This document shows positions 1-64,000 of a stretch of DNA of 64,000 bases, in pieces. The translations under genes were made by a program, and so were the position numbers. The notes under the pieces are model-generated. The model was not told the origin of the DNA and made no database searches. It was given only the letters and a program-made list of their open reading frames with translations. Source of the stretch: an uncultured Gammaproteobacteria bacterium (GTDB taxonomy: Bacteria > Patescibacteriota > Patescibacteriia > UBA9570 > XYC2-FULL-38-9); contig CAYFNF010000001.1 in the NCBI GenBank assembly GCA_964344485.1, positions 122,115 to 186,114 on the forward strand. The letters are read 5' to 3'. Numbering within the stretch: the stretch's first letter is position 1; each line of letters begins with the position of its first letter.

Positions 1-271
1 GCAGCACATGTCGTACCTCGCCCGCTACTGGCAGGAGCTCGTTCCAGGAGGTGAACCAAGAGCACAGAACGACGACAGCGACGGAGCTAGCGACGACGAC
101 CCGGAGGGTGACCCGACCCCCCAGCCGCGTGACGACGACAGCGCACCAAGTGCGACCACCTCGGTCACACTCGTGTTCTCAGCACCGGACGAGACCGACC
201 ACGGTCCAAGCGACCACGCAGGTGGACAGCGCAGCAGCGCACCGCGCGCCAGGCTACACCTGGTGAAGTGA
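1..271 (+). CDS. 3' end of a high-GC ORF running in from upstream, with an acidic low-complexity tail (D/E/P/S-rich); partial
   Basis: Frame +2 is open from the window edge to the stop at 269-271. GC is high, unlike the following region. Followed by the hairpin gcatcg-gcaa-cgatgc plus T8. Confidence 0.3.
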   Translation, partial: QHMSYLARYWQELVPGGEPRAQNDDSDGASDDDPEGDPTPQPRDDDSAPSATTSVTLVFSAPDETDHGPSDHAGGQRSSAPRARLHLVK

Positions 272-295
272 CGCCCCGCTCACAACTCGGAGGAT

Positions 296-322
296 GCATC
301 GGCAACGATGCGATTTTTTTTA
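296..322 (+). terminator. Rho-independent terminator
   Basis: Hairpin gcatcggcaacgatgc followed by T8. Confidence 0.6.
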
Positions 323-323
323 C

Positions 324-346
324 AAAAAATCCCCGGAAGCCCGGGG
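324..346 (-). terminator. Rho-independent terminator for the lysine-rich gene on the minus strand
   Basis: On the minus strand: ccccgggcttccgggg hairpin followed by TTTTTT. Confidence 0.6.
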
Positions 347-373
347 ATGGAATGTAATTCTTTGTAGGCGGCG

Positions 374-1063
374 TTATTGTAGCGACGTAATGTCCGCAAT
401 CTTCTCTACTACAGTTGAAGATGAGGCAGAGATCTGTTCAGTGATTGTAGAGATATACGGAATTTGCTCTGCAACATATTGCATGGGTGAAGCTGTGCCA
501 GTAACATTATATAAGCTCAACATCGCAATAGACCAATAGGTGACTCCGAGAATAACTAGTGAGAAGAATACTGTTGAGAGATAGATCTCTCCAACACTTA
601 CCAAGAATGGGACTTTTTTTGGTGCTTCATCTACAGGCTCGATGATAGGCTCAACTTCAATCTGCTCCTTTACCACCGGCGCGGTCTTCAGTTTTGACGT
701 TTCCTTGATTTTCTTATTCTTGATCTCGATCTCTGTGATGGTTGCTGCTTCTGGTGGTGTTGCAGCTGCAGTAATTGTCGTCTCTGCTTCTTGGATTGTA
801 ATTTTGCTTGTAACTTTCTTCTTAGCTGCAGGTTTCTTCGCGCGTGTTGTCTTCTTTGTCGGTTTTTTCTTAGCTGTTTTCTTTGTGGTGGTGCGCTTTT
901 TCGTTACTTTCTTCTTAGCTGCAGGTTTCTTCGCAGTTGTTTTGCGTTTTACAGTTTTCTTCTTTGTTGTCGTCTTTTTTTTACTTGCAGGTTTCTTCTT
1001 ACTCGCGGTTTTTGGTTTGCGAGCAGCCGAAGTTTTTTTCTTTGTATTCTTTTTTGTTGCCAT
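374..1063 (-). CDS. Histone H1-like / AlgP-like lysine-rich protein (AKKKP, KKKTTT repeats) with a C-terminal hydrophobic transmembrane segment
   Basis: Start MATKKNTKKK is preceded by AGGAGG 8 nt upstream. About 130 aa are K/A/T/P repeats, followed by an acidic/Thr linker and one or two predicted TM helices (VPFLVSVGEIYLSTVFFSLVILGVTYW). Confidence 0.7.
   Translation of the reverse strand: MATKKNTKKKTSAARKPKTASKKKPASKKKTTTKKKTVKRKTTAKKPAAKKKVTKKRTTTKKTAKKKPTKKTTRAKKPAAKKKVTSKITIQEAETTITAAATPPEAATITEIEIKNKKIKETSKLKTAPVVKEQIEVEPIIEPVDEAPKKVPFLVSVGEIYLSTVFFSLVILGVTYWSIAMLSLYNVTGTASPMQYVAEQIPYISTITEQISASSSTVVEKIADITSLQ
815..990. repeat. Intragenic tandem repeat (unit about 84 nt) encoding repeated TAKKPAAKKKVTKKRTTTKK blocks
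   Basis: Near-identical strings 'ctttcttcttagctgcaggtttcttcgc' at about 821 and 905. These cause the spurious + strand ORFs 642..1094 and 791..1099. Confidence 0.6.
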
Positions 1064-1158
1064 AGAGAGTTCCTCCTTTTTAAGTACAAAATAAAATGAG
1101 TGTTTCAAACGTTCACACGTCGTTACTCACTGTACCGTATTTTCGTGTTGTCTGCAAA

Positions 1159-3351
1159 TCACTCCCACTCAACCAATTCTTCAGGTAAGTCGTCTAGAAA
1201 GCGAGAAGGTGGGTTCACTTGTACATTACCGTACCGCATGCGTTGAGCTGCAAAGATGATCATGACACGTTCAATTGCTCGGGTAATAGCAACGTAGCAG
1301 AGCCGCCGCTCTTCTTCCATCTCTTGCGGATTCGTGAGTGAACGAGAGTGCGGGAACAACCCTTCTTCCATCCCCACAATGAATACCGTCGGGAACTCGA
1401 GACCTTTGGCAGCGTGTACGGTCATGAGCTTTACTGCATTATCTGACTCTTCAACTTCATCTTGATCCATGACTAATGCAACGTCTTCAAGGAACGCTTG
1501 CAGTCCTTCTTCACCGCGGAGGTTTTGAAATTTCTGTGTTACGGTTTTGAGCTCTTGCACGTTCTCCCAGCGAGCTTCAGCTTGTTCCTTAGTATCACAA
1601 CTGGTAAAGAGCCAGTCTTTGTAATCGATCTCTTTTAAAATACTGTCTAGCAGTTCTGTTGGATTCAGGTCCGGGAGTTGCTTTGAAAGTGATTTTAAGA
1701 CATCAGCAAATTGATAGAAGCTCTCTAAGCGTGCATTCTGGATGTCCGGAATAGCATGGTCTGCAGATTCAATCACAGTGAAGCTGCGTTCACGTGCGAA
1801 CTGTTCAATTTTATACCATGTACGATTTCCGATCCCTCGTGTTGGGATATTTACTATTCGTTCTAAAGATACCCAGTCACTTGGGTTAAAGATTGAACGC
1901 ATGAAGGCGAGTACATCTTTGATCTCACGACGCTCGTAGAATTTAATGCCACCGATAATTTTATACGGAATTCCGAACTTCAGAAATGACTCTTCAATTG
2001 CGCGTGACTGTGCATTGGTGCGGTAGAGTACTACGTACTGTGAGAAATCTATCTCTCGTTTTTTAGCTTCAACTTCTTGTCGTAGCTCCCCGTCTTCTTT
2101 CTGTTGAGTGAACTGCCGCATACCCATCACGCGATCCAAGATACTCTCTCCCTCTTGAATGACTTCATCCTCGGGGTCTGGTTGCGCATCTTCATCCACG
2201 TACTCTATTTCATCCGTTGTACCCGCGGTGTCCCACCCAACGATCTGTTCTACAATATATCGCCCTTCCGCTTCTTCATTCGCTACTTCTTTAATGCGGA
2301 TTTTTTCACCTGCCTGGTTTTCAGTCCAGAGCTTCTTCTTTTTTTGATTCTTATTCTTTTCAATGACCTGATTGGATGCATCCAGGATTGTCTGTGTGGA
2401 TCGATAGTTCTGTTCTAGAAATACTGTGGTTGCGTCTGCATAATCTTTTTCAAAGTCTAGAATATTTCGGATGTCAGCCATGCGCCAGCTGTAGATGGAC
2501 TGTGCATCATCTCCAACCACACAGATGTTTTTATGTTTGTCTGCTAGCAGCGTTACTAAACGATACTGTGCTTTATTCGTGTCTTGATACTCGTCTACTA
2601 AGATATGCTCCCAGAGCTTCTGATATTTCTTCAAAATGTCCGGATACTTTTCTAAAAGTTCGACTGTCTTCATGATTAAGTCATCGAAGTCGAGCGCATT
2701 GTGTTCTTTTAGGGATTTCTGATATTCAGGGTAGACATTGGCTGCAATCTCACTGATTGGGTCGTCCACAAGCTCCTGATACTGTTCCGGAGTGATCAGC
2801 AAGTTCTTGCTGTTAGAGATCTTCCAGTGAATGGCATTGGGTGCTATCTGTTTGGTATCAATACCTTGTTCTTTCATGAGCTTCTTAACCAACACCTGTT
2901 GCTCAGAGTCATCGTAGATAACGAAGTTGGATTTATATCCCAGCGCTTCAATCTCTTTTCGCAGTAAGCGCGAGCAGATGGAGTGAAATGTTCCCATGTG
3001 CGGGAAGTGTTGCTGTTTCTTTCCCAGCAGTGCGACCATACGCTCCTGCATATTGCGCGCAGCTTTGTTTGTAAAGGTTACGGCGAGTATATTCCATGGT
3101 TTTACCCCTTGCTCCGCTATCAAGTACGCGATGCGATGGATAAGAGTACGGGTTTTACCAGAGCCTGCTCCAGCCAAAATCAACACCGGCCCTTTTACCG
3201 TGGTGACAGCCTCTTGTTGCTTATCGTTCAATTCACGCAGGATCAAATCACCAGCGGTCACTGTGGTGTTTCTCTTTACGGGCTTCTTTTTAGGGCGTGA
3301 TGCAGTGTTCTTGGCCTTCCTTTTGGTTGCAGGCTTCTTTTTTTTCGGCAT
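1159..3351 (-). CDS. pcrA: ATP-dependent DNA helicase, UvrD/PcrA/Rep family, with a roughly 35-aa lysine-rich N-terminal extension
   Basis: Walker A LILAGAGSGKTRTL. Also VTFTNKAARNMQER, VDEYQDTN and a QNYRST-like motif. 730 aa. Confidence 0.9.
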   Translation of the reverse strand: MPKKKKPATKRKAKNTASRPKKKPVKRNTTVTAGDLILRELNDKQQEAVTTVKGPVLILAGAGSGKTRTLIHRIAYLIAEQGVKPWNILAVTFTNKAARNMQERMVALLGKKQQHFPHMGTFHSICSRLLRKEIEALGYKSNFVIYDDSEQQVLVKKLMKEQGIDTKQIAPNAIHWKISNSKNLLITPEQYQELVDDPISEIAANVYPEYQKSLKEHNALDFDDLIMKTVELLEKYPDILKKYQKLWEHILVDEYQDTNKAQYRLVTLLADKHKNICVVGDDAQSIYSWRMADIRNILDFEKDYADATTVFLEQNYRSTQTILDASNQVIEKNKNQKKKKLWTENQAGEKIRIKEVANEEAEGRYIVEQIVGWDTAGTTDEIEYVDEDAQPDPEDEVIQEGESILDRVMGMRQFTQQKEDGELRQEVEAKKREIDFSQYVVLYRTNAQSRAIEESFLKFGIPYKIIGGIKFYERREIKDVLAFMRSIFNPSDWVSLERIVNIPTRGIGNRTWYKIEQFARERSFTVIESADHAIPDIQNARLESFYQFADVLKSLSKQLPDLNPTELLDSILKEIDYKDWLFTSCDTKEQAEARWENVQELKTVTQKFQNLRGEEGLQAFLEDVALVMDQDEVEESDNAVKLMTVHAAKGLEFPTVFIVGMEEGLFPHSRSLTNPQEMEEERRLCYVAITRAIERVMIIFAAQRMRYGNVQVNPPSRFLDDLPEELVEWE

Positions 3352-3422
3352 AGTCGGCTTATTGTATCATATCAGCGCGGTGATGGAAATGATCTGAGCG
3401 TCATAAACAGTATAAAAACGGG

Positions 3423-3492
3423 TTGACATATATATGGTGTGTGTCAGTGTAGGAAAACAACGAACTGTGAGGTTACAAGAGGGGAAAGGAGG
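3423..3492 (+). promoter_or_regulatory. Candidate sigma70 -35 box (TTGACA at 3423-3428) plus strong SD (GGAGGTG) serving the high-GC ORF
   Basis: Perfect TTGACA. The -10 is unclear. aaaGGAGGTGgtcc precedes the ATG at 3499. Confidence 0.35.
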
Positions 3493-3498
3493 TGGTCC

Positions 3499-3942
3499 AT
3501 GAGGACCATGAACCTGGCTGTCGACCCCAGGATCCAGAATGCGTTCATGCGTGCGGCCATGCACGCGGTTCGGCATCACGTGATCCAGGCCACGAGCGCG
3601 CACAAGGAGGCGTTCGACACGCCCGCGTTCCAGGGCACGCTGATGCGCGTGGTGTTGAGTCCGACGAACCGGAAGTCCGAGCGGCGGATCGACCGGTGGA
3701 GCATGACGTTCTGGATCGAGGACGTCGGGCAGAGCCGTGACCAGATCATCGAGTCGGTCGTGGTAGCGCTCGAGAACATGGACATGTTCTGCTACGTGGG
3801 CAAGCGGGGTGTCGCCAACCCCGTTCCCACGGCGCGGGTGATGTTCATGGCCAAGATCCCGGCACGCGAGGGCTTCCAGCTCTTCCAGCGCACCTGCGAG
3901 TGCGGCGCCGTGCGTACGGCATCGGATCCGGGCCTGCTCTAG
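3499..3942 (+). CDS. Hypothetical protein, 147 aa, high GC (compositionally foreign)
   Basis: Starts MRTMNLAVD with a strong SD. GC is much higher than the flanks. No recognisable motif. Confidence 0.55.
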   Translation: MRTMNLAVDPRIQNAFMRAAMHAVRHHVIQATSAHKEAFDTPAFQGTLMRVVLSPTNRKSERRIDRWSMTFWIEDVGQSRDQIIESVVVALENMDMFCYVGKRGVANPVPTARVMFMAKIPAREGFQLFQRTCECGAVRTASDPGLL

Positions 3943-4004
3943 CGCAGAAGACCCACGGAGGAAGGGTTCTTTTTTATTTATCGAAAAAACTCGTCCTCGT
4001 ACGT

Positions 4005-4027
4005 TCAGGCGCCTGAGAAGTTTTTTA
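4005..4027. terminator. Bidirectional palindromic terminator between convergent genes
   Basis: 12-nt perfect palindrome tcaggcgcctga followed by T6. An A-run precedes it. Confidence 0.5.
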
Positions 4028-4879
4028 TGAAGTAAAAACTTTTTTTATACGATTGCGGATTTTCTCTGCACGTTTCTTGTCACGGCTGACAGTGAGGTGG
4101 GTGCGGCCAGGTTGCTCTACAATCTCCTGCAATTGATCAGGATCAAACTGTGATAGATCAGTGACTGATTCATAGACTTCGTCCATTAGGCCTTTTATAT
4201 ACTTGGGCATTGCAGTTTCAAAGATGTAATCTCCAATCACGACCACATAGTAGTTATCTTCGAACTCCTTTATAGGTGTAATGCTCACGCTAACGTTGTC
4301 TCCAGCAATGCATTGAGGCGTCAGGGAGTCTAGAAAAGACTCTGTCCCACCCACATGGTACAAATGCATGTTGTGCTGCTTGTATGCATCATTCAGTGCT
4401 TGCTCAGCGTTTGTACGTATCAACTGAAACCAGCAGTGGTCTACGTAGACATACGAGTTTGTATCTTTGTGTTCCTCTGTTGCGTAATACAGGATCACGA
4501 CGATAAGCGCGTGCCACCAAAAGTTGTCCATTGCGACCGGAGTGTCTAAGGTAAATGTTTTACTTTCTCCCTCTTTTAGTAGAATCGTGGCTGATGCTGC
4601 GCCTTGATCAAAGTAGTTCTGCTGCAGCACATTCGTGAAGTTTAGTAAGTTATAGATCCAGGAGCCGTCAATAGAGATCAGCTTTCCCTCTTTTACCAGA
4701 ACGCGCTGGTCTGTGAGTTTGTGAATTAAATTATAGAATCCCTGCAATGACATTCCTTTCCTATATCGCTTACTAAAGAAGCCGTAGAGATCCTTTACTG
4801 TCAGTCGTGGCTTATGTGCGAGGATGTCTAACACAATCGCAGTAGGGGAGGAGTCCGGTGATTTTGGGTCAGGAATCAT
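4025..4879 (-). CDS. Hypothetical protein with a winged-helix-like N-terminus (possible transcriptional regulator)
   Basis: The tracked ORF 4025..5530 is chimeric: its first roughly 217 codons are the antisense shadow of the high-GC HAD gene. Low-GC coding begins at MIPDPKSPDSS (ATG complement at 4877-4879). Confidence 0.5.
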   Translation of the reverse strand: MIPDPKSPDSSPTAIVLDILAHKPRLTVKDLYGFFSKRYRKGMSLQGFYNLIHKLTDQRVLVKEGKLISIDGSWIYNLLNFTNVLQQNYFDQGAASATILLKEGESKTFTLDTPVAMDNFWWHALIVVILYYATEEHKDTNSYVYVDHCWFQLIRTNAEQALNDAYKQHNMHLYHVGGTESFLDSLTPQCIAGDNVSVSITPIKEFEDNYYVVVIGDYIFETAMPKYIKGLMDEVYESVTDLSQFDPDQLQEIVEQPGRTHLTVSRDKKRAEKIRNRIKKVFTS

Positions 4880-4999
4880 AGTCAAGTAAAACTTTAAGAT
4901 TTTAAACATTTTAAATAAATATTGAAAATTTGTCAAGAGCACGATACACTCTGCTGTTCTCAGTTCGGAATGGACCGGATTGAGTGAGCAGGAGGAGTC

Positions 5000-5629
5000 A
5001 TGTTCTTTCACATTCTGCAGGCGTTCGTGGAGCTGGTCCGTGATGTGATCCGCAAACCCGTGGAGTTCATTCACGTAGAGATGAACTGGTCGGTGCTGAA
5101 CCCGCTGGTGTGGCTGCCGCATACTCTGTCTCCGGACATGACCATCTCTTCGCTGAGCGAGCTGGACGCGCAAGCGCTGGTGGATCTCGGGTACGAAGCA
5201 GTGATCATTGACTACGACGGCGTGATTGTGGACTACCACACCGAGGAGCCACCCGCGCCCGTGGTCGTGGAAGCGCTGCAGCGGTTGTCCAAGCACTTGC
5301 GCGTGCGAATTCTGTCGAACCGCCGCGGGAAGCTGCTGCAGTCGCTGCACGATGCGCTCCCTCAGTTCCCGGTAGTCCGCTCGTGTAAGATGAAGCCACA
5401 CAAGGAACCGTACCTGACCGCAGCAAAGACCTTGGGCGTAGAGATCACCAAGACGGTGTTGATCGAGGACCGGCTCGCCACTGGGATCGCGGGAGGTAAC
5501 CGCGTGGGGATGTACACGGTGTGGATGCATCCATCGCTGGGCCGTGATCGAGAGCCTTGGAACGTCTGGCTCTATCGCTTGGTTGAGGAGAAGCTACTCT
5601 CCTTGTACAACACGCTGCGTTTGACCTGA
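5000..5629 (+). CDS. HAD-superfamily IIIA phosphatase, YqeG-like; high GC
   Basis: Motifs VIIDYDGVI (DxD nucleophile) and CKMKPHKEPYLTAAKTLGVE...VLIEDRLATGIAGGNRVGMYTVW. GGAGG is 8 nt upstream of the ATG. Confidence 0.7.
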   Translation: MFFHILQAFVELVRDVIRKPVEFIHVEMNWSVLNPLVWLPHTLSPDMTISSLSELDAQALVDLGYEAVIIDYDGVIVDYHTEEPPAPVVVEALQRLSKHLRVRILSNRRGKLLQSLHDALPQFPVVRSCKMKPHKEPYLTAAKTLGVEITKTVLIEDRLATGIAGGNRVGMYTVWMHPSLGRDREPWNVWLYRLVEEKLLSLYNTLRLT

Positions 5630-5753
5630 AAAACCAAGCGTTTTTTTATCACCATCGTAATGGCCGCGCGTTTATTCATGATAGTTCGGCCCTTGATTTT
5701 TCAGTGATTTTTTGATACAATGACAGAGATAACAAGGTGATAAAGATATAGAT

Positions 5754-6209
5754 ATGGGTCGATGGCCAAAAAGACACTCCACGGAGCGACAAAGCACGCA
5801 TATCCGGCGACAGACCGCTGGAGAGTATGATCCGGATGAAAAACGTAGACGTCGAAGGCGACGTCCGCAATATGTACCTGATGACATACCCGCAGACCCA
5901 AGAAAGAGAACCGAAGAGCAGCGCCAGCGGATGCGCTGGGCTATGGATGCGTACGATGAAGAAGATTCAGATGCGCGAGAGAGGAGACGGCAAGCTGAAC
6001 GAGATGCTGATTGGGAGCCGCATCTACATACACAAGAACCAGTAGCATACGTACACCCTGATGATGACTCGCAGCAAGCTCGACAACAACGGGCAATGGC
6101 AGAGCGAGCAAGAAGGCAAGAAGAGGTGCAACAAGGCGGGCCAAGACAAGACGATCCAAGATCACGGACACGACGAAGAAGGCAGTCACGCACACGCAGA
6201 GCAGCATAG
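5754..6209 (+). CDS. Hypothetical highly charged Arg/Glu/Asp-rich protein
   Basis: 151 aa of R/E/D/Q low complexity with an AAGGTGA SD-like site upstream. It competes with the antisense Cys/Ser-rich ORF 5672..6304. The coding strand is uncertain. Confidence 0.35.
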   Translation: MGRWPKRHSTERQSTHIRRQTAGEYDPDEKRRRRRRRPQYVPDDIPADPRKRTEEQRQRMRWAMDAYDEEDSDARERRRQAERDADWEPHLHTQEPVAYVHPDDDSQQARQQRAMAERARRQEEVQQGGPRQDDPRSRTRRRRQSRTRRAA

Positions 6210-6323
6210 TATTTTTTCATAGTAATGAGTTGACAGTTGAAAGACCGTATGGTAGGGTAATTTTGGTTTAAAATTGTTGGCATGTAACGCAATACAGTCA
6301 ACAATTAATACAATAAAAAACAG

Positions 6324-6542
6324 ATGAAACTTATTCTTGATATCGTACAAATTGTAGTCGGTATATTACTGATGATTTCTATCCTTCTCCAATCCAAAGG
6401 AGGGGGACTTGGCTCTGCTTTTGGTGGCGGTGAAGCAATCGCAACCACTAGACGAGGAGCAGAGAAAGGAATTTTTACAATCTCGATTATCCTCTCAGTG
6501 ATATTTATAGGGCTTGCAGCCGCACGAATGTTTATTAGTTAA
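6324..6542 (+). CDS. secG: Preprotein translocase subunit SecG
   Basis: 72 aa with two TM helices flanking LLQSKGGGLGSAFGGG...TRRGAEKG, the classic SecG signature. Confidence 0.85.
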   Translation: MKLILDIVQIVVGILLMISILLQSKGGGLGSAFGGGEAIATTRRGAEKGIFTISIILSVIFIGLAAARMFIS

Positions 6543-6545
6543 TCA

Positions 6546-8513
6546 TTGTATTTTTCTTCAAATCGGATGAAACGTCCTTCTGAGGTGCTTTCGAAATCTT
6601 TTAGGCGAAGCACAGACAAGTCACAAGAAAAAAAGGAGCCAGAGCAGTTGGTGTATAAAACCACAGCAACCCGCAAGACGCCGACATTTGCTCATGCGCG
6701 ATATTTTACTCGGTTGCTAAAAGGCCAAGAGCGTATTGTATTTCTTATCGCTGCAGTAATTATCCTTGTTGGACTTCCGATTGTAGGTCTACGTTGGTAC
6801 TATCGCGCGACTGAGGTCGTGCCTGATTACGGTGGGAGCTACACCGAGGGAATAGTTGGAGCGCCACAGTATATCAACCCGATCCTTTCTCCGTTGTCTG
6901 ATGTGGATTCAGATCTGACTGAATTTATTTTCTCTGGGTTGTTCCGTTATACAGACCAACAAGAGCTAGTCTCTGACCTAACTACCAACTATGTCATCTC
7001 TGATGATAAGTTAACGTATACATTCTTCCTGCGTAGTGATGTGAAGTGGCATGATGGGGAAGATTTAACAGCAGATGATGTGCTCTTTACGATTAACGCG
7101 ATTCAAGATCCGTTGTATCAGAGTCCGTTGTATGCATCGCTTGCAGGAGCACAGACCGAGAAGCTAGATGACTACTCGTTTTCTATCACCTTACCAGAGC
7201 CGTACGCACCGTTCCTTTCAACTATGACCTTCGGAATCGTTCCGGAGCACCTCTGGTTTGATGTTCCAGCACAGAACGTTGCATTAACTGAATTGAATAT
7301 TCGCCCAGTCGGAACAGGGCCGTACAAATTTGAGTCACTCACTAAAGAGCGTACCGGAACCATGAAGTCGTTCTATATGGTGCGTAACGAAGAGTATTAC
7401 GGTAATAACGCATATTTAAAAGATATTACATTCATTTTCTATCCAGAGATCACTTCTGCTGTTGATGCGTTGAAATCTAAGAAGATTGAAGGATTGAGTT
7501 TTTTCCCAATCGTAGAGAGAGAGGATATTCAAAAAAAGAACAGCAACATTGCATTTACCTCACTACGAATTCCTCAGTACACCGCAGTATTCTTTAATCA
7601 GAAGAAGAGCGATGTGTTAAAACAAGACACAGTACGACGAGCACTCGCCCATTCCGTGAACCGTGATGAAATCGTCGATCAAGTGTTTTATGGTGGCGCA
7701 GAAGCCATCTACACCCCTATCCTCCCTGGGTATGTTGGGCATAATCCAGAGGTAAAGAAATTCGAATTTGATTTAGAAGAAGCAGCTCGATTACTAGAGA
7801 GTGAAGGCTGGGTGTTCCCAGAAGTAGCAGAAGAGGAGCCTGCTGAAGATGAGGCTGAGGTTACTGAGGAGGCTACTGAAGAAGGTGCGGATGAGAATAG
7901 TGACGAGGAGCCTGCTGAAGATACCGAATCTACTGATGATACTGTAAGTGAAGCGAACAGTGAAGTTGCTGACTATATCCCTCGAGAGAAAGACGGTACC
8001 AAGCTCGAATTTACTATTGCTACTGTAGACAATGAAGAGTACCGTAGTGTGCTGATGTTAATGCAGAAGAACTGGAAAGAGATCGGGATAAAAGTGAATG
8101 TCGACTTCTACAGTCCAGAAGATATTCAACAAGAAGTCATCAAGCCGCGTGAGTATGAAGCGTTGCTATTCGGTGAAATTGTTGGCACTGACCCGGATCC
8201 GTATCCATTTTGGCACTCGTCACAGCAAGAGCATCCAGGGTTAGCGCTCGCAATCTTTAGAGATCAGGAAGTCAATCAGTTACTGGAAGAAGCGCGACAG
8301 ACCTCGGATGAAGAGGAGCGCCGCTTAAAGTATCTTCACTTTCAGAATAATATTGCAGAAGAGGGTCCAGCGATTTTCTTGTATAACCCTCTATACACCT
8401 ATGGAGTACACGAAAAGATTCAGGGTATAAACTCCATGCAGTATATCACTGTACCGTCTGATAGATTTTCGAATATTACGAATTGGTATATCGAAACCAA
8501 GCGGGAGTGGTAA
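6546..8513 (+). CDS. ABC transporter substrate-binding protein, family 5 (oligopeptide/nickel type), with an N-terminal TM anchor and an acidic insert
   Basis: Length and motifs (DVKWHDG, TFGIVPEH, PFWHSSQ) are typical of the SBP_bac_5 family. An N-terminal TM helix is present. Confidence 0.75.
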   Translation: MYFSSNRMKRPSEVLSKSFRRSTDKSQEKKEPEQLVYKTTATRKTPTFAHARYFTRLLKGQERIVFLIAAVIILVGLPIVGLRWYYRATEVVPDYGGSYTEGIVGAPQYINPILSPLSDVDSDLTEFIFSGLFRYTDQQELVSDLTTNYVISDDKLTYTFFLRSDVKWHDGEDLTADDVLFTINAIQDPLYQSPLYASLAGAQTEKLDDYSFSITLPEPYAPFLSTMTFGIVPEHLWFDVPAQNVALTELNIRPVGTGPYKFESLTKERTGTMKSFYMVRNEEYYGNNAYLKDITFIFYPEITSAVDALKSKKIEGLSFFPIVEREDIQKKNSNIAFTSLRIPQYTAVFFNQKKSDVLKQDTVRRALAHSVNRDEIVDQVFYGGAEAIYTPILPGYVGHNPEVKKFEFDLEEAARLLESEGWVFPEVAEEEPAEDEAEVTEEATEEGADENSDEEPAEDTESTDDTVSEANSEVADYIPREKDGTKLEFTIATVDNEEYRSVLMLMQKNWKEIGIKVNVDFYSPEDIQQEVIKPREYEALLFGEIVGTDPDPYPFWHSSQQEHPGLALAIFRDQEVNQLLEEARQTSDEEERRLKYLHFQNNIAEEGPAIFLYNPLYTYGVHEKIQGINSMQYITVPSDRFSNITNWYIETKREW

Positions 8514-8523
8514 TACACTCTAC

Positions 8524-8607
8524 GCCGGAGTGGTGGAACTGGTAGACACGCAGCGTTCAGGTCGCTGTCCGCATTAGCGGGTGAGAGTTCAACTCTCTCC
8601 TCCGGCA
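8524..8607 (+). tRNA. tRNA-Leu (anticodon CAG)
   Basis: Acceptor stem GCCGGAG/CTCCGGC. D-arm GGTAGAC. Anticodon loop tTCAGg. Long variable arm. T-arm GGTTCAACTC. CCA is not encoded. Confidence 0.8.
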
Positions 8608-8688
8608 CAGATAAACTTTTTTATCGCGAATGCATCTACGCGGAATTGATCCGTAAGATGTGTTGGCACTTAAATCGTAAATTGTTAT

Positions 8689-10557
8689 ATGACACCAGAA
8701 CAAAAAAGTAAGAGTAAAACTCAGAAAAAGTCGCCAAAGTCGAAAAAGGCTGCTAACAGCAAGCGGACCAAGGCGACTCAAAAGAAGCAGAAAGGCAAGC
8801 CAAAGCGCGACCTTTCAAAGAAGTGGAAAAAAGCTTCAGGAGTACAAGGCAAGAAGAAAGGCCATAAAACTCAGAAGACTCCACGACACCAAACGTCTAA
8901 TAAATTACGTGTTGCTGTTATGGGCGGCGCAGAAGAGGTTGGACGAAACATGACCATGATTGAATATGGGAAGGATATTATCCTGATCGATTGTGGGCTG
9001 CAATTTCCAGAAGAGGAGATGCCGGGAATTGATTACATTATTCCGAACGTCTCCTACTTAAAGGGCAAGGAGAAGAATATCCGAGGAATTATCATAACGC
9101 ACGCGCATTATGATCATATCGGAGGCATTCCGCATCTTGCGCCAGTACTACATAATCCACCAATTTATTCTGCACGTTTGACACTTGGTATTATTGCTAA
9201 GCGGCAGGATGATTTTCCAGAATCACCAAAATTAGATCTGCGAGAGGTGGACATTGATGGGCAGTTACAGCTCGGAGATTTCATTGTTGAGTTTGTTCGA
9301 GTCAACCATAGTGTGCCGGATTCACTTGCAATCGTGGTACGGACTCCAGAAGGAATTGTGTTGCACACCGGTGATTTCAAGTTTGACTTAACACCGATCA
9401 ATGACCAAGTAACTGATTTTGCGAAGTTAGCTCAGATCGGACAAGAGGGAGTACTAGCGTTACTCGCAGACTCTACAAATGCTCCGAAAGAAGGACAGCA
9501 ACTCTCTGAGCAGCATATCGGAAAGACCTTAACTGAAATCATGGGCAAAGCAGAAGACCGTATCATTATTGGAACGTTTGCTTCGAATTTAAACCGTGTA
9601 CAGCAGATTATCTGGTCAGCTGAAGAGTTAGAGCGTTATGTGGTGCTGGAAGGGTACTCTATGAGAACGAATGTGGAGATCGCAAAAGAGCTTGGGTATT
9701 TGAAGGTGAATCCAAAGACTATTATCCCACCGCAAGAAGCAGTGAAGCTCCCCCCACATAAAGTAGTGATCATCGGAACTGGTGCGCAAGGTGAAGGTCG
9801 CGCATCCTTAATGCGTATTGCCACTGGAGAACACAAACACTTTAAGATAGAGAAGAATGATACTATTATCTTCTCCTCTTCGGTAATTCCAGGTAATGAA
9901 CGGTCAGTACAAGCACTGAAAGATACTCTTCTTCGAGAAGGTGCAAATGTAGTGCACTATCAGATGATGGACGTTCACGCTGGAGGTCACGCTCAAAAAG
10001 AAGATTTGAAGTTGCTGATTCGGTTGATCAATCCAAAGTACTACGTACCAATCGAAGGAAACCACCATTTGTTACATGACAACGCCTCTTGTGCCACTGA
10101 CCTTGGATGGCCTGATGAACAGATTTTCATCCCTGCGAATGGGCAGGTCATGACTTATGCGGGCGGAGAAGGAAAGCTCACTGAAGAGAAGCTGCCGGCA
10201 GATTATGTTATGGTTGATGGGCTGGGAGTCGGAGATGTTTCAGAGGTAGTGTTGCGTGATAGACAGTTGCTCGCAGAAGACGGTATGTTTGTGGTGATTG
10301 TAACTATTGATTCACACACTGGAGAGGTGGTAGGTTCACCAGACATCATCTCGCGTGGATTCATATATATGAAAGGGAATAAAGCTATGGTCGAAGATGC
10401 GCGCAAGAAAGTGAAGGAAATCGTACAGCCAGTCACTGAAGGAGAAGCGCAGAACGCCATGTATCTCAAGAATAAGATTCGTGATGAATTAGGACAGTTC
10501 TTATTCACTAAGATCCAGCGACGCCCAATGGTGTTGCCGGTTATTGTTGAAGTATAA
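8689..10557 (+). CDS. rnj: Ribonuclease J (beta-CASP metallo-beta-lactamase RNase) with a roughly 75-aa lysine-rich N-terminal extension
   Basis: HAHYDHIGG metallo-beta-lactamase motif and RNase J architecture. 622 aa. Confidence 0.85.
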   Translation: MTPEQKSKSKTQKKSPKSKKAANSKRTKATQKKQKGKPKRDLSKKWKKASGVQGKKKGHKTQKTPRHQTSNKLRVAVMGGAEEVGRNMTMIEYGKDIILIDCGLQFPEEEMPGIDYIIPNVSYLKGKEKNIRGIIITHAHYDHIGGIPHLAPVLHNPPIYSARLTLGIIAKRQDDFPESPKLDLREVDIDGQLQLGDFIVEFVRVNHSVPDSLAIVVRTPEGIVLHTGDFKFDLTPINDQVTDFAKLAQIGQEGVLALLADSTNAPKEGQQLSEQHIGKTLTEIMGKAEDRIIIGTFASNLNRVQQIIWSAEELERYVVLEGYSMRTNVEIAKELGYLKVNPKTIIPPQEAVKLPPHKVVIIGTGAQGEGRASLMRIATGEHKHFKIEKNDTIIFSSSVIPGNERSVQALKDTLLREGANVVHYQMMDVHAGGHAQKEDLKLLIRLINPKYYVPIEGNHHLLHDNASCATDLGWPDEQIFIPANGQVMTYAGGEGKLTEEKLPADYVMVDGLGVGDVSEVVLRDRQLLAEDGMFVVIVTIDSHTGEVVGSPDIISRGFIYMKGNKAMVEDARKKVKEIVQPVTEGEAQNAMYLKNKIRDELGQFLFTKIQRRPMVLPVIVEV

Positions 10558-10576
10558 GAAAACGTAATTCGTACTA

Positions 10577-10601
10577 CACGGGCTCTGTCAGCCCGTGTTT
10601 T
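10577..10601 (+). terminator. Rho-independent terminator after rnj
   Basis: cacgggc-tctgtca-gcccgtg followed by TTTT. Confidence 0.65.
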
Positions 10602-10704
10602 ACATTCGTAGTAAATAGCGACTGGATTTTTTTCAGGAATATTGTAGAATATAGGTAGTAGGCATATGCCGATTTATATAATTTATACAATAATTTAATT
10701 ATCT

Positions 10705-13700
10705 ATGATGATTACTATCACATGGAAGCAGTGGGTCCAGGCGTTTTGTGTTGGGCTCATTGGTTTAACGTGCATTGCGTTTTCCGCACATGCAGAAGAC
10801 ATTACCGCTGATGCTACGATTAGCGATGTTTCTTTTACGTCGACTTCGACTACACCTAGTGAGCCGACGACATTGACCATTTCATTTACCATTGCAGAAG
10901 AACTGGCAGAGCCAGAGCGGATCTATTTTCAGATTGAACCAACGGATTGTCAGGAAGATGATTCAGATAACTGTCGATATGATTTTTCTTCATTAACTGA
11001 TGGAGATCTTACTTTTAGCGGTCCAGGATCGTTAACAGTCGATCAAGCAAGTGAAGAAGGGAATTTCGAAGTACAGCTCTCGGAAAATCTATCAGCTGGA
11101 GCATATACTCTTTCTTTTAATGCAGTGAATCCGGCTGCAGAAGCTGCGCAGCGAATCCTTGCTCTGACTTCAACGTTTGACGGCTGTGAAGCAGAGACGC
11201 GATGTGGTACAGAAGATGAAGATGCGGTTGCAATCGGCACAGTATTAGTGACTGGAACTATTACGAACGGTGAAGGAATAGCTATTCAAACTCACGGGCA
11301 AGCACATGATGAGAGTTGGAGTCAGCAGGTGCACTTTAATTCAGGTCCGTATGGAAAGTATTGGATCTTCGGTGGCGGTTTTTCAAGCATCCAAGAGATG
11401 TATATTACGATCTATCCAGATCCAGAAGAGACTGGGGCTTCTACCCATACTGAGATCGTATCTTTAACCGGCGGAACCCCTGTAGTGCATAACTTCTCTC
11501 CTCCAGTAGCGAATAAGCATATTGTTGGATCTGTTACATATGAAAGCACTGGTGACCCTGTGACTGCTGTTTCATTGTATGTAAATAATGAAACCGGCGA
11601 CCATACAGGCGGTGATGTTGATGCAAATGGTGAGTTTGATATCTCCGTAAGCAGTGCTGGCCCACATGAGGTCTGTCTTTCGGATCATCATGAGTTGCAG
11701 ACGGATTGGTATACAGATAATTGGGAAGCCCGATGCAATACAGTTCAATTCACGGATGATGATTCAGAAGAGAGCGAGACTGTTAATTTTAAAGTAAAGA
11801 AAGCTGATGCGATGATCGTTGGAACAGTCTCTCCAACCCCATCTGAAGGTGGATGGATCTCTTTCTCAGCAGATGACCATTGGTTTGGTGGAAATGTCAG
11901 TGATACTGACGGTACATTTTCTGTAGCTGTTGTTGGAGGTGATACAACGATTTCAGCGACCACCTTGTTCGCTACTGCGGTATCAAGTACTGAGTATACC
12001 GTTTCGTATGAGGGATATGGAGATGATGATAACTACTATTTAAAAGCAGATCCTGTCACTGTTTCTGCAGGGGAGACCGTAGATGTTGGCACGCTAGCAT
12101 TAACAGAGAAAGACGTGACACTGACTATAACTGCCACTGATGGAGCAAAGCCAATTTCAGGAATGGATGTGAATGCATGGCAGCATAATGGAGGGTGGAC
12201 CAATGAACAAACAGATGATTCCGGTGTTGCAGTGTTAAAGCTATATGAAGGAACATGGTGGGTAGAGCCGTCTACGCATGACATGACACAATATACTAAT
12301 GAGGAAGGTGCATATGAGGTATCGGTGGTATCTGGAGATACTGGTACACATACGTTCACTCTAACTGCCACTACTCTTTCAGTAAATATTAGTTTGCAAG
12401 ACAGTGAGGGCGCTCTGTTGAATACGCTGCATGGATGGGCAGGATGTTGGGAGCCAGAGTCTCATCACGGAGGAATCGGTGGAAGTATTGATAACGGCGT
12501 AGCAACATTTGGTGCAGTTGCCGGCGACTATACTTGTAACGTGTGGGTCTCTGAGAACAGTCCATATCAATCAACCGGAGACCAGAACGTGACGTTTGTT
12601 GACGGAGAGGATGCGACCCTTCCATTTACTATGGTAGAGCGAACGTCAACATTGGTTGCGAACGTAAAAACTACTGATAATGAACTGGTGACAGACTCGG
12701 ATATGTACGTGTTTGCAGCAGGAACCACTGGTAGTTGGTCAGATGAAATTATTGGAGACGATGGGCAAGCAACGCTACTGCTCGCTCCTGGAACGTATCA
12801 TGTGGGTGTTCATAATCCTCACAAAGGAGGGGGAGGATTGACTGACTACATTCCATTAACTCAGTGGAATAGTGACCTTCAACTATTAGATGGAGAAGCA
12901 GTGAATACTACTGTGACCGTAGAAAGAGTTAATGCAACGGTAACCGCTACATTGACTGATCCTGATGGCAATCCAGTCGATTGGGCGCATGTAGGATGCG
13001 GCAACTGGCAGGAGATGGAAGGTGTAGTTCTAGCTGATACTGAAGGAGCGCGTGTTATTGAAAACTGGGCCCAGACCGGTTCAGATGGAGTAGCTGTTGT
13101 CGGGTTAGTGACTGGGCATGAGTATGAGTGCTGGGCCGGAGCGAGCAGTGATTCAGGATTTCTTAGCCCCGAGTCCCAACAAGCAAAATTACTTAACAAG
13201 GCTAATATCGATCTAACATTTCCATTCAGAGAAGCGGACGCCACTATCGAAGGAACAGTCAATGCACCCGGAGATGCTGAAGATTCAATCAGTGATCTCT
13301 GGTGTAATGCTTGGAGTGAGTCTGGTGCACATAGTCACAGCGGAAGTCATAATAAAGAGTTCTCGTTAAATGCCATTAAAGGCGACACATGGGGCATCTG
13401 GTGTGATGGATTTACTACTGCTGAAGATGGAACGCGCACGTGGTATCATTCAGAGGAAGATGAGAAGGTGGAGTTAAAGAAAGCCGGAGCGTCCACAGGG
13501 CATGAAGTGAAGTTAGTGGAGTCATGGTGGAATGCGTATGAAGGTGGAAGTTATACAGGTGACGGAACACAAGCAACAACTATTATTTTGCCAGATGGTG
13601 CAGAGCTATACATTCCGGCAAATGCGATTGTTAGCAGCGGAAATGAAACCATTACCTATGATCCAGTGTTCCATGCGTATCATTCATTTCAAGATTCACC

Positions 13701-14295
13701 GTTCGGTGTTCCATGGAATTTTGAAGCGTACGACGCCAATAATGTTCTTGTATCAGGCGACTTCAACTCTGCAGTTACATTGACCATTCCATATCGAGAG
13801 GAGGATCTGACAAAGATGGGTATTAATGAGGACAATGTTTTACCGAAAATCTATAATCCAGAGTCTGGTACCTGGGAGACGGTAGATAATGTGGCACAGA
13901 ATGAGGAGGCAAACACGATTACCTTTACTCTTTCGCACTTCTCCCAAGTTGGATTGGTCTATAACAAGCAGCGCGTTGGAACTGACTATAGCCCAGCGAA
14001 AAAGGTGAAGAAATTGAAGGTGAAAAAGAAGCTCCGCAAGAAGAAGCGAGTGACCGTGACCTGGAAACGTCACAAGTATCGAACGATCCTAAAGATCCAG
14101 AAGTGGAATAAGAAAAAGAAGAAGTACAAAAAGTTCAGAACTATTCGTGTGAAGAAAAACAAGAAGAAACGAATTGTGAGAAAATTGAAAGCAGGGACCA
14201 AGTATAGAGTCAAAGCGCGAAAGAGACGAACCGTGGATGGAGAGTACTACTTCAGTAATTGGACTAAGTGGGTGAAATTCAAGACTGCGGAGTAA
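10705..14295 (+). CDS. Large secreted or surface protein (1196 aa), Thr/Gly/Asp-rich, with a C-terminal lysine-rich fibronectin-III-like domain
   Basis: Signal peptide MMITITWKQWVQAFCVGLIGLTCIAFSAHA. C-terminus reads KRVTVTWKRH...KYRVKARKRRTVDGEYYFSNWTKWVKFKT. Confidence 0.7.
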   Translation: MMITITWKQWVQAFCVGLIGLTCIAFSAHAEDITADATISDVSFTSTSTTPSEPTTLTISFTIAEELAEPERIYFQIEPTDCQEDDSDNCRYDFSSLTDGDLTFSGPGSLTVDQASEEGNFEVQLSENLSAGAYTLSFNAVNPAAEAAQRILALTSTFDGCEAETRCGTEDEDAVAIGTVLVTGTITNGEGIAIQTHGQAHDESWSQQVHFNSGPYGKYWIFGGGFSSIQEMYITIYPDPEETGASTHTEIVSLTGGTPVVHNFSPPVANKHIVGSVTYESTGDPVTAVSLYVNNETGDHTGGDVDANGEFDISVSSAGPHEVCLSDHHELQTDWYTDNWEARCNTVQFTDDDSEESETVNFKVKKADAMIVGTVSPTPSEGGWISFSADDHWFGGNVSDTDGTFSVAVVGGDTTISATTLFATAVSSTEYTVSYEGYGDDDNYYLKADPVTVSAGETVDVGTLALTEKDVTLTITATDGAKPISGMDVNAWQHNGGWTNEQTDDSGVAVLKLYEGTWWVEPSTHDMTQYTNEEGAYEVSVVSGDTGTHTFTLTATTLSVNISLQDSEGALLNTLHGWAGCWEPESHHGGIGGSIDNGVATFGAVAGDYTCNVWVSENSPYQSTGDQNVTFVDGEDATLPFTMVERTSTLVANVKTTDNELVTDSDMYVFAAGTTGSWSDEIIGDDGQATLLLAPGTYHVGVHNPHKGGGGLTDYIPLTQWNSDLQLLDGEAVNTTVTVERVNATVTATLTDPDGNPVDWAHVGCGNWQEMEGVVLADTEGARVIENWAQTGSDGVAVVGLVTGHEYECWAGASSDSGFLSPESQQAKLLNKANIDLTFPFREADATIEGTVNAPGDAEDSISDLWCNAWSESGAHSHSGSHNKEFSLNAIKGDTWGIWCDGFTTAEDGTRTWYHSEEDEKVELKKAGASTGHEVKLVESWWNAYEGGSYTGDGTQATTIILPDGAELYIPANAIVSSGNETITYDPVFHAYHSFQDSPFGVPWNFEAYDANNVLVSGDFNSAVTLTIPYREEDLTKMGINEDNVLPKIYNPESGTWETVDNVAQNEEANTITFTLSHFSQVGLVYNKQRVGTDYSPAKKVKKLKVKKKLRKKKRVTVTWKRHKYRTILKIQKWNKKKKKYKKFRTIRVKKNKKKRIVRKLKAGTKYRVKARKRRTVDGEYYFSNWTKWVKFKTAE

Positions 14296-14357
14296 TATGC
14301 TGAGCTAGCATAGGCCGCCTCCTTGTGGGGCGGTCTTTCTTATGGTACAATCGCACC

Positions 14358-15341
14358 ATGAAACAACGAGTATTATCAGGAATTCAACCGTCCGGGGAGC
14401 TCCATTTAGGGAACTACCTTGGGGCGATTCAGCAGTGGATTGATATGCAGAAGAAGCATGAGAGTTTGTTTTGTATTGTTGATCTGCATGCAATAACAGT
14501 TCGGCAGGATGCAGAGGCACTCCGCGAGAACGTTCGACGCGTGGCTGCTTCGTATATTGCGTGCGGCGTGGATCCAGTGAAGTCAGCGATCTTCGTTCAG
14601 TCTCACGTGCATGAGCACACCGAGCTTGCATGGGTGCTTGGGACCTTTACTATGATGGGAGAGCTACAGCGCATGACGCAGTACAAAGATAAGTTAGCAC
14701 GCAAAAAAGAAGACAATTCTGGTTTGTTTACCTACCCAGTGTTAATGGCTGCAGATATTTTGCTCTATCAGGCAACCATCATTCCAGTAGGCGATGATCA
14801 AAAACAGCATATTGAGTTAACTCGCAACATTGCTGAACGTTTCAATAACCACTATAAACAAGATATCTTTACACTACCTGAAGGGATGTTTCCAAAGACT
14901 GGTGCTCGAATTATGGGGCTAGATGATCCAACAGTAAAGATGTCGAAAGGCGCGAATAGCACGATGAATTATATCTCTTTCTTAGATGAGCCTGATGTGG
15001 TACGCAAGAAAATCATGAAAGCTGTCACTGACTCTGGAGATGAGATTGTTGCGAGCGATGATAAACCTGCGGTCAAGAATTTGCTCACGATCTATAGCAT
15101 GTTGAGCGGTAAGAGTATTTCAGCACTTGAAAAAGAGTATTCTGGCAAAGGATACGGGGATTTCAAAACAGATCTTGCTGATGTTACTGTAGAGTGGTTG
15201 GCGCCAATTCAAGAACGCATTAATGAGCTACTACAAGATCCAGCGGAGCTAGATTCAGTGCTTCAGTCTGGCAAAGACCGGGCACAAGCGATTGCCGCAG
15301 AGACACTACAAAAAGTATATACTGCAGTTGGTTTACTATGA
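14358..15341 (+). CDS. trpS: Tryptophan--tRNA ligase
   Basis: SGIQPSGELHLGNYLGA (HIGH-type motif) and KMSKGANS (KMSKS motif). Confidence 0.9.
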   Translation: MKQRVLSGIQPSGELHLGNYLGAIQQWIDMQKKHESLFCIVDLHAITVRQDAEALRENVRRVAASYIACGVDPVKSAIFVQSHVHEHTELAWVLGTFTMMGELQRMTQYKDKLARKKEDNSGLFTYPVLMAADILLYQATIIPVGDDQKQHIELTRNIAERFNNHYKQDIFTLPEGMFPKTGARIMGLDDPTVKMSKGANSTMNYISFLDEPDVVRKKIMKAVTDSGDEIVASDDKPAVKNLLTIYSMLSGKSISALEKEYSGKGYGDFKTDLADVTVEWLAPIQERINELLQDPAELDSVLQSGKDRAQAIAAETLQKVYTAVGLL

Positions 15342-16369
15342 TGGATTTCTTCTCAACCATGACATCAGATGAATGGATATGGCCGATCGGCGCTGTACTT
15401 GCTGGTGTGGTTATTGGGTATGTCGCAGAAAAAATAGTATTAGCGAGCTTGAAAAAAGCTGCACTGAAGACAAAGTGGCAAGGGGACGAGATTATCATTC
15501 GGTCATTTAAGTACGTAACGTTTTTACTGTTTGTTATTCTGGGGCTGTATATTGCTGCGCGTCATACTCAGGTCATTGATAATTATATAAATCAGGTGTT
15601 AATCATCGCGGTCGTAGTGCTTGCCACGTGGACGTTGAATCGCATTGGCACAGGCTTTGTCGCATTGTATACAAATAAACAGGATCCACACGCTGCATCC
15701 TCATCTATCCTGAAGCACATTGTGCAGTTTGTGATACTTGGTCTCGGAGTATTAATCATTCTGCAGTCACTTGGTATTTCGGTGACGCCAATGCTCACTG
15801 CAGCGGGAATTGGTGGTGTGGCGATTGCACTTGGCTTGCAGTCTACTCTGTCGAACGTCTTTACTGGGGTGCAGCTTGTTGCATCCAAAAAGATCCAACC
15901 CGGAAATTACATAGAAATTCAGTCCGGAGAGCGGGGATACGTGCATGACATCACATGGCGATATACTACTATTAAAACGTTGGGGAATAACTTGGTGATT
16001 GTTCCAAATACTGAGATGGCAACAGCAGTAGTGAAGAACTACTCGCAACCGGGGAGTGATTTAACTGTGCGTGTGAGCGTTGGAGTGAGTTACGACAGCG
16101 ACCTAGATCATGTGGAGAGAGTGACGCGTGAAGTGGCGATCGAAGCTATGAAAGATCAAAATGCGGTGAAAGATATTGACCCTACGATTCGTTTTCACAC
16201 ATTCAATGATTCCAGCATTGATCTCACGGTTGCTATGCGTACTAGAAAGTTTCGTGAGCAGTATGCATTAAAGCATGAATTTATTAAACGATTACATAAA
16301 CGGTATCAAGCAGAGGGTATTGAGATTCCGTATCCGATTCAAGTCGTAGAGTTAGATAAAAAAGAGTAG
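15338..16369 (+). CDS. Mechanosensitive ion channel, MscS family
   Basis: Several TM helices followed by an MscS beta-domain-like region. The ATGA overlap with trpS indicates translational coupling. Confidence 0.7.
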   Translation: MMDFFSTMTSDEWIWPIGAVLAGVVIGYVAEKIVLASLKKAALKTKWQGDEIIIRSFKYVTFLLFVILGLYIAARHTQVIDNYINQVLIIAVVVLATWTLNRIGTGFVALYTNKQDPHAASSSILKHIVQFVILGLGVLIILQSLGISVTPMLTAAGIGGVAIALGLQSTLSNVFTGVQLVASKKIQPGNYIEIQSGERGYVHDITWRYTTIKTLGNNLVIVPNTEMATAVVKNYSQPGSDLTVRVSVGVSYDSDLDHVERVTREVAIEAMKDQNAVKDIDPTIRFHTFNDSSIDLTVAMRTRKFREQYALKHEFIKRLHKRYQAEGIEIPYPIQVVELDKKE

Positions 16370-16405
16370 CGTTGTGCAGTGACTGCAGCGCAACTGAGCT
16401 AGCGA

Positions 16406-17722
16406 TTATGCTAGTTTTTTGATTGCTTCTTGGAATTGATCGCCGCGGTCCTCGAAGTTCTTAAATACCGAGTAGCTTGGAGACGCACAAGAGAGCAAGC
16501 AGACTTCTCCTGGTGGTGTATGGGTGTAAGCAAAACGTACTGCCTCTTCCATGGAAGAAGTCTCTAGCACTTGTTGCGGCAGGTATTTTTGCGCTTGGAG
16601 TGCGTTGCGGATCTGCTTCCCTGTATCAGGAAAGAGAATAATATTTTGAATTTCGAGCTCTTTAATTTTTTCAGCAAGTGTAGAGAAGTCATATCCACGA
16701 TCTTGTCCGCCCAGTAAGAGTGTACTAACATTCGGCACAGCTTCTAGTGCAGCAAGTGTTGATTCCGGAGATGTTGAGATGGCGTCATCGATGAAAGTGA
16801 TCTCTTGAAATGTCCCCACGGTTTCTAGCCGATGTGAGAGTGGCGCAAACGTTTTTAATCCCTGAGCAAGTGAATCCACTGGAACATCAAGCGCGATTGC
16901 AAGAGTACATGCAGCTATAGCATTCATAGTGTTATGCGCACCGATCAACGGAAGATCTTCAAGATCAATAATATGTCGGTCAGTATAGTAGAGCGCAGAG
17001 CGTAATTCTTGTACTGAATGTGTAGACGGAAATGCATGCTTTTGGGCAGCAGTTTCTTGTACAAGTTCGTGCAGCTCTTCATCTTGAGAATTGTAATAGA
17101 CGTGTTGTTCTGCTGTTTGCGTGGTGGTAATACAGAGTTTGTCAGCATAGTACTGTTCAACTGATCCGTGATAATCGATATGTTCAGGGAATAAGCTGAG
17201 TAGTACAGCGTACTCCGGGCCTTGCTGCAGGCGACTTGTTTGATAGCTAGACATTTCAAACACGAATACTGTTTCATCTGTGTATGGTTGAAGCAGCTCA
17301 TCTAACGCCGGTGTTCCGATGTTCCCAACTAACCGTGCGTCACGCTCTGCAGTCACCAGCAGATGGTGTAGTAGTGCACTGGTGGTGCTCTTTCCCTTGG
17401 ATCCGGTGATACCTACGACCACGCCCGTACACTCTTCTAGAAATATATTCGTTGCAGTCCAGATCTCTTTTGCTGTTTTAAGCAAGGTTGTAGACGGAGG
17501 GATACCTGGGGAGACTACTGTCACATCCCAGCTTTTCAAAGAGTCAGGATAGTCGTCCCCGTATAGTTTCTTTGCTGTCCCGACATCACCTTCTACTTCT
17601 TCTATATCTGCTATGGTACAGGAGACTCCAGGATATCGAGTCGTCAAATACCGTGCTGTCGCTTGTCCCTCGCGCCCAGCACCGAGAATGAGATATGATC
17701 TTTTACTGTAGCTTTTTTTCAT
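16406..17722 (-). CDS. murD: UDP-N-acetylmuramoylalanine--D-glutamate ligase
   Basis: N-terminus LILGAGREGQATARYL and the Mur ligase P-loop GITGSKGKSTT. 438 aa. Confidence 0.85.
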   Translation of the reverse strand: MKKSYSKRSYLILGAGREGQATARYLTTRYPGVSCTIADIEEVEGDVGTAKKLYGDDYPDSLKSWDVTVVSPGIPPSTTLLKTAKEIWTATNIFLEECTGVVVGITGSKGKSTTSALLHHLLVTAERDARLVGNIGTPALDELLQPYTDETVFVFEMSSYQTSRLQQGPEYAVLLSLFPEHIDYHGSVEQYYADKLCITTTQTAEQHVYYNSQDEELHELVQETAAQKHAFPSTHSVQELRSALYYTDRHIIDLEDLPLIGAHNTMNAIAACTLAIALDVPVDSLAQGLKTFAPLSHRLETVGTFQEITFIDDAISTSPESTLAALEAVPNVSTLLLGGQDRGYDFSTLAEKIKELEIQNIILFPDTGKQIRNALQAQKYLPQQVLETSSMEEAVRFAYTHTPPGEVCLLSCASPSYSVFKNFEDRGDQFQEAIKKLA

Positions 17723-19053
17723 AGTTGGTCGATTTGAGAAAGGTATGTTTGGAACTGCTGTGGTATCGCGTGTTCATCCGATACTGAGAATACTTCTTTT
17801 TTTAGAGCATGCATACGATCTTCTACAGTAGGATAGATATCATCAGAGAAATACTTCATTATAATATCTGATTCATACTCTCCCTGTTTCTTTATCAGAG
17901 CAAATGCCACAATCATCTCCTCGGGTGTTCCTACACACTCAAATGGCTTCTGTTCACCAAACCCAAATAATTGTTGATACAGTGGAAATAACGTTTCGTC
18001 ATTAATCAAATTCTTGTTGAATATTTTTACTATATTCTCCTTCGGAATGAACGGGGCTAGGACCGAAAACACAAATGCGCACTTTGGGCAGTGTCCGCAC
18101 CACGCCTGCTTTGCTTTTTTGGTTATAGAGAAATTTGCATTACAGCTAGTCGTGAGAGGATGCCATTTTGTTTTTTGTGAAAAGATTTCAGCAATGCGGA
18201 TTTCATATAACGGTCGTAATAAACTGAAGTAGGTGATATCAGGAGTGATGTAGTCCCGGACGTACGTTTGAAATAACTGTTCGAATTGAAAGCTCTTACT
18301 CCATTGATGGTTTACTTCGGTTCCTAGGTGCTGGACATTCCCATAGTTGGAGCTGCGTTCATTCGAGACAATAATGTATGGATTCCCAGTAGCTGCAGCC
18401 TGAAAGAGTGCAGTAAATGCGTAGATCATGGATATGGGGACGTGCCCATCATAGACACCGTCACTATTCAGCTTCAGCAGCTCTGGAGAGATTTCTCGAT
18501 TAATGCAATGGTGTTTATTCTTTATTTTTCGAACTTGTTTATTAATAATACTATAGGAGTTCAGACTATACGTTTCAAACGGTTGATCCATCTGTTGTAA
18601 CAGATGAACTGAGACTAGCGAGTCTTTCCCTCCGCCGAGCGGTATGAGTGATGGGCCCGGCGTTTCAATGGTGTACGGATTTGCTCGAGCGTTCTTATGG
18701 AATGGGAACTTCACTAATTCGCGAAAGTCAATGTCGTTCGTATAGTAAAACTCTCCAAGTCCTTGGGTATACACTAACTCCCAGAACAGCGCTTGTCGTT
18801 TATCCAGCTGCCCTGATTCAATTTCAATCTGTGGTGGACAGTACGCTTTCCAATAGCTAATACCTAGCGCTATGTGCAGGTTAAACAATAGATGATGCAA
18901 CGCTCCCTCATGAATTGTGTTGGTCATGTGTTTGAGCTTCAGTGTTTCTACAAACTCTGGGCCGTGTTCATATTCATAATAAAACCGCGCCGTAGAATGA
19001 CGTTCATCAAAATCGTATCGTTTGAAGATGAAGGTGTCTGGTCGAAGTGCCAT
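17719..19053 (-). CDS. Two-domain protein: an N-terminal domain of unknown function plus a QueC-like PP-loop ATP pyrophosphatase domain
   Basis: PP-loop GGGKDSLVS. QueC-like SNERSSNYGN and C-terminal TSC...WCGHCPKCA Cys cluster. Its stop overlaps the murD start (ATGA). Confidence 0.55.
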   Translation of the reverse strand: MALRPDTFIFKRYDFDERHSTARFYYEYEHGPEFVETLKLKHMTNTIHEGALHHLLFNLHIALGISYWKAYCPPQIEIESGQLDKRQALFWELVYTQGLGEFYYTNDIDFRELVKFPFHKNARANPYTIETPGPSLIPLGGGKDSLVSVHLLQQMDQPFETYSLNSYSIINKQVRKIKNKHHCINREISPELLKLNSDGVYDGHVPISMIYAFTALFQAAATGNPYIIVSNERSSNYGNVQHLGTEVNHQWSKSFQFEQLFQTYVRDYITPDITYFSLLRPLYEIRIAEIFSQKTKWHPLTTSCNANFSITKKAKQAWCGHCPKCAFVFSVLAPFIPKENIVKIFNKNLINDETLFPLYQQLFGFGEQKPFECVGTPEEMIVAFALIKKQGEYESDIIMKYFSDDIYPTVEDRMHALKKEVFSVSDEHAIPQQFQTYLSQIDQL

Positions 19054-19077
19054 AAGGTGTTCAGTTGGTCGCGACTC

Positions 19078-20631
19078 TTACTCTGTCGCAGGAAGGATTA
19101 ATGATTGTCCGTTCATATCTTCCGGGATATCAATGCCTAGCAGATGTAGTACGGTCGGAGCTACATCACGCAGTGCTCCGGTTTCACGAATCTTAGCAGA
19201 TTTTTGCTCATCGTCAACTAGAATAAACGGAACAAAACTATCTGTATGATAGGTATGTGGTACTTCATGTTTTTCATCCCACATCACTTCTGCATCTCCG
19301 TGGTCTGCGGTAATGCACATGATCGCATGTTGTTTTTGTAGTTCTTCGTAAATTAGGCCCATTCCTTTATCGATAGCTTCACATCCAATGATTGCTGCCT
19401 CTTTATTGCCAGTGTGACCTACCATGTCTGCATTACAGATATTTGCAATGATCACATCATGCTTGCGCTCTCGTAGTTTCTCCGCGATCTGCTCTGCGAT
19501 AGGCACTGCTTGCATCTCTGGCTTGAGATCAAATGTTGCGATTTTGTCAGATGGAATCAGGTGTCGGTCTTCTCCCGGGAACGCAGTCTCTCTCATCGCG
19601 TTGAACACCTTGGTGAGGTACGCCCACTTTTCAGTTTCCGTGACTCGGAACTGTGTGAGGTTATTGTTGGCAAGTACTTCTCCCAGTGTATTCTTCATCT
19701 CAGTCTCTCGTCGTTCGAAAGCATACGGCGCATTCATGTTCTCATAGTACGGGAAGGTTGCTACGTAGTGTATCTGTGGTTGCACTTCTCTGATGAACGG
19801 TTCGAATCCCTGGTCGATTAACGCTTGAGTGATCTCTATCTCTCGGTCTACACGGTAGTTAAAATTAATCACTACATCATCATCTTTGAAGAAACCGTTC
19901 GGTTCAATCATAGTTGGTTGGATGAATTCGTCGTCCTCATCTTGTTTACGTGCAGCCTCAATAGCTTGTTCGATTGAGTCTGCGGTACGTTTTCCAATGC
20001 CCTGTGTGAGCATTCGGTGGGATTCTTCAATTCTCTCCCATCGATGATCGCGATCCATGACCCACCAACGACCCATGACACTCGCGATAGTTCCTACCCC
20101 GGCGCTTTTCATCTGTTCCTGCAAGCGCTCTACAAATACTGACAGAGATCGTGGAGGTGTATCTCGACCGTCAGCGAATATATGGATGAGGACTTGATCT
20201 TGTTTTAATCCATGTTCTGCTGCCATTTCTAATAATGTATGTAAGCATGCATCATAGGAATGCACCCCAGCGTCAGAGAGTAACCCAATAAGATGTAGCC
20301 GTGTTCCATTTTCTTTCGCCTTCTTTATACCTGCCATATACGCTGGGTTGTTTTTGAACTCCGCGCTTTCCAGTGATTGCTGGATGATCATCTGCGGAAG
20401 CATGACGTTCCGTCCTGCGCTGATAATAAGGTGCCCCATCTCTGTAGATCCTTGGTGTCCAGGGTTCAGTCCAATGTGCTCTCCTGCAGCTCCGATTGCT
20501 CCGTTTGGATACGTTGCTAATAAGTGGTCAATGTTCGGGGTATTGGCGAGAAATATAGAATTATGCGCGTCGTCTTCTCCGATGCCCCACCCATCAAGAA
20601 TGAGTAGCACAACTGCTCGTTTTGCGTTCAT
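19078..20631 (-). CDS. gpmI: 2,3-bisphosphoglycerate-independent phosphoglycerate mutase
   Basis: MNAKRAVVLLILDGWGIG is a canonical iPGM N-terminus. Start trimmed from 20760 to 20631 (ATGA overlap with the upstream gene). Confidence 0.85.
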   Translation of the reverse strand: MNAKRAVVLLILDGWGIGEDDAHNSIFLANTPNIDHLLATYPNGAIGAAGEHIGLNPGHQGSTEMGHLIISAGRNVMLPQMIIQQSLESAEFKNNPAYMAGIKKAKENGTRLHLIGLLSDAGVHSYDACLHTLLEMAAEHGLKQDQVLIHIFADGRDTPPRSLSVFVERLQEQMKSAGVGTIASVMGRWWVMDRDHRWERIEESHRMLTQGIGKRTADSIEQAIEAARKQDEDDEFIQPTMIEPNGFFKDDDVVINFNYRVDREIEITQALIDQGFEPFIREVQPQIHYVATFPYYENMNAPYAFERRETEMKNTLGEVLANNNLTQFRVTETEKWAYLTKVFNAMRETAFPGEDRHLIPSDKIATFDLKPEMQAVPIAEQIAEKLRERKHDVIIANICNADMVGHTGNKEAAIIGCEAIDKGMGLIYEELQKQHAIMCITADHGDAEVMWDEKHEVPHTYHTDSFVPFILVDDEQKSAKIRETGALRDVAPTVLHLLGIDIPEDMNGQSLILPATE

Positions 20632-21428
20632 ATCTTTACGTTGCGTATTAATGGTTTTGTTATTTTTCCGTTGGTTGCGATGACGTCTCTGGTAGTAGTC
20701 GTTGCAGGGTTTCCTTTTGGATCTATTAACTCTCCTCCGGCTTCTTGCACAATGCACCAACCTGCAGCGAAGTCCCAGAGATTGATATCAAGATTAATAT
20801 AGAAGTCCATTCCACCGCGAGCGACATTCATTAAATCAAATACTGCACAGTAATTCACTCGCATACCTTTAGTGCTCATAAGTAGCGGATTGGCAATTCG
20901 TTTATATTTATTTCGCGATGCATTGGTTGCGGTAAACCCGATAGAGAACATGCTTTGTTTCATGCGGGTCACAGACGAGACCTTACAGCGCAGTTTCTTT
21001 CCTCGGTCGTTGCCGACGTTCTGTGTTCGCCATGCACCTGACCCGGCTTCTGCCCAATACAGTTCTTGCAGTGCTGGCATGGAGACCACACCAAGGTATG
21101 GTTGGTTGTTATGTAGTAGAGCAATGGAGATGCCGAACATAGGTTCGCCCATGGTATAGTTAACTGTTCCATCAATTGGATCAATCACCCAGAGCCACTC
21201 TGCGTTTTTTTCGCTCCCACGACCGAGCTCCTCAGAGAAGATGCTATGTGAGGGGAACGTCTTGGTGATGACTTCTCTAATCGCTTTATCACATTCAATA
21301 TCAGCACGAGTAACAAGATCGCGCCAGTTTTGTTTTGTCTGTATTGCGATGTTTTTTCTCCAGTATTTTAGTGCAATAGAATCAGCTGCTTTTTGCGCTC
21401 GGAACGCTGTTGCAAGTGTTTTTGTCAT
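20628..21428 (-). CDS. Inositol monophosphatase family protein (SuhB-like)
   Basis: WVIDPIDGT metal-binding motif. 266 aa. Confidence 0.8.
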   Translation of the reverse strand: MTKTLATAFRAQKAADSIALKYWRKNIAIQTKQNWRDLVTRADIECDKAIREVITKTFPSHSIFSEELGRGSEKNAEWLWVIDPIDGTVNYTMGEPMFGISIALLHNNQPYLGVVSMPALQELYWAEAGSGAWRTQNVGNDRGKKLRCKVSSVTRMKQSMFSIGFTATNASRNKYKRIANPLLMSTKGMRVNYCAVFDLMNVARGGMDFYINLDINLWDFAAGWCIVQEAGGELIDPKGNPATTTTRDVIATNGKITKPLIRNVKI

Positions 21429-21481
21429 AAACGTAGTATATCATATATACTACTAGAGTACGGTATTAAGAATATTTCATT

Positions 21482-22366
21482 ATGAATTGGATAGTGCTGT
21501 CACTTGTTGCAGCTTTTTTATGGGCAATTGTCAATGTGATCGACAAGATTGTTATCACCCGTGAGTTCAATTACCCATCTCTGTATGTGATTATCTCCAG
21601 CTGTAGCGCAAGTATGGTATTCATTTTTATTAGTGCACTATTTGGCAGCGAGGTGTTAGCCATGCCATTCTCTTCAATTGTCCTTTCAATTATCATTGGT
21701 TTGGTACAAGGGTGTGCGTTGTTGCTGTATTTTACGAGTATTAGTAAAGAGGAAATTTCCAGGATCGGACCATTACTCGCGTTAGTTTCAGTGTTTACTG
21801 TGTTGCTTGCAGCGTTCATGTTTGATGAGCGCTTCTCTCCTATAGTCTATATCGGGATTCTGCTAGTCATCGGAGGGTCTTTTTTATTGTCTATACGCTC
21901 TTTGAATCCTCGGTTTTGGTTCCATAGCAGCATTTTGATTTTGATCGCTGCTACATTTCTTTTTGCCGTACGTAATGTGCTCATGAAATATGTTAGTCCG
22001 GAAGTGGATTGGAATGTATTCTTTTGGATGGGCCTTGGCCTGCTGTCTTTTTCCATCATCATGTACGCAGTAAAAAGACAGGACTTTCGCAAGATTCCTT
22101 TAGATGCTGCATTTCATATTGTAATGGCAGATGTGATTGCAGCTATTGCGTTTACCTTATTTGCATTAGCAATTATTGATGGACCTATTACGCTCGTGTC
22201 TATGATTATTGAGCTGCAGCCAGTGATGCTGTTCTTAATGGTGTTGTTATTACGCAGAAGGTACAAGAAGGAGTTTTACGAACCGTTGACGCGTGGAATC
22301 CTGATACAAAAGGTATCCGCAATTACGTTGATTGTATGTGGTGTTCTTCTAATAATTGCCCTATGA
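21482..22366 (+). CDS. EamA/DMT-family membrane transporter
   Basis: Ten predicted TM helices. The N-terminus MNWIVLSLVAAFLWAIVNVIDK is EamA-like. Confidence 0.65.
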   Translation: MNWIVLSLVAAFLWAIVNVIDKIVITREFNYPSLYVIISSCSASMVFIFISALFGSEVLAMPFSSIVLSIIIGLVQGCALLLYFTSISKEEISRIGPLLALVSVFTVLLAAFMFDERFSPIVYIGILLVIGGSFLLSIRSLNPRFWFHSSILILIAATFLFAVRNVLMKYVSPEVDWNVFFWMGLGLLSFSIIMYAVKRQDFRKIPLDAAFHIVMADVIAAIAFTLFALAIIDGPITLVSMIIELQPVMLFLMVLLLRRRYKKEFYEPLTRGILIQKVSAITLIVCGVLLIIAL

Positions 22367-22710
22367 CTATAGATTCATATACATTTGGCGAGATGATTAT
22401 TGATGGCGAGAAGTACTCCAAGGATGTGATTGTCTATCCAGACCACGTGTTTTCCCCGTGGTGGCGTGAAGACGGACATGATGTGGTTCCACAGGACATT
22501 CCAGCAGAGGTATTGGAGGGTAAGCCAGAGTGCATTGTTATCGGAAGAGGGCACTCCAAGAAAATGCGTGTATCCAAAGAAGCACAGCAGGTATTGGCAG
22601 AATGCGGTGCAGAGGTATTACTGTATTCAACGCGTAAAGCATGGAAGAGTTACAATAAACAAATCGCTGCGGGCAAAGCAGCGATTGGAATGTTTCATTT
22701 AACTTGTTGA
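22363..22710 (+). CDS. Mth938-like (DUF498) domain protein
   Basis: Start MTIDSYTFGEM in an ATGA overlap with the upstream gene. Size and pattern match Mth938-like proteins. Confidence 0.45.
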   Translation: MTIDSYTFGEMIIDGEKYSKDVIVYPDHVFSPWWREDGHDVVPQDIPAEVLEGKPECIVIGRGHSKKMRVSKEAQQVLAECGAEVLLYSTRKAWKSYNKQIAAGKAAIGMFHLTC

Positions 22711-22739
22711 CTGGTACGGTAGTGGTGAGAAGTGCGTGG

Positions 22740-24110
22740 CTATCCGCGGATGACCTCAAGCACTTCTTTAGTTTTCTGTTCACGAATCTCTGGTGTGGTT
22801 GCTTCTAAGTTGAGCCGAAGTTTCGCTTCTGTATTTGAAGCGCGTACATTGAACCAGTAGTCATTGTATTCGATGGTGATTCCATCAAGTTCAGAGTGGG
22901 AGATCGCGTCTGGTGCGAATAGATCTTTGATATTCTTCATGACCGCGTCTTTATCTTCGACCTCTGAGTTGATCTCACCTGAGTGGTAGTACTTGCGCAA
23001 TGGTTTTACTTGATCAGTGATGCTGTCTTTGTTCTTACTCCAGTGTTGGAGTAAGAGGAGTACAACAATGACCGGTGCTTCAAATAAGCCATGCTCCATT
23101 TTCACAAAGAAGTGGCCAGACGACTCTCCGGCAAAGACTGCGTCTTCTAACAGCGCTTGTTCTTTGATGAGTGAATGTCCAACTTTTGTGACTGATGGTT
23201 TCCCCCCAGCTTCTTCGATCATATCTCGAGTAATTCTGCCCGGACGGATGTCATAGCAGATCGTTGCGCCAGGGTGATTTTGGAGAATGATCTTTGCTAG
23301 CAACCCTCGAATGATTGCTGGGTCGATCATCTCTCCTTGGTTGTCTAGGAAAAAAATTCGATCCCCGTCTCCGTCAGTAGCAATGCCCAGGTCCGCGTCT
23401 TCTTCTTGTATGCGTTTGACTAACTCAACGTTATTCTCGTCTTTGAAAGGATCTGCTTCATGCGCAGGGAACGTTCCGTCAAGTTCAAAGTTCATTTCAA
23501 TTAATTTGCACGGGAGTTTTTCAAAGATGCCTTGTAAGAACGTTGCACCCATACTATTGGCTGCATCCGCGACAATGGTAAACGGTTCAATGTTGTCGAG
23601 TCCAGCAAATTCAATTGCAGTTTCAATGTGCGCTTGCACAATGTCGTTGCGAGTCTCCACTGTCCCTTGGTTCTCTGCTGGGGCGATCTCTTCTTCTGAG
23701 ATTACCATATCACGCATTTCATAGATGCCAGTTTCGCCACTAACAGGCAAAGCTCCAGGGCGTACCATCTTGATACCGTTATACTCTTTTGGATTGTGAG
23801 ATGCTGAGACCATCATACCGCCGCCGTAGCCGTATTTCGAAACTGCAAAATAGAATGCTGGTGTCGAGACCAGGCCCACGTGCATGACGTTCACTCCTTG
23901 CATGGTCAACCCTTGAATCACTGCATCTCGTAGCGATGGACTAGAGGTACGCATATCTTCACCTACTACTATTGTCAGGTTTTCTCTTTTTTGCTCGCGC
24001 TGCATGAGAATAGCAAACGCTTGAGCGGTTTTTTTCGCGACATCTTCAGTGAGCTGCTCACCATAAATACCGCGAATATCATACGCTTTAAAAATTGAAG
24101 CAATATCCAT
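22740..24110 (-). CDS. glmM: Phosphoglucosamine mutase / phosphohexomutase
   Basis: Active-site SASHNPKEYNGIK and metal-binding DGDGDR. Confidence 0.85.
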   Translation of the reverse strand: MDIASIFKAYDIRGIYGEQLTEDVAKKTAQAFAILMQREQKRENLTIVVGEDMRTSSPSLRDAVIQGLTMQGVNVMHVGLVSTPAFYFAVSKYGYGGGMMVSASHNPKEYNGIKMVRPGALPVSGETGIYEMRDMVISEEEIAPAENQGTVETRNDIVQAHIETAIEFAGLDNIEPFTIVADAANSMGATFLQGIFEKLPCKLIEMNFELDGTFPAHEADPFKDENNVELVKRIQEEDADLGIATDGDGDRIFFLDNQGEMIDPAIIRGLLAKIILQNHPGATICYDIRPGRITRDMIEEAGGKPSVTKVGHSLIKEQALLEDAVFAGESSGHFFVKMEHGLFEAPVIVVLLLLQHWSKNKDSITDQVKPLRKYYHSGEINSEVEDKDAVMKNIKDLFAPDAISHSELDGITIEYNDYWFNVRASNTEAKLRLNLEATTPEIREQKTKEVLEVIRG

Positions 24111-24121
24111 GTAGTTCTGTA

Positions 24122-25345
24122 TTATTTTTTAGAACGTGATTTTTTTCGTCGTTGTTTTGCTATAACTAGCACACCACCAACACCCCAGATACATGCGAGT
24201 GAACAGAAGAGCCAACCGATCCACGCGAGACTCATTATAATAGAGAGCACAAAGTATCCGACTACGAAACGCAAGAGTAGCTGTTTCTGCTTATCTTTGG
24301 CTCGGTCTCGATTTACCAGGAAGTAGCCCAGCGCCATTCCTGTAAAGAGTCGACCTAGGAGCATCATCAACACATAGAAGAACATCAGTAAGAACGATAT
24401 CGGGATACCGACAATAGTGACTGCGAATAGCAGTGCGAGTGTCGGTACAATGAAGAAGAATAGTAATCCGCGTTGCCAAGTCTCTCCCACTTTTTCTCTC
24501 ATTGTTTTTGAAACATCCTGTGCCCACTTCGGCCAGATGAGTATCAGCAGCACACCGATCATAGCAAACGAGAAAAAGGATATCAGCCAGCGGGAGAACT
24601 GTTTTTGGTATTTACTCGATACTTCTTCAGCTGTGGCAGGGTCAGTTTTTTGGTATTGGATTAAACTAGTGCCAGTTGCTGACGAATCTACGTCTAGAGC
24701 AAACGGTGAAAAGACTGTTACTTCTTTTGTGAATTCTGCATCCGACCCTACAGAGACTGCTTTACCTTGCACAGACACGGTGTCTTTCATAATTCCGTTC
24801 AGCACCACTTGATTTGCTCGTAGATCTACGCTTTCACCAACCGCACCGTTTATAAAAATCGTACCCGCATAGATGTTCGCCCCGCCTTGCAAGTACGCGT
24901 TCGCAGTGATATAGACAGTATTTGCAAAGATCAGCGTGTTCCCGTAGACAGTTCCGTTGATAGTGGCAGTACGTGCACCGATACGAACCGAATCTTCTAC
25001 ATCCCCGTTTACGGTCACGGTATTTCCTGCTGCAAACAAGTCTCCACCGACGGTTTCATTTACAGTTACGGTGTTTCCAGCAATAGCGACATCACTCTTA
25101 CTCTCTTTATTGATCAATACATCCTCATCTGCCTCGAGATAAATCCCACCAACTGGTTGTAGGTACTCGCTAGATATCTTTGAATTGGTCTCTGGGAAGA
25201 GTCCATTGGTTGCATCTGTGGTGGTACTGGTTTTTGACGCGCTACACGCTGCATTTCCTGGAGTAGTGAGCGCAAAGACCCCGATCAGAATAATAAACAC
25301 CGCGACAAAACAGAGCGCTGGTGCAATAACGAGTTGTTTTTTCAT
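24122..25345 (-). CDS. Membrane protein with a bactofilin-like / DUF4097-like beta-helical repeat ectodomain and a C-terminal multi-TM region
   Basis: Signal peptide, then repeated GNTVTVNGDV / GNTLIFANTV / GTIFINGAV units, then 3-4 TM helices and a KK-rich tail. Confidence 0.55.
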   Translation of the reverse strand: MKKQLVIAPALCFVAVFIILIGVFALTTPGNAACSASKTSTTTDATNGLFPETNSKISSEYLQPVGGIYLEADEDVLINKESKSDVAIAGNTVTVNETVGGDLFAAGNTVTVNGDVEDSVRIGARTATINGTVYGNTLIFANTVYITANAYLQGGANIYAGTIFINGAVGESVDLRANQVVLNGIMKDTVSVQGKAVSVGSDAEFTKEVTVFSPFALDVDSSATGTSLIQYQKTDPATAEEVSSKYQKQFSRWLISFFSFAMIGVLLILIWPKWAQDVSKTMREKVGETWQRGLLFFFIVPTLALLFAVTIVGIPISFLLMFFYVLMMLLGRLFTGMALGYFLVNRDRAKDKQKQLLLRFVVGYFVLSIIMSLAWIGWLFCSLACIWGVGGVLVIAKQRRKKSRSKK

Positions 25346-25431
25346 TTGTATATGTTTAACGTATTTGAATAGTGTGATTGTACCATGATTGTCCTTGGAA
25401 TCAAAGCGTTTCAGTGGTGTGCTCCCTTCGG

Positions 25432-26154
25432 TTACGGCTTCAAAAGTACAGAGACGAGATTGTGCGCTTTGTATCGTGGTACGTGTAGACCGTTGGTTTC
25501 ATAGTATTGGTCTGCAACAGTGAGTCCCACTTCTTTTGCAAGGTGTTTTATCTCTGACGGTTTGAATGCATGGTAGTATCGCTTGGTAATGGTCCGTCTC
25601 TTATTGTCACGCCACGGTACGAGCATGTCATTAAAGTCCATCTTATGTTGACCTAACAGTTTCATGAGCTTTGATCGATAGCGTAGAGATGCGTACTTAG
25701 TTTGCATGAGGTTCCAGTTGGTCATCAAGACAAATCCTCTAGAGCGGACTAGACGTTTAGCTTCTTCCAATGAACGTCGACGATACTCTTTGCTTGGTAT
25801 GTGATGAAAGCTTGCAATCATAAGTACATGGTCAAATGATTCATCTGGGAAGTCGGTCTGCATCATGTTTCCGACACGGAAATCATTTTTTGGTCGCAGT
25901 TGACGTGCAACATTGATCAGTTTTTCGGAAACATCCATGCCAATGTATCTCGCCTTGATTTCGTTGACTAAATCCGCTACTCTGCCGTTACCACACCCTA
26001 GGTCGAGTACGGCTTGTCCAGGTTCAATATACTGCTCAATGATATAACTGACCTCGTACCACTGGTTCATCCGAGTATGTGAAAAGTGCTCGGCGATAGT
26101 GTCGTAGCTTTCCTCAAGTTGAGTGAGGATTTGATCAGCGGTGCGTGTATCCAT
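25432..26154 (-). CDS. Trm9-like tRNA (cm5U34) methyltransferase, class I SAM-dependent
   Basis: AEHFSHTRMNQWYEV, VLDLGCGNGR, FDHVLMIASFHH, MLVPW and RYYHAFKPSEI resemble yeast Trm9 (APHFSQTRYKPW..., VFVPW, RYYHLY...). Confidence 0.65.
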   Translation of the reverse strand: MDTRTADQILTQLEESYDTIAEHFSHTRMNQWYEVSYIIEQYIEPGQAVLDLGCGNGRVADLVNEIKARYIGMDVSEKLINVARQLRPKNDFRVGNMMQTDFPDESFDHVLMIASFHHIPSKEYRRRSLEEAKRLVRSRGFVLMTNWNLMQTKYASLRYRSKLMKLLGQHKMDFNDMLVPWRDNKRRTITKRYYHAFKPSEIKHLAKEVGLTVADQYYETNGLHVPRYKAHNLVSVLLKP

Positions 26155-26160
26155 AGTATT

Positions 26161-27711
26161 ATGCAAAAAGCAATTCAAGAGATTATTACTCGCGCGATTC
26201 AGAAGAAGATTCAGACCGCGCAAGAGTTGAAGCGCGTGAAAGCAGATGTCGCGAAAGAGTTTGGTATTTCAATAGTTCCAAACGCTACTATTGTAGCAGA
26301 ATATCGGCGCATGATAAATCAGGGTGAGCTGGAGCGTGATGAAAAGCTTTGGACATTGTTTTCTAAACGAAAGATTCGGAACCTCTCTGGTGTTGCGGTG
26401 ATTACGGTTTTGACTAAGCCGTTTTTCTGTCCAGGTCGATGTATCTACTGCCCGACAGAAGCGCGCATGCCCAAGTCGTATTTAGCGAACGAGCCTGGGG
26501 CAGCACGGGCGTTGCGCCATGAGTTTGATCCATATAATCAGGTGAGTGCACGGCTGAAGTCACTGCAAGCAAATGGGCATAATACTGATAAATGTGAGTT
26601 GATTGTGTTAGGCGGGACGTGGTCTGCGTATGAGCATGAGTATCAAGAGTGGTTTATCAAGCGATGCTTCGACGCATTTAATGAGCAAGAGTCTGTTGAT
26701 TTGGATCAAGCTAAGCAAGTGAACGAGACCGCTGCACATCGGGTGATTGGTATGACGTTAGAGACACGACCGGATAGTATTACGCAAGATGAAGTAGAAC
26801 GGTTACGTTGGTTGGGGTGTACGCGTATGCAGCTCGGAGTGCAGACAATTCATCAAGATGTGTTGGATCTGGTGAAGCGCGATCAAACCAATGAACAGGT
26901 CGTGACTGCGACGCGGTTGCTGAAGCAAGCAGGGGTGAAGATTTCTTATCATATCATGCAAGGGCTGCCAGGATCTTCTATAGAAAAGGATATTGAGACT
27001 GCACAGCAGGTATTTACCAATCAGGACTATCAACCAGATCATGTAAAGATCTATCCTACAGTAGTGCTGAAGACCTCGGTGTTGTATCACTGGTGGAAGC
27101 AGGGGAAGTATACTCCGTATACAGATGAGGAGTTGCAGCAGTTGTTGATTGAGATCAAGAAGCTAGTGCCAGAGTGGGTGCGAGTAGAGCGTGTGATTCG
27201 GGATATTCCAACTGAGTCCATTCATGCCGGGAACACCAAGACGAACTTACGGCAGATCATGCAACGGCAAGGAGTAGAGTGCGAGTGTATTCGTTGTCGG
27301 GAGCCGCGATATACTGAAGCGACTATAGATGAAGTGGAGCTTGTGAAGCGAGAGTACAAAGCATCAGAGGGAAAAGAGCTTTTCTTAAGTTATGAGTCAC
27401 ATGACAAGAAGATTTTGTTTGCATTTGTGCGACTGCGTTTACAGAAATTAAAAGAGCATTGGATTTCAGAGTTGCAGGACGCTGCAATTGTGCGAGAGAT
27501 TCATGCGTACGGAGTGGTAAAACCTATCGATGCAGGGGAAGGAGCAGTGCAACACATTGGTTTAGGAAAACGATTGATGCAACAAGTAGAAGAGATTGCG
27601 CAGAAAAAAGGATATAAGAAAGTAGCAGTGATTGCTGGAGTGGGAGTGCGGGAGTATTTTAGAAAACTTGGGTATGAGCTACAAGGTGAGTATATGGTGA
27701 AGGAGTTGTAA
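26161..27711 (+). CDS. elp3: Elp3-family tRNA U34 carboxymethyltransferase (radical-SAM domain plus GNAT acetyltransferase domain)
   Basis: Radical-SAM CPGRCIYCP. C-terminal GNAT region IHAYGVV...HIGLGKRLM...YKKVAVIAGVGVREYFRKLGY. 517 aa from MQKAIQ. Confidence 0.75.
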   Translation: MQKAIQEIITRAIQKKIQTAQELKRVKADVAKEFGISIVPNATIVAEYRRMINQGELERDEKLWTLFSKRKIRNLSGVAVITVLTKPFFCPGRCIYCPTEARMPKSYLANEPGAARALRHEFDPYNQVSARLKSLQANGHNTDKCELIVLGGTWSAYEHEYQEWFIKRCFDAFNEQESVDLDQAKQVNETAAHRVIGMTLETRPDSITQDEVERLRWLGCTRMQLGVQTIHQDVLDLVKRDQTNEQVVTATRLLKQAGVKISYHIMQGLPGSSIEKDIETAQQVFTNQDYQPDHVKIYPTVVLKTSVLYHWWKQGKYTPYTDEELQQLLIEIKKLVPEWVRVERVIRDIPTESIHAGNTKTNLRQIMQRQGVECECIRCREPRYTEATIDEVELVKREYKASEGKELFLSYESHDKKILFAFVRLRLQKLKEHWISELQDAAIVREIHAYGVVKPIDAGEGAVQHIGLGKRLMQQVEEIAQKKGYKKVAVIAGVGVREYFRKLGYELQGEYMVKEL

Positions 27712-27731
27712 TTGGGTTGGACTTCATTGTG

Positions 27732-27750
27732 CAGGCAAGAGCCTGTTTTA
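27732..27750 (+). terminator. Rho-independent terminator after elp3
   Basis: caggc-aaga-gcctg followed by TTTT. Confidence 0.6.
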
Positions 27751-27754
27751 TAGT

Positions 27755-27778
27755 AAAAAAAATGAGGACAGGGTCCTC
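27755..27778 (-). terminator. Rho-independent terminator of the high-GC LOG-family gene
   Basis: On the minus strand: GAGGAC-CCT-GTCCTC hairpin followed by T8, overlapping the stop codon by 1 nt. Confidence 0.7.
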
Positions 27779-28545
27779 TAGACGCTAGCGCTTCGCAACT
27801 GCCCGGTCAGGGCACGTTCCGCCTTGGCGCGGTTGCCGTTGGCGTCCAGCACATGGGCGACCGCTTCGGCGGGCTCGTCCGTGAACAGGACATGGAACTG
27901 CTGCTTGCTCAGGGTCTGCCAGTCGCACATGTGCGACAGGTCGGCTCTCACGCACTTCCAGTGATCCTTGCCCAGCAGAGCCAGGGGGATGCGTCGCCCG
28001 ATCTCCTGACCGAGCTGCAGCTTCTGGATGAACATGAACAGCTCGAGTCGGGTCCCGATGCCTCCGGGCGGGAAGATTCCTCCGTCCGCCAGGATCTCCA
28101 TGATCTCGATTCGGGTGCCGAAGAGCTGGTTCGCGATGTAGATGTCCACTGCGGACGGGTCCATCATCTCGAACACTTGTCCATCGGCTTGCCGGATGAC
28201 GATCCGCACTCCGATCAGAGGCTGGGTGTGCGCGTGGACACGGTGCGTCCTGAAGGAGGTCTGCACGATCTCGGGCAGGCCGGGGCAGTGTCCGGAGATC
28301 TGAGCCGCTCCTTGCTCGCCGAGCAGGCGACCGGTCTCGACCATGTGGTCAGCGTACTGCGCATGCAGGCGCGGGGCCTCATCAGCCGAACGGGCGGATC
28401 CGAAGATGCCGATGACCGGCCCGATGTGTGGCTTGAGGAAGTCCGCGTATGCTCGCGTCGTCATGCCGAACTGGTAGACACCTTGCTGCAGCAGCGCCAG
28501 TTGAGCGACCGCTCGTGGGTCGCTGCTCCAAAACTCTCTCGTCAT
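27778..28545 (-). CDS. LOG-family protein (TIGR00730 Rossmann-fold nucleotide-binding; cytokinin riboside 5'-monophosphate phosphoribohydrolase-like); high GC
   Basis: PGGIGTRLELF matches the LOG PGGxGTxxE motif. Start MTREFW has GGAGGAG 8 nt upstream. The + strand ORF 27853..28605 is its antisense shadow. Confidence 0.65.
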   Translation of the reverse strand: MTREFWSSDPRAVAQLALLQQGVYQFGMTTRAYADFLKPHIGPVIGIFGSARSADEAPRLHAQYADHMVETGRLLGEQGAAQISGHCPGLPEIVQTSFRTHRVHAHTQPLIGVRIVIRQADGQVFEMMDPSAVDIYIANQLFGTRIEIMEILADGGIFPPGGIGTRLELFMFIQKLQLGQEIGRRIPLALLGKDHWKCVRADLSHMCDWQTLSKQQFHVLFTDEPAEAVAHVLDANGNRAKAERALTGQLRSASV

Positions 28546-28701
28546 GTTAGGTGCTCCTCCGTCGATTCTGCGACGAAACGATTTCTGGTTATCAACGTGG
28601 GTTGATGCCGATACTGTATGCTCTTTTCTGCTACTTGTCAAAGCGTGAGTGAATGCATGAAATGTGGTATACTACCACGCGTAAATAGTAGTAATAGTTA
28701 T

Positions 28702-29292
28702 ATGCTAAACTTCTTTTTTGAACTCGGGATGATGAAGCGAAACAAGCACGAAGGTGCACGTCTTTCTGGTGTAGAGAACCCTGAAAGTTTAGCTGATCAT
28801 ACTATGCGTGCAGCCGTGATTGCATATGTGTTAGCGCATGAAGAAGGCGCAGATCCACTGCGTTGTGCAATGATGTTACTCATCCATGATATCCCTGAGT
28901 GTCGAGTCTCTGACCAGCATAAAGTCGCTGCACGGTACTACGATGCAAGAGAAGCTGAAGAGAAAGCGTTTGAAGATCAAATCGCTTCGTTTCCAGAACC
29001 AATGAAAAAAGAGTGGGCACAGATGTTTCAGGAGTTCAATGACCGTTCAACCAAAGAAGGTACTATCGCCAAGGATGCAGATTGGGTGGAGCTAGCGATT
29101 GCAGCTCGTGAGTATATCGACCTGGGTTTTGTGGGTATGCAGGATTGGTTATTCAACATCTCTCAAGCAGTAGAGACCGAGACTGCACGCAAATGGATGG
29201 AGGAGATTCAGACCGCAAACCCAAACGAGTGGTGGCAACATTTAAAACAGATGACCTATACAACAAAAGAAGATGACGTAAGCACAGATTAG
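28702..29292 (+). CDS. HD-domain phosphohydrolase (YfbR-like 5'-deoxynucleotidase family)
   Basis: HxxR...LIHDIPE motifs. The exact start (MLNFF vs MMKRN) is uncertain. Confidence 0.65.
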   Translation: MLNFFFELGMMKRNKHEGARLSGVENPESLADHTMRAAVIAYVLAHEEGADPLRCAMMLLIHDIPECRVSDQHKVAARYYDAREAEEKAFEDQIASFPEPMKKEWAQMFQEFNDRSTKEGTIAKDADWVELAIAAREYIDLGFVGMQDWLFNISQAVETETARKWMEEIQTANPNEWWQHLKQMTYTTKEDDVSTD

Positions 29293-29345
29293 GGAGTGAC
29301 AGCGGCCGCGCTGATAACAACGGACCATAACTATTAGTTTTTATT

Positions 29346-30587
29346 ATGATTCAATACGACGATATAAAAAAAGCGGACCCAGAGATTGGAGAAGCACTAG
29401 AACAAGAGCTCAAGCGACAACAGGAGACGCTGGAGATGATCCCAGCGGAGAACTTTATTTCAGAACCAGTGCTACAAGCGTTGGGTTCGATTGCTACGAA
29501 TAAATACTCTGAAGGGTATCCAGGGAATCGGTACTACGGCGGGTGCCAACACATTGATGTGATTGAACAAGCAGCGATTGATCGTGCAAAAGAGCTATTT
29601 GGCGCAGAGCATGCAAATGTGCAGCCGTTATCTGGTGCGCCTATGAACGTTGCAGTGTACTCAGCGATCATGGAGCCCGGAGATACGATTCTTGGCATGG
29701 ATCTGTCGCATGGTGGGCACCTTACGCATGGACATCCAATAACGTACATGGCAAAGATCTATAACTTTATTCGATATAAGTGTGACCCAGATACCGGGGA
29801 GATCGATTATGAAGAGATTCGACGCATTGCACAACAAGAAAAACCAAAGATGGTGCTTGCAGGGTTCTCTGCGTACTCGCGTGAAGTGGATTATCAGAAG
29901 ATTCATGACATCGCGCAGGAAGTTGGAGCAGTAAGCATGATGGACATGGCACACATTGCAGGGTTAGTTGCAGGAGGGGCGCTGAATAATCCAGTACCGA
30001 TCATGGACATTGTGACTACTACAACTCACAAGACTCTGCGTGGACCTCGCGGTGGAATGATCATGTGTAAAAAAGAGTTCGCAAAAAAGATTGATAAAGC
30101 AGTGTTTCCTGGATTGCAAGGTGGCCCACATGAAAATCAGATCGCTGCACTGGCGATAGCATTGAAAGAAGCTGCAGCGCCAGAGTTTAAAGAGTATGCT
30201 GATCAGGTCGTGAAAAACGCTAAAGCGTTATGTGGTGCACTAGAGCAAGGTGGGCTGCGCATTATGTTCGGAGGGACAGACAACCATTTGATTCTCACCG
30301 ATGTGACGCCGCTGGACTTAACAGGCAAGCAAGCGCAAGAGATTTTAGATGAGGTGGGAATTACTGCAAATAAAAATATGATTCCAGATGATCCTCGCAA
30401 GCCAATGAACCCATCTGGCCTCAGGTTTGGTACTCCGGCACTCACCACTCGTGGTATGAAAGAACCAGAGATGGAGCGCATTGGAGAGATGATCATCCAG
30501 TTGTTACAGAAACCTGAAGATCAAGAGATAAAACAAAAAGCCCAGCAAATGGTTGCTGAGCTTGTGAAGGAGTTTCCTTTGTATTAG
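29346..30587 (+). CDS. glyA: Serine hydroxymethyltransferase
   Basis: YSEGYPGNRYYGGCQHIDVIE and the PLP-lysine region TTTTHKTLRGPRGG. Confidence 0.9.
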   Translation: MIQYDDIKKADPEIGEALEQELKRQQETLEMIPAENFISEPVLQALGSIATNKYSEGYPGNRYYGGCQHIDVIEQAAIDRAKELFGAEHANVQPLSGAPMNVAVYSAIMEPGDTILGMDLSHGGHLTHGHPITYMAKIYNFIRYKCDPDTGEIDYEEIRRIAQQEKPKMVLAGFSAYSREVDYQKIHDIAQEVGAVSMMDMAHIAGLVAGGALNNPVPIMDIVTTTTHKTLRGPRGGMIMCKKEFAKKIDKAVFPGLQGGPHENQIAALAIALKEAAAPEFKEYADQVVKNAKALCGALEQGGLRIMFGGTDNHLILTDVTPLDLTGKQAQEILDEVGITANKNMIPDDPRKPMNPSGLRFGTPALTTRGMKEPEMERIGEMIIQLLQKPEDQEIKQKAQQMVAELVKEFPLY

Positions 30588-31181
30588 TTATTCTGCTCGC
30601 TCGCGTGCAAGAATTTCTTGAAATGCAGCTCTCGCTTTTACAAGACGTTTTCCAACGCCCCCTTTTGAGATTCCAAGTTGTGCTGCTGCTTCGTCATACG
30701 TCTTTTTTTCAACATCTACTAATACCATAGTGTCGCGTAGATCCGGAGGCAATTGGTCTAAGCACCGATGGAGTAAAGCAGTGTCTTGCCTCACTGCTGC
30801 TGCTCGTTCTGGGCTCATTCCAAATTCAGCATGTGCATCTGCAGTTGCTTCCCAAGTCGGTGCGTCATCTCCTGCGTTTACATCTTCGTACCCCATGGTT
30901 CTTCGTACATCACGCATCCCCGCTCTTTTATGTCGAATATCATTAAGCGCAGTGCGTTCTACAATTCTACATAACCATGCTTTGACGTTACCTACTTCTC
31001 TCATCTTATCGCGGCTTTTCCACGCTTTCAGCATCGCATCCTGAAGCACATCAGCAGCGTTCTCTTCATTTTTCATAAAGCTCATGGCAATTCTATATAG
31101 CAGTGCCATATGTGGGCGTACAAGGCTGTCGAATTCTTGTTGGGTCATGGTTTGGACAACCTCAAGATCGGGTGCTGGCAT
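30588..31181 (-). CDS. ECF-type RNA polymerase sigma-70 family factor
   Basis: Region 2 (VLQDAMLKAWKSRDKM) and region 4 HTH (AAAQLGISKGGVGKRLVKARAAFQE). Confidence 0.75.
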   Translation of the reverse strand: MPAPDLEVVQTMTQQEFDSLVRPHMALLYRIAMSFMKNEENAADVLQDAMLKAWKSRDKMREVGNVKAWLCRIVERTALNDIRHKRAGMRDVRRTMGYEDVNAGDDAPTWEATADAHAEFGMSPERAAAVRQDTALLHRCLDQLPPDLRDTMVLVDVEKKTYDEAAAQLGISKGGVGKRLVKARAAFQEILARERAE

Positions 31182-31307
31182 ACTGTCCTCTGGTGGGTGC
31201 TCAGCTTGATCGCGTTGACCACCAGTGTCTGGTTCGACTGGCAGTGGGGTTGGACGTGCTCTACGAGCACTAGCTGTTCCTTCTGGTATAGATATATTGA
31301 TAATGAT

Positions 31308-32099
31308 TTATAATTCTGATGGTAGTTCAGTGAGAAGTTCTTGTAGTTTCTTTCTTGCATAGAACATGCGACTCATCACTGTTCCTTCTGGGATTCCTAG
31401 ACGTTGTGCGATCTCTTTATACTTCAACCCTCCAAATCGATGCATCTCATAGACTTGTCGCTGATCTTCAGGGAGCTGCTCCATGCAGCCACGAATACGG
31501 TCGAGCATTCGTTGTGCTCGAACAGCGCGTTCAGGGTCCATTCCATGCGCAGGTCGATCTGGATACGGTTTATCTGTAAGTTTAGCTGAGCCTTCCTCTC
31601 CGACATTTTCACTAATCTCTCTTCCGCGTCTTCGTGATCGTTTACGCCATAGATCCTTTGCCGCGTTCTCTGCAATTCGGAAAATATACCCTCGAAATTT
31701 TGCTGGTGAAGAGACCCTGGCAAGATTTCGATGGATTTTTATTAGAGTATCTTGAAGCGCGTCTTTTGCGTCTTGCTGATCTTGCAGGATAGCGTAGCAA
31801 CGTGCATAGAGAAGTCGTTGGTACGGTTGTACCAATGCTTCGAATGCACCTGGATGGCCTTGAATTGCAGCTTCGAGTAGTCGAGCAGTCTCTTCATCTT
31901 CCATTTTTTTTACGGCTTCTGCAGCACCTGCCTCTTCTGGTTCTACAACACGTAAATCAGGCTGTTCCTCTTCTTCAATAGAGGGAACCTGTAGATGCTG
32001 ATCGTCATCATCGTCCAAATCTCTTCTTGGGATTCGTACTGCTGATGATCGTGTTGGTCGAAATTCATTCATATGTGTACTTTGTATAATATAGAACAA
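31308..32099 (-). CDS. ECF-type RNA polymerase sigma-70 family factor with an acidic N-terminal extension
   Basis: Region 2 (ALQDTLIKIHRNLARV) and region 4 (IAQRLGIPEGTVMSRMFYARKKLQE). About 70 aa of D/E-rich N-terminus. Confidence 0.75.
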   Translation of the reverse strand: MFYIIQSTHMNEFRPTRSSAVRIPRRDLDDDDDQHLQVPSIEEEEQPDLRVVEPEEAGAAEAVKKMEDEETARLLEAAIQGHPGAFEALVQPYQRLLYARCYAILQDQQDAKDALQDTLIKIHRNLARVSSPAKFRGYIFRIAENAAKDLWRKRSRRRGREISENVGEEGSAKLTDKPYPDRPAHGMDPERAVRAQRMLDRIRGCMEQLPEDQRQVYEMHRFGGLKYKEIAQRLGIPEGTVMSRMFYARKKLQELLTELPSEL

Positions 32100-32159
32100 T
32101 AGATCCTAACACAAATTTTTCTCATTGTCAATACGAAATGCTTTTGCTACTCTAAGTAC

Positions 32160-33020
32160 ATGAGTGAACATGTTACGAAAATCCTCAACGGCGAAGGCTT
32201 GGCCACACAAGTACGCGCGTCGCTAAAAAAACGGATCATGGAATCAGGTATTCAGCCTGGCTTGGCAGTGATTTTGGTTGGACACGACCCTGCCTCGGAG
32301 ATTTATGTGCAGTTCAAAGCTGAAGCGTCTGAAGAAGTTGGCATGTATCTGGAAACGTATGAGTTTGAGGATGACATTGATGAACGAAAGCTACTGAAGT
32401 GCATCAATAAATTGAATAAGAATAAGAAGATTCACGGTATTTTAGTACAGCTTCCGCTTCCAGACCACATCAATACACATCATATTATGAACTCTATTGA
32501 TCCGATTAAAGATGTAGATGGATTTCACCCAGAGAATATCGGTTGGTTGTCTATTGGAGAGCCGGAGTTTATGCCAGCAACCACTCTTGGTATTTGGCAA
32601 CTGTTAGAATCAGCGCATATAGATGTAAAAGGGAAGCATGTGGTTATGGTAGGTGCGAGTAATATCGTTGGCAAACCCACTGCAGCGTTATTACAGAACA
32701 AAAAAGCCACAGTCACGGTGTGCAATAGTGCAACAGAGGATTTGGGTGCAATTACCAAGCAAGCAGACATTTTAATCACAGCAACTGGGAAGCCAAGCTT
32801 GATTACTGCAGATATGGTAAAAAAAGGAGCAGTAGTGATTGATGCAGGCATTGCACGCATTGAAGGAACGGTCTATGGAGACGTGGATTATGAAGAAGTA
32901 AGCAAGAAAGTAGATTATATCACTCCGGTTCCGGGCGGAGTCGGGCCCATGACGGTTGCGTCGCTACTGGAGAATACTTGGATCGCAGCGTGCCGCATTA
33001 ATGGAGTAGAAACAGAATAA
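32160..33020 (+). CDS. folD: Bifunctional methylenetetrahydrofolate dehydrogenase / methenyl-THF cyclohydrolase
   Basis: N-terminus ILNGEGLATQVRASLKKRI. NAD(P) region GASNIVGKP. 286 aa. Sits beside glyA (one-carbon module). Confidence 0.85.
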   Translation: MSEHVTKILNGEGLATQVRASLKKRIMESGIQPGLAVILVGHDPASEIYVQFKAEASEEVGMYLETYEFEDDIDERKLLKCINKLNKNKKIHGILVQLPLPDHINTHHIMNSIDPIKDVDGFHPENIGWLSIGEPEFMPATTLGIWQLLESAHIDVKGKHVVMVGASNIVGKPTAALLQNKKATVTVCNSATEDLGAITKQADILITATGKPSLITADMVKKGAVVIDAGIARIEGTVYGDVDYEEVSKKVDYITPVPGGVGPMTVASLLENTWIAACRINGVETE

Positions 33021-33089
33021 AAATCAGCAAGAACAAGCAGCGTAGAACAATCGCGGTTTTTTTGTGGAACATTTTTCACGCTTCAGGTC

Positions 33090-33118
33090 TTGACAAAAGC
33101 GAAAAAGTGCGCTAGTAT
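33090..33118 (+). promoter_or_regulatory. Near-consensus sigma70 promoter (TTGACA - 17 nt - TAGTAT)
   Basis: TTGACA at 33090-33095, 17-nt spacer, TAGTAT at 33113-33118. A roughly 200-nt structured leader follows before the high-GC small ORF. Confidence 0.6.
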
Positions 33119-33319
33119 GATCTGTTCTTTATATCCAAGAACTGGAACTGTCACGAGGAGAGAGTGACAATCCAACAACAGGGACGACCCAGAGACGCCT
33201 GCTAAGTATTAAATAAGACGCCGAATTTTTTGCAGCCTTATTTAGTAGCTAGCAGCCGTCCTGGACAAGTCGGGAATCGCCTACGGGCGTGAACCGCACG
33301 GTCTGCATCGGAGGTACTC

Positions 33320-33505
33320 ATGACCCTGACCCTGTCCCTGTCCGCCCTCGCCCTCACCGCCCTGCTGCTCTCGGTCCGCTCGCGCCGCATCGCGCGCGAG
33401 ACCGCCGCCGCGGAGTTCGAGGCCCGCTACGCCGTCGTCTACGACCGCCCGGTCACGATCGACACCGAGCGCTGGCTGACCGCCGGCATGGCCACGAGCA
33501 AGTAG
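33320..33505 (+). CDS. Small hypothetical membrane protein (61 aa), high GC
   Basis: GGAGG is 7 nt upstream of the ATG. N-terminal TM helix LTLSLSALALTALLLSV. The alternative overlapping ORF 33289..33633 is Arg-rich and less likely. Confidence 0.4.
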   Translation: MTLTLSLSALALTALLLSVRSRRIARETAAAEFEARYAVVYDRPVTIDTERWLTAGMATSK

Positions 33506-33622
33506 GAGCGCCTGAGGCGCAGAGGAGCGCCCGGCCAGGGTTCATCGCGACGCATACGCTCGCGACCTGGCCGCTCCTTCCCTGCAGTGTTACCCAACAC
33601 TTCAGAGAAGGAGTACAAAAAG

Positions 33623-33645
33623 ACCGCGTTTAAAGCGCGGTTTTA
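33623..33645. terminator. Bidirectional rho-independent terminator
   Basis: accgcg-tttaaag-cgcggt flanked by A5 and T4. Confidence 0.55.
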
Positions 33646-33789
33646 TAGTATTGCGTAATATGGAGTTTTCCCTTATGCTGAGCAAGTAATAATTGCAGAG
33701 CGCTACGTGATATTGCCTCGGACTAAAACCCGGCTCACGCCGGGCCAACCGTCCTGTGGTAATATCACCTCCGCGCTCTATAAAAGAAT

Positions 33790-34857
33790 ATGTCATTACA
33801 AGTCGGAATCGTTGGACTACCCAACGTCGGAAAATCTACATTATTTCAAGCGCTCACTCGCACTGCAGTGCCAGCTGAGAATTTCCCTTTTTGCACGGTT
33901 GATCCAAATGTCGGTGTGGTTGCGGTTCCGGACGAACGGTTAGCACCGTTAGCACCGTTAGTGAGCACCACCACAATCATTCCCACTACCATAGAGTTTG
34001 TCGATATCGCTGGCTTAGTCAAAGGAGCGCATAAAGGCGAGGGTTTAGGCAATCAGTTTCTTTCACATATCCGTGAAGTAGACGCGATTGCTGAAGTGAT
34101 TCGTGTGTTTGAAGATCCGGATGTCACGCATGTTGAAGGCCAGGCTGATCCTATGGCAGATATGGAGACCATTCACTTAGAATTGATGATGGCCGATCTG
34201 CAAGTCGTAGAGAAGCTTGTTGCAGCAGCAGAGAAAAAAGTGCGCGGTCAAGACAAGGAAGCCGCAGCAGAGCTTGCGGTGCTTCAGAAGTTTCAATCTG
34301 CATTAGAAAAAGAGAGCTTAGCCAATACCGTGGAGCTGACAGAAGAGGAGGAGGAAGTGGTCAAGCATGTACAGCTCCTAACGCGCAAACCGTTTATCTT
34401 CGTGGCGAACACTGATGAAGGCGCGACTGCAGCAGATATCCCTACAGCACTGCAAGATAAGAATCCTATTATCATCTCAGCGAAAATTGAAGCAGAGCTT
34501 ACGCAGCTCGATGAAAAAGAAGCACAAGACATGATGAAAGAGCTGAACATGCAGCAGACAGGACTTACAGCGTTAATCCAAAAAGGATACGAGACCCTCG
34601 GACTGATTACGTTCTTCACTGCAGGAGAGAAAGAGGTGCGCGCATGGACAGTACACAGGAATGCGTCAGCACCAGAAGCAGCGGGTGTGATTCACACAGA
34701 TTTTCAAGAAGGTTTTATTCGCGCAGAAGTGGTCGCGTATGATGATTTTATTTCATGCGGCGGATGGACGGGCGCTCGAGAAAAAGGAAAAGTTCGAATG
34801 GAAGGCAAAGAGTATCACGTGCAAGACGGTGACATCATGCATTTTCATTTTCAGTAA
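33790..34857 (+). CDS. ychF: Ribosome-binding ATPase YchF (Obg-family GTPase)
   Basis: GIVGLPNVGKSTLFQALT G1 motif. 355 aa with a TGS-like C-terminus. Confidence 0.85.
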   Translation: MSLQVGIVGLPNVGKSTLFQALTRTAVPAENFPFCTVDPNVGVVAVPDERLAPLAPLVSTTTIIPTTIEFVDIAGLVKGAHKGEGLGNQFLSHIREVDAIAEVIRVFEDPDVTHVEGQADPMADMETIHLELMMADLQVVEKLVAAAEKKVRGQDKEAAAELAVLQKFQSALEKESLANTVELTEEEEEVVKHVQLLTRKPFIFVANTDEGATAADIPTALQDKNPIIISAKIEAELTQLDEKEAQDMMKELNMQQTGLTALIQKGYETLGLITFFTAGEKEVRAWTVHRNASAPEAAGVIHTDFQEGFIRAEVVAYDDFISCGGWTGAREKGKVRMEGKEYHVQDGDIMHFHFQ

Positions 34858-34869
34858 TGCTATTAGCGA

Positions 34870-35622
34870 TTATTCAATGTCTGTGACAGGGACACGCCTG
34901 AACAGATCATTGCTTTCGCGGCTTGCCATATAAAACACCAACCCGAATTCTGTACACACCGCCTTATTGAAGTGAATGAGTTGCGCGAATTGATTTTCTG
35001 GACGAGCAACATCACTACCCAGATATTCCTCTCGTAACTGTTTTATTCTTCTTTCAACTTGGTCTTGCTCCAGATCATTTGGAGTGACTGACGTTTTTAA
35101 TACCATGAGTCGATAGTCATTGCCGTACGCAACTAGAATTGCTTGTTGTTCAGGTTCTGAGAGAAGGCTGATATAATCTTGTCCACTAAATCCATGTGAC
35201 ATATTGTGTCCGGATTCTGTTGGATGTGTATGAATTGTTGCGACAACAGACTGATGTCGTTCTCTGCCGGGCTGCTTTGAAAGACGAACATTTACTTCGG
35301 ACTCTGACCCTGCAGATATTTTCCCTGACATGAGAATGGTTTTCTTTTGCGTATCTGCTAACACTGCTCGTGCATGTTCGCGGTTTGATCTTGACGTCCG
35401 ATCTAAGAGATCATCAATAAATTTCCGCCATCGTTGCAGCTGTATAGTATTTGGGCAGTTTGCTGCTGGTATAGACTCACCATTTCCAACCGTTGCGAGC
35501 GCAACAAGGATTTGATTAAACTGCGTTGAATCCCAGGCACTTGATTCTGTCATTTGCCTAATAGCCGCAGCGTCATCTGGGTGGACGGTTCGTGGTCTGT
35601 AACCTTTGTGATCTCGAAACAT
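34870..35622 (-). CDS. Hypothetical protein; possible metal-binding His cluster (HTHPTESGHNMSHGFSGQD)
   Basis: No secure family assignment. The spacing to the downstream SGQD does not match a canonical JAMM motif. Confidence 0.4.
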   Translation of the reverse strand: MFRDHKGYRPRTVHPDDAAAIRQMTESSAWDSTQFNQILVALATVGNGESIPAANCPNTIQLQRWRKFIDDLLDRTSRSNREHARAVLADTQKKTILMSGKISAGSESEVNVRLSKQPGRERHQSVVATIHTHPTESGHNMSHGFSGQDYISLLSEPEQQAILVAYGNDYRLMVLKTSVTPNDLEQDQVERRIKQLREEYLGSDVARPENQFAQLIHFNKAVCTEFGLVFYMASRESNDLFRRVPVTDIE

Positions 35623-35688
35623 ATTTTTACTATTACAAAAAAAAGCAAAAATCGCAAGCGACAGGTACGGCGTTGTTTGCTGAACGTA

Positions 35689-36840
35689 CTATTGCGCAAT
35701 AATGATCTCACGTCCAACACTTTGCTGTGGTCGACGATATAGTAATGGAGGTCGCTGCAGAGAAAACCCCCCGTTAGAGATAATCTGTTTTATCGGTAGA
35801 TGATGTTCTTGGTTTTTGCTATACCAAAACGGAAGCGCTGCTACGATCACACCGTTTGGCGCAAGTATTGCACGGAACTCTTTAAAGACTTCGGCGTACA
35901 GTTGCTGCAGTTCTTTCTCTATAGAAGGTATCTGCTTGGGGTGCGGCGTAGGCGGTCCTAGATGGCCTTCAAAGATAATTCGGTCAACTGACTGTTTGTG
36001 TATAATACCGTTCTGCACTAGCAGCTCTGCTCGAGAAGCATGAATTGGCACTGGAGGCAGGTCCAACCACTGGAGATTTTTCTTGGTGTCTGTGACTGCT
36101 TTTCTACTGATGTCACTTCCGATCACTTGCGAATAACCGAGCAACAGCGCTTCTTGGAGTACGGTTCCTGAGCCACAGAACGGATCCAGGATCGTGGAAT
36201 CCTCTGTGGGTTGCGCTAGGTTGATCATCATGCGTGCAACTTTGGGTGGAAGCATGCCAGCGCGTACGTCTCGCTGTGGTCGGCCGTAGTCTCGCTTTGA
36301 GAACTTCTGAAACGGTTGAACTGCAAGCGTCTTGCCGAATACGATGCTGTTCGTATCTTTCAACAATACAATCTCCACTCCATTCTTCAGTAAGCGCTCT
36401 TTATGAACAATCACTGATGAGAGCTGTACTTCTTTAGACTCTACAAAACGTGAAGAGACCTCCGCATTCTTGAAGGATTTTTTCAACGCTAGCCCTAACG
36501 TTTTTATGTGCTTCCAGTGTTTCTTTAATTTGATCTCTGGTGAGAGTGCATACAGAGAAAAACCAAAATGGAACTTTGATGTTGGATCCGCTTGCTCAAT
36601 CAACCAGTCAGCAATAGCCTCTTCATCAAATTCACCGATAATCTCAACAATTTTCACAGTCCCGCCAAGTCGTTCCATGAGCGCAGCAGCGTCTAGCGGT
36701 TCTGTGCAGGCCACTAGTGCAACCGAGTGTTTCAGTTGTACATCAGTTACTGGCAGTTCTTGTGATTCAAATACCGCTATCAACTCAGCAAGCGATAACT
36801 CAGGGTGAGAACCAACGATACAAGCGTATTGATGTTTCAT
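35689..36840 (-). CDS. THUMP-domain class I SAM-dependent RNA methyltransferase (Trm14/RlmL-like)
   Basis: N-terminal THUMP-like region. Motif I ILDPFCGSGTVLQEALLLG. An LGPP (DPPY-like) motif IV. Confidence 0.65.
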   Translation of the reverse strand: MKHQYACIVGSHPELSLAELIAVFESQELPVTDVQLKHSVALVACTEPLDAAALMERLGGTVKIVEIIGEFDEEAIADWLIEQADPTSKFHFGFSLYALSPEIKLKKHWKHIKTLGLALKKSFKNAEVSSRFVESKEVQLSSVIVHKERLLKNGVEIVLLKDTNSIVFGKTLAVQPFQKFSKRDYGRPQRDVRAGMLPPKVARMMINLAQPTEDSTILDPFCGSGTVLQEALLLGYSQVIGSDISRKAVTDTKKNLQWLDLPPVPIHASRAELLVQNGIIHKQSVDRIIFEGHLGPPTPHPKQIPSIEKELQQLYAEVFKEFRAILAPNGVIVAALPFWYSKNQEHHLPIKQIISNGGFSLQRPPLLYRRPQQSVGREIIIAQ

Positions 36841-36887
36841 ATACGACTACAGTAGCATATTTTTGCGATTTCTCGTATCATATAGAC

Positions 36888-38582
36888 ATGAAGCAACCAC
36901 GCGCAGTACTCTATGGAATCGGTGTATTTATCATATGCGCAGGTATTATTATTGGTTTTCGGCACGATCACGCACTTGCAGCGCTCACTGGGTTGGGAAC
37001 TGACGCACTCGAATCCTGGTCGTGGATCGGCATGCCAGTAGACCAAGCAGGCAGCACCGTAGGCATCTCACCAGAGTCTGCATATGGATTTATCCATTTA
37101 AACTGTTTAAGCGACGCGTCGTGTGATCCAGTAACTGGAGATGACACAGACCCACTCACTGGACTAGTTGAAGATCCATATGTAGCAGTGGATTTTGATA
37201 ATTGTACGAATGGTTTATGTGAAGTCGACGGTTGGGCATGGATGGGAACCGGAGACGCAGATGTGCCAGGAACAGAGGAGAGCATTGGGTGGTTGAATTT
37301 TGACCCTGCTCCGCTGCCTTCGTCAACATATGCAGATCCAGCATGTATCGCCCTTGGTCCAGCATATTATTATCCAGCTGAGCCGTGCTATTCAGCAAAG
37401 ATCGATGAAACAAATCAAGAGGAGCTTTCGGGGTGGGCGCGTTTTGAAACGTTAGCAGAACATGGTGGTGGAGTGTTGTTTGGCGCCCCTTCTATTGTTG
37501 ATGGTGATTGGGGTTGGGTGTTACTGCGAGGAAATGTTGATCCATCAGCAGGCGGGGCTGAATACGGAGTGCTCTATCGAAATGACACACTCGAAGGATG
37601 GGCGTACTCCGGAGGCGGAACAGTAGATCCAATTGGTTTGGCCTATGACAACTCCGTCGGACTTGGGTGGTTAGACTTCTCATCTGGAGTTACGGGAACC
37701 GTCACAGGAACTGGATATGTCTCAACAGAACGAGGAGATGTGTATGTGCACGGAGGAATCAATAATACCGTAGATCCAACCACACTAACACCAACACAGT
37801 ATAACGCGACATTCTTAATTCTCTCCAGCGACAGTAACCCCATCGTAAATTTCAATAGTGAATACGCAGACGGTTTAGGCGGAGCTGACGGCATCTTTAC
37901 AGAAGAGGACTTTGAGACCATGCAGTTACCAACAGATGATCAACTCTACCGCAGTGAGCTCGGCCGTATTGATATGGATAAACTCACGACCGTTGTCTCA
38001 GGTACAGAGAATGTGTATGGCGAGACCGTCCAGAGTATCTCAAGCCTGAGCACACTTTCTGGCAACTTATTTCTTGACGGAACGGTTTATGAAACGTCCG
38101 GTGGCACTATTTCAAATGCTATAACATTTATCAGCGGTACATCATCAGACCCTTCATCTGGTGCATTTGATGCAAGCGGCACCATTATTGTAGACGGAGA
38201 CCTACGTATTGAAGCAAATACTTTCTATGAGACCGGCACCGCGCTGCTGCACTTAGCGAATCTCCCTTCTATTGCGTGGGTGGTGTTGGGAGATGTCACG
38301 ATCGCAGAAAATGTGACCAATGTGGTGGGGTCGTTCTTCATTTTTGGCGACGCCTCCACTGATGATGGGAGATTAATCACTGAAGCACCAGGTTCAGCGC
38401 AGTTACAACTCTTTGGGCTCACTATGGCGTACGGATTTGACTTGCAGCGAACGTATGAAGGTGTTCCTGGCGTGAATGAAGCAGCAGAACTCTTTTATTA
38501 TGACGGTCGAATCATCGCAAACACACCTCCAGGACTGCGAGATTACGCGTCGGTACTACCATTAATTGAATCTGAAGAGTGA
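36888..38582 (+). CDS. Large N-terminally membrane-anchored extracellular protein (564 aa); hypothetical
   Basis: Start MKQPRAVLYGIGVFIICAGIIIGF (TM anchor), then a Gly/Asp/Thr-rich ectodomain. Lies directly upstream of the pilus operon. Confidence 0.55.
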   Translation: MKQPRAVLYGIGVFIICAGIIIGFRHDHALAALTGLGTDALESWSWIGMPVDQAGSTVGISPESAYGFIHLNCLSDASCDPVTGDDTDPLTGLVEDPYVAVDFDNCTNGLCEVDGWAWMGTGDADVPGTEESIGWLNFDPAPLPSSTYADPACIALGPAYYYPAEPCYSAKIDETNQEELSGWARFETLAEHGGGVLFGAPSIVDGDWGWVLLRGNVDPSAGGAEYGVLYRNDTLEGWAYSGGGTVDPIGLAYDNSVGLGWLDFSSGVTGTVTGTGYVSTERGDVYVHGGINNTVDPTTLTPTQYNATFLILSSDSNPIVNFNSEYADGLGGADGIFTEEDFETMQLPTDDQLYRSELGRIDMDKLTTVVSGTENVYGETVQSISSLSTLSGNLFLDGTVYETSGGTISNAITFISGTSSDPSSGAFDASGTIIVDGDLRIEANTFYETGTALLHLANLPSIAWVVLGDVTIAENVTNVVGSFFIFGDASTDDGRLITEAPGSAQLQLFGLTMAYGFDLQRTYEGVPGVNEAAELFYYDGRIIANTPPGLRDYASVLPLIESEE

Positions 38583-38678
38583 TTGTTTCAATGTTATGAA
38601 CAGATTGCTTGTCATGGGCTATAAAAGATGTTATAATAGCAGGTGAACTGCTAATTATTTTTTTAGTAAAGTTAGCGT

Positions 38679-39821
38679 ATGTCACTATTCGGTTCGAATG
38701 AAAGCTATTTAGGTATCGATATCGGTAATTCAGCGCTAAAAGTCGTTGAATTAGAGAACGTGAAAGGCCGGCCAAAGCTGTTGACCTATGGGTATTTAGA
38801 GCAATCCAACGAGATCCTGACTTCTAATACAAAAGAGGCAAAAGATAAGATCATTTCAGGACTGGAACACATTCAGAAAGAGTCTAGGACCACTTCGCGT
38901 AACGTAGTTGCAGCACTACCGAGTTATACGGTTTTTACCTCGATCATCCATCTGCCCGAGATGCCAAAGAAGGAGCTAGTTGCAGCAGTGCAGTGGGAAG
39001 CTAAGAAGTTTGTACCCATGCCGCTAGAAGAGATGATTCTGGACTGGAAAATTTTAGAAGACACTAAAGTAGATTCCACTTTTTCCGCCAATGCTGCTGG
39101 TCAGAATGCAGCGCAACAGCAAGAAGCACCAGCACAAGCCGAGGGAGAGAGCCCAAAGATTAAGACTAAAGGCAAGAAGATTTTAAAGATTCTATTAACT
39201 GCAGCACCAAAGGACTTGGTGTCTCGTTATTTAGAGATCTTCAAAGAAGCAAAAATGAATTTAGTGAGCTTGGAGACAGAGAGTTTTGCACTGGAACGAG
39301 CGCTCATTGGTAATGATAAATCTCCGATTATGCTCATTGATGTTGGTGCAGTCGCTACCACGATTAGTGTAGTAGTAGATTCTGTGCCGCTCATTAACCG
39401 TAGTATTGATATCGGTGGACATACCATCACGAAAGCGATCGCGAATAGCTTGAATTTAGATGTGGCCCGAGCAGAGCAATTTAAAAAAGATTTTGGATTA
39501 ACCGAACAAGCAGGTGCAGCAGCAGGGCAGGTACCAAAGCGCATTGAGTTCATGGTATCGTCTATTATCAACGAAATTAAATACGTATTGAATCTATATC
39601 AGAGCCAGGGGCAGGGAAATATTGAAAAGATTGTGCTCGCCGGCGGTTCCGCATGGTTGCCGAATATCACTCAATATCTGAGTCAGGTATTAGGAGTTAA
39701 AGTATTTATCGGGGATCCATGGGCACGCGTGATGTATCCATTAGAGATGAAACCAGTTCTTCAACAACTTGGTTCACGTCTCGCTGTGGCAGTCGGGTTA
39801 GCAATGCGAGAGATCAGCTAA
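38679..39821 (+). CDS. pilM: Type IV pilus assembly protein PilM (actin-like ATPase fold)
   Basis: YLGIDIGNSALKVVELE N-terminus. 380 aa. First gene of the pil operon. Confidence 0.8.
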   Translation: MSLFGSNESYLGIDIGNSALKVVELENVKGRPKLLTYGYLEQSNEILTSNTKEAKDKIISGLEHIQKESRTTSRNVVAALPSYTVFTSIIHLPEMPKKELVAAVQWEAKKFVPMPLEEMILDWKILEDTKVDSTFSANAAGQNAAQQQEAPAQAEGESPKIKTKGKKILKILLTAAPKDLVSRYLEIFKEAKMNLVSLETESFALERALIGNDKSPIMLIDVGAVATTISVVVDSVPLINRSIDIGGHTITKAIANSLNLDVARAEQFKKDFGLTEQAGAAAGQVPKRIEFMVSSIINEIKYVLNLYQSQGQGNIEKIVLAGGSAWLPNITQYLSQVLGVKVFIGDPWARVMYPLEMKPVLQQLGSRLAVAVGLAMREIS

Positions 39822-39874
39822 TGCAGGTGTTGAGGAGGTGTTCTTTGTAAGCAGTATGTACCATCACTACGTCT

Positions 39875-41218
39875 ATGGGCGACATTGATTTTATATCATC
39901 AGACAAGGAGGAAAAACGATCACGGAAACGTCGGGATGATCGTGGTGTTGAGTATACGTCAGGAGAACGGCTCGACGCGCCTCCGAAAGAGAAGAAGCTC
40001 AAGGATAAGAAGAAAAAAAAGGATAAAAAGAAGAAGAAAGAGAAGACATTCAAGCAGTGGAAAAAGGAGAAAGCCAAGCAGCAGAAACCAGAGAAGACGA
40101 AAGGCCCGCAAGATCATATTCCAGAAGCACGAGAACGAGATGACGCTCCAGATTTACTGGATGATTTTGAACGTGCACAAGAGAGCACGCCAACAGTTCA
40201 TGACGCTCCAGAACGAGGAAAGGACGACGCGCCAGATTTATTAGATGCAGCAGCAGCCTCAGCGAAACCGGAGCCACCAGTACCGCAAGAGGACGAAGAG
40301 GTCGCTCCGGATCTATTACATGAATTCACCACACCAAAAGATATCGGGGAGCACCCAGCGCCGAAGCGCGATAAAGAAGAAGCAGGCGCTGAATTGCTTG
40401 CAGCAGTCACTACGGTTCATGATATTGGCGAGCATGAGGTAAAGAAGGCATTGCATAAAGACAGTGCTCCGGACATGACGCAAGTGCGGTCCGGGCCAGA
40501 GGTGCCAGAACCTGAGCGAAAAAAAGTACAGAAGAAGAGAAAGAAGCAGACGAAAAAGCAGGCGCAGCAACAGAAGAAAGGCGCTGCTCGCCCAATGTTC
40601 TCCTTAGGTGTAAATTTGATTCCAGATGAAGTGATTGCAGAGCTGGAGACACGCAATCGGTTGTTAGATTTGGGGTATACTGCACTCGGCTTGATTGCGA
40701 TTGTGTTGTGTGTGTATGGAGCGATGAATATTTACCAGCGTAAGATCGATATCGATATAGAAACCATCAAGCAAGAGATTGAATTAACGAACAGTGACAT
40801 TGAATCATTCCGGCAAGTGCGTACGGAAGCGCAGGATATGCATGATCAACTAGGCGCGCTTACTGATGTGATTGATCAACATGTCTATTGGACTCCGTTA
40901 ATTGAGACTGTTGAAGAATTAACCCTACCGACCGTGTATTATCGCTCTATGAGCGGCTCAGTTCGTACACGCAAGTTCACATTCGAAGTTGTAGGTACGG
41001 ACTACGGTCAAATCGAGAATCAAGTATGGGTATATGAACAGTCACCGTATGTACAGTCTGTCACCACTAGTGCTGCGTCGCAGTATTCTCCGTCAACAGA
41101 GATAACGGAATCCGGAAACGAAGAAGCTGAGACCGAAGAAACCGATGAAGAGCAGTACGTGTCGTTTTCTTTAGTGGTGGAATTTTCGCCTGAATTGTTT
41201 CACCGAGTAATACAATAG
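39875..41218 (+). CDS. pilN: PilN-like pilus assembly protein with a long disordered N-terminal extension carrying repeated acidic APDLL motifs
   Basis: K-rich segment, then three to four [DE][DE]xAPDLL[DH] repeats, a TM helix (LGYTALGLIAIVLCVYGAMNIY) and a PilN-like periplasmic domain. Confidence 0.6.
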   Translation: MGDIDFISSDKEEKRSRKRRDDRGVEYTSGERLDAPPKEKKLKDKKKKKDKKKKKEKTFKQWKKEKAKQQKPEKTKGPQDHIPEARERDDAPDLLDDFERAQESTPTVHDAPERGKDDAPDLLDAAAASAKPEPPVPQEDEEVAPDLLHEFTTPKDIGEHPAPKRDKEEAGAELLAAVTTVHDIGEHEVKKALHKDSAPDMTQVRSGPEVPEPERKKVQKKRKKQTKKQAQQQKKGAARPMFSLGVNLIPDEVIAELETRNRLLDLGYTALGLIAIVLCVYGAMNIYQRKIDIDIETIKQEIELTNSDIESFRQVRTEAQDMHDQLGALTDVIDQHVYWTPLIETVEELTLPTVYYRSMSGSVRTRKFTFEVVGTDYGQIENQVWVYEQSPYVQSVTTSAASQYSPSTEITESGNEEAETEETDEEQYVSFSLVVEFSPELFHRVIQ

Positions 41219-41220
41219 CT

Positions 41221-41877
41221 ATGAATTTTGATTGGAGAAAAATCTATCGAGCACTGAACGCATTTATCACTCGGTTTTATAAGTTTTTTCTTGTTGCTGA
41301 AGTGCTGATCATTTTCTTTATCGGCTGGCTAGTGTTGTTGCGCGGGGAGTACCGCATTATTCAAGAGAGCGGCGTGCTTGAGTATGATTTAGTGACTGAG
41401 CAATTACAAGATCAGCAGGATCGCCTGGTGGAGTTGCGATATCTAGAAGAGCAATATACCACATTGGATCAAGAGCGATTGCGACAACTAGAAGAGGTGC
41501 TTCCGCATTCCTACAATCCGACGGCGCTGATCACGACCATGAATCAATTTGCAGAGCAAGCATCCATTGAGATCGCAAGCATTGACGTAGCACAGACCGG
41601 AACTATAACCACTGAAACTACTAGTACTGCGACAACGGATTCTGGAGAAGAGGAGGAGACAATAGTGGAAGTAGCGAATCCTAATATCAAGACCGTTACA
41701 ATTACGATGAATATCAAGAACAATGAAGGGACATATGGAGAATTGAAGTATTTCCTCTCCGCGCTCGAGACCTTTGTACCTATTCTTGATATGCGACAGC
41801 TTTCATTTTCACCTGGAACCGACAGCATGGCACTACAGTTACAGACATACTATTTTAATTCATCCTCGGCATTATGA
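41221..41877 (+). CDS. pilO: PilO-like pilus assembly protein
   Basis: N-terminal TM helix, then a coiled-coil region and a small periplasmic domain. Position between pilN and pilP. Confidence 0.55.
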   Translation: MNFDWRKIYRALNAFITRFYKFFLVAEVLIIFFIGWLVLLRGEYRIIQESGVLEYDLVTEQLQDQQDRLVELRYLEEQYTTLDQERLRQLEEVLPHSYNPTALITTMNQFAEQASIEIASIDVAQTGTITTETTSTATTDSGEEEETIVEVANPNIKTVTITMNIKNNEGTYGELKYFLSALETFVPILDMRQLSFSPGTDSMALQLQTYYFNSSSAL

Positions 41878-42836
41878 CACCTTCGATCGAAGAACGAAAA
41901 CGAGTACGACGCCGGAAGAAGCAGTTCCGAACACACCATACATCTGGAAAGGAGATTGTATTGTTAGCATTGGTAACAGTGATCGGGGCCTTGGCAGTGT
42001 ATACATCTCAAGATAGACATACTGCGTTTGGCTTGATGGCTGAGTACGCGTACGCAGACGAGATTCCTATTATGACGTCGTTCCGAGTGGAGCCGCTCAT
42101 TAGCGAAGCTGTTCTTGAGCTGGATTTTACAGTAGGCGAAGACGATGTTGTGCAAACACAAGGAATTCTGGTTGACGCAACTAATCCCCCTCCAGTGGAA
42201 GAGGTGCAAGCGTTGAATACTCGTGTGGGAGGGGAAGTCGCTCTGTTCTGGATACGACCCGAGATCGTCTCCTCAGTAAATATCTATCGACGAGAGTTGC
42301 ATGCAGAAGAAGAGGAAGAATTTGAACTTATTCAAGAAAACAATACAGAGCTGTCCTATATTGACGAAGAAGTCAAGAACACTGTGATGTATGAATATCA
42401 GCTTTATTCAACTATGAAGTATGAAGGTGAGTGGCATGAATCCAAGAAATCGCTATCCATTGTGGTACAGCCAGCAGATGAGATTCCACCGTTCTCTCCA
42501 ACTGATATCACCGTGACTACGATAACGACAAAGAAGGGCGCTGCAGGACTTCAGATCTCCTGGGCGAATCCAACTGATGAGGATTTTGATCATGTAAAGA
42601 TATATCGATCCTCAGATTATGGTACGCGTGGAGAAGAGATCGTCACAGTGAAGAAAGGAAAGGATACTACCTATGTAGATACAGAAGCAGATACAAATGT
42701 GATTCAGTACTACACCGTGGTGTCGTACGATGTTGCAGGCAATGGGTCGAGTGAGGACTTCCAAATTCCACTTGCTGGCAACCAGAACCCATTTGCTCCA
42801 TTTCAAGATAATACTCAGCCGAATGAAGGACAGTGA
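41874..42836 (+). CDS. PilP-like / Fn3-like domain pilus assembly protein
   Basis: TM helix IVLLALVTVIGALAVY. Beta-rich C-terminal region. Operon context. Confidence 0.45.
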   Translation: MTPSIEERKRVRRRKKQFRTHHTSGKEIVLLALVTVIGALAVYTSQDRHTAFGLMAEYAYADEIPIMTSFRVEPLISEAVLELDFTVGEDDVVQTQGILVDATNPPPVEEVQALNTRVGGEVALFWIRPEIVSSVNIYRRELHAEEEEEFELIQENNTELSYIDEEVKNTVMYEYQLYSTMKYEGEWHESKKSLSIVVQPADEIPPFSPTDITVTTITTKKGAAGLQISWANPTDEDFDHVKIYRSSDYGTRGEEIVTVKKGKDTTYVDTEADTNVIQYYTVVSYDVAGNGSSEDFQIPLAGNQNPFAPFQDNTQPNEGQ

Positions 42837-44553
42837 TAAAGTAACAATCCTAGAACAGATACAAAGCCGACAGTTGTTATCTCCTCAACAGCTGACGGAA
42901 TTAGCAGAAGAGTCTCGTGCTTCCGGGACTGATATGTTGGATTTGATAGTCACACAGCAGTTGATTGATGAAGAGCAGTTTACAGAAGTAAAAGCTGAGG
43001 TACTTCGAGTTCCGTATGTGCATTTGGTTGATCAAGACATCCCTAATGATGTGTTAAATCTGGTGAGCCAGGATATTGCAGAGAACTACCAACTGGTTCC
43101 GTGGTCAAAGCAGGAAGGAGAAGTGTCGGTTGCAATGGCAGATCCGCATGATTACAAAGCAATCGAAGCATTAGATTTTATTGGACGTAAAGAGAATATT
43201 AAATGGAAGTACTACCTTGCCTCTGATTCAAGCATTTCGTCTGTATTGCGGCAGTACGCGGATCTCACAGACGAGGTCGCTGAAGCGTTGCAAGCTAGCG
43301 AAGAAGGGATGCACGAGGATATTGAAGAAGAAGTGGAAGACTCGGTAAAGAGCGCGCCGATCTCCAAGATGGTGGCAGTGATTTTACGTTATGCAGTGGA
43401 AGGGAGTGCATCGGACGTGCATATTGAACCGACGAAAGACGGTACTCGAGTACGCTATCGTGTGGATGGAGTACTGCATACCTCCTTGCAGATGCCCAAG
43501 AACGTTCACAATTCATTGGTGGCAAGAATCAAAGTACTAGCGAATCTAAAACTAGATGAGACGCGCTTACCTCAAGACGGACGGTTTCATAGTCAGATAG
43601 AAGGACGAGAGGTTGATTTCCGTGTCTCGACATTACCGGTACTTGGTCAAGAGAAAGTGGTGTTACGTATTCTAGATAAAGCAATTGGTATTCGCACCCT
43701 CGCTGAACTTGGGTTTCATGATCGGAATTTACATATGATCGAGAATCATTTAGAGCGTCCACATGGAATGATCCTGGTCACTGGACCGACTGGTTCTGGT
43801 AAATCCACAACACTGTATTCGATTCTACAGGACTTGAATCAAGAAGAGCGGAATATCATTACACTAGAGGATCCAGTAGAGTACAACATGCCAGGGATCT
43901 CTCAGTCACAGATCCATCCGGAGATCGGGTTGACCTTTGCGCGCGGTCTTCGTTCTATCTTGCGTCAGGATCCAGACATTATCATGGTCGGTGAGGTTCG
44001 AGACAATGAAACAGCAGAGCTAGCGATTCATGCTGCGCTCACAGGGCACATGCTCTTGAGCACGTTGCATACAACTGATGCGCTTGGTGCGATTCCGCGA
44101 TTGATTGACATGAAAGCAGAGTCATTCTTGATTGCTTCAGCGCTCAATTTGGTGATTGCTCAGCGGTTAGTGCGAAAGAACTGTGTAGACTGCGTGACAG
44201 AGACACAGCTACCAGTAAAAACAGAGAGTGAAGTATTGCGTGAACTACAATCTATTCCAGAGAAATCTCTTCCAAAAGACATCACCATGAAGTTACCGTT
44301 AACAGTCTATCACGGAGTAGGCTGTCCGAAATGTGAAGGGAGTGGATATCACGGTCGAGTTGCTATCTCTGAGGTGATTGAGATCACTCCACGGCTACAA
44401 GACATCATCGCTTCTGAGGAGATAAATCAATTTGAGTTAGTGCATCGAGAGCTGGAAGAACAAGGTATGGTGAATATGCGCCAAGACGGTATTATCCTTG
44501 CGCTTCGAGGTCAGACCACTATTGAAGAGGTGTGGACAGCAACAACTGAGTAA
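42823..44553 (+). CDS. pilB: Type IV pilus assembly (extension) ATPase PilB/GspE
   Basis: GSPII_E N-terminal domain. Walker A GPTGSGKSTT, Asp box LEDPVEY, Walker B DIIMVGEVRD and His box GHMLLSTLHT are all intact. Confidence 0.9.
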   Translation: MKDSDKVTILEQIQSRQLLSPQQLTELAEESRASGTDMLDLIVTQQLIDEEQFTEVKAEVLRVPYVHLVDQDIPNDVLNLVSQDIAENYQLVPWSKQEGEVSVAMADPHDYKAIEALDFIGRKENIKWKYYLASDSSISSVLRQYADLTDEVAEALQASEEGMHEDIEEEVEDSVKSAPISKMVAVILRYAVEGSASDVHIEPTKDGTRVRYRVDGVLHTSLQMPKNVHNSLVARIKVLANLKLDETRLPQDGRFHSQIEGREVDFRVSTLPVLGQEKVVLRILDKAIGIRTLAELGFHDRNLHMIENHLERPHGMILVTGPTGSGKSTTLYSILQDLNQEERNIITLEDPVEYNMPGISQSQIHPEIGLTFARGLRSILRQDPDIIMVGEVRDNETAELAIHAALTGHMLLSTLHTTDALGAIPRLIDMKAESFLIASALNLVIAQRLVRKNCVDCVTETQLPVKTESEVLRELQSIPEKSLPKDITMKLPLTVYHGVGCPKCEGSGYHGRVAISEVIEITPRLQDIIASEEINQFELVHRELEEQGMVNMRQDGIILALRGQTTIEEVWTATTE

Positions 44554-44566
44554 TTTTTTTACACAT

Positions 44567-45625
44567 ATGGACACAGCAGAACAACTCGCAATCCAAAAGA
44601 TCATCGCTATGGTAGACACCTACCGAGCGGCGTCTTTACATCTTTCGGTTGGAAATCCACCGATGATTCGTGTGGGAGAGAAGTTAGTGCCAGTTCCAGA
44701 GCAGTCCATTGTGACTCCAGAGTTTATGGAGCACATTATTGAAGCTTGGCTTGATGAGAAGAATACTGAACGGCTACAGGTGAATAAAGAATTGATTATT
44801 GCAAAGACATTCGAGACGAAGAAGCGGTTTCGTATCTCTGTGTTCTACCAGCAAGGGCACTTGAGCGCGACGTTGATTCCAATACCTGATGTACTACCGT
44901 CGATTGCAGAGTTGGATCTTCCATCTGAAGCGCAACAGCTCGTAAATTACAAGTCCGGACTCGTCTTATTTATTGGTCCATATAATTCACAAAAAGCGAT
45001 TACTGTCGCGAGCTTTATCGAATATCTTAATCAAACAGCACAGAAGAGTATACTGACGATCGAACACCCAGTTGAGTATCTGTTTAGCGATAACCAATGT
45101 GTGATCGATCAGCGCGAGGTTGGCAAAGATGTGCACAGTACTACTCAGGGGTTGGAATTTGCATTGAATGAGGATGCGGACGTGATCATGGTTTCAGAAT
45201 TAACGGACAGTGAAAGTTTCCAAAAGGTATTAGAGCTTACGAATACTGGTAAGGTGGTCTATGCACTACTGCATGTGAATACTGTACCTTCGGCTATTGA
45301 TACGTTTATTCATAGCTTCGATGCGTCGGATCAAGGGCAGGCACGTGCGGAGCTGGCTTCGAATTTAGTCGGTATTATAAATCAGCGTAGCTTGGTAAGT
45401 AGCACTGGAGATAAAGTGAGTATCTCGGAGGTGATGATACCGAATCAAGCAGTGCGCACGATTATTCAGAAAGGAGAGGTATATCAAATTAACAACATAC
45501 TGCAGACCTCTCGAGGTGAAGGCATGAGGAGTCTGGACGCAGCGCTGCGTTCAGCAGTGGAAGCCGGCAAGATCAGTCAAGCAGAAGCAGCAAAGGTTGC
45601 AGTAGACCGTTCACAGTTTCAATAA
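44567..45625 (+). CDS. PilT-like retraction-ATPase homologue with degenerate catalytic motifs (probable pseudo-ATPase)
   Basis: Aligns to PilT, but Walker A is GPYNSQKAIT (vs GPTGSGKSTT), the Asp box is IEHPVEY (D to H), and the His box is GKVVYALLHV (H to K). Confidence 0.7.
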   Translation: MDTAEQLAIQKIIAMVDTYRAASLHLSVGNPPMIRVGEKLVPVPEQSIVTPEFMEHIIEAWLDEKNTERLQVNKELIIAKTFETKKRFRISVFYQQGHLSATLIPIPDVLPSIAELDLPSEAQQLVNYKSGLVLFIGPYNSQKAITVASFIEYLNQTAQKSILTIEHPVEYLFSDNQCVIDQREVGKDVHSTTQGLEFALNEDADVIMVSELTDSESFQKVLELTNTGKVVYALLHVNTVPSAIDTFIHSFDASDQGQARAELASNLVGIINQRSLVSSTGDKVSISEVMIPNQAVRTIIQKGEVYQINNILQTSRGEGMRSLDAALRSAVEAGKISQAEAAKVAVDRSQFQ

Positions 45626-45631
45626 TACGAT

Positions 45632-46840
45632 ATGGCAGAGTTTGTATATAAAGCACGTAATAGAGCCGGAGACTTAGTTGAAGGCTCGCTTGATGCACCA
45701 ACTATGGAAGTGGTGCAAGACACGATTCGCGAAAAGGATCTGATTTTACTTTCTGTGCGTAAAATGTCTGACCGACAGGTGCTGCAGCGAGTACAAGAAT
45801 TAACGCGCGGCGTTAAAGCAAAAGAGATTGTGGTGTTTGCACGACAACTGTCGACACTCATCTCGGCAACAGTTCCGATTGTTCGGTCTCTGCGAATTTT
45901 AATAAAACAGACTGAGTCCAAAGTACTGCGCACGATCGTCACAGATATTGCTGATGAAGTTGATGGTGGATCGAGGTTGTCTGCTGCCTTGCATCGACAT
46001 CCACGTGTGTTTGACGACTTCTTTGTACACATGATCCGTGCTGGGGAGACCACTGGTCGTCTGGATGAGGTCTTACTTTACTTAGCTGAGCAGAAAGAGA
46101 AGGACTATCAATTAATGCAGCGTATTATTAGCGCATTGATCTATCCAGTATTCATTGTCCTTGCACTTATTGCAATCTTTTTCTTCATGATGATCTACGT
46201 TGTTCCGCGCATGTTAACGGTAGTGATAGAAAGCGGTGCTGAGTTACCGTTAGTTACTAAGATATTGATTACAGTGAGTGATTTTATGCAGGGATTCTGG
46301 TGGTTGTTTGCTATTCTTGCTCTCGCTGGGATCGCTGCGTACGTGATGATGAAATCTAATCCAATGAGTAGACGGTTCTTAGACGAACAGCGGTTACGTA
46401 TTCCGGTGCTCGGTAAGATTATGCACCATATTTACATTGCACGTATCAGCCGCAGCCTCGCGAATCTACTTGCTGCAGGCGTACCAGTAACACGGTCGAT
46501 CGAGATCTCTGCTGATATTGCGGGAAACTATCTCTATCGAGAGATTCTACTCCAAGCGCGAGAAGATGTGGAAGCCGGGCATTCGCTCTCTGAGTCATTA
46601 GAGCGGCATAAATGGGTTCCGCCTATGGTCACGCAGATGATGGGGGTGGGTGAAGAGACCGGGCGTATGGACCAGATCCTTGTTAAAGTTGCTGATTTCT
46701 ATATAGGAGAAGTAGACTCACTCACCAATGCATTAGTGAGCTTGATTGAGCCGATTATCCTAATTTTATTGGGCATTGGTGCTCTTATCATTGTTTCAGG
46801 AATCTTGTTACCGATCTACACGATTACGTCGCAGTTTTAA
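45632..46840 (+). CDS. pilC: Type IV pilus inner-membrane platform protein PilC (GspF family)
   Basis: MAEFVYKARNRAGDLVEGSL N-terminus. Two GspF repeats. 402 aa. Confidence 0.85.
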   Translation: MAEFVYKARNRAGDLVEGSLDAPTMEVVQDTIREKDLILLSVRKMSDRQVLQRVQELTRGVKAKEIVVFARQLSTLISATVPIVRSLRILIKQTESKVLRTIVTDIADEVDGGSRLSAALHRHPRVFDDFFVHMIRAGETTGRLDEVLLYLAEQKEKDYQLMQRIISALIYPVFIVLALIAIFFFMMIYVVPRMLTVVIESGAELPLVTKILITVSDFMQGFWWLFAILALAGIAAYVMMKSNPMSRRFLDEQRLRIPVLGKIMHHIYIARISRSLANLLAAGVPVTRSIEISADIAGNYLYREILLQAREDVEAGHSLSESLERHKWVPPMVTQMMGVGEETGRMDQILVKVADFYIGEVDSLTNALVSLIEPIILILLGIGALIIVSGILLPIYTITSQF

Positions 46841-46863
46841 AAGAAGAGAGGGTCTCTAGAGAG

Positions 46864-46892
46864 TTGTTGCGTATTTGTATCTATGGTATAAT
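46864..46892 (+). promoter_or_regulatory. Extended -10 promoter upstream of pilA (TGgTATAAT)
   Basis: tggTATAAT at about 46884-46892, with a weak -35 TTGTTG 17 nt upstream. Confidence 0.5.
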
Positions 46893-46943
46893 ACAGTATA
46901 TTCATTTATATATATAAATAATTAAGTAATAACGTGCGAAACC

Positions 46944-47465
46944 ATGCAAAAAGACAAAAAAGGTTTCACATTGATCGAGCTGTTAATCGTTATTGCGATT
47001 ATCGGTTTATTGGCGACGTTAGCTATTGTGTCATTGACATCAGCACAACGACGTGCTCGTGATACAAAACGTGTTGCAGATATGAAATCTCTGCAAACCG
47101 GTCTAGAATTATTCTGGAACGCTAGCTCTCGCTATCCGCAATTAGGCGTAGATGCTAATGACTGGGCAGGACTTGGATCAGCACTTGAGAGCTACATGAC
47201 TCAAGTTCCAACAGATCCAAATCATGCTGATGGTGATTTGTACTTCTACTATACCGATAACGGAACAGAATATTGGATTGGTTCAACACTTGAAAGCAGT
47301 AGTGAACAAGCGTTGACGCAGGATGTAGACGGAGCATTGAACGACGGAGCGTACTACTATATCACCTCCACTGGAGTGGGTGATGACATTGACGGTACTA
47401 TTGCTCCTGGTGATGAGCCAGACTGTACAGATGATGTCTATTGTCTCCACGGTACAGCATCGTGA
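46944..47465 (+). CDS. pilA: Type IV major pilin (prepilin)
   Basis: Leader MQKDKKG followed by FTLIELLIVIAIIGLLATLAIVSL, the class III signal and N-methyl-Phe site. Confidence 0.85.
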   Translation: MQKDKKGFTLIELLIVIAIIGLLATLAIVSLTSAQRRARDTKRVADMKSLQTGLELFWNASSRYPQLGVDANDWAGLGSALESYMTQVPTDPNHADGDLYFYYTDNGTEYWIGSTLESSSEQALTQDVDGALNDGAYYYITSTGVGDDIDGTIAPGDEPDCTDDVYCLHGTAS

Positions 47466-47510
47466 TACGGTAGTTATATACTACTCAAATCCCCGGTCAT
47501 TCCGGGGATT

Positions 47511-48329
47511 TTGTTTTATTCCTTGGGCAAAGCAGTGTATAATAGATCTATGCTTGAAATGAGCTTTGGAATAGTCATTTTCTTCTTACTCGGCACTGTT
47601 GTTGGGAGTTTCATTAATGCCACGGAGTATCGGCTCGCGCAGAGTAAGCGTGTATTCTGGGATAAGGGAAAAGGCTTCACACGAAGTGCGTGTACGCATT
47701 GTGATACAACGATTTCTGCTACGGATTTGATCCCACTGCTTTCGTTTCTGTTTTTACGTGGGCGATGCCGTTCTTGTAGAAAGAAAATTTCGTGGCAGTA
47801 TCCGTTGGTAGAGTTAGTGAGCGGGCTGTTGTTTGTGTGCGCTGCTGTTCGATTTGGCTATGGCCTAGAGGCGTTGGCGATCGCTTTTTTCTTCGGGATT
47901 CTGTTATTTATATTTCTATATGACTATAAGCATCAGTTGATTTTAGATGTAGTCTCTGTACCAGCAATGATATTTGCTGGTGCGGTTGGGGTGTTGCTTG
48001 GAAAAGAATTATTAGACTTGGTTATCGGTGCTGCTATCGGCGGTGTCTTCTTTTGGCTGCAGTACGCAGTGTCTCGCGGAAAGTGGATCGGCGGTGGAGA
48101 TATACGTTTAGGCATTCTGATGGGGCTGATGCTGGGGTGGAAGGTGACTATTGCAGCATTAGTTCTTGCATATGTTGGGGGCGCTCTTGTTGCTGTAGCG
48201 CTTCTGTTACAGAAAAAAGCACAGATGCAGTCACGCATTCCATTTGGTACATTTTTAAGCGCAGCGACGTTTATCTGCTTGCTATTTGGTGAAGAAATTA
48301 TTGATTGGTACTTTCAATTACTCATATGA
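47511..48329 (+). CDS. pilD: Prepilin peptidase PilD (A24 family) with an N-terminal Zn-finger
   Basis: CTHC...CRSCRK tetra-Cys and multi-TM aspartic peptidase architecture. The start may instead be MLEMSF at 47550. Confidence 0.8.
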   Translation: MFYSLGKAVYNRSMLEMSFGIVIFFLLGTVVGSFINATEYRLAQSKRVFWDKGKGFTRSACTHCDTTISATDLIPLLSFLFLRGRCRSCRKKISWQYPLVELVSGLLFVCAAVRFGYGLEALAIAFFFGILLFIFLYDYKHQLILDVVSVPAMIFAGAVGVLLGKELLDLVIGAAIGGVFFWLQYAVSRGKWIGGGDIRLGILMGLMLGWKVTIAALVLAYVGGALVAVALLLQKKAQMQSRIPFGTFLSAATFICLLFGEEIIDWYFQLLI

Positions 48330-48910
48330 AGGCACAACGAACAGCTGGGTTCACTATCATCGAGATGTTAGTAGTGGTGGCTGTTGTTGGGGTGGTCGCT
48401 ACGATTATTGCTGTGTCCTTTGTAGGTACTGATTCATCTCAACGGCTGACACAAGCGCGAACGGTCTTAAGTGCTGACGTACATACTGTATTAACGTGGG
48501 CACAGTCAGGGAAAATCGAAGAAAGTACTGGAACGACCCCATATGGGTACGGCATTGTGTTTTGGTTGATCTATCCCGGGCCGGATACAAAAGACTACTC
48601 TATATTTGCAGACCTTAATGATAATGGGGAGTATGATCCTGGAGAGCCGCTGATCAAAGAAGTGAATTTTGAACTAGACGAACTATTAGAAGACATTACA
48701 CTGATTGACTGTACTCCTACGAAGTCGCCTGGAATTGTCATGGGTCCTCCACCGCCACCAACACAGTGTGAATTATACGTCGAGACTCAGAGCGGAGATA
48801 TCACAGCCGTGGGTGCAGCAACCGGGGATATGGAGATAACTCTTCAGCATACAGCGACATTAGATCAAGAAGTAATATCAATAAACACTAGAACTGGTCA
48901 ATTGTATTAA
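48326..48910 (+). CDS. Minor pilin / pseudopilin
   Basis: MKAQRTAGFTIIEMLVVVAVVGVV prepilin N-terminus. Confidence 0.7.
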   Translation: MKAQRTAGFTIIEMLVVVAVVGVVATIIAVSFVGTDSSQRLTQARTVLSADVHTVLTWAQSGKIEESTGTTPYGYGIVFWLIYPGPDTKDYSIFADLNDNGEYDPGEPLIKEVNFELDELLEDITLIDCTPTKSPGIVMGPPPPPTQCELYVETQSGDITAVGAATGDMEITLQHTATLDQEVISINTRTGQLY

Positions 48911-48911
48911 T

Positions 48912-49610
48912 ATGAGACGTGCTCCAGGGTTTACATTATTAGAATCCATCATCGCGATCGCAGTGGTCCTCTTTGGATTGGTGAGTATTGTCGCGCTGAG
49001 CACTTCTTCTTTAATCTCTAGTGAAATCACAGAGGAGGAATTTGTAGCAGCAAACCTCGCTCGCGAGGGTATGGAGCTCGTTCGTCAGATGCGTGATTCG
49101 AATTGGCTAAAATTTGATACAACGTCGGACCCATTAATTGAATGGGATATGGGAATGCATCATATTGAGACAACAGGAAACAATGATTACAGCGCGGTCA
49201 TCACATTTCTTTCATCGTACACGTCGGATGCTTTATCCTTTGAACCTGATGCTCATGGTGACACCTGCACTGATGCAACAGGAGTATTCAATTGTACGAA
49301 TACCTGGATAGACACCACGGACAGTGTCTATTTCCAGTTAGGGTCAGAAGCGACATTTGATTCCACAGATCCACAGTATAGTGAAACGAAATATTCTCGT
49401 ATGGTATTTCTGTATCCAATCTGTCGAGATGTAAATAACTCTGCTGATGAGCAGATATTAACTGTAGAAGGAATGGACACGTGCAGTTCGTACTTTGGAG
49501 CGGATTATGAACAAGTAGGAATTGATGCAATTGTAGAGGTGCAGTATTCGATTCGCGGTGATACCAAGACCTATACATTAGAAGAATACATCTATGACTG
49601 GAAATTCTAG
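48912..49610 (+). CDS. Minor pilin (PilV-like)
   Basis: MRRAPGFTLLESIIAIAVVLFGL prepilin N-terminus. Confidence 0.7.
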   Translation: MRRAPGFTLLESIIAIAVVLFGLVSIVALSTSSLISSEITEEEFVAANLAREGMELVRQMRDSNWLKFDTTSDPLIEWDMGMHHIETTGNNDYSAVITFLSSYTSDALSFEPDAHGDTCTDATGVFNCTNTWIDTTDSVYFQLGSEATFDSTDPQYSETKYSRMVFLYPICRDVNNSADEQILTVEGMDTCSSYFGADYEQVGIDAIVEVQYSIRGDTKTYTLEEYIYDWKF

Positions 49611-50202
49611 AAAAACTCGACAACAAGGAATGACACTCATTGAAGTGCTGATTGCGGTTGCTGTTATTAGCATTACTATTGTGTTAGCAGTGAATATCTT
49701 TTTGTTATTTAGCGAGAGCTCTTCTGAGGCAACGAATCAGTTGCATCTTCAAGCAAATGCGCGGCAGATGATGTCGCTTGTTTCGGAGCGAACCCGTGAA
49801 GGGTTTGTTGATTATAATTTTTATACCGGCCCACCGTCAGCTGAGCCAGAATTCTTGGCGATGCGCGACTTAGACGGTATTCAAACAGTCTTCTGGTTTT
49901 ACAATGATGGCGTGGATACGCACGTCTACTTATGTGATGATATGCCGTACGACATGTCGTGCGATAAGACCGTGCCAGATCCATCAGTTGATCCTTTATG
50001 GTCTAAGATGAATGATGAGGATGTGTACTTAACTACTGGCTTCTTTACTATATCTCCGGATTCGGACCCGTATTTTAGTGGCTCGTTGGTTCCAGCTACT
50101 GATGATGCTCCATTAATTACAGTGGTGATGCAGCTAGAAAATGATATTGCTCAGTCTCAGTTGTTCCAAACTACATTAACGCCTCGATTCTATGTTCGTT
50201 AG
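49594..50202 (+). CDS. Minor pilin (PilW-like)
   Basis: QQGMTLIEVLIAVAVISITIVL prepilin N-terminus. Confidence 0.7.
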   Translation: MTGNSRKTRQQGMTLIEVLIAVAVISITIVLAVNIFLLFSESSSEATNQLHLQANARQMMSLVSERTREGFVDYNFYTGPPSAEPEFLAMRDLDGIQTVFWFYNDGVDTHVYLCDDMPYDMSCDKTVPDPSVDPLWSKMNDEDVYLTTGFFTISPDSDPYFSGSLVPATDDAPLITVVMQLENDIAQSQLFQTTLTPRFYVR

Positions 50203-51055
50203 GCGCTTACAACAGAAGTCGCAAGATGGTGCAGCAATGCTAGTAGTGCTGTTGTTGTTGGCTGCCTTTGTGTTAATTGGTTTTACACTCGCATCGTTAA
50301 CGTATCGGGGACTGAAAATTGCTCGTATGTATGAAGATTCCCTGCAATCTTTTTATGCTTCAGAAACTGGTATTGAACGAGCCCTAGACATTACACAACT
50401 TGGTCGAGTGGAGGGCGAAACACTGGATGATACAATCATGGAAATTGAGAATTATGCAGCACCAGCCGGGCCAGTCTCATTGTCTTCAGGTGTAGCAGAG
50501 TACTACATTGATGATGTTGCAACCTCTGACACCATAGATTCATTAACTGTTCCTGTTCCAACGTTTCGAAATACACAGATAGATCTATATGACCCAGACG
50601 CTCCATTCACCACGTATATGAATATTGAGTCAGCGCAGTTCTACTGGAATGAGCCAGACTGTCCAGTGGATTCAAATTTTGAAGTGAGTTGGTATGAGTT
50701 CGATGATGAGTATTTTGACATGATGGAGGATGCTGTCAGTAAGCAGGTCTTTACTTGTGTGTCCGGAGCTGGAGATTGGGATTGCGAGGCAATTTCAAAT
50801 GTACCTGTTCCAAATACGAACTACATCGCACGCTTGAAAGCATTAGAATGCGCGATTCTAGGCATGAATATTACGTTCTATGATGCAGCAGACGCTGGTG
50901 GAAGTGTTGAGGAAATACCGTCAGGGGTAAAAGTAGTTTCTATCGGAGAAGCACAGCAATCACAGCGACGGATGATCTCATTGAGTCAATGGAAGCCCAG
51001 TGCCTCAGGGCTAGTAGATTTTGTCCTGTTTTCTATAGAAGATATAGTGAAATAA
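50192..51055 (+). CDS. Minor pilin (PilX-like)
   Basis: N-terminal hydrophobic helix AAMLVVLLLLAAFVLIGFTLASL. Last gene of the pil operon. Confidence 0.55.
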   Translation: MFVRRLQQKSQDGAAMLVVLLLLAAFVLIGFTLASLTYRGLKIARMYEDSLQSFYASETGIERALDITQLGRVEGETLDDTIMEIENYAAPAGPVSLSSGVAEYYIDDVATSDTIDSLTVPVPTFRNTQIDLYDPDAPFTTYMNIESAQFYWNEPDCPVDSNFEVSWYEFDDEYFDMMEDAVSKQVFTCVSGAGDWDCEAISNVPVPNTNYIARLKALECAILGMNITFYDAADAGGSVEEIPSGVKVVSIGEAQQSQRRMISLSQWKPSASGLVDFVLFSIEDIVK

Positions 51056-51130
51056 GGAGTTTTTTTGCGTAGTCAGACCTTGACTTTTTTTATTGTCAGT
51101 GATATACAAGTGGCTTGAGGACGAAGGGAG

Positions 51131-51499
51131 ATGTACTGTATGCTGGACCGACAGTTGATTCAGCAGTTCGTAGAGAAGGGTTTCCGGTGGACCGTGGTGG
51201 TCACCCAGGACAGCGGTGGTCTCGAACCCGAGGCCGTGGCTGCGGTGGCCAACGCCAGGCGCATGGGATGCGCGGTCGGGTGCGTATTCGTGGGTGTCTC
51301 CGCGGAGGCGCTCGAAGCCGAGACTCGGGACTTCGGTCTGGCGCTCGCGCGCGCGTGCGACGAGGCCGAGCCGGTGGTCGAAGACAGCATCACCATGAGT
51401 GAGTTCGGCACGGACCGCAAGTTCACCCTGGTGATCTTCCCGCCGATCAATGCCGAGATCCAGGCCTGTTCGGATCGCGAGCCCGTAGAGCGCCCCTGA
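51131..51499 (+). CDS. Hypothetical protein, 122 aa, high GC (compositionally foreign)
   Basis: AAGGGAG SD upstream of the ATG at 51131 (or 51140). GC far above the flanks. No recognisable motif. Confidence 0.45.
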   Translation: MYCMLDRQLIQQFVEKGFRWTVVVTQDSGGLEPEAVAAVANARRMGCAVGCVFVGVSAEALEAETRDFGLALARACDEAEPVVEDSITMSEFGTDRKFTLVIFPPINAEIQACSDREPVERP

Positions 51500-51523
51500 T
51501 CTACCAACGCCTCATTTTTTTAT

Positions 51524-51546
51524 ACAAAAAAACCGCAGTAGCTGCG
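51524..51546 (-). terminator. Rho-independent terminator of the metallophosphoesterase gene
   Basis: On the minus strand: ccgcag-cta-ctgcgg hairpin followed by T8. Confidence 0.6.
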
Positions 51547-51557
51547 GCGCAAGTAGT

Positions 51558-52442
51558 TTATTTAAACGAAATAATATCTTGCGTCGGTTCAATAGAACCA
51601 TCCTCTGATTCATAGACAGTTACCAGTTGATAATGGTAGTATGCAACACTGTCACCACCAAGAATCGGTTGAGGTGCAGCGCCACCACCACCAGTGATAG
51701 TGACTGGAATACCGTCCATGGTGTACGTTAACGAAAAGTGGAGGTGTCCGTTATAGATACGGGTGATTGTATAGTCGCTAATCAGCTTCTTGAATTTTTC
51801 GTTCTGCGCGCGGGAATTCGGAGTTTCATCGTCACCGAACCATTGCTGACCTGGTACATCCAGCGGTCGATGATAAAACAAGAATGTATGATCTGCGTCG
51901 TTGTTATCCAGGTCATGTTCTAGCCAACCTAACTCCTCATCGGAGAAACCGATACGTAAGTATGAATTGTCTAGTAGCACGAAATGAGCGTTATTATAAT
52001 CAAACGATTGATAGGTCTTGTCGCCAAAGACTTTTTTATAGCTTTCTAATGTCTTGCGTTCTGTGGCCTCATCATAGACCAGGTCGTTGTTTCCTGGGAT
52101 GTAGTATGTGGGAAATGGCAGGGTATCGAACAGCTCTTTCGTTTTTCTCATCCCATCTACCCCTCCTTTATATGACATGTCTCCAACATGAATCACAAAT
52201 GCCAGGTCGCGAGTAGCCAGATCCTCTACCATCGTGCGTGAGATCGCTGGAAGATCTTCGGTATCACCAATAACAGCAAATTGCCAGGAATCAGCACTTT
52301 GTGTTTGAATTGTATCAATAATGTCCGAACCAGTGTTGGAAAGTGAAGAAATCGAGATAAATTCGTAGTGCCTATTCACAAACCAGGCTGCAGCCACTAC
52401 AATACAGAGTAGGATAATGAATAGAATAAAGAGTTTTTTCAT
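51558..52442 (-). CDS. Calcineurin-like metallophosphoesterase (purple acid phosphatase-like), secreted or anchored
   Basis: N-terminal TM or signal sequence. Motifs GDxxY-type (VIHVGDMSYKGG), GNNDL and GHLH. Confidence 0.75.
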   Translation of the reverse strand: MKKLFILFIILLCIVVAAAWFVNRHYEFISISSLSNTGSDIIDTIQTQSADSWQFAVIGDTEDLPAISRTMVEDLATRDLAFVIHVGDMSYKGGVDGMRKTKELFDTLPFPTYYIPGNNDLVYDEATERKTLESYKKVFGDKTYQSFDYNNAHFVLLDNSYLRIGFSDEELGWLEHDLDNNDADHTFLFYHRPLDVPGQQWFGDDETPNSRAQNEKFKKLISDYTITRIYNGHLHFSLTYTMDGIPVTITGGGGAAPQPILGGDSVAYYHYQLVTVYESEDGSIEPTQDIISFK

Positions 52443-54446
52443 ATGACGCGATCTGACGCAATAAAGCGAATTAAGACGTTAAAAAAGGAGATACAGCATC
52501 ATCGCTATTTATATCATGTTTTGGATAAGCAGGAAATATCTGACGCAGCCTTAGATTCGTTGAAGAAGGAGCTTTTTGATTTAGAGCAGCAGTATCCGGA
52601 TTTAGTGACTCCAGACTCTCCAACACAGCGTGTGGGCGGAGAGCCGCTTGAGAAATTCCAGAAAGTCACACATCAGGAGAGGATGTTGTCATTAAATGAT
52701 GCATTCGATCGTGCGGATATGGATGCGTGGGTAGAGCGGTTGCTGCGACTTGATCCAGATGCATCGCTCACATATTTTGCTGAAACCAAGATGGACGGGC
52801 TGGCGATTAGTTTGGTATATAAGGACGGTGTACTGAAGGTGGGAGCTACGCGAGGAAACGGGCGCGTAGGCGAGGATGTGACAAATAATATTCGTACTAT
52901 TGAAAGCATTCCTCTACAACTACATGATAATGCGTTATCCAAGCAGTCTAAACGCATTGAAGTTCGCGGAGAGGTCTATATGTCAAAAGAGGTCTTTGAG
53001 AAGATTAATGTTGAGCGAGAAAAAAATGGTGAAGCCGTATATGCGAATCCGCGAAATACAGCTGCTGGATCTATCCGACAGTTGGATCCATCTATCGCTG
53101 CAGCTCGAGACCTGCGGTTTATGGCGTATGCACTCATGACAGACCTAGGACAACAGACTCATGCACAAGAACACAAGATGCTACAGAAGCTTGGTTTTAA
53201 AACCGATCCGCAAGCAACAGCGTGCACCTCTATAGATCATGTTATGAAGTTCTATGACAAGGTCAATGCCAAGCGCGACGCGCTCGCATATCAAATTGAT
53301 GGCGTGGTAGTTCAGGTTGATTCTAATAAACAGTTTCAGCGGTTAGGTGTGGTCGGGAAAGCGCCACGTGCAGCGATTGCACTAAAGTTCCCAGCCGAGC
53401 AAGCCACGACAGTTGTAGAAGATATTCAGGTGCAGGTGGGGCGCACTGGAGCGTTAACACCAGTGGCACACTTACAGCCCGTACAGATCGCTGGCACTAC
53501 TGTACAGCGCGCCACATTACACAATATGGATGAAATTAAGCGCTTGAGCGTGAAGGTTGGGGACACTGTAGTAATAGAGAAGGCCGGGGATATTATTCCT
53601 GACATTGTACAAGTGTTAGAGAAGATGCGTTCTGGAAAAGAAAAAGCGTTTCGTATGCCGCGCACGTGTCCAGTTTGTGGATCTCCAGTGACACGACCTG
53701 AAGGAGAGGTGGCACATTACTGTACTAATAAAGAGTGCTTTGCTCAGCAGAAAGAGCAGTTCTATCATTTTATCTCTAAGAAAGGGTTGAATGTGGACGG
53801 GCTTGGCCCAAAGATTGTTGATCAGTTACTTGATGAGGGGCTTCTATCAACGCCCGCAGACCTATTTGAGTTACAAGAAGGAGATTTAGAACCGTTAGAA
53901 CGGTTTGCTGAGACTGCAGCAAAGAATGTGATACAAGCTATCAAAGATGCACGCTCGGTTCCTTTAGCACGATTCATCTATGCACTGGGTATTCGACACG
54001 TGGGAGAACAGACTGCTATTGATCTAGCGCAACATTTTGGTTCTTTTGCCAAGCTTCAACAAGCAACTCAGGAGGAACTTGAAGCCATGCATGATATCGG
54101 CCCAGCTGCTGCAGAGAGCATTGTACAGTACTTTTCAAACAACAAGCATCAGCAGTATATAGAGCAACTACTGTCTCATCTGCGCATTGAGAATCCACAA
54201 CAACCACGATCGAAGAAGCTGCAAGGCAAGGCCTTTCTGTTTACTGGTACACTCGAGAGCATGACTCGTGACCGAGCAAAAGAGGTGGTGCGAGAGAATG
54301 GAGGCACGGTGTTGTCTAGTGTTAGTTCAAAGCTAGATTATCTTGTAGCTGGGGAGAATCCAGGATCAAAAGTAGAGAAGGCTGAAGACAAGGACGTTCA
54401 AGTGATTACTGAGAATGAATTTTTTTCACTTATTACTAACGCGTGA
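52443..54446 (+). CDS. ligA: NAD-dependent DNA ligase
   Basis: KMDGLAISLVYKDG adenylation motif, OB fold, Zn-finger CPVCGS...C, HhH region and BRCT C-terminus. 667 aa. Confidence 0.9.
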   Translation: MTRSDAIKRIKTLKKEIQHHRYLYHVLDKQEISDAALDSLKKELFDLEQQYPDLVTPDSPTQRVGGEPLEKFQKVTHQERMLSLNDAFDRADMDAWVERLLRLDPDASLTYFAETKMDGLAISLVYKDGVLKVGATRGNGRVGEDVTNNIRTIESIPLQLHDNALSKQSKRIEVRGEVYMSKEVFEKINVEREKNGEAVYANPRNTAAGSIRQLDPSIAAARDLRFMAYALMTDLGQQTHAQEHKMLQKLGFKTDPQATACTSIDHVMKFYDKVNAKRDALAYQIDGVVVQVDSNKQFQRLGVVGKAPRAAIALKFPAEQATTVVEDIQVQVGRTGALTPVAHLQPVQIAGTTVQRATLHNMDEIKRLSVKVGDTVVIEKAGDIIPDIVQVLEKMRSGKEKAFRMPRTCPVCGSPVTRPEGEVAHYCTNKECFAQQKEQFYHFISKKGLNVDGLGPKIVDQLLDEGLLSTPADLFELQEGDLEPLERFAETAAKNVIQAIKDARSVPLARFIYALGIRHVGEQTAIDLAQHFGSFAKLQQATQEELEAMHDIGPAAAESIVQYFSNNKHQQYIEQLLSHLRIENPQQPRSKKLQGKAFLFTGTLESMTRDRAKEVVRENGGTVLSSVSSKLDYLVAGENPGSKVEKAEDKDVQVITENEFFSLITNA

Positions 54447-54453
54447 AATCATA

Positions 54454-55095
54454 ATGAAGAGCAGAATGAAGACAGCTATCAACTCCATGTGTAAACGATA
54501 CTCTTTCTTTCGCGTTGTCATGGATCTTGTGCGCCCGTGGTTTCGTATAGTTCTTAAAAAGGATACAGTCACAAATGATCATGTGGTTGGAACTAGAAGT
54601 ATAGGAAAGCTGGATGTTGAATATGACGAGTCTCTTTATAGAAACTATAAACAACTGATAGATACATACACTTCACCTGAGAATCGTCGCGTTATAATGG
54701 ATCTTGGGTCAGGAGATGGAGTCGTTCATGCAATACAGTTTATTGAAAAAGACGACGTGGAACATTTCTATCTTGTTGATATGTATATGTACCCAGAAGT
54801 AGTAGAAGCGCGCATTGATTCTTACACAGGGTCTGAACAGCGATCTGAACAGTTGAAGAAGAAGATTTCGATATTACAGTCTGATGTCAGTAAGATCGAT
54901 CAGATTTCAGACTCATCAGTTCATGTCATTATCAGCACTTCATTGTTAGAGCATGTTGACAAGGAAGATGTACAGAAAGTAGCGGAAGAGATCTATGCGA
55001 AGTTAACACCACAGGGCGTGGCAATGATTAGTGTTGACGTCAGAGATCATCATAATTTTGAATCCCCATTTGATTACTATAGACATCCAGAGTAG
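54454..55095 (+). CDS. Class I SAM-dependent methyltransferase, terminated by an in-frame TAG
   Basis: Motif I VIMDLGSGDGV and post-I LLEHV. The frame continues after the TAG at 55093-55095 into ORF 55108..55317. Confidence 0.6.
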   Translation: MKSRMKTAINSMCKRYSFFRVVMDLVRPWFRIVLKKDTVTNDHVVGTRSIGKLDVEYDESLYRNYKQLIDTYTSPENRRVIMDLGSGDGVVHAIQFIEKDDVEHFYLVDMYMYPEVVEARIDSYTGSEQRSEQLKKKISILQSDVSKIDQISDSSVHVIISTSLLEHVDKEDVQKVAEEIYAKLTPQGVAMISVDVRDHHNFESPFDYYRHPE

Positions 55096-55107
55096 CTATG
55101 GCGGGCT

Positions 55108-55317
55108 ATGAATAGAACTGGCTTAGGGTACACCAATCGCCTGCGACCCGTTGATTTTCGAAAGGTATTCTCAACTGTGGGCTTTAAAGAATTGCATATA
55201 GAAGAGGAGCCCGGAGAGCAAGCGTTACCGAAAAAACTCGCCAAGCAATTTCGAACGTATCCAGAGGACCAACTTCGTGCTGTACGACTGCTCGCGATAC
55301 TGCAAAAAACCAAATAG
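55108..55317 (+). pseudogene. Possible C-terminal continuation of the upstream methyltransferase, separated by an in-frame amber codon
   Basis: Same reading frame as 54415..55095. Only one TAG separates ...YRHPE* from LWRAMNRTGLGY.... Confidence 0.3.
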
Positions 55318-55391
55318 TGTTTTGGTGCAGTTCGCAGAGCAATAGTAATGCTTTGCGAGGTGCAACAAAGACGCACCTAGAGGAAGGCATC

Positions 55392-55583
55392 GTGGAATCA
55401 GCAACGTATGATTTCACATGGGTCCCGAAGGCTATCCTGGTTTCGAGCGGAACGCTCTGCCCTGGAGAGGGTTGCGGTAAGCCGTCCAAGGAAGCTGTCT
55501 CGATCACGATCTCGAACAACAAGGGGGAGAAGAAGCCCGCGCTTCAATGCAGGAATTGTCGAGAAGTCTACTTCCCAGCTTGA
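55392..55583 (+). CDS. Small zinc-ribbon protein (candidate)
   Basis: Paired Cys pairs (CPGEGCGK ... CRNC). GAGGAAGG SD-like site before a GTG at 55392. Alternative ATG at 55317. Confidence 0.3.
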   Translation: MESATYDFTWVPKAILVSSGTLCPGEGCGKPSKEAVSITISNNKGEKKPALQCRNCREVYFPA

Positions 55584-55671
55584 GTTGAGCAGGGATAATC
55601 GAGGCCACTTCAGGATCTTTTTTTATATAAGTTGCTTGAACATCCCTTGTGTACCTGTTACAATACCAAGC

Positions 55672-55980
55672 ATGAAATTAGATAAAAAAGCCATAGATCA
55701 TCTAAAAAAGTTGGCGAAGATGGACTTAACCACTGAAGAAGAAGAGGTCCTTCCGTCCCAGCTTTCAGATATCTTGGATTTTGTTGAAAAGCTAAGTGAA
55801 GTGGATACTGATAATGTTCCTCCAACGAGTCAGGTCACTGGACTGGAAGATATCATGCGCGCAGATGAAGCGACCTATACATTTGAAAAATCTGACATGA
55901 CGAAGTGTATGCCGGACACTGATGAGCAAGGTCATTTGCGTGTGCACGCAGTATTTACTGATGACAGCCCTAGCCATTAA
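55672..55980 (+). CDS. gatC: Aspartyl/glutamyl-tRNA amidotransferase subunit C
   Basis: 103 aa: MKLDKKAIDHLKKLAKMDLTTEEEE...DTDNVPPTSQV is the GatC pattern. Directly upstream of gatA. Confidence 0.8.
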   Translation: MKLDKKAIDHLKKLAKMDLTTEEEEVLPSQLSDILDFVEKLSEVDTDNVPPTSQVTGLEDIMRADEATYTFEKSDMTKCMPDTDEQGHLRVHAVFTDDSPSH

Positions 55981-55984
55981 TACT

Positions 55985-57433
55985 ATGGAGATTTCGAGCA
56001 TACGAGAGTTACGAAAACAATTGGATGATAAAAAAGTATCGGTCAAAGAAGTAGTAGACCATTACTTGAAGCGCATCACACAGACCAATAGTGATCTGAA
56101 TAGTTTTATTACTGTAGATACCAAGCATGCACGTGAGCATGCGGAACATGCACAAGCAGAAATCGATAACAATAATCAGAGCCCGTTGACTGGTATTCCA
56201 TATGCGGTGAAAGACATTTTCTGCACGCGCGGGTTGCGTACCACCGCAGGATCTAGAATTTTAAATGAGTACGTCCCTCCGTATTCAGCTACTTCAGTTG
56301 AGAGATGTAAAGACGCGGTGTTGTTAGGAAAGACAAACTGTGATGAATTTGCGCAAGGAGCATCGAATGAATACTCTGCGTTTGGTCCTGCAAAAAATCC
56401 GTATGATCTAGAGCGTGTTCCTGGTGGATCTTCTGGAGGTTCAGCAGTATCAGTAGCATCTGGGCAAGCGCTGTTTGCGTTAGGTACGGACACCGGTGGA
56501 TCCACACGTCTGCCAGCTGGGTTTTGTAACGTAGTAGGCTTTAAGCCGACCTACGGCCGTATTTCTCGATATGGAGTCATCTCCATGGCGTCATCTTTTG
56601 ACACTGTGAGCATATTCTCACGTTCTGTCGCAGATAGTGCATATGTACTTCGAGAGCTTGCTGGTGAGGATCCACTCGATTCAACAACTCCTCGTGTTCC
56701 AGTGGACGACTATGTGCATGAGATAGAGCAATCTATACAAGGACTACGCATCGGTGTACCAAAAGAGGCGATCGAATTAGAAGGGCTGGACCCGCACGTT
56801 CGTACGATCCATGACGAAACAGTCAAATTATTGAGCGGTTTAGGCGCTGAGGTCGTAGAAGTATCGCTTCCGCACATCATGAAATACGGGTTAGCCACAT
56901 ACTATATTCTCATTCCTTCTGAAGTGAGTTCGAATATGGCACGATTTGATGGTATGCAGTACGGAGAGCCTGCTGCAGGAGCTGAAACTCTAGAGCAAGC
57001 GTTTGTGCGCACTCGTCAGCTTGGATTTGGTCCTGAGGTACGACGCCGTGTCATGACTGGCACGTTTTGTTTGTCCGCCGGGTATGTGGATGCGTACTAT
57101 AAGAAAGCGCAGAAAGTGCGAACACTGATTCGGGAGGACTTTGCAGAAGCGTTTCGAGTGGTTGATTTACTATTCATGCCGACCTCTTCAACACCTCCGT
57201 TCAAGATAGGAGCACAGGACCAGGATCCAATTGCAATGTACTTAGCTGATATCTTTATGGTGCCTGCAACTCTTGCAGGAGTGCCCGCAATATCTCTGCC
57301 AGCAGGCGCAGTAGGTAATTTGCCTATCGGTATGCAGCTCATTGGCCCGCAGTTTAAGGATTCTGTGGTTCTCAGAGCTGCGCATGCATTAGAGCAGGAG
57401 ATTCCGGCCCCATCATGCTCATTAGCAGTGTAA
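55985..57433 (+). CDS. gatA: Glutamyl-tRNA(Gln) amidotransferase subunit A (amidase signature family)
   Basis: Amidase signature GGSSGGSAVSVASG. 482 aa from MEISSIREL. Confidence 0.9.
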   Translation: MEISSIRELRKQLDDKKVSVKEVVDHYLKRITQTNSDLNSFITVDTKHAREHAEHAQAEIDNNNQSPLTGIPYAVKDIFCTRGLRTTAGSRILNEYVPPYSATSVERCKDAVLLGKTNCDEFAQGASNEYSAFGPAKNPYDLERVPGGSSGGSAVSVASGQALFALGTDTGGSTRLPAGFCNVVGFKPTYGRISRYGVISMASSFDTVSIFSRSVADSAYVLRELAGEDPLDSTTPRVPVDDYVHEIEQSIQGLRIGVPKEAIELEGLDPHVRTIHDETVKLLSGLGAEVVEVSLPHIMKYGLATYYILIPSEVSSNMARFDGMQYGEPAAGAETLEQAFVRTRQLGFGPEVRRRVMTGTFCLSAGYVDAYYKKAQKVRTLIREDFAEAFRVVDLLFMPTSSTPPFKIGAQDQDPIAMYLADIFMVPATLAGVPAISLPAGAVGNLPIGMQLIGPQFKDSVVLRAAHALEQEIPAPSCSLAV

Positions 57434-57526
57434 TCCACTGTTTATCCATAGGATCGATTGGATCTATAGACGGGCATTGTATTCTATGTTATAATATGTA
57501 TGTAAGATTTCGAAAAAATTACCAAT

Positions 57527-57904
57527 ATGGCCAAAAACACTATTCTCCTCGTCGAAGACGACGAAATGCTTCACGCCATGTATACTCAGAAGTTTCAGAA
57601 AGAAGGATACGAAGTTCTGTCTACTTATAATGGAGCTGAAGGAATTCAGATGGCAGACGAGCATCAGCCTGCTGTTATCCTATTAGATATCATCATGCCG
57701 AAAATGGATGGATTTGTTGCGCTTAAGAAGATCAAGAAGAATGAAAAAACCAAAGAGATCCCAGTAATTCTGCTAACGAATCTCGGTCAAGAAGAGGATA
57801 TCCGAAAAGGAAAGGAGTTAGGAGCAACGGATTACTTTATTAAAGCAAACCACACACCGCAAGAAGTCGTCGACAAGGTAAAGGAAGTACTTGCTGGAAT
57901 GTAG
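57527..57904 (+). CDS. Stand-alone response-regulator receiver domain (CheY-like)
   Basis: ILLVEDDEML...ILLDIIMPKMDG...ILLTNLGQ. No output domain and no kinase nearby. An extended -10 TGtTATAAT lies about 35 nt upstream. Confidence 0.8.
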   Translation: MAKNTILLVEDDEMLHAMYTQKFQKEGYEVLSTYNGAEGIQMADEHQPAVILLDIIMPKMDGFVALKKIKKNEKTKEIPVILLTNLGQEEDIRKGKELGATDYFIKANHTPQEVVDKVKEVLAGM

Positions 57905-57982
57905 GCGGTGTTGTTCACATCAAGAATTTGCCCTTCGGGGCTTTTTTTGATATTAATAGAGTGCAATAATTAAAAGAAATGT

Positions 57983-58447
57983 ATGGAACGAACACTGATT
58001 ATCATTAAACCAGATGCGCTTCAGCGAAATTTACTCGGTGACATTGTGAGCCGATTTGAGCGTAAAGGGTTAAAGATCATTGGACTGAAGATGGAGCATA
58101 TCTCTGATCTAAAGATCGAAGAGCACTATGCGCATCATGCAGATAAACCATTTTTTCAGAATTTGAAAAAATTTATGCAGTCCGCTCCTGTAGTGCTTAT
58201 GGCGCTTGAAGGGCTAGAAGCAGTAGAGGCAGTACGCTTAATTACAGGCGATACAAAAGGGCGAGCAGCAGATGGCGGGACTATTCGAGGTGATTACGCA
58301 ATGAGCGTACAAGCGAATATTGTGCACGCGTCTGATTCTGTAGAGAATGCGAATTTAGAGCTAGAACGATTCTTTTCAGAAGATGAGCTGTTTGATTACA
58401 AGAAGATGGACTTTGAGTGGGTGTATTCAGAAGATGAGCGTGAATAG
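57983..58447 (+). CDS. ndk: Nucleoside diphosphate kinase
   Basis: MERTLIIIKPDALQRNLLGDIVSRFERKGLKIIGLKM plus the NIVHASDS active-site His region. Confidence 0.9.
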   Translation: MERTLIIIKPDALQRNLLGDIVSRFERKGLKIIGLKMEHISDLKIEEHYAHHADKPFFQNLKKFMQSAPVVLMALEGLEAVEAVRLITGDTKGRAADGGTIRGDYAMSVQANIVHASDSVENANLELERFFSEDELFDYKKMDFEWVYSEDERE

Positions 58448-58470
58448 CAGTTAATTTGTCGTATTGTTGA

Positions 58471-58495
58471 GCCGCCTCGCTATGAGGCGGTTTTT
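58471..58495 (+). terminator. Rho-independent terminator after ndk
   Basis: gccgcctc-gctat-gaggcggc-like hairpin followed by T5. Confidence 0.65.
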
Positions 58496-58764
58496 CATAA
58501 TGTATGCAATGGTGTGTCCTTGAAAAAAGCTCTTAAAAATGGTCTTACAGCTTGTGAGTGATGCAGTAATTACGTAAATATGCACTTATGCACAGAATAG
58601 TTGACAAACATGAGAGACTGCATTACTCTTACTGCTAATTATGAAACACGCAATCAGAACAACTCAGGAATGTGAACAGTATTACAGCCTTAGCTGGTAT
58701 GCTTTCTTTTTTAGCTTTGAGCGCCAGAAGGTTGATGTGTAATTAATTTCTATTTCTTTCACGA

Positions 58765-58796
58765 GCAGCCTTCTGGAACGAAGGCTGCTTTATTTT
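58765..58796 (+). terminator. Strong hairpin plus U-tract upstream of the high-GC GCS2-like gene (terminator, insulator or attenuator)
   Basis: gcagccttc-tggaac-gaaggctgc (9-bp stem) followed by TTTATTTT. No gene lies between ndk's own terminator and this element. Confidence 0.5.
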
Positions 58797-58907
58797 GTGG
58801 CTGATGTAGGCAGCGGTATATACTGCTCTCTACATTGGCTCCGAAATCAAGACGATTCGCAAGCCATACCATCACATCGACAGCAGCAGACGAGGAATAA
58901 GGAGGAG

Positions 58908-59777
58908 ATGAAACCGACTGCACTAATCCCGTATGAGGGAGTCGATGGGCCCGCCGCGTTCTTCGCTGCCTTGGAGCAGCGTTTCGAAAGAAACAGAAGG
59001 AACGGATACGGCACCGCGTTCGGCGCGGAGATCGAAGGACACCTGCACGTGGGGGACGACCCCATGCCCGCCCTGCGGGGACCTGAATTCCTTCAGCTCC
59101 GTGCGGAGCAATGCTCACCCGAGCGTCGCGCTCACAACGGATCGGATTCACTGTTCGCACCTGAGGTGCACCTCGGAAGGATCGAAGCACTCACGGTACC
59201 AGCACCGGACGTCGACGGCATGATGGCCGAAGTCACGCTCCGACTGCAGGAGATCGACGAGACTGCTGCCCGCATGGGTCTGAACTTCCGCTGTGATCCG
59301 ATCATCCCGATTCCGGATGACCATGAAACCGTGGTCCTCCCTGAACTGCTCGACTCCGAGCGCTACCAAGCACTGTCACCCCAAGCCGCTCGCGCGGCAC
59401 TCTCGGTCGCTGCACTGCAGTTCCAGAGGGGATGCCAGTCCATGGATCAAGCGCTCGGAATGTACGAAGCAGTCCGGCGTGCGTTGCCGGACCTACGTTT
59501 CATGGGAGATCTCACGGATGGTCGCCGACAGCGGCTCTACGAACTCTGGGTCGACCCAGAGATGGCTAGACCGCCGGTACTCCGGAATCGCATGCAAGTC
59601 TACGCGCACGCGAGACGCTACGGCTGGGTGAACGCGCCCAAGGGGTGGTGGTCCGACGTGAGGATCAACATGATGAACGGGACCGTGGAACTACGGTCAC
59701 CCGACGCATCGCGTGACCTCGCGCACATTCGGACTCTGGGCGAAGCCTTCGCTCACATCACCGCACCCTACGCGTAA
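58908..59777 (+). CDS. GCS2/YbdK-like carboxylate-amine ligase (short form, 289 aa); high GC
   Basis: AGGAGG precedes the ATG. TAFGAEIEGHLHVGD resembles YbdK FTLGIELEMQVV. GTVELRSPDAS resembles YbdK GTVEVRVMDTP. Confidence 0.5.
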   Translation: MKPTALIPYEGVDGPAAFFAALEQRFERNRRNGYGTAFGAEIEGHLHVGDDPMPALRGPEFLQLRAEQCSPERRAHNGSDSLFAPEVHLGRIEALTVPAPDVDGMMAEVTLRLQEIDETAARMGLNFRCDPIIPIPDDHETVVLPELLDSERYQALSPQAARAALSVAALQFQRGCQSMDQALGMYEAVRRALPDLRFMGDLTDGRRQRLYELWVDPEMARPPVLRNRMQVYAHARRYGWVNAPKGWWSDVRINMMNGTVELRSPDASRDLAHIRTLGEAFAHITAPYA

Positions 59778-59783
59778 ACTCCG

Positions 59784-59818
59784 AGGGGTTCTGGCCCAGC
59801 CCCTCAACCACTTTTTTC
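59784..59818 (+). terminator. Rho-independent terminator after the GCS2-like gene
   Basis: gagggg-ttctggcccag-cccctc followed by T6. Confidence 0.6.
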
Positions 59819-60025
59819 TAACTAATTCGTTTACATATAGTTGTACAACAGCACACTACGGTTATGAACAGTCAATTACAGTCTCACAGTTCAATAGAGA
59901 GTACCAATCGGTCATTCTGCGCCCGACAGTCTTTCTCATGGCAATACTATTACTACTATTCCCTAGTTTTTGGAAGGCTGTTTAGTGTGCCATAGAGATT
60001 TTCTTTATTACGTATCGCGATAAAA

Positions 60026-60052
60026 CCCTTCCAAGAACTGGAAGGGTTTTTT
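60026..60052 (+). promoter_or_regulatory. Conserved leader hairpin plus U-tract (copy 1) upstream of 460-aa paralog A
   Basis: cccttcca-agaac-tggaaggg plus T6, followed by the conserved block tcttgagaacg...cgacaacc. It lies about 135 nt before the ATG. Confidence 0.5.
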
Positions 60053-60187
60053 CTTGTCTACAGATTTTTCAGCGCGATTAGTTCATCGCAATAAAAGATC
60101 TTGAGATAAGGATTCACGAGTCTTGAGAACGCTCTTCACAAACAAAGCGACAACAACCAACAACCACAGCAACACACGAGGTACAAG

Positions 60188-61570
60188 ATGAACATTCTGG
60201 ACACGCACATCGAGCAGATGGAGTCCCTGGACCTGGGCGGGTTGGAGACCCGCAACATCCAGATGTCCCTGAGTCCGTTCGGGATTCTTCCCGGATACCG
60301 TACGGTCTACCCCCAGGTGGTCGTGGAAGCGCTGGCGAGCATCTTCACGGAGTTCAACGCAGCGTTCGCGCCCCTGATCGAGGCCAACCGCGAGTGGGAG
60401 ACCGACTACCAGTACTGCAACAACGGTGCTGGCCCGGTGAACTGGATCGTGCAGGTGGACATGGTCGGTCTGCCGCAACCGTTCCTGGAGCAGGCTGCGA
60501 GCATGCCCATGCCTGCCGTACGAGCGCTCCTGCGCAACCGCATCTTCGAGATGGAGAATTCCTGGGCCATGTACCAGTTCCTGGAACGGGCCTTCTCTCG
60601 AGATGGACGCGATAGCTTCTACAAGCAGCGAGTTCGTGCTCTACTCGACGCGCTGCGAGCGAAGTTCGGGCGTCCGATCGCCCTACTCGCGGTCACGCAC
60701 GAGAAGTGGCACGCCATGCGCGCGATCGAGTTCGGCAAGCAAGAGGGCGAGCCGCTCACGGACGAAGAGGTGCGCGAGCTGACCGGCTTCGATCGGCTCT
60801 TCGGCCCCGACGACTTCCGCGCGTACCTGGCTGCGAACCACGGCAAGTGCGACTACCTGCTCTACGCGCGCACCAGCGACCCGATCGAGAAGCTCAAGAA
60901 GCCGAACATCGCAGTCGACCACCCGCTGCTCGCGGACCCGGAGATGCGACGCCTGATCAAGGCGCACGCGATCACGTTCAACGTGGACAATCCGGAGTGG
61001 CCGACCGGCAGTTCGCGGCGGATCAACGACACCAAGTGGTACATGCCGCCCATGGGCATGGCGTACCCGGTCCGTAGAGATCAGGACTACCTGCATGCAG
61101 CGTTTCTGGAACACCTGTTCCGCGGCCGCGCGTACGATCAGTACGACGATGAGCGTCTGAGCTCGGACTTCGAAGCGTACCTGTGCCTGCAAGGAGTCGA
61201 CATCGCAGCGGTTCATGCGGGCCAGGTGACGATGCGGGCCAAACCCGCTCAGGGCGCGTTCGGATGCTATGGACACGTGGTCGGTCCACTGACCAGGGGC
61301 AAGATCCGCTCCAAGATCCGACGGAACCTGCAGAAGCGCGGACCGTACATGCTGCAGCCTGAGATGCGTACCCCCATGGTCCAGGACCAGGCAAGTGGTG
61401 CTCGGTATCTGTACATCGATCGGAACTTCTTCGGAATGCTGGACGGTGCACCCGTCTTCCTCGGAGGATTCCGTTCCATGATGCCGGTGGATGCGCACGA
61501 AGCGCACAAGGGTCGCAATCACGGGAACCACCACACGGTACACGCCGAGGTGATCTCGGAAGAGATGTAG
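60188..61570 (+). CDS. Uncharacterised 460-aa protein, paralog A; high GC
   Basis: Conserved blocks shared with paralog B: AANREWETDYQYCNNG, PIALLAVTHEKWHA, GPYMLQPEM, FLGGFRSMMPV-AHEA-K-RNHG. Confidence 0.6.
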   Translation: MNILDTHIEQMESLDLGGLETRNIQMSLSPFGILPGYRTVYPQVVVEALASIFTEFNAAFAPLIEANREWETDYQYCNNGAGPVNWIVQVDMVGLPQPFLEQAASMPMPAVRALLRNRIFEMENSWAMYQFLERAFSRDGRDSFYKQRVRALLDALRAKFGRPIALLAVTHEKWHAMRAIEFGKQEGEPLTDEEVRELTGFDRLFGPDDFRAYLAANHGKCDYLLYARTSDPIEKLKKPNIAVDHPLLADPEMRRLIKAHAITFNVDNPEWPTGSSRRINDTKWYMPPMGMAYPVRRDQDYLHAAFLEHLFRGRAYDQYDDERLSSDFEAYLCLQGVDIAAVHAGQVTMRAKPAQGAFGCYGHVVGPLTRGKIRSKIRRNLQKRGPYMLQPEMRTPMVQDQASGARYLYIDRNFFGMLDGAPVFLGGFRSMMPVDAHEAHKGRNHGNHHTVHAEVISEEM

Positions 61571-61728
61571 CACGCCGCACTCTCCAAGCGAGAAGTCCGG
61601 CTTTTTTTTGCCAACAATAGCATTTTCTTCATGAAAAAGCCTTTATTTTTAAACCGAAATATGATGTAGCGCAATAAACGCTTTTTTTCTAGCATTTTCG
61701 CCATTTACTATGTTTTTTTTGCTAATAC

Positions 61729-61756
61729 TTGACTTTTTTTCAAAAACCTTTATGAT
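61729..61756 (+). promoter_or_regulatory. Sigma70-like promoter (TTGACT - 16 nt - TATGAT) about 370 nt upstream of paralog B
   Basis: TTGACT at 61729-61734 and TATGAT at 61751-61756. Implies a long 5' leader. Confidence 0.45.
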
Positions 61757-61938
61757 ATGTTAAATTCAACCTAGGAAAAATGGACTTACAACGCCTTTCA
61801 ACAATGCATCAAAAACGAATTAGCTGGTTTTTTAGCCCTCTAATTCTCATTGAGGTGATTTATTTTTTCGGAATTATTCACCGATTGGAAGGCCGCTTGA
61901 CGTGTACTAGATAACAAACAACTATCGTTTCACAGCAA

Positions 61939-61963
61939 CCCTTCCAATCCTGGAAGGGTTTTT
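61939..61963 (+). promoter_or_regulatory. Conserved leader hairpin plus U-tract (copy 2) upstream of 460-aa paralog B
   Basis: cccttcca-atcc-tggaaggg plus T5, followed by cttgtct and tcttgagaacg blocks shared with copy 1. Confidence 0.5.
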
Positions 61964-62125
61964 GCTTGTCTTGAGATGTTTCCATACGACACTACAGCCG
62001 TATTGAAACATCTTAAGAGGAGTGCAAACAACTCTTGAGAACGGTTCATTGACAGCAAAACCGACAACCTCACACCCGCCTACTACACCCGCCCATCTGT
62101 TCCCTCCTGCTCATCAGAGTGAAAG

Positions 62126-63508
62126 ATGCCTACCTTCGACACGCACTTCGACACTACCCCCTCTCTCTCGCTGGGTTCGGTGCTCGACCTCGCCATCCAG
62201 TCCACCATGGGCCCGTTCCAGGTGCTGCCTGGCTTCCACGCCACCTACCCGCCGGTCGTGCTGCAGGCGCTCGCCAACCTCTACCTCGAGTACAACGCGG
62301 CCTTCTCCCCGCTGATCGCGGCCAACCGCGAGTGGGAGACCGACTACCAGTACTGCAACAACGGCCACGGTCCGACCAACTTCGGTGTCCAGATCGACAT
62401 GGTCGGCCTGCCCCAGAGCTTCCTGGACGCGGTCGCAGACCTGCCCGAGCCCGTGGTGCGAGAGCTCCTGCGCTACAAGATCTTCGAGATCGAGAACAGC
62501 CTGGCCATGTACCAGCTCCTGATGCACCTGTTCCCGCGCACCGGAAGTCCGCACACCTTCTTCGACACCCAGTTCCGGGCAGTCCTGGAAGACCTGCGTC
62601 GCCGTCACGGCAAGCCGATCGCGCTGCTCGCGGTCACGCAGGAGAAGTGGCACGCCATACGCCAGACCGAGTTCGGCCTCACCGGCGACCAGCCGCTCTC
62701 CAGCGACGAGGTCCGACGCCTCACCGGCTTCGACCACTTCCTCGGTCCGGACGACTTCCACGCGCACCTCGCGGCGAACCACGGCGACTGCCAGTTCCTG
62801 CTCTACGCCCGCACTAGCCACCCGGTGGCCAAGCTCCGGAAGCCGGCCACGGCTGTGGAACACCCCCTGCTCAGCTTCCCCGAGATGCGGCGCATGATCA
62901 AGGCCCTGGCCATCACGTACAACGTGGATGATCCGGACTGGTCAACTGGAGACCCTCGCCACATCAACGATAGCAAGGGGTACATGCCGCCTATGCGCAT
63001 GGCGTTCCCGCTCGACAGCGAGACCGACTACCTCACGCTGGGGCTCTGCAAGCACCTCTCCCGCGGTCAGCCCTGCCAGACGTACACCGGGCAGCACTTC
63101 ACCGACAGCTTCGTCCAGTTCCTGCGCTCGCACGGCGTGGACCCGGCTGCGGTGGCCAGCGGAGAGATCATGCTGCGGGCCAAGCCCACGATGTGCTCCT
63201 ACGGCTGCTACGGTCACGTGTCTGGCGCGGTCCCGAACTCCAAGTTCCGCGGAGAAGTCCGCCGCAACATGCGCCTGCGTGGCCCGTACATGCTCCAGCC
63301 TGAGATGAAGACACCCAAGATCGTCAACGCCGACGATGGGCAGATGTACACGTACATCGATCGAGTCTTCTTCGGGATGGTCAACGGCGAGCCGTCGTTC
63401 CTCGGTGGGTTCCGGTCCATGATGCCGGTGCACGCCCACGAGGCGCTCAAGCGCCGCAACCACGGGAGCAACGAAACCGTCTGGGCCGAGGTCCGCTCGG
63501 AGTCCTAG
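62126..63508 (+). CDS. Uncharacterised 460-aa protein, paralog B; high GC
   Basis: Same length as paralog A, roughly 55-60% identical to it by eye, with the same conserved blocks. Confidence 0.6.
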   Translation: MPTFDTHFDTTPSLSLGSVLDLAIQSTMGPFQVLPGFHATYPPVVLQALANLYLEYNAAFSPLIAANREWETDYQYCNNGHGPTNFGVQIDMVGLPQSFLDAVADLPEPVVRELLRYKIFEIENSLAMYQLLMHLFPRTGSPHTFFDTQFRAVLEDLRRRHGKPIALLAVTQEKWHAIRQTEFGLTGDQPLSSDEVRRLTGFDHFLGPDDFHAHLAANHGDCQFLLYARTSHPVAKLRKPATAVEHPLLSFPEMRRMIKALAITYNVDDPDWSTGDPRHINDSKGYMPPMRMAFPLDSETDYLTLGLCKHLSRGQPCQTYTGQHFTDSFVQFLRSHGVDPAAVASGEIMLRAKPTMCSYGCYGHVSGAVPNSKFRGEVRRNMRLRGPYMLQPEMKTPKIVNADDGQMYTYIDRVFFGMVNGEPSFLGGFRSMMPVHAHEALKRRNHGSNETVWAEVRSES

Positions 63509-63513
63509 AACCA

Positions 63514-63548
63514 CCGCGCCTCATCAGCGAGGTCGCGGCCCTTTTTTT
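63514..63548 (+). terminator. Rho-independent terminator after paralog B
   Basis: An imperfect GC-rich hairpin (ccgcgcctc...gaggtcgcgg) followed by T7. Confidence 0.5.
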
Positions 63549-63637
63549 ACTAGAACGCAGATACTCATCTGTTCAAGCATTGAACGATTGAGCTATCTGT
63601 TCTATTATAAGAACATTGTTTTTTTGCAAAAACTCGT

Positions 63638-64000
63638 ATGAAAAGCAACAGTGTAAAGGATATTCTTCCTTTAACAAAGAAATTCATCACCATTAAATCA
63701 AATCCAGAGAACGCTAAGGAGCTAGCGCAAATTTTAAATTTGTCATTAGCGCAACTACGAGGGTTTACCATTGAACGCTTTGAGCGCAATGGAGCGAAGA
63801 GCGCTTTAGTCTATAATACAAAAAAAAGACCTAAGAAATTCAAAGCACTACTGAACGGTCACTTGGATATCATTCCTGGCAAGGATTTTCAACACAAGCC
63901 ACAGGTCAAGGGTGATCGACTATACGGTGTGGGCTCGATGGACATGAAAGGGAACGTTGCGGCAATGATTGCGGTGTTTAAAGACATGGCTCGAACTGTT
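63638..64000 (+). CDS. M20-family metallopeptidase (DapE/ArgE-like), 5' partial; runs off the window end
   Basis: MKSNSVKDILPL...LNGHLDIIPG...GVGSMDMKGNVAAMIAV, the M20 His and Asp metal-binding motifs. Not in the ORF track because no stop lies within the window. Confidence 0.6.
   Translation, partial: MKSNSVKDILPLTKKFITIKSNPENAKELAQILNLSLAQLRGFTIERFERNGAKSALVYNTKKRPKKFKALLNGHLDIIPGKDFQHKPQVKGDRLYGVGSMDMKGNVAAMIAVFKDMARTV

What the first reader, a model, noticed from the sequence alone, without database searches (positions are those of the whole stretch)
1..64000. About ten sharply bounded high-GC ORFs with SD sites, some with their own terminators, scattered through an AT-rich backbone
The discrete ORFs are:
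- 1..271
- 3499..3942
- 5000..5629 (YqeG-like HAD phosphatase)
- 27778..28545 (LOG family)
- 33320..33505
- 51131..51499
- 58908..59777
- 60188..61570
- 62126..63508
The R/E-rich ORF 5754..6209 is possibly another.

These run at visibly around 60-67% GC, while the surrounding housekeeping genes are around 40-45%. The boundaries are abrupt. Nearly every such ORF has a textbook GGAGG-type SD 7-8 nt from the ATG. The LOG-family, GCS2-like and 460-aa paralog genes end in strong hairpin/T-run terminators, but several others (the 5000..5629 HAD gene, 33320..33505) have no terminator or only a weak one.

This pattern fits either multiple recent horizontal acquisitions from a high-GC donor, placed as single-gene cassettes, or an assembly/binning chimera.
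Basis: seen in the sequence. Interest (0 to 1): 0.7.

Follow-up and report, generated by a model that had tools for sequence, protein, structure and literature searches.

The report
Persistent GC-rich, SD-led gene class
The high-GC genes are real and contiguous, but several of them are not recent imports: they belong to a long-lived second "style" of gene (GC-rich, with a strong ribosome-binding site and its own terminator) that sits at the same chromosomal sites in related ultra-small (CPR) bacteria whose ordinary genes lack such ribosome-binding sites.

Summary
Observation confirmed. Eight complete ORFs (B, C, E, F, G, H, I, J) and one truncated ORF (A) have 59-73% GC and GC3 0.67-1.0. Backbone genes have 40-48% GC and GC3 0.30-0.48. 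Boundaries fall within about 25-90 nt of the ORF ends. D (5754-6209) is not of this class.

The organism is a Kerfeldbacteria-like Parcubacterium (CPR). Chimera is rejected, because the same pattern recurs in independent assemblies.

"Recent HGT cassettes" fails for E (LOG) and for the I/J ligases.
- Orthologs sit in the same chromosomal slots in relatives that have diverged past synonymous saturation.
- Those orthologs are also GC3-rich (0.68-0.90), while about 20 co-linear neighbours are not.
- The ligase->M20 pair is conserved in 20 CPR loci; only the ligase is GC-elevated, and the elevated members do not form one clade.
- I and J are an in-place tandem duplication that includes their AT-rich leader.

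New finding: backbone genes lack SD sites and the GC-rich genes carry strong ones. In relatives the odds ratio is 44 (p about 9e-9). Where GC-rich, the ligase also has a strong terminator.

G is a lineage-specific insertion, absent from three relatives. B, C, F and A are unresolved.

Best reading: a selectively maintained, separately translated gene class. The mechanism is inferred. Public annotation mis-calls these genes as antisense ORFs.

The parts
1..321 (+). Island A: 3' end of a GC-rich ORF (stop at 269-271) that begins before the window, plus a hairpin/T8 terminator at 296-321. The reading frame is uncertain.
   Evidence: 66% GC; terminator located.
3423..3975 (+). Island B: promoter-like TTGACA region (3423-3450), SD AAAGGAGG (3485-3492), ORF 3499-3942 (147 aa, unknown function, GC3 0.91), terminator 3947-3975.
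   Evidence: There is no Pfam hit. Public annotation calls it from GTG 3439.
4989..5647 (+). Island C: SD CAGGAGGAG (4989-4997), ORF 5000-5629 (209-aa HAD/PGP-phosphatase-like, GC3 0.79), followed by only a T-run (5636-5647).
   Evidence: Pfam PF00702 at 37.1 bits and PF09419; GC; SD -10.3 kcal/mol. The public annotation instead extends the antisense ORF 4025-5530 through it.
27755..28561 (-). Island E: LOG-family gene 27778-28545 on the minus strand (255 aa, GC3 about 0.82). SD at 28553-28561, terminator at 27755-27777. It lies in the conserved rSAM-LOG-SHMT slot.
   Evidence: Pfam PF03641 at 41.1 bits. Syntenic GC-rich orthologs in L077, L078 and L079/L080. Synonymous saturation. Public annotation holds the antisense ORF 27853-28605(+) instead.
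33090..33645 (+). Island F: promoter-like TTGACA-N17-TAGTAT (33090-33121), a 190-nt leader, SD (33309-33314), ORF 33320-33505 (61 aa, one transmembrane helix, GC3 1.00), a structured GC-rich 3' region, and a terminator at 33622-33645. It lies in the variable FolD-YchF slot.
   Evidence: In L077 the slot holds a different GC-rich 83-aa transmembrane ORF, and in L078 it is empty.
51080..51521 (+). Island G: promoter-like TTGACT-N17-GATATA (51080-51106), ORF 51131-51499 (122 aa, unknown function, GC3 0.82), T-run at 51510-51521. It is a lineage-specific insertion.
   Evidence: The slot is empty in L010, L011 and L082. The exact protein is on record from the 335-kb NCBI contig, with a >=90% identical relative in an ENA assembly.
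58899..59817 (+). Island H: SD AAGGAGGAG (58899-58907), ORF 58908-59777 (289 aa, short YbdK/GCS2-type carboxylate-amine ligase, GC3 0.69), terminator 59783-59817.
   Evidence: Family profile against PDB YbdK 1r8g (E = 2e-20) and 1tt4. AF2 pLDDT 92.6. Top Foldseek hits 1tt4 and 1r8g. 86 homologues found.
59970..61609 (+). Island I unit: AT-rich leader (box 59970-59978, hairpin/T-run 60022-60052, GAGAAC-N17-CGACAAC 60125-60154, C/A-rich tract, SD 60177-60182), ORF 60188-61570 (460 aa, GspS/YgiC-like ATP-grasp ligase, GC3 0.82), terminator 61574-61609.
61885..63548 (+). Island J unit: tandem paralog of I (period about 1940 nt). Leader box 61885-61893, hairpin 61937-61963, GAGAAC-N19-CGACAAC 62037-62068, ORF 62126-63508 (460 aa, 57% identical to I, GC3 0.90), terminator 63514-63548.
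   Evidence: Public annotation holds the antisense ORFs 62114-62863(-) and 62942-63514(-) instead.
5754..6209 (+). ORF D (R/E-rich, 151 aa). It is NOT a member of the class: GC3 is 0.39, there is no SD, and its GC comes from the amino-acid composition.

Best explanation
The window is a chromosomal stretch of a Kerfeldbacteria-like Parcubacterium (CPR/Patescibacteria) that holds two kinds of gene.

The backbone is about 45% GC with GC3 about 0.43. Its genes lack Shine-Dalgarno sites and are often operonic or nearly leaderless.

Interspersed is a minority class of self-contained units. Each has its own promoter-like site, a strong SD and a GC-rich ORF with GC3 0.7-1.0. Most end in a hairpin/T-run terminator, which is weak in C and G. 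This class is evolutionarily persistent and gene-specific.

Shown:
- LOG (E) and the acid-amine ligases (I/J) have orthologs in the same chromosomal slots in relatives that have diverged beyond synonymous saturation.
- Those orthologs are also GC-rich, and mostly SD-led.
- Co-inherited neighbours interleaved with them (M20 peptidases, GATase, SHMT, rSAM) stay backbone-like.
- H is a third ligase in the same cluster. It has no demonstrated ortholog in the relatives; the GC-rich GCS2 gene in L082 is only a functional parallel.

Inferred: a gene-specific force holds the high GC at a stationary level, so it is not a leftover of recent transfer.

Most likely mechanism (inferred, about 0.3-0.35 on its own): selection on the mRNA and its translation.
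- Default ribosomes of this lineage start SD-independently on A/U-rich, unstructured 5' regions. Many Parcubacteria even lack the anti-SD.
- A GC-rich, structured message with a strong SD and a protective 3' hairpin would form a separately controlled, possibly long-lived, translation class.
- In the ligase/peptidase cluster this would let synthetases (GC-rich, SD-led) and hydrolases (backbone style) be expressed reciprocally.

Some members of the class (G certainly; B, C, F and A possibly) are lineage-specific additions and may well have entered by transfer.
For: Identity of the organism and synteny:
- GatA is 100% identical to a protein from a 335-kb NCBI contig. The nearest named relatives are Kerfeldbacteria.
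- About 37 kb is co-linear with L077, L078 and L011.

Persistence:
- LOG GC3 is 0.83 / 0.88 / 0.68 / 0.90 in four lineages, against 0.43-0.7 for flanking orthologs.
- LOG divergence has the same rank order as SHMT and YchF.
- The same-codon fraction at conserved residues equals the codon-usage expectation: 0.54 vs 0.53, 0.52 vs 0.47, 0.48 vs 0.52, 0.49 vs 0.47.

Ligase module:
- In L082, GCS2 (GC3 0.90), the 378-aa ATP-grasp-like protein (0.82) and the ligase (0.72) are interleaved with M20a (0.40), M20b (0.33) and GATase (0.36), next to NDK-RR-GatA.
- The ligase->M20 pair occurs in 20 loci, with only the ligase elevated.
- Elevated ligases are not monophyletic, and ligase and M20 identities co-vary (r = 0.64).
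- I and J are an in-place tandem duplication that includes the AT-rich leader.

Two styles:
- SD energy averages -7.8 kcal/mol for island genes and -0.4 for backbone genes.
- In the conservative test, 7 of 8 islands and 4 of 46 backbone genes have a strong SD.
- In relatives, using the sources' own gene calls, 9 of 14 GC-rich genes and 1 of 68 backbone genes have a strong SD.
- Pooled odds ratio 44, p = 8.5e-9. The composition control gives p = 3e-7.
- Strong terminators follow only the GC-elevated ligases (Spearman 0.88).

Other points:
- Not a decaying import: GC3 is at or above what GC1+2 predict in 19 of 23 genes.
- Not expression bias: pilin, NDK and SecG have GC3 0.30-0.39. G- and C-ending codons are used alike, and the amino-acid composition is shifted.
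- Literature: the anti-SD is undetected in about half of Parcubacteria (PMC9297842). SD-blind ribosomes with an SD-led exception are known in Flavobacterium (PMC9976891).
Against: - The mechanism is untested. There are no expression data, and no 16S 3' end or bS21 gene is available for this genome.
- The package GC + SD + terminator + amino-acid shift is exactly what a gene from an ordinary high-GC, SD-using bacterium would carry, so a foreign ultimate origin remains plausible.
- G is absent from three relatives. F's positional counterpart in L077 is not detectably homologous.
- B, C, F and G have no traced orthologs.
- H's GC3 is below what its GC1+2 predict (-11), as expected for an ameliorating import.
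- The persistence evidence rests on two gene families and a handful of genomes.
- The correlations across loci are not corrected for phylogeny.
- Selection strong enough to hold GC3 near 0.9 across a whole ORF would be unusual in small-population symbionts.
Confidence: 0.5

Rival explanations
1. Horizontal transfer, old and new. The islands are genes imported from GC-rich, SD-using donors (other Patescibacteria or host bacteria) into variable slots between conserved genes. The syntenic cases are ancient imports that ameliorate unusually slowly, or alleles that are repeatedly re-imported into the same slots.
For: - The foreign-like package: GC at all three codon positions, Arg over Lys, SD sites, own terminators.
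- G is inserted relative to three relatives.
- The slots are variable. FolD-YchF holds different genes and an IS200/605 transposase in L077. LOG-rSAM holds two extra GC-rich ORFs in L078.
- Single-gene transfer is reported to be common among Patescibacteria, at up to 13% of genome length (PMC12455944). About 10-12% of this window is island.
- H shows an amelioration-like GC3 deficit.
Against: - Synonymous sites are saturated between LOG orthologs and between I/J and the L082 ligase, yet GC3 stays at 0.7-0.9.
- LOG is less similar between lineages than the backbone genes are, not more, as repeated import from a shared donor would give.
- The ligase family is CPR-specific, and its elevated members are not a clade.
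- Replacement would have to be ORF-precise next to an unreplaced M20 gene in at least 9 loci.
- The H-I and I-J spacers are 35-39% GC.
- I and J duplicated in place together with their AT-rich leader.
- No hits in viral or plasmid collections.
Confidence: 0.3
2. A local neutral process rather than selection. Candidates are GC-biased gene conversion at recombination-prone genes, or a self-reinforcing mutational regime in which stable GC-rich duplex is protected from deamination. Either would keep certain segments GC-rich.
For: - G- and C-ending codons are both favoured, and the amino-acid composition is shifted, as general GC pressure would produce.
- The effect persists past synonymous saturation.
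- I and J are paralogs that could once have converted each other.
Against: - The plateaus stop within tens of nucleotides of the ORF ends.
- Adjacent M20 genes about 100 bp away are unaffected, and long spacers are 35-39% GC. Conversion tracts or regional mutation would not respect ORF boundaries.
- This does not explain the coupling with SD sites and terminators.
- LOG has no paralog in the window.
Confidence: 0.1
3. Ordinary translational selection. The islands are simply the most highly expressed genes and use optimal G/C-ending codons.
For: SD sites and terminators are typical of strongly expressed monocistronic genes. A published HGT screen flagged ribosomal proteins and tuf as 'transferred' in Patescibacteria, which hints at atypical composition in expressed genes.
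Against: - Likely abundant products have backbone GC3: pilin 0.36, NDK 0.39, SecG 0.30.
- L21 in L006 is only slightly raised, at 0.65 against about 0.58.
- All G/C-ending codons are used, including GCG, CGG, GGG and TCG.
- Arg replaces Lys, which is not tRNA-type codon optimisation.
Confidence: 0.05
4. Assembly or binning chimera.
For: None beyond the compositional jump itself.
Against: - There are ten gene-precise junctions inside one contig.
- Island and backbone proteins are recorded from the same 335-kb contig.
- The same pattern appears at the same loci in independent assemblies from NCBI, ENA, JGI and Logan.
Confidence: 0.01

Closest known systems
Compositional genomic islands and single-gene HGT in Patescibacteria (PMC12455944)
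   Same: Atypical GC and codon usage. Location between conserved genes. About 10% of the sequence. At least one true lineage-specific insertion (G).
   Different: Several members are syntenic and equally atypical in relatives that have diverged past synonymous saturation. There are no mobility genes, tRNA or att flanks. Each unit is a single ORF with native-looking AT-rich flanks. The gene families involved are CPR-specific.
SD-blind ribosomes of Bacteroidia with an SD-led exception (rpsU/bS21 autoregulation in Flavobacterium johnsoniae; PMC7797042, PMC9976891, PMC13000453)
   Same: Most genes in the genome lack SD sites, while a few carry strong ones. This suggests translation by a distinct ribosome state.
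   Different: Here the SD-led set comprises roughly one gene in six in this window. They are metabolic or accessory genes, and they are also strongly GC-rich and terminator-bounded. Neither the anti-SD status nor bS21 could be examined. No experimental link exists.
Anti-SD loss in a Parcubacteria subgroup (PMC9297842)
   Same: The same broad lineage. It is consistent with the SD-less backbone seen here.
   Different: In the passages read, that paper describes the rRNA and does not mention a residual class of SD-led, GC-rich genes. If this genome lacks the anti-SD, the conserved strong SDs would be unexplained.
Glutathione-type two-step synthesis (GCS2/YbdK carboxylate-amine ligase plus GspS/YgiC or glutathione-synthetase-like ATP-grasp ligase)
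   Different: I/J and H have no Pfam hit. H is about 80 residues shorter than YbdK. Substrates are unknown.

Membership tests
Recently acquired horizontal gene / genomic island | Composition atypical for the host genome | tested here: met
   GC 59-73% against 45%, and GC3 0.67-1.0 against 0.30-0.48. Codon and amino-acid usage are shifted.
Recently acquired horizontal gene / genomic island | Absent from the same site in related genomes | tested here: not met
   Not met for E: LOG is in the same slot in L077, L078 and L079/L080. Not met for the I/J ligases: the ligase module lies next to NDK in L082. Met only for G. Not testable for B, C and A.
Recently acquired horizontal gene / genomic island | Not yet ameliorated because recent: orthologs should be close to a donor or show unsaturated synonymous sites | tested here: not met
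   The same-codon fraction equals the codon-usage expectation for LOG and for I/J against L082. The best database hit to I is only 60% identical.
Recently acquired horizontal gene / genomic island | Mobility signatures (integrase or transposase, tRNA or att flanks, direct repeats) | tested here: not met
   No shared flanking repeats. The only tRNA (8524-8608) is not adjacent to an island. No viral or plasmid relatives.
Integron-type gene cassettes | Array of promoterless ORFs separated by attC sites next to an integrase | tested here: not met
   The islands are scattered, have their own promoter-like sites and terminators, and share no attC-like repeat.
Assembly/binning chimera | Junctions unsupported outside this one assembly | tested here: not met
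   The same ORF-bounded plateaus occur at orthologous loci in independent assemblies. Read mapping was not possible.
SD-blind translation with SD-led exceptions (Bacteroidia type) | Most genes lack SD sites | tested here: met
   The backbone median SD energy is about 0 to -1 kcal/mol in the window and in five relatives.
SD-blind translation with SD-led exceptions (Bacteroidia type) | Anti-SD present but sequestered by bS21/bS18/bS6 (or absent); SD-led genes translated by a special ribosome state | not testable with these tools
   No fetched sequence holds a 16S rRNA or rpsU gene. There are no expression data.
LOG family (island E) | Pfam PF03641 above the gathering score, and the PGGxGTxxE motif | tested here: met
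   41.1 bits against a cut-off of 27. The motif PGGIGTRLE is visible in the translation.
HAD phosphatase (island C) | Pfam HAD models above cut-off, and motif I DxDx(T/V) | tested here: met
   PF00702 37.1 bits against 26.4, and PF09419 31.2 against 20.4. DYDGV is visible in the translation.
GCS2/YbdK carboxylate-amine ligase (island H) | Sequence-profile and fold match to YbdK | tested here: met
   Profile against 1r8g E = 2e-20 and 1tt4 E = 2e-21. AF2 pLDDT 92.6. Top Foldseek hits are 1tt4 and 1r8g, TM 0.63-0.66. A single-sequence Pfam scan found nothing.
Glutathionylspermidine synthetase / YgiC-type ATP-grasp ligase (islands I, J) | Fold match; Pfam GSP_synth hit; ATP-binding residues | tested here: inconclusive

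The most novel reading that the evidence does not exclude
Kerfeldbacteria-type Parcubacteria keep two translationally distinct gene classes in one chromosome. The first is an SD-less, mid-GC default class. The second is a selectively maintained GC-rich, SD-led, terminator-insulated class. A gene family can switch between the two during evolution: the ligase is operonic, SD-less and at backbone GC in about 37% GC genomes, but monocistronic, SD-led and GC-rich in about 45-50% GC genomes. The second class would be read only by a particular ribosome state (free anti-SD) or would encode unusually stable messages. Base composition itself would then work as a regulatory code.
Probability: 0.3. Interest if true: 0.85.

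Novelty: new variant of a known kind. Interest (0 to 1): 0.68.

Why it matters
1. Compositional outliers are routinely scored as horizontal transfer. Here several outliers are demonstrably old, syntenic and stationary. HGT estimates for CPR genomes that rest on composition may therefore be inflated, and a gene-specific force that keeps GC3 near 0.9 inside a 45% GC genome needs explaining.

2. The tight link between GC-richness, strong SD sites and terminators in a lineage whose ordinary genes lack SD sites points to a second translation regime in ultra-small bacteria. This can be tested directly with the 16S 3' end, bS21, metatranscriptomes and ribosome profiling.

3. There is a practical consequence. 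Gene callers trained on the backbone mis-call these genes as antisense shadow ORFs. Real enzymes (LOG, the GspS-like ligases, HAD) are therefore missing from public protein sets for this genome, and probably for many related MAGs.

Tried and rejected
- Exact look-ups of the window's proteins in the contig index failed. The source contig is not indexed.
- The GTDB-representative scan with LigA found nothing closer than 42% identity.
- Rfam at gathering threshold found nothing in the window. The permissive search over the I/J leaders gave only sub-threshold Phe_leader hits driven by the hairpin.
- tblastn of islands A-H against all fetched loci found orthologs only for E, plus a weak HAD match for C.
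- H shows only a marginal pairwise match to the L082 GCS2 and none to the 378-aa protein. The relationship became clear only with a family profile.
- PDB sequence searches with the ligase profile and with H alone found nothing useful.
- The ligase family is absent from IMG/VR and from PLSDB plasmids. The H-J region has no phage match.
- No 16S rRNA is present in any fetched sequence, so the anti-SD could not be checked.
- The supplements of PMC9297842 are not held.
- Literature searches for this two-class pattern in Parcubacteria or Patescibacteria found no description.
- Considered and rejected:
  - Integron cassettes: no attC sites and no array.
  - Expression-linked codon bias: pilin, NDK and SecG are ordinary.
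  - Transcription-coupled repair: the coding strand is not C-depleted.
  - Spread from one GC-rich donor clade: the elevated ligases are not monophyletic.

Full report

The window averages 46.6% GC. A 300-bp profile and a 90-nt scan give high-GC segments at 1-327, 3467-3987, 5015-5596, 27749-28584, 33230-33629, 51135-51521, 58869-59824, 60163-61613 and 62061-63575. All are 60-66% GC.

A greedy gene map shows two separate populations. Backbone genes have GC3 0.30-0.48. The island ORFs have GC3 0.67-1.00. I label them:
- A: 1-271
- B: 3499-3942
- C: 5000-5629
- E: 27778-28545, minus strand
- F: 33320-33505
- G: 51131-51499
- H: 58908-59777
- I: 60188-61570
- J: 62126-63508

D (5754-6209) has GC3 0.39. 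It owes its 55% GC to an Arg/Glu-rich composition and is not of this class.

The plateaus end within tens of nucleotides of the ORFs, so they take in only the short SD-bearing 5' UTR and the terminator stem.

2. WHAT THE BACKBONE IS

The large ORFs are ordinary bacterial housekeeping and pilus genes: PcrA, RNase J, MurD, iPGM, PilB/T/C/M/O, LigA, GatCA, FolD, SHMT, YchF, NDK, SecG and two ECF-type sigma factors.

GatA is 100% identical to a protein from a 335,404-bp NCBI contig. The next best named hits are Candidatus Kerfeldbacteria, at 61-66%. Kerfeldbacteria belong to the Parcubacteria group of the Patescibacteria.

About 37 kb of the window (19-58 kb) is co-linear with three loci from two related MAGs and with a Logan contig.

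3. CHIMERA IS EXCLUDED

G and H are on record from the same 335-kb contig as GatA. The same ORF-bounded GC plateaus appear at orthologous loci in independent NCBI, ENA, JGI and Logan assemblies. Read mapping could not be done.

4. WHAT THE ISLAND GENES ENCODE

- C is a HAD/PGP-type phosphatase and E is a LOG-family protein.
- I and J are 57% identical. They belong to an unannotated family with more than 270 members. Every member that carries a name comes from Patescibacteria.
- H has 86 distant homologues. Its family profile hits YbdK-type carboxylate-amine ligases (E = 2e-20). Its model (pLDDT 92.6) matches the same structures.
- H/I/J are therefore three ATP-dependent acid-amine ligases. This is plausibly a gamma-glutamyl-peptide (glutathione-like) pathway.
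- B, F, G and A have no annotation.

5. RECENT TRANSFER FAILS FOR SEVERAL ISLANDS

(a) LOG. Only five homologues are detectable, and the two that carry a name are from Patescibacteria.
- In L077 (GCA_043813585.1), L078 (GCA_042568075.1) and L079/L080 the gene lies in the same SHMT-LOG-radical-SAM slot.
- It is GC3-rich in all of them: 0.88, 0.68 and 0.90, against 0.83 in the window.
- About 20 co-linear orthologs have GC3 0.32-0.47 in the window and 0.50-0.73 in the relatives.
- LOG's pairwise identities (55/61/64%) have the same rank order as SHMT (71/73/76%) and YchF (71/73/79%).
- At conserved residues, the fraction of identical codons equals what codon usage alone predicts: 0.54/0.53, 0.52/0.47, 0.48/0.52, 0.49/0.47. 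Synonymous sites have therefore turned over completely, and the high GC3 is a stationary state.

(b) The ligases. In 20 CPR loci the ligase is followed directly by an M20 peptidase on the same strand.
- M20 always has backbone GC3 (0.24-0.56; 0.75 in the genuinely high-GC L062).
- The ligase is elevated only in genomes of about 40-50% GC. Examples: 0.88 vs 0.45, 0.73 vs 0.33, 0.68 vs 0.39.
- The elevated ligases are not each other's nearest relatives.
- Ligase and M20 identities co-vary (r = 0.64). L006 and L017 share 77% and 74% identity, with the ligase elevated in both.
- In L082, a 352-kb Kerfeldbacteria contig, the gene order is GATase - GCS2 - 378-aa ATP-grasp-like - M20 - ligase - M20, directly beside NDK-RR-GatA-GatC-LigA. 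This is the same neighbourhood as H/I/J in the window.
- In L082 the three ligase-type genes have GC3 0.90, 0.82 and 0.72. The interleaved hydrolases have 0.33-0.40. L032 shows the same arrangement.

(c) I and J are a tandem duplication with a period of about 1,940 nt.
- The unit includes the AT-rich leader (33 nt at 88% identity), the ORF (71-75%) and the terminator.
- An AT-rich-leader/GC-rich-ORF unit therefore duplicated in place.
- Both copies then diverged to 57% amino-acid identity while keeping GC3 0.82 and 0.90.

(d) Under amelioration, GC3 should fall below what GC1+2 predict. The backbone sits on the Muto-Osawa line (45 vs 45). In 19 of 23 GC-rich genes GC3 is at or above prediction (mean +7). 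H is the clear exception at -11. The regression equations are from Lawrence and Ochman 1997, quoted from my own knowledge.

(e) No mobile-element link was found. There are no shared flanking repeats and no relatives in IMG/VR, PLSDB or phage records.

6. WHAT DOES FIT TRANSFER

- G lies between two convergent genes that are separated by only 43, 1 and 6 bp in L010, L011 and L082.
- The FolD-YchF slot that holds F is empty in L078. In L077 it holds other genes, an IS200/605 transposase and a non-homologous GC-rich 83-aa membrane ORF.
- L078 has two extra GC-rich ORFs beside LOG.
- Single-gene exchange among Patescibacteria is documented (PMC12455944).
- The class therefore gains members, and a foreign ultimate origin is plausible.

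7. THE NEW FEATURE: TWO TRANSLATION STYLES

- Island genes have strong SD sites (mean duplex energy -7.8 kcal/mol). Backbone genes have none (mean -0.4). Backbone upstream regions are A/T-rich, often with a -10-like box just before the ATG.
- When every backbone gene is given its best SD over all starts in its first 60 codons, 4 of 46 reach -7 kcal/mol, against 7 of 8 islands.
- Random windows inside the GC-rich ORFs reach -7 only 4.8% of the time (p = 3e-7).
- With the sources' own gene calls in L082, L077, L078, L011 and L079, 9 of 14 GC-rich genes and 1 of 68 backbone genes have such SDs.
- In a different CPR lineage (L001), the three SD-led genes are the three most GC3-rich. In 37% GC L004 the ligase is SD-less, at backbone GC and operonic.
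- Pooled over relatives only: odds ratio 44, p = 8.5e-9.
- Every GC-elevated ligase is followed by a strong intrinsic terminator (12-17-bp stem). Most of the non-elevated ligases run almost straight into M20; a few with slight elevation also have a hairpin. The Spearman correlation between GC3 excess and spacer length is 0.88, not corrected for phylogeny.
- Codon usage shows general GC pressure. C3 is 0.44 and G3 is 0.39, AAG/GAG/CAG are preferred, and all G/C-ending codons are used. Arg replaces Lys (0.76 vs 0.44).
- Likely abundant products (pilin, NDK, SecG) are ordinary. This is not classical expression-linked bias.

8. INTERPRETATION

Shown: a persistent, gene-specific class of GC-rich, SD-led genes, most with their own terminators, inside an SD-less backbone. 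It is conserved at syntenic sites across Kerfeldbacteria-like genomes and recurs in other Parcubacteria.

Inferred: something holds their composition, because a neutral relic would have decayed.

The plateau is tied to the ORF. It spares neighbours 100 bp away and long 35-39% GC spacers. It also travels with SD sites and terminators. For these reasons I favour selection on the message and its translation over regional mutation or gene conversion.

Context from the literature:
- The anti-SD is undetected in about half of Parcubacteria (PMC9297842).
- Bacteroidia ribosomes are SD-blind, yet bS21-less ribosomes translate the SD-led rpsU gene (PMC9976891).

By analogy, a GC-rich, structured mRNA would be a poor substrate for SD-independent initiation. 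It would then depend on SD pairing, giving a separately switched class, possibly with long-lived messages.

In the ligase/peptidase cluster this would separate synthesis (GC-rich, SD-led ligases) from degradation (backbone-style M20 and GATase). This mechanism is untested. I give it about 0.3. I give about 0.75 to the narrower claim that E and I/J are old, maintained members of a class rather than recent imports.

9. A PRACTICAL BY-PRODUCT

The public protein collection holds antisense shadow ORFs instead of the real genes:
- 62114-62863(-) and 62942-63514(-) in place of ligase J.
- 27853-28605(+) in place of LOG.
- An over-extended 4025-5530(-) running through HAD gene C.

The true I, J, E and C proteins are absent. 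This probably explains why the class has gone unnoticed.

10. VERDICT

Chimera is rejected, and recent cassette-like acquisition is contradicted for at least three of the nine islands. I file this as a new variant of known kinds (compositional islands; SD-less genomes with SD-led exceptions), with an unexplained maintenance force.

Noticed in passing
window 62114-62863(-), 62942-63514(-), 27853-28605(+), 4025-5530(-), 3439-3942(+): The public protein collection for the source contig holds antisense shadow ORFs or over-extended ORFs in place of the true GC-rich genes (ligase J, LOG, HAD). The true I, J, E and C proteins are missing. Gene callers tuned to the backbone appear to mis-call this class systematically.
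   Followed up: yes
window 59970-60187 and 61885-62125: I and J share a conserved AT-rich leader of about 190 nt. The box TTGGAAGGC is complementary to the 5' arm of a strong hairpin/T-run (60022-60052; 61937-61963), which is terminator/antiterminator-like. The J antiterminator fold has z = -3.0. After that come TCTTGAGA repeats, GAGAAC-N17/19-CGACAAC (ECF-promoter-like), a C/A-rich tract and the SD. Rfam gives only sub-threshold Phe_leader hits. This is a candidate cis-regulatory element. Similar hairpins lie upstream of ligase homologues in other CPR loci.
   Followed up: partly
window 30588-31181(-) and 31308-32099(-): Two ECF-type sigma factor genes lie between SHMT and FolD. L077 has one at the corresponding place and L078 has none. 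A possible link to the GAGAAC...CGAC motif upstream of I and J was not tested.
   Followed up: no
window 54415-55095 (+): A low-GC (39%) SAM-methyltransferase ORF lies between LigA and GatC and overlaps the end of LigA. It is absent from that position in L010, L011 and L082. This is an insertion of the opposite compositional kind. The 575 bp between it and the true GatC start (about 55672) has no clear gene.
   Followed up: partly
window backbone gene starts (e.g. 1159-3351(-), 33790, 52443, 57983): Backbone genes lack SD sites. Many have a -10-like TAnnnT box only 5-12 nt before the ATG, which suggests leaderless or very short-leader mRNAs as the default in this organism.
   Followed up: partly
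window 8524-8608 (+): The only tRNA in the window is tRNA-Leu(CAG), which reads CUG. CUG makes up 55% of Leu codons in the islands but 16% in the backbone.
   Followed up: no
window 5672-6304 (both strands): The R/E-rich ORF D (5754-6209, +) and a 210-aa antisense ORF (5672-6304, -) compete for the same A-rich region (AT skew +0.3). Neither has a family match, and which one is real is unresolved.
   Followed up: partly
window 33506-33645: Downstream of the 61-aa ORF F lies a 115-nt GC-rich, strongly structured stretch (-29 kcal/mol over its first 60 nt) before the terminator. It could be a structured 3' UTR or a small RNA.
   Followed up: no
L077 5942-6388; L011 16109-18223; L023 11295-12620; L078 5690-6352, 11102-11773, 17040-17924: Relatives carry further GC-rich outlier genes of other kinds: a 704-aa unknown protein, a PD40 beta-propeller protein, a hexose dehydratase, PNP_UDP_1 and small ORFs. 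L077 also has an IS200/605 Y1 transposase in the FolD-YchF slot. The class is broader than the window's members.
   Followed up: partly
window 10705-14295 (+): A 1,196-aa ORF with only a weak CarboxypepD_reg match. It is probably a large surface protein of the backbone class.
   Followed up: no

Follow-up and report, generated by a model that had tools for sequence, protein, structure and literature searches.

The gene pair described in table 1 raises the question of what a protein with a PP-loop and a cysteine cluster does when it is encoded next to a MurD-type ligase. The original prediction, arguing from QueC chemistry, was that it amidates the D-Glu (or another) carboxylate of a cell-wall precursor as an alternative to MurT/GatD. 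Analysis of the window, by which we mean the whole 64-kb stretch, part of a contig no shorter than 335 kb, does not bear this out, as homology searches place the protein in the known MurL family. The two genes very probably constitute the MurD2/MurL route to peptidoglycan D-glutamate in a Kerfeldbacteria-like Patescibacterium, a lineage suggested for the host by its LigA and by the relatives of its MurL. The pair is read here as a Patescibacteria copy of that known route and not as a new amidating enzyme.

Table 1. Features of the murL and ligase genes, with positions numbered from the first letter of the window
Feature	Position	Strand	Size	Basis and remarks
murL ORF	17719..19053	-	444 aa	
MurD-type ligase ORF	16406..17722	-	438 aa	
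ATGA shared by murL stop and ligase start	17719..17722	-	4-nt overlap	sequence
MurL N-terminal domain	18664..19053	-	residues ~1-130	predicted secondary structure and conservation
PP-loop GGGKDS	18619..18636	-	residues 140-145	translation; predicted ATP pyrophosphatase / adenylation site
Cys cluster CNANFSITKKAKQAWCGHCPKC	18079..18144	-	residues 304-325	translation; presumed Zn site, QueC-like
KPF(D/E)CVGT motif with C373	17926..17949	-		translation and conservation; in C-terminal helical part

The family assignment was obtained with the NCBIfam model NF041275, which matches the window protein with an E value of 1.6e-113, residues 7-439 corresponding to model positions 9-444 of 447. The score of 379.6 bits lies below the equivalog cut-off of 700 bits, but this cut-off is tuned to Xanthomonadales and the model is lineage-specific, so that the low score limits automatic naming and not homology. 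Precomputed annotations assign the Pfam domains MurL_N (PF26299) and MurL_epimerase_C (PF26298) to the identical protein and to all its homologues; our local Pfam-A scan of the protein returned no family at E ≤ 0.1, QueC included. MurL of Dokdonella soli, named as such by NCBI, shows 33% identity over the full length (E 5e-96), and the identity to named Xanthomonadales MurL proteins is 33-36%. The window protein thus shares with known MurL full-length homology, the two-domain architecture and an adjoining gene for a MurD2-type ligase, whereas it differs in belonging to a Patescibacterium, a group absent from the published distribution of the enzyme, and in being known here from its sequence.

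Conservation was evaluated in two sets, one of 44 homologues and one of 21 sequences drawn from Patescibacteria, Xanthomonadales and loci labelled Alphaproteobacteria, Pseudomonadota or Oscillospiraceae. Among the 44 homologues, G140, G142, D144, S145, C304, C319 and C322 are invariant, with G141, K143 and C325 being at least 90% conserved. In the set of 21, residues G140-S145 and all four cysteines (C304, C319, C322 and C325) are invariant, and the 54 invariant columns of this alignment also include H204, E232, H249, K253, R280 and C373. The latter residue, a putative catalytic candidate, lies in a motif whose K369, P370, C373 and G375 are invariant in both sets, F371 and V374 being invariant in the set of 21. 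The PP-loop, the four cysteines and KPF(D/E)CVG are likewise invariant between the window protein and known MurL. Judged by this conservation, the PP-loop and cysteine motifs read from the translation are beyond chance, and their QueC-like arrangement is as originally described.

The region of about 130 residues that precedes the PP-loop had been taken for an unassigned domain fused to the N-terminus. The stretch is real, but it is no odd fusion: it corresponds to the conserved MurL_N domain that is common to all family members. Its predicted structure comprises three strands, a long helix, one strand and two helices, and it carries the conserved motifs SY.K and GLGEF.Y.N, with S66, K69, Y95, G98, L99, G100, E101, F102 and N106 invariant in the set of 21 sequences. 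Modelled alone, the domain reaches a pLDDT of 89, and a search of solved folds with it gave no significant match (best E 0.016, TM 0.33-0.37). The HIV RT connection/RNase H region, retrieved at E 0.016 with TM of about 0.35, was treated as a chance match.

The AlphaFold model of the whole protein (pLDDT 95.7, pTM 0.94), in which the PP-loop domain has its first strand at residues 135-138, was compared with the PDB using Foldseek. The best matches are the QueC structures 2pg3 (E 3e-5, probability 1.0) and 3bl5 (E 6.5e-4), in agreement with the structural part of the original prediction, and further PP-loop proteins were found in YcfA, Cap9, TtuA, argininosuccinate synthase and MnmA. In its predicted structure, MurL has a QueC-like adenylating core of the PP-loop type. 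Sequence searches of the PDB returned nothing meaningful for the single MurL protein (chymopapain at E 0.34) and only borderline PP-loop matches for a profile of 44 MurL sequences (TtuA at E of about 0.01). The PP-loop of MurL aligns with those of TtuA and of E. coli QueC, and when the MurL family profile was compared with E. coli QueC by hhalign, the alignment was confined to a 51-residue PP-loop segment, with a probability of 36%. The cysteine cluster was aligned by eye with the C-terminus of E. coli QueC (TCYNGFKGDGCGHCAACN); since hhalign stops at the PP-loop, the correspondence of the two clusters rests on their pattern and on the fold match of the whole model. The spacing in MurL is C304-x14-C319-x2-C322-x2-C325. 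In the structure of B. subtilis QueC the four cysteines reportedly bind zinc, and their counterparts in MurL would probably form a Zn site as well.

MurL and QueC have in common the nucleotide-binding core and a C-x(n)-CxxCxxC cluster at the corresponding position, with adenylation of a carboxylate as the expected first step, yet they are only 12-14% identical. QueC is a single-domain protein of about 220-230 residues, whereas MurL carries in addition the N-terminal domain and a C-terminal helical extension of about 110 residues. The substrates differ, and so does the outcome, which is the formation of an amide and then a nitrile in the case of QueC and epimerization followed by hydrolysis in the case of MurL. 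Two reviews describe MurL without a domain assignment; the PP-loop, QueC-like fold would explain the published requirement of the enzyme for one ATP, from which AMP is formed (PMC8788868, PMC5808125).

We then considered the association of murL with its neighbor. A survey of 80 related loci found a MurD-type gene downstream of murL in 76: in 72 the gene is at most 60 nt away, overlapping or fused, in 4 it is 0.5-3.3 kb off, and in the other 4 loci the sequence ends at murL or shortly after. The two reading frames overlap in 33 loci and form a single ORF in 28, the fusions occurring in either domain order; one such natural fusion is an ORF of 840 aa. At the junction in the window, which reads ...CAA CTA TGA / ATG AAA..., the stop codon of murL does overlap the ligase start at ATGA, as had been noted, and the same 4-nt overlap is found in 15 related loci with ORFs as called. 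MurL and the MurD-type ligase are functionally tied, and translational coupling or channelling may link the two. In scans of the surroundings, promoter and terminator sites between 16.0 and 21.7 kb were no commoner than in shuffled sequence, and Rfam gave zero matches across the window. A possible dcw cluster at 38-47 kb was rejected, this region being a type IV pilus cluster.

The ligase contains the Pfam domains Mur_ligase_M and Mur_ligase_C, together with a match to MurD-like_N below the gathering score, and passes the cut-off of the generic murD model TIGR01087 with 306.9 bits; annotation pipelines will consequently call it a D-Glu ligase. The determinants of L-Glu-adding MurD2 are E197, R358, P433 and F435 (PMC8788868), and the window ligase has Glu, Arg, Pro and Tyr at the positions of E. 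coli MurD D182, K348, A414 and L416, in addition to Ile at K319. It therefore has Glu and Arg at both stereospecificity positions of MurD2, E197 and R358, the E197D/R358K double mutant of which acquires specificity for D-Glu (PMC8788868). With MurD2 it also shares the three-domain architecture of Mur ligases and the lack of Lys at the position of E. coli K319, where the K319T mutant of E. coli MurD accepts L-Glu (PMC8788868). The remaining two positions had no effect on specificity in the published P433A and F435L mutants of MurD2; at the latter the window has Tyr and Xanthomonas Phe, the count among MurL-linked ligases being 60 Tyr to 10 Phe. Of 77 aligned MurL-linked ligases, about 70 of the about 74 that are informative per position keep Arg, Pro, the aromatic residue and Ile/Leu at the specificity positions; canonical MurD was represented by a small control set (E. 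coli, P. aeruginosa and S. agalactiae). Asp replaces Glu at the 182 position in 14 of the linked ligases, so the signature is not perfectly predictive. On these residues, the neighbor is better read as a putative L-Glu-adding ligase of the MurD2 type than as the ordinary D-Glu-adding MurD that it had been taken for.

In the pathway that we propose, the MurD2 ligase would join L-glutamate to the cell-wall precursor, and MurL would bind ATP at GGGKDS and adenylate the alpha-carboxylate of the terminal L-Glu with release of PPi. The acidic C-alpha proton of the acyl-adenylate, or of a derived oxazolone or thioester, could then be abstracted and put back on the other face, so that L-Glu would become D-Glu within the precursor and neither free D-Glu nor glutamate racemase would be needed. 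Adenylation at the PP-loop is the probable first event, and the catalytic base or bases may be sought among the conserved residues. Ligation of L-Glu and the ATP/Mg-dependent, unidirectional L to D epimerization with formation of AMP come from work on the enzymes of X. oryzae, Micromonospora and Salinispora (PMC8788868); family membership, QueC-like fold, motif conservation, MurD2 signature and near-universal linkage or fusion come from the present analysis. In the pathway as published, both genes are required. By analogy, window MurL is consistent with an ATP/Mg-dependent epimerase of this kind, its PP-loop fold being in turn consistent with AMP formation, and its homology to the characterized enzymes supports the earlier suggestion that it would act on the stem-peptide glutamate, at the carboxylate of the glutamate in a UDP-MurNAc peptide. 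The physiological role would be that of MurI, namely the supply of D-Glu to peptidoglycan, even if MurI, whose fold is unrelated, racemizes free glutamate reversibly and without a cofactor. Among the approximately 40 window ORFs scanned, neither an Asp_Glu_race nor a class-IV aminotransferase domain was detected.

Could the protein nevertheless be an amidotransferase that activates a carboxylate of the stem peptide by adenylation and then forms the amide with ammonia (for instance D-Glu to D-iGln), in place of MurT/GatD? QueC is its closest solved fold and converts a carboxylate to an amide and then a nitrile, the PP-loop and four-cysteine pattern is common to both, and the coupling to a MurD-type ligase is tight. 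We regard this as very unlikely, because the characterized MurL enzymes epimerize with ATP and Mg alone, without a nitrogen donor (PMC8788868, PMC5808125), every candidate catalytic residue is also present in Xanthomonadales MurL, and the L-Glu-type determinants of the partner ligase imply the need for an epimerase. The protein also lacks a Pfam match to QueC. A search for murT/gatD found neither nearby: there is no glutaminase gene near the pair, and the MurT model has a single match, which scores 13.6 bits where the cut-off is 800 and lies on the ligase ORF. MurT/GatD, like MurL, spends ATP on modifying the glutamate of the stem peptide, but it combines MurT, of Mur-ligase fold with a C-terminal DUF, with the GatD glutaminase, acts on lipid II and yields ADP, so that fold, substrate stage and chemistry all differ.

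The score below the curated equivalog cut-off, the passing of the murD cut-off by the ligase and the replacement of the signature Glu by Asp in the 14 linked ligases might instead indicate a MurL paralogue with a diverged substrate, such as an acyl-amino-acid or a nucleotide-sugar peptide, lying beside an ordinary D-Glu MurD in an organism with its racemase elsewhere. Linkage or fusion is near-universal over several Patescibacterial lineages and in either order, the other specificity positions of the linked ligases are largely kept, and the active-site candidates of MurL are invariant over the sampled taxa, all of which makes such a paralogue improbable. The least credible reading is that of a TtuA-like enzyme in which the cysteines would bind not Zn but a [4Fe-4S] cluster that serves sulfur or redox chemistry. 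TtuA is the best PDB match of the sequence profile and recurs among the fold matches, and MurL has five conserved cysteines; however, the TtuA match is limited to the PP-loop segment, the cysteine spacing is the C..CxxCxxC of QueC, whose structures are the top fold matches, and the published activity of MurL needed ATP and Mg only (PMC8788868).

The reading of the pair as MurD2 and MurL bears on the distribution of this pathway, for which reviews name only a handful of genera from the Proteobacteria and Actinobacteria. It seems reasonably probable that MurL is an elaborated QueC-type PP-loop enzyme with a four-cysteine (Zn) site, and that the route, with its enzymes often fused, is a mainstream source of D-Glu in Patescibacteria. 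A literature search for MurL together with Patescibacteria/CPR, or with PP-loop, found nothing beyond the two reviews. Pfam MurL domains and JGI product names already recognize the family in such genomes (the unpublished part may accordingly be small). Complete Patescibacterial chromosomes with a murL gene include CP066689.1, OZ246396.1 and OY970378.1. For annotation, a 'hypothetical protein' followed by a 'D-glutamate ligase' would be better read as an ATP-dependent peptide epimerase and an L-Glu ligase; Patescibacterial genomes are heavily reduced, and a missing glutamate racemase does not mean missing D-Glu or missing peptidoglycan synthesis. The QueC-like fold offers a concrete basis for one-way epimerization by MurL at the expense of ATP to AMP, and the invariant residues listed above are available for mutation. 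For structural studies the natural fusions of MurL with MurD2 are convenient objects, the pathway having been put forward as a target for narrow-spectrum antibiotics.

The 444-aa protein encoded by murL gives no match in a scan of a local Pfam copy but is spanned end to end by NCBIfam NF041275 ('MurL_Xanthmoales, UDP-N-acetyl-alpha-D-muramoyl-L-alanyl-L-glutamate epimerase'), residues 7-439 aligning with positions 9-444 of the 447 in the model (E 1.6e-113; 379.6 bits, under the lineage-specific cut-off of 700). It also aligns over its full length with the MurL of Dokdonella soli (33% identity, E 5e-96), a name assigned by NCBI via an equivalog model. Among the matches listed from a large protein collection, all homologues carry the precomputed Pfam pair PF26298 (MurL_epimerase_C) and PF26299 (MurL_N), and several are labelled MurL epimerase by JGI or NCBI. 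The family is large: clustering at 90% identity gives at least 7,450 clusters, clustering at 50% gives 2,748 with E <= 1e-3 (1,206 of these with E <= 1e-30), and a collection of species-representative genomes contains at least 591 matching stretches.

The MurD2/MurL system has been known since its discovery in 2017, and dedicated Pfam and NCBIfam models exist for it. In two reviews by its discoverers, X. oryzae is without glutamate racemase and D-amino-acid aminotransferase, and the MurL reaction is one-way, uses one ATP and yields AMP (PMC8788868, PMC5808125). The 2021 review places the pathway in some Gammaproteobacteria, a few Alphaproteobacteria and rare actinobacteria (PMC8788868); the 2018 review also mentions orthologues of low similarity in cyanobacteria, a fungus and an amoeba (PMC5808125). 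The window pair is a predicted new member from a phylum outside this published distribution. Annotation databases have already recognised the MurL family in Patescibacteria. Among the matches listed, the closest named relatives of both the window NAD-dependent DNA ligase (61-68% identity) and the window MurL (49-51%) belong to Candidatus Kerfeldbacteria and the 'Patescibacteria group'. Proteins identical to those of the window are encoded on a contig of 335 kb.

The murL-murD2 pair ends a tight run of four co-directional genes (19078-21428 (-), then murL-murD2), and is followed by a convergent MscS-like gene. The junction reads, on the minus strand, ...CAA CTA TGA over ATG AAA AAA, so that the murL stop and the ligase start have ATGA in common, as the original prediction had it for these two ORFs. 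The spacing from iPGM to murL is 24 nt; the longest iPGM ORF has a TTG start and an implausible basic leader. Neither a glutamate racemase nor a class-IV aminotransferase domain was found among the approximately 40 window ORFs scanned, which are a fraction of the genome.

Location of the features discussed in the text (window coordinates unless stated otherwise)
Feature	Position	Strand	Remark
murL ORF	17719..19053	-	444 aa
PP-loop motif GGGKDS of MurL	residues 140-145	-	by translation
Cys cluster C304-x14-C319-x2-C322-x2-C325 of MurL	residues 304-325	-	by translation
MurD-type ligase ORF	16406..17722	-	438 aa
Inositol-monophosphatase-family gene	20628..21428	-	first of co-directional run
iPGM gene	likely start ATG at 20631	-	ATGA overlap with preceding inositol-monophosphatase-family stop
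Example fusions (related loci)	L039:6001-8523, L004:5989-8553, L067:4639-7275		single murL-ligase ORFs
Tandem 460-aa paralogues	60188-61570, 62126-63508	+	57% identical
tRNA-Leu (CAG)	8524-8608	+	ARAGORN
Type IV pilus cluster	38679-47465	+	PilM-like, PilB, PilT, PilC, prepilin with N-terminal methylation motif
1196-aa ORF	10705-14295	+	hydrophobic segment at N-terminus

Of 80 related loci, 76 have a MurD-type gene downstream of murL and in the same orientation; in the other four the sequence ends at or soon after murL, and one of these (L010) retains a weak fragment of a ligase. The two ORFs overlap in 33 loci (15 with the 4-nt overlap of the window), are separated by 60 nt or less in 11 and by a larger gap in four, two of which are Gracilibacteria, where code 25 makes table-11 ORF calls unreliable. 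In the remaining 28 loci they are fused in one ORF of about 770-900 aa, with MurL N-terminal in 27 and the reverse order in one (L067, a Parcubacteria chromosome); both orders also occur among representatives from the 50%-cluster search (P0460, P0464, P0491). Such fusions are present in loci labelled Saccharibacteria, Peribacteria/Peregrinibacteria, Moranbacteria, Uhrbacteria, Staskawiczbacteria, Falkowbacteria and Parcubacteria, and provide strong evidence that MurL and MurD2 act consecutively. The breadth of the pathway and its fusions in Patescibacteria may go beyond the literature, of which our searches covered a part.

Pfam finds the middle and C-terminal domains of Mur ligases in the window ligase, its MurD-like N-terminal match falling under the gathering score. 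With 306.9 bits it clears the cut-off of the generic murD model, so that pipelines will name it a D-Glu ligase. In its alignment with E. coli MurD (published mature numbering), D182, K348, A414 and L416 are replaced by E, R, P and Y, at the positions of E197, R358, P433 and F435 in X. oryzae MurD2, and K319 is replaced by I. The E197D/R358K exchange turns MurD2 into a D-Glu ligase, and E. coli MurD K319T accepts L-Glu (PMC8788868). Across 77 MurL-linked ligases, the window's own included, these positions hold E in 53 and D in 14 (182), R in 72 (348), P in 69 (414), Y in 60 and F in 10 (416), and I in 66 and L in 5 (319), and the Lysobacterales locus L079 has exactly the published MurD2 pattern, E-R-P-F. 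The control set, compared by eye, is small, consisting of three structurally characterised D-Glu ligases: those of E. coli and P. aeruginosa have D, K, A and L, that of S. agalactiae has T, R, A and W, and all retain Lys at 319. Judged by these residues, the window ligase is predicted to be of the MurD2 type. The 14 ligases with Asp at the position of E197 (L002, L004, L005, L007, L014 and other loci) mostly retain Arg, Pro, the aromatic residue and Ile elsewhere, and thus the published two-residue determinant is not universal. Of the 74 MurL-linked ligases informative at position 319, 71 have Ile or Leu there, and this loss of Lys may be the more general marker.

The AlphaFold model of MurL, built from 44 sequences (pLDDT 95.7, pTM 0.94), has QueC as its top Foldseek match in the PDB (2pg3: E 3e-5, probability 1.0, TM 0.59 on target; 3bl5: E 6.5e-4), followed by the QueC-like YcfA and Cap9; after these come TtuA, argininosuccinate synthase and MnmA. 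Every one of these matches is a PP-loop ATP pyrophosphatase. The MurL family profile likewise reaches the PP-loops of TtuA and MJ0690 in the PDB and, with hhalign, that of E. coli QueC, whose C-terminus (TCYNGF......GCGHCAAC) is mirrored in the window protein (SCNANF............WCGHCPKC). From the B. subtilis structure, these four cysteines reportedly bind Zn in QueC. Among 44 homologues with 42-63% identity, G140, G142, D144, S145, C304, C319 and C322 are invariant, and G141, K143 and C325 at least 90% conserved. A wider set of 21 sequences, in which Xanthomonadales proteins stand beside ORFs whose loci are labelled Alphaproteobacteria, Pseudomonadota and Oscillospiraceae, keeps G140-S145 and the four Cys without exception. 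Conserved in both sets, they are not chance motifs. The predicted QueC-like core with its PP-loop and C-terminal Cys cluster was thus correctly recognised, and this fold may extend what the part of the literature accessible to us reports. The N-terminal domain of about 130 aa, originally considered unknown, is real (pLDDT 89.2 when modelled alone), and none of its matches to solved structures is significant (best E 0.016), but, being part of all MurLs, with invariant motifs SY.K and GLGEF.Y.N, it is not an odd, lineage-specific fusion.

A PP-loop core accounts for AMP formation, with a carboxylate adenylated and PPi released, and the discoverers hypothesised adenylation of the alpha-carboxylate (PMC8788868, PMC5808125). 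The fold, motifs and linkage derive from this analysis; the overall reaction would be that reported for orthologues, and its intermediate and participating residues we infer. MurL would adenylate the Glu alpha-carboxylate at the PP-loop, giving an activated species with an acidic C-alpha proton, either the acyl-adenylate, a 5(4H)-oxazolone or a thioester formed with one of the conserved Cys; stereoinversion and hydrolysis would then yield AMP and the D-Glu product. N-acyl amino-acid adenylates form 5(4H)-oxazolones readily. Candidate catalytic residues, invariant in the 21-sequence set, are H204, E232, H249, K253, E258, R280, E284, C373 and E379.

The amidating role originally proposed for this protein conflicts with the characterised chemistry of the MurL family and with the L-Glu signature of its partner ligase, and all active-site candidates are conserved with true MurLs, so that we consider it highly improbable. 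Slightly less remote, though still very unlikely, is a diverged MurL paralogue beside an ordinary MurD, against which stand the same ligase signature and the pervasive MurL-MurD2 fusions. The Cys cluster might instead suggest an Fe-S enzyme, but its spacing is of the QueC type and the published activity of MurL is aerobic and uses ATP/Mg, leaving this the least credible of the three.

Elsewhere in the window, the tandem 460-aa paralogues match no Pfam family and lie in a stretch with G+C of 0.55-0.58, versus about 0.44-0.46 across most of the window, which may be a horizontally acquired island. An Rfam scan of the whole 64-kb window at gathering thresholds returned zero matches, tRNA family included, despite the tRNA-Leu called by ARAGORN. 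Several ORFs interleaved in the type IV pilus cluster match no family. The 1196-aa ORF ends in ~110 residues with an extremely high content of Lys and Arg (KKVKKLKVKKKLRKKKR...).

Follow-up and report, generated by a model that had tools for sequence, protein, structure and literature searches.

Wobble modification of the mcm5U type is regarded as a eukaryotic trait, and lately also as an archaeal one. The Trm9 enzymes that have been characterised require Trm112, and the Elp3 proteins of archaea and bacteria work alone, without the other Elongator subunits. The typical bacterial counterpart is the MnmE-MnmG system, which yields cmnm5U34 and fills the same role, namely modification of the wobble uridine at C5 in split-codon-box tRNAs. 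However, its enzymes and chemistry (a GTPase, FAD, folate and glycine as substrate) are unrelated to those of Elp3 and Trm9. Among archaea, the Trm9-Trm112 complex of Haloferax makes mcm5U, and in Sulfolobus the genes for Elp3 and Trm9 form a cluster (PMC6144793). Reviews treat Elp3 in bacteria as rare and restricted to Dehalococcoides (PMC7663514, PMC6367351).

The window analysed here is a stretch of 64,000 nucleotides from a Kerfeldbacteria-like genome of the Patescibacteria (candidate phyla radiation), and it carries a pair of adjacent genes that is likely to constitute a two-gene tRNA wobble-uridine module. In this module, Elp3 would form cm5U34 and a stand-alone Trm9-type enzyme would convert it to mcm5U34. 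The arrangement resembles the archaeal system (Haloferax volcanii HVO_1032, Sulfolobus solfataricus) in that Elp3 is accompanied by a Trm9 orthologue and not by Elp1, 2, 4, 5 or 6, none of which turned up among those ORFs of the window that have a Pfam annotation. It differs in that the host is a bacterium, and in that Haloferax Trm9 requires Trm112 for solubility and activity. A literature search that combined Elp3 with CPR, Patescibacteria or Parcubacteria returned no relevant paper, and the module in Patescibacteria is not described in the literature searched.

Architecture of the locus

The methyltransferase ORF occupies positions 25432-26154 on the minus strand and encodes 240 amino acids, and the Elp3 ORF occupies positions 26161-27711 on the plus strand and encodes 516 amino acids. 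Both begin with ATG. Positions 26152-26163 read CAT AGTATT ATG, which places a spacer of 6 bp (AGTATT, 26155-26160) between the two head-to-head start codons, just as the initial annotation had described. The choice of start codons is backed by NCBI records, which hold identical proteins of exactly 240 and 516 amino acids as gene products of a contig of 335 kb. Both proteins match their families far above chance, with E = 9e-168 for Elp3 (TIGR01211) and E = 4.7e-30 for the methyltransferase (fungal Trm9 HMM).

Since the genes adjoin each other at their start codons, their control regions must sit within each other's coding sequence. Such an architecture would favour co-inheritance of the two genes, which are probably also co-regulated. 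A promoter scan around the pair gave hits at chance level (3 sites versus 3.4 expected). A weak candidate for a terminator-like hairpin is located at 27731-27746 on the plus strand, 20 bp past the Elp3 stop codon, in a consensus scan that produced 4 sites where 2.0 were expected by chance.

Two other potential expression signals were considered and set aside. A TAATTAT-like element recurs across loci some 20-30 nucleotides upstream of the methyltransferase start, but its overlap with conserved Elp3 codons (II-K/T) precludes a reading as a promoter -10 box. Leaderless translation, which a missing Shine-Dalgarno sequence might have indicated, was also dropped, as these motifs are rare genome-wide (2 of 30 control genes).

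The Elp3 homologue

The 516-amino-acid protein is certainly a member of the Elp3 family. It scores 558.9 bits against TIGR01211, for which the cutoff is 350, with residues 8-516 aligned to model positions 2-522. The nearest solved structure is that of the archaeal Elp3 from M. infernus (PDB 6iaz, E = 1.9e-130). Thus, the earlier description of a full-length Elp3 with radical-SAM and GNAT domains holds, given the score of 559 bits and the complete set of cofactor motifs, and placement in a non-Elp3 clade is not supported.

The protein begins with an extended basic region (residues 1-75; 26161-26385, plus strand; 16 K/R and 9 D/E) of the archaeal and eukaryotic type, which gives a weak ELP3_N match and to which the eukaryotic Elp3 alignment extends from residue 7 onwards. 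Inspection then reveals, all on the plus strand, the radical-SAM [4Fe-4S] motif CPGRCIYC (Cx3Cx2C, residues 90-97, 26428-26451), the zinc-type motif CECIRC (CxCxxC, 27280-27297) and, supported also by alignment, the acetyl-CoA-binding motif QHIGLG (QHxGxG, residues 464-469, 27550-27567) of the KAT domain. All three motifs are present in each of the 66 Patescibacteria Elp3 sequences examined. The GNAT models of Pfam match at or under their thresholds, and the region can be aligned in full to M. infernus Elp3.

The Elp3 proteins of M. infernus (6iaz, 6ia8) and Dehalococcoides mccartyi (5l7j) share the radical-SAM and KAT domains and all cofactor motifs with the window protein. The extended basic N-terminus is shared only with M. 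infernus and is lacking in Dehalococcoides, and the window protein scores higher with the archaeal enzyme (439 bits) than with that of Dehalococcoides (394 bits), the sole bacterial one to have been characterised. A difference from M. infernus is found in the cluster motif, which there has the spacing Cx4Cx2C. A role in tight tRNA binding has been assigned to the extended basic N-terminus (PMC6367351).

These features lead to the prediction that the protein is a cm5U34 synthase acting on tRNA. Using its radical-SAM [4Fe-4S] site and its acetyl-CoA-binding KAT domain, it would carboxymethylate U34 at C5. Acetylation of histones or tubulin was once put forward as the function of Elp3, and the presence of a GNAT domain could be taken to mean that the window protein is mainly a protein lysine acetyltransferase, or that it acts on another RNA, and is not a U34 carboxymethylase. 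This is very improbable. Acetyl-CoA hydrolysis by bacterial, archaeal and eukaryotic Elp3 is triggered by tRNA and not by peptides (PMC6367351), and the conserved Trm9-type neighbour likewise points to a tRNA pathway.

The Trm9-type methyltransferase

Sequence comparison indicates that the 240-amino-acid protein is a genuine Trm9-type enzyme with a class I SAM methyltransferase fold, which it has in common with eukaryotic Trm9-Trm112 and the ALKBH8 methyltransferase domain. The best PDB match is Yarrowia Trm9 (5cm2_Z), with an E-value of 1.1e-14 for the single sequence and 9.4e-27 for the family profile, and nearly the whole chain is aligned. When the methyltransferase family was compared by hhalign with 22 fungal Trm9 sequences, the probability was 100% with E = 1.8e-39. 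In the reverse direction, an HMM built from 120 fungal Trm9 sequences gives the window protein 101.5 bits. Applied to 0.98 Mb of Patescibacteria DNA with 2,422 ORFs, this HMM has 89 matches, all of which belong to the family of the window methyltransferase, and it matches no other methyltransferase among these ORFs.

There are some indications that might favour a class I methyltransferase of a generic kind, UbiE-like or acting on small molecules, that lies beside Elp3 by chance or through local synteny. Pfam and NCBIfam provide only generic class I matches (Methyltransf_11, and UbiE/MenG below threshold), and many homologues have been named UbiE by JGI. Structural comparison does not discriminate either, since a Foldseek search of the PDB with the AF2 model (pLDDT 96) puts Trm9 in second place, in an effective tie with an archaeal methyltransferase that is uncharacterised and with many class I methyltransferases. 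However, this explanation is exceedingly improbable and is already contradicted by the specificity of the fungal Trm9 HMM for the family, by the fact that all curated models for families other than Trm9 stay below their cutoffs, and by the recurrence of the pair in many lineages among unrelated flanking genes, as described below. The runner-up PDB matches (1ve3, 3sm3 and 3l8d) lack R28, the HH dyad, W147, VPW and RYYH.

All of the sequence blocks that the initial annotation had listed are found, namely HFSHTR...W, VLDLGCGNG, FDHVLMIASFHH, LVPW and RYYH. Its assignment of the protein to the Trm9 type, in place of a mere SAM fold, also stands, because no other characterised family scores better, with the profile-profile comparison and the reverse HMM search being decisive. 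In common with eukaryotic Trm9, the protein has an N-terminal (V/D)Y..IA.HFS.TR...W helix, the HH dyad, a W..xQ element, the VPW and RYYH motifs and a terminal asparagine.

There are eight residues of yeast Trm9 whose replacement by alanine inactivates the enzyme: R29, D72, H116, W145, W168, R241, Y243 and N271 (PMC4678810). Equivalents of all eight are present in the window methyltransferase, and for seven of them 187-200 of 200 homologues have the same residue. On the minus strand, the HFSHTR motif (26071-26088) includes R28 (198 of 200), which corresponds to yeast R29, the residue that positions the cm5U carboxylate and whose alanine mutant is inactive (PMC4678810). SAM-binding motif I, VLDLGCGNG (25984-26010), contains the equivalent of yeast D72 by alignment, which is D51 (199). 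The HH dyad (H117 and H118, 25801-25806) corresponds to yeast H115 and H116, with H118 conserved in 197 homologues and H116A being inactive in yeast (PMC4678810). W147, which corresponds to yeast W145, is invariant (200). The VPW motif (25612-25620) holds W181 (187), the equivalent of yeast W168, and the RYYH motif (25570-25581) holds R192 (194) and Y194, the equivalents of yeast R241 and Y243. The last of the eight, N232 (194; 25459-25461), is equivalent to yeast N271, for which recognition of uracil O2/N3 has been proposed, and it aligns with the invariant asparagine of fungal DNWW, past an insertion of 10 residues that is peculiar to the Patescibacteria family. Positions at which mutations are tolerated, H24 and Q149, are variable among the same 200 homologues.

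The conservation of these residues, together with the linkage to Elp3, predicts that the divergent methyltransferase would use SAM to methyl-esterify the carboxyl group of cm5U34, giving mcm5U34. A different outcome is conceivable, wherein the Trm9 homologue acts on another Elp3-dependent intermediate or yields another end product and the mature nucleoside is not mcm5U34. For example, esterification might follow 2-thiolation or ribose methylation, or the methyl ester might be a transient intermediate. Yeast and Haloferax also divert cm5U to ncm5U or to unknown products, and the window enzyme departs from fungal Trm9 by a helix insertion (residues 152-166) and by the 10-residue loop before the last strand. 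In addition, the position of yeast Y243 is tyrosine in just 141 of 200 homologues. Against this, 17 further homologues have phenylalanine there, so that Y or F is found in 158, the other seven residues essential for cm5U binding and catalysis hardly vary, and the profile similarity to Trm9 covers the entire catalytic domain. We therefore consider a different product unlikely, albeit less so than the other alternatives discussed here, and favour mcm5U34.

Relationship to Trm112

The surface on which Trm112 docks in Yarrowia Trm9 is a hydrophobic patch on and around strand beta3, and the window methyltransferase lacks it. The positions of Yarrowia V59, F78 and V102 are occupied by A48, R69 and R93 in the window protein. 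Across the Patescibacteria family, the same positions are polar or charged in 91%, 94% and 60% of members and are typically K/R, D/E/N and Q/R/K, respectively. The window protein also has an arginine at the site where the L91R substitution in yeast Trm9 breaks the Trm112 complex. This change of the docking surface from hydrophobic to polar suggests that the methyltransferase would act alone, and probably works without Trm112. A crude motif scan of the pair neighbourhood, covering the window and 88 related loci, revealed no Trm112-like ORF. Relative to eukaryotic Trm9, the window enzyme is thus distinguished by its bacterial host, by this altered surface, by the extra helix and loop noted above, and by having its gene head to head with elp3.

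Distribution of the gene pair

Linkage was surveyed at loci from 80 GTDB species, of which 75 were informative and 5 were uninformative; the Saccharibacteria labels among these loci may be unreliable. The two genes are arranged head to head in 55 of the 75 informative loci, where the median distance between the starts is 9 bp, and the start codons overlap as CATG in 14 loci. The remaining informative loci comprise one with a tandem arrangement, 6 in which Elp3 lies within 3-6 kb, and 13 in which the methyltransferase is present and Elp3 is absent within 6 kb. The pairing spans many Patescibacteria lineages, and the flanking genes vary from locus to locus. A compact unit of Elp3 and Trm9 had been put forward as uncommon in bacteria, but within Patescibacteria these counts make the head-to-head pair the rule.

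Similarity ranking tentatively suggests that the pair may be of archaeal origin. A more restrictive proposal sees in the pair a recent gene island from archaea that is limited to the genome of the window, and it might be considered because the nearest solved Elp3 structure is archaeal and because one related locus (L015) is labelled Pacearchaeota. This is very unlikely in light of the occurrence of the pair across Patescibacteria. Furthermore, the wider synteny, which includes SHMT, a LOG-like gene, Elp3, the methyltransferase, a DUF8173 family protein and phosphomannomutase, recurs in a second genome, from Kerfeldbacteria. The named top matches of Elp3 are all from Patescibacteria, and the GC content at the pair (0.44-0.48) is typical of the window.

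Given the conservation of the pair across the radiation, Patescibacteria that bear it probably make mcm5U34. A much broader proposal is that a Patescibacteria-wide pathway from Elp3 to a Trm112-independent Trm9 replaces MnmE and MnmG, with mcm5U34 as a native modification and the divergent starts as a conserved co-regulatory unit. We regard this as a tentative proposal, with somewhat less than an even chance of being correct as a whole. A tblastn search with the E. coli MnmE and MnmG proteins found no match in 0.98 Mb of Patescibacteria DNA, a sample too small to indicate absence because chance alone would place only about one copy of each gene in it.

If these predictions are true, mcm5U34 would be a native bacterial modification in a large share of bacterial diversity, and the conserved module would give Patescibacteria a feature of the translation apparatus that is common to archaea and eukaryotes. 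Structural and enzymatic studies would also gain a Trm9 that is by nature independent of Trm112. Hundreds of database entries that carry the names 'class I SAM-dependent methyltransferase' or 'UbiE' could then be re-annotated.

Two further observations concern the genomic surroundings. At locus L015, the flanking genes do not discriminate between an archaeal and a bacterial assignment. In the window, the tRNA genes are represented solely by tRNA-Leu(CAG).

The gene pair and its start codons

There are two overlapping ORFs at this locus, 25432-26223 (-) and 26086-27711 (+). When translated from the first ATG, they yield a methyltransferase of 240 amino acids (25432-26154, -) and a radical-SAM/GNAT protein, Elp3, of 516 amino acids (26161-27711, +). 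The sequence CAT-AGTATT-ATG at 26152-26163 agrees with the 6 bp that the initial annotation placed between the divergent start codons, and every motif quoted there is present in the proteins. Identical 240- and 516-amino acid proteins are on record as NCBI gene products of one 335-kb contig, and the family alignments of both proteins start at residue 1; thus, the start choices are sound. Nucleotide composition at the locus is ordinary relative to the rest of the window.

Identity of the two enzymes

Judged by five independent tests of its sequence, the methyltransferase is a Trm9-type enzyme. Its matches in Pfam and NCBIfam are all generic class I ones and none reaches a curated equivalog cutoff, which is uninformative rather than evidence against Trm9 because neither library's matches include a Trm9-specific model. 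Among 177,635 distinct PDB sequences, the best match is Yarrowia lipolytica Trm9 (5cm2_Z; 1.1e-14 with the single sequence and 9.4e-27 with a 45-member family profile), and the aligned region spans the N-terminal TR motif through the C-terminal strands. With the runners-up 1ve3, 3sm3 and 3l8d, most of the alignment falls in the Rossmann core, and these proteins lack equivalents of R28, the HH dyad, W147, VPW and RYYH. When the family profile is compared with a profile of 22 fungal Trm9 orthologues, the two align across 197 columns with a probability of 100% and E = 1.8e-39. In the reverse direction, the window and 88 Patescibacteria loci, with 2,422 ORFs between them, were searched with an HMM built from 120 fungal Trm9 sequences. 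At E <= 10 it matches exactly 89 ORFs, all of which belong to this family (61-122 bits; 101.5 bits for the window protein). No other methyltransferase in the window or the 88 loci is matched. The predicted AF2 model is confident (pLDDT 96.3), and the fold search does not separate class I methyltransferases and so does not single out Trm9. Database labels for the methyltransferase are nearly always generic, with one homologue recorded as TRM9 at JGI.

The active site of yeast Trm9 has been mapped by alanine mutagenesis, wherein R29A, D72A, H116A, W145A, W168A, R241A, Y243A and N271A impair the enzyme and H24A and Q149A do not (Létoquart et al., PMC4678810). Counted over 200 homologues of the window methyltransferase, the equivalents of the sensitive positions are, in the same order, R28 (198/200), D51 (199/200), H118 (197/200), W147 (200/200), W181 (187/200), R192 (194/200), Y194 (Y in 141/200, plus F in 17) and N232 (194/200), and those of the tolerant positions are H23 (59/200) and Q151 (108/200). 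Conservation across the family therefore follows the same pattern as the effects of mutation in yeast. Together with the top PDB match and the profile comparisons in both directions, this bears out the initial proposal of a Trm9-like enzyme.

The identity proposed for its partner also holds, since the 516-amino acid protein matches the Elp3 model TIGR01211 over its full length, scoring 558.9 bits where the cutoff is 350. Its closest solved structure is Elp3 of Methanocaldococcus infernus (439 bits), followed by Elp3 of Dehalococcoides mccartyi (394 bits) and eukaryotic Elp3 (329-339 bits). The radical-SAM cysteine motif CPGRCIYC, the zinc-type motif CxCxxC and the acetyl-CoA motif QHxGxG are present, as they are in all 66 related Patescibacteria Elp3 sequences extracted. 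Like archaeal Elp3, in which an N-terminal extension drives tRNA binding, and unlike Dehalococcoides Elp3, which lacks it (Lin et al., PMC6367351), the window protein carries a basic extension of about 75 residues, 16 of which are K or R.

Probable independence from Trm112

Trm9 of yeast, Yarrowia and Haloferax and human ALKBH8 function in complex with Trm112 (PMC4678810; PMC6144793). A hydrophobic patch of Yarrowia Trm9 (V59, F78, V102, A110, P112 and F116) is buried by Trm112, and in yeast the complex is disrupted by L91R, a substitution at the position corresponding to Yarrowia V102. In contrast, the equivalents of V59, F78 and V102 are polar or charged in 91%, 94% and 60% of the Patescibacteria family, and are A48, R69 and R93 in the window protein. 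A motif scan of the window and of the pair's surroundings in the 88 loci finds no Trm112-like ORF. These sequence features suggest that the Patescibacteria enzyme is probably stand-alone and Trm112-independent.

A second RNA-type methyltransferase is encoded at 35689-36840 (-) and has a PF01170 domain (UPF0020, RMKL/Trm11-like). In eukaryotes and archaea, Trm11 too is a client of Trm112.

Conservation of the pairing

Distant homologues (38-59% identity) led to five loci, and in each of them the methyltransferase gene has as its divergent neighbour a gene for a radical-SAM/Radical_SAM_C protein of 517-552 amino acids; the remaining neighbours differ. A survey in which each GTDB species was represented by a single genome detected at least 452 relatives, and the best 80 loci were kept. 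By record label, these include Kerfeld-, Magasanik-, Nealson-, Kuenen-, Campbell-, Portnoy-, Falkow-, Gracili-, Peregrini-, Komeili- and Uhrbacteria, and Paceibacterota. Among these 80, Elp3 is head to head with the methyltransferase in 55, in tandem in one, 3-6 kb off in six and absent within 6 kb in 13, with upstream sequence too short to tell in five. Methyltransferases unpaired with Elp3 retain the same signature residues. The head-to-head pair is characteristic of Patescibacteria, and its frequency there means that the initial description of it as uncommon in a bacterium is wrong for this lineage.

The median start-to-start gap in the 55 head-to-head loci is 9 bp, and 33 have a gap of 12 bp or less. 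In 14, the start codons overlap by 2 nucleotides as the palindrome CATG, mostly near position 6000 of the locus (L011, L022, L025, L030, L032, L034, L035, L040, L045, L049, L055, L064, L079 and L086).

The same arrangement occurs on a 4.6-kb contig labelled Candidatus Pacearchaeota, a DPANN archaeon (L015, DAOPTN010000030.1; 47% identity for Elp3 and 38% for the methyltransferase). Mis-binning could account for this, as could gene transfer between DPANN archaea and Patescibacteria, and the flanking genes do not discriminate between the two.

The pair repeatedly has a gene of the LOG/SLOG family as a neighbour, namely in the window (27778-28641, -), L004 (6082-6645), L006 (6033-6587) and about 15 further loci. 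In the window and in the Kerfeldbacteria relative L001 it is a PF03641 gene on the Elp3 side; about 15 of the 80 species loci have a PF18306 LDcluster4 gene downstream of the methyltransferase, within about 0.1-2.5 kb. This may indicate a functional link or mere clade-level synteny. Directly downstream of the window methyltransferase, a 407-amino acid protein (24122-25345, -) has only a sub-threshold beta-solenoid (FapA) match, and its syntenic counterpart in L001 is recorded as DUF8173.

Proposed function and regulation

By homology, Elp3 would use acetyl-CoA and a SAM-derived radical to form cm5U34, which the Trm9-type enzyme would then esterify to mcm5U34. Because the starts abut, the upstream control region of each gene lies inside the coding sequence of the other. 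Such nesting would hold the pair together, and the genes are probably co-regulated. A promoter scan around the pair is at chance level, and a recurrent TAATTAT element was rejected as a promoter since it coincides with conserved Elp3 codons. Leaderless translation of the pair is unsupported, as Shine-Dalgarno-like motifs are rare throughout the genome (upstream of 2 of 30 gene starts sampled across the window).

Eukaryotes and Haloferax have been shown to contain mcm5U, and elp3 and trm9 cluster in Sulfolobus (PMC6144793). In a 2020 review, Dehalococcoides is the only bacterial group credited with Elp3, and evidence of xcm5U in bacteria is said to be lacking (PMC7663514); a 2026 paper mentions Elp3 in "numerous bacteria" without further detail (PMC13315578). 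Full-text searches for Elp3 with CPR, Patescibacteria or Parcubacteria returned nothing relevant; Elp3 genes are already annotated in databases via PGAP and TIGR01211. The observation is confirmed, and the evidence supports interpreting the locus as a variant of the known Elp3/Trm9 pathway that differs in being bacterial, in its head-to-head genes and, probably, in its Trm112 independence in Patescibacteria. A search of 0.98 Mb of Patescibacteria DNA turns up neither MnmE nor MnmG, in a sample too small to show that the genomes lack them.

Host lineage and other genes in the window

Named close homologues of both proteins are all from Patescibacteria (candidate phyla radiation), with Candidatus Kerfeldbacteria the nearest. 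This origin fits the ordinary composition and the remaining gene content, which includes LigA, GatC/GatA, NDK, SHMT, FolD, RNase J, TrpRS or TyrRS, and a type IV pilus cluster. The latter (38679-51055, +) looks complete, with PilM, a PilO-like protein, a PilB-type ATPase, a second T2SSE ATPase, PilC, four prepilin-like proteins and a prepilin peptidase. An Rfam scan of the whole window at gathering thresholds gives zero matches, the tRNA family included, despite a tRNA-Leu(CAG) called by ARAGORN at 8524-8608 (+). Two paralogous 460-amino acid ORFs (60188-61570 and 62126-63508, +; 57% identity), which have no Pfam match, sit in the sole high-GC part of the window (0.55-0.58 versus about 0.45 elsewhere).
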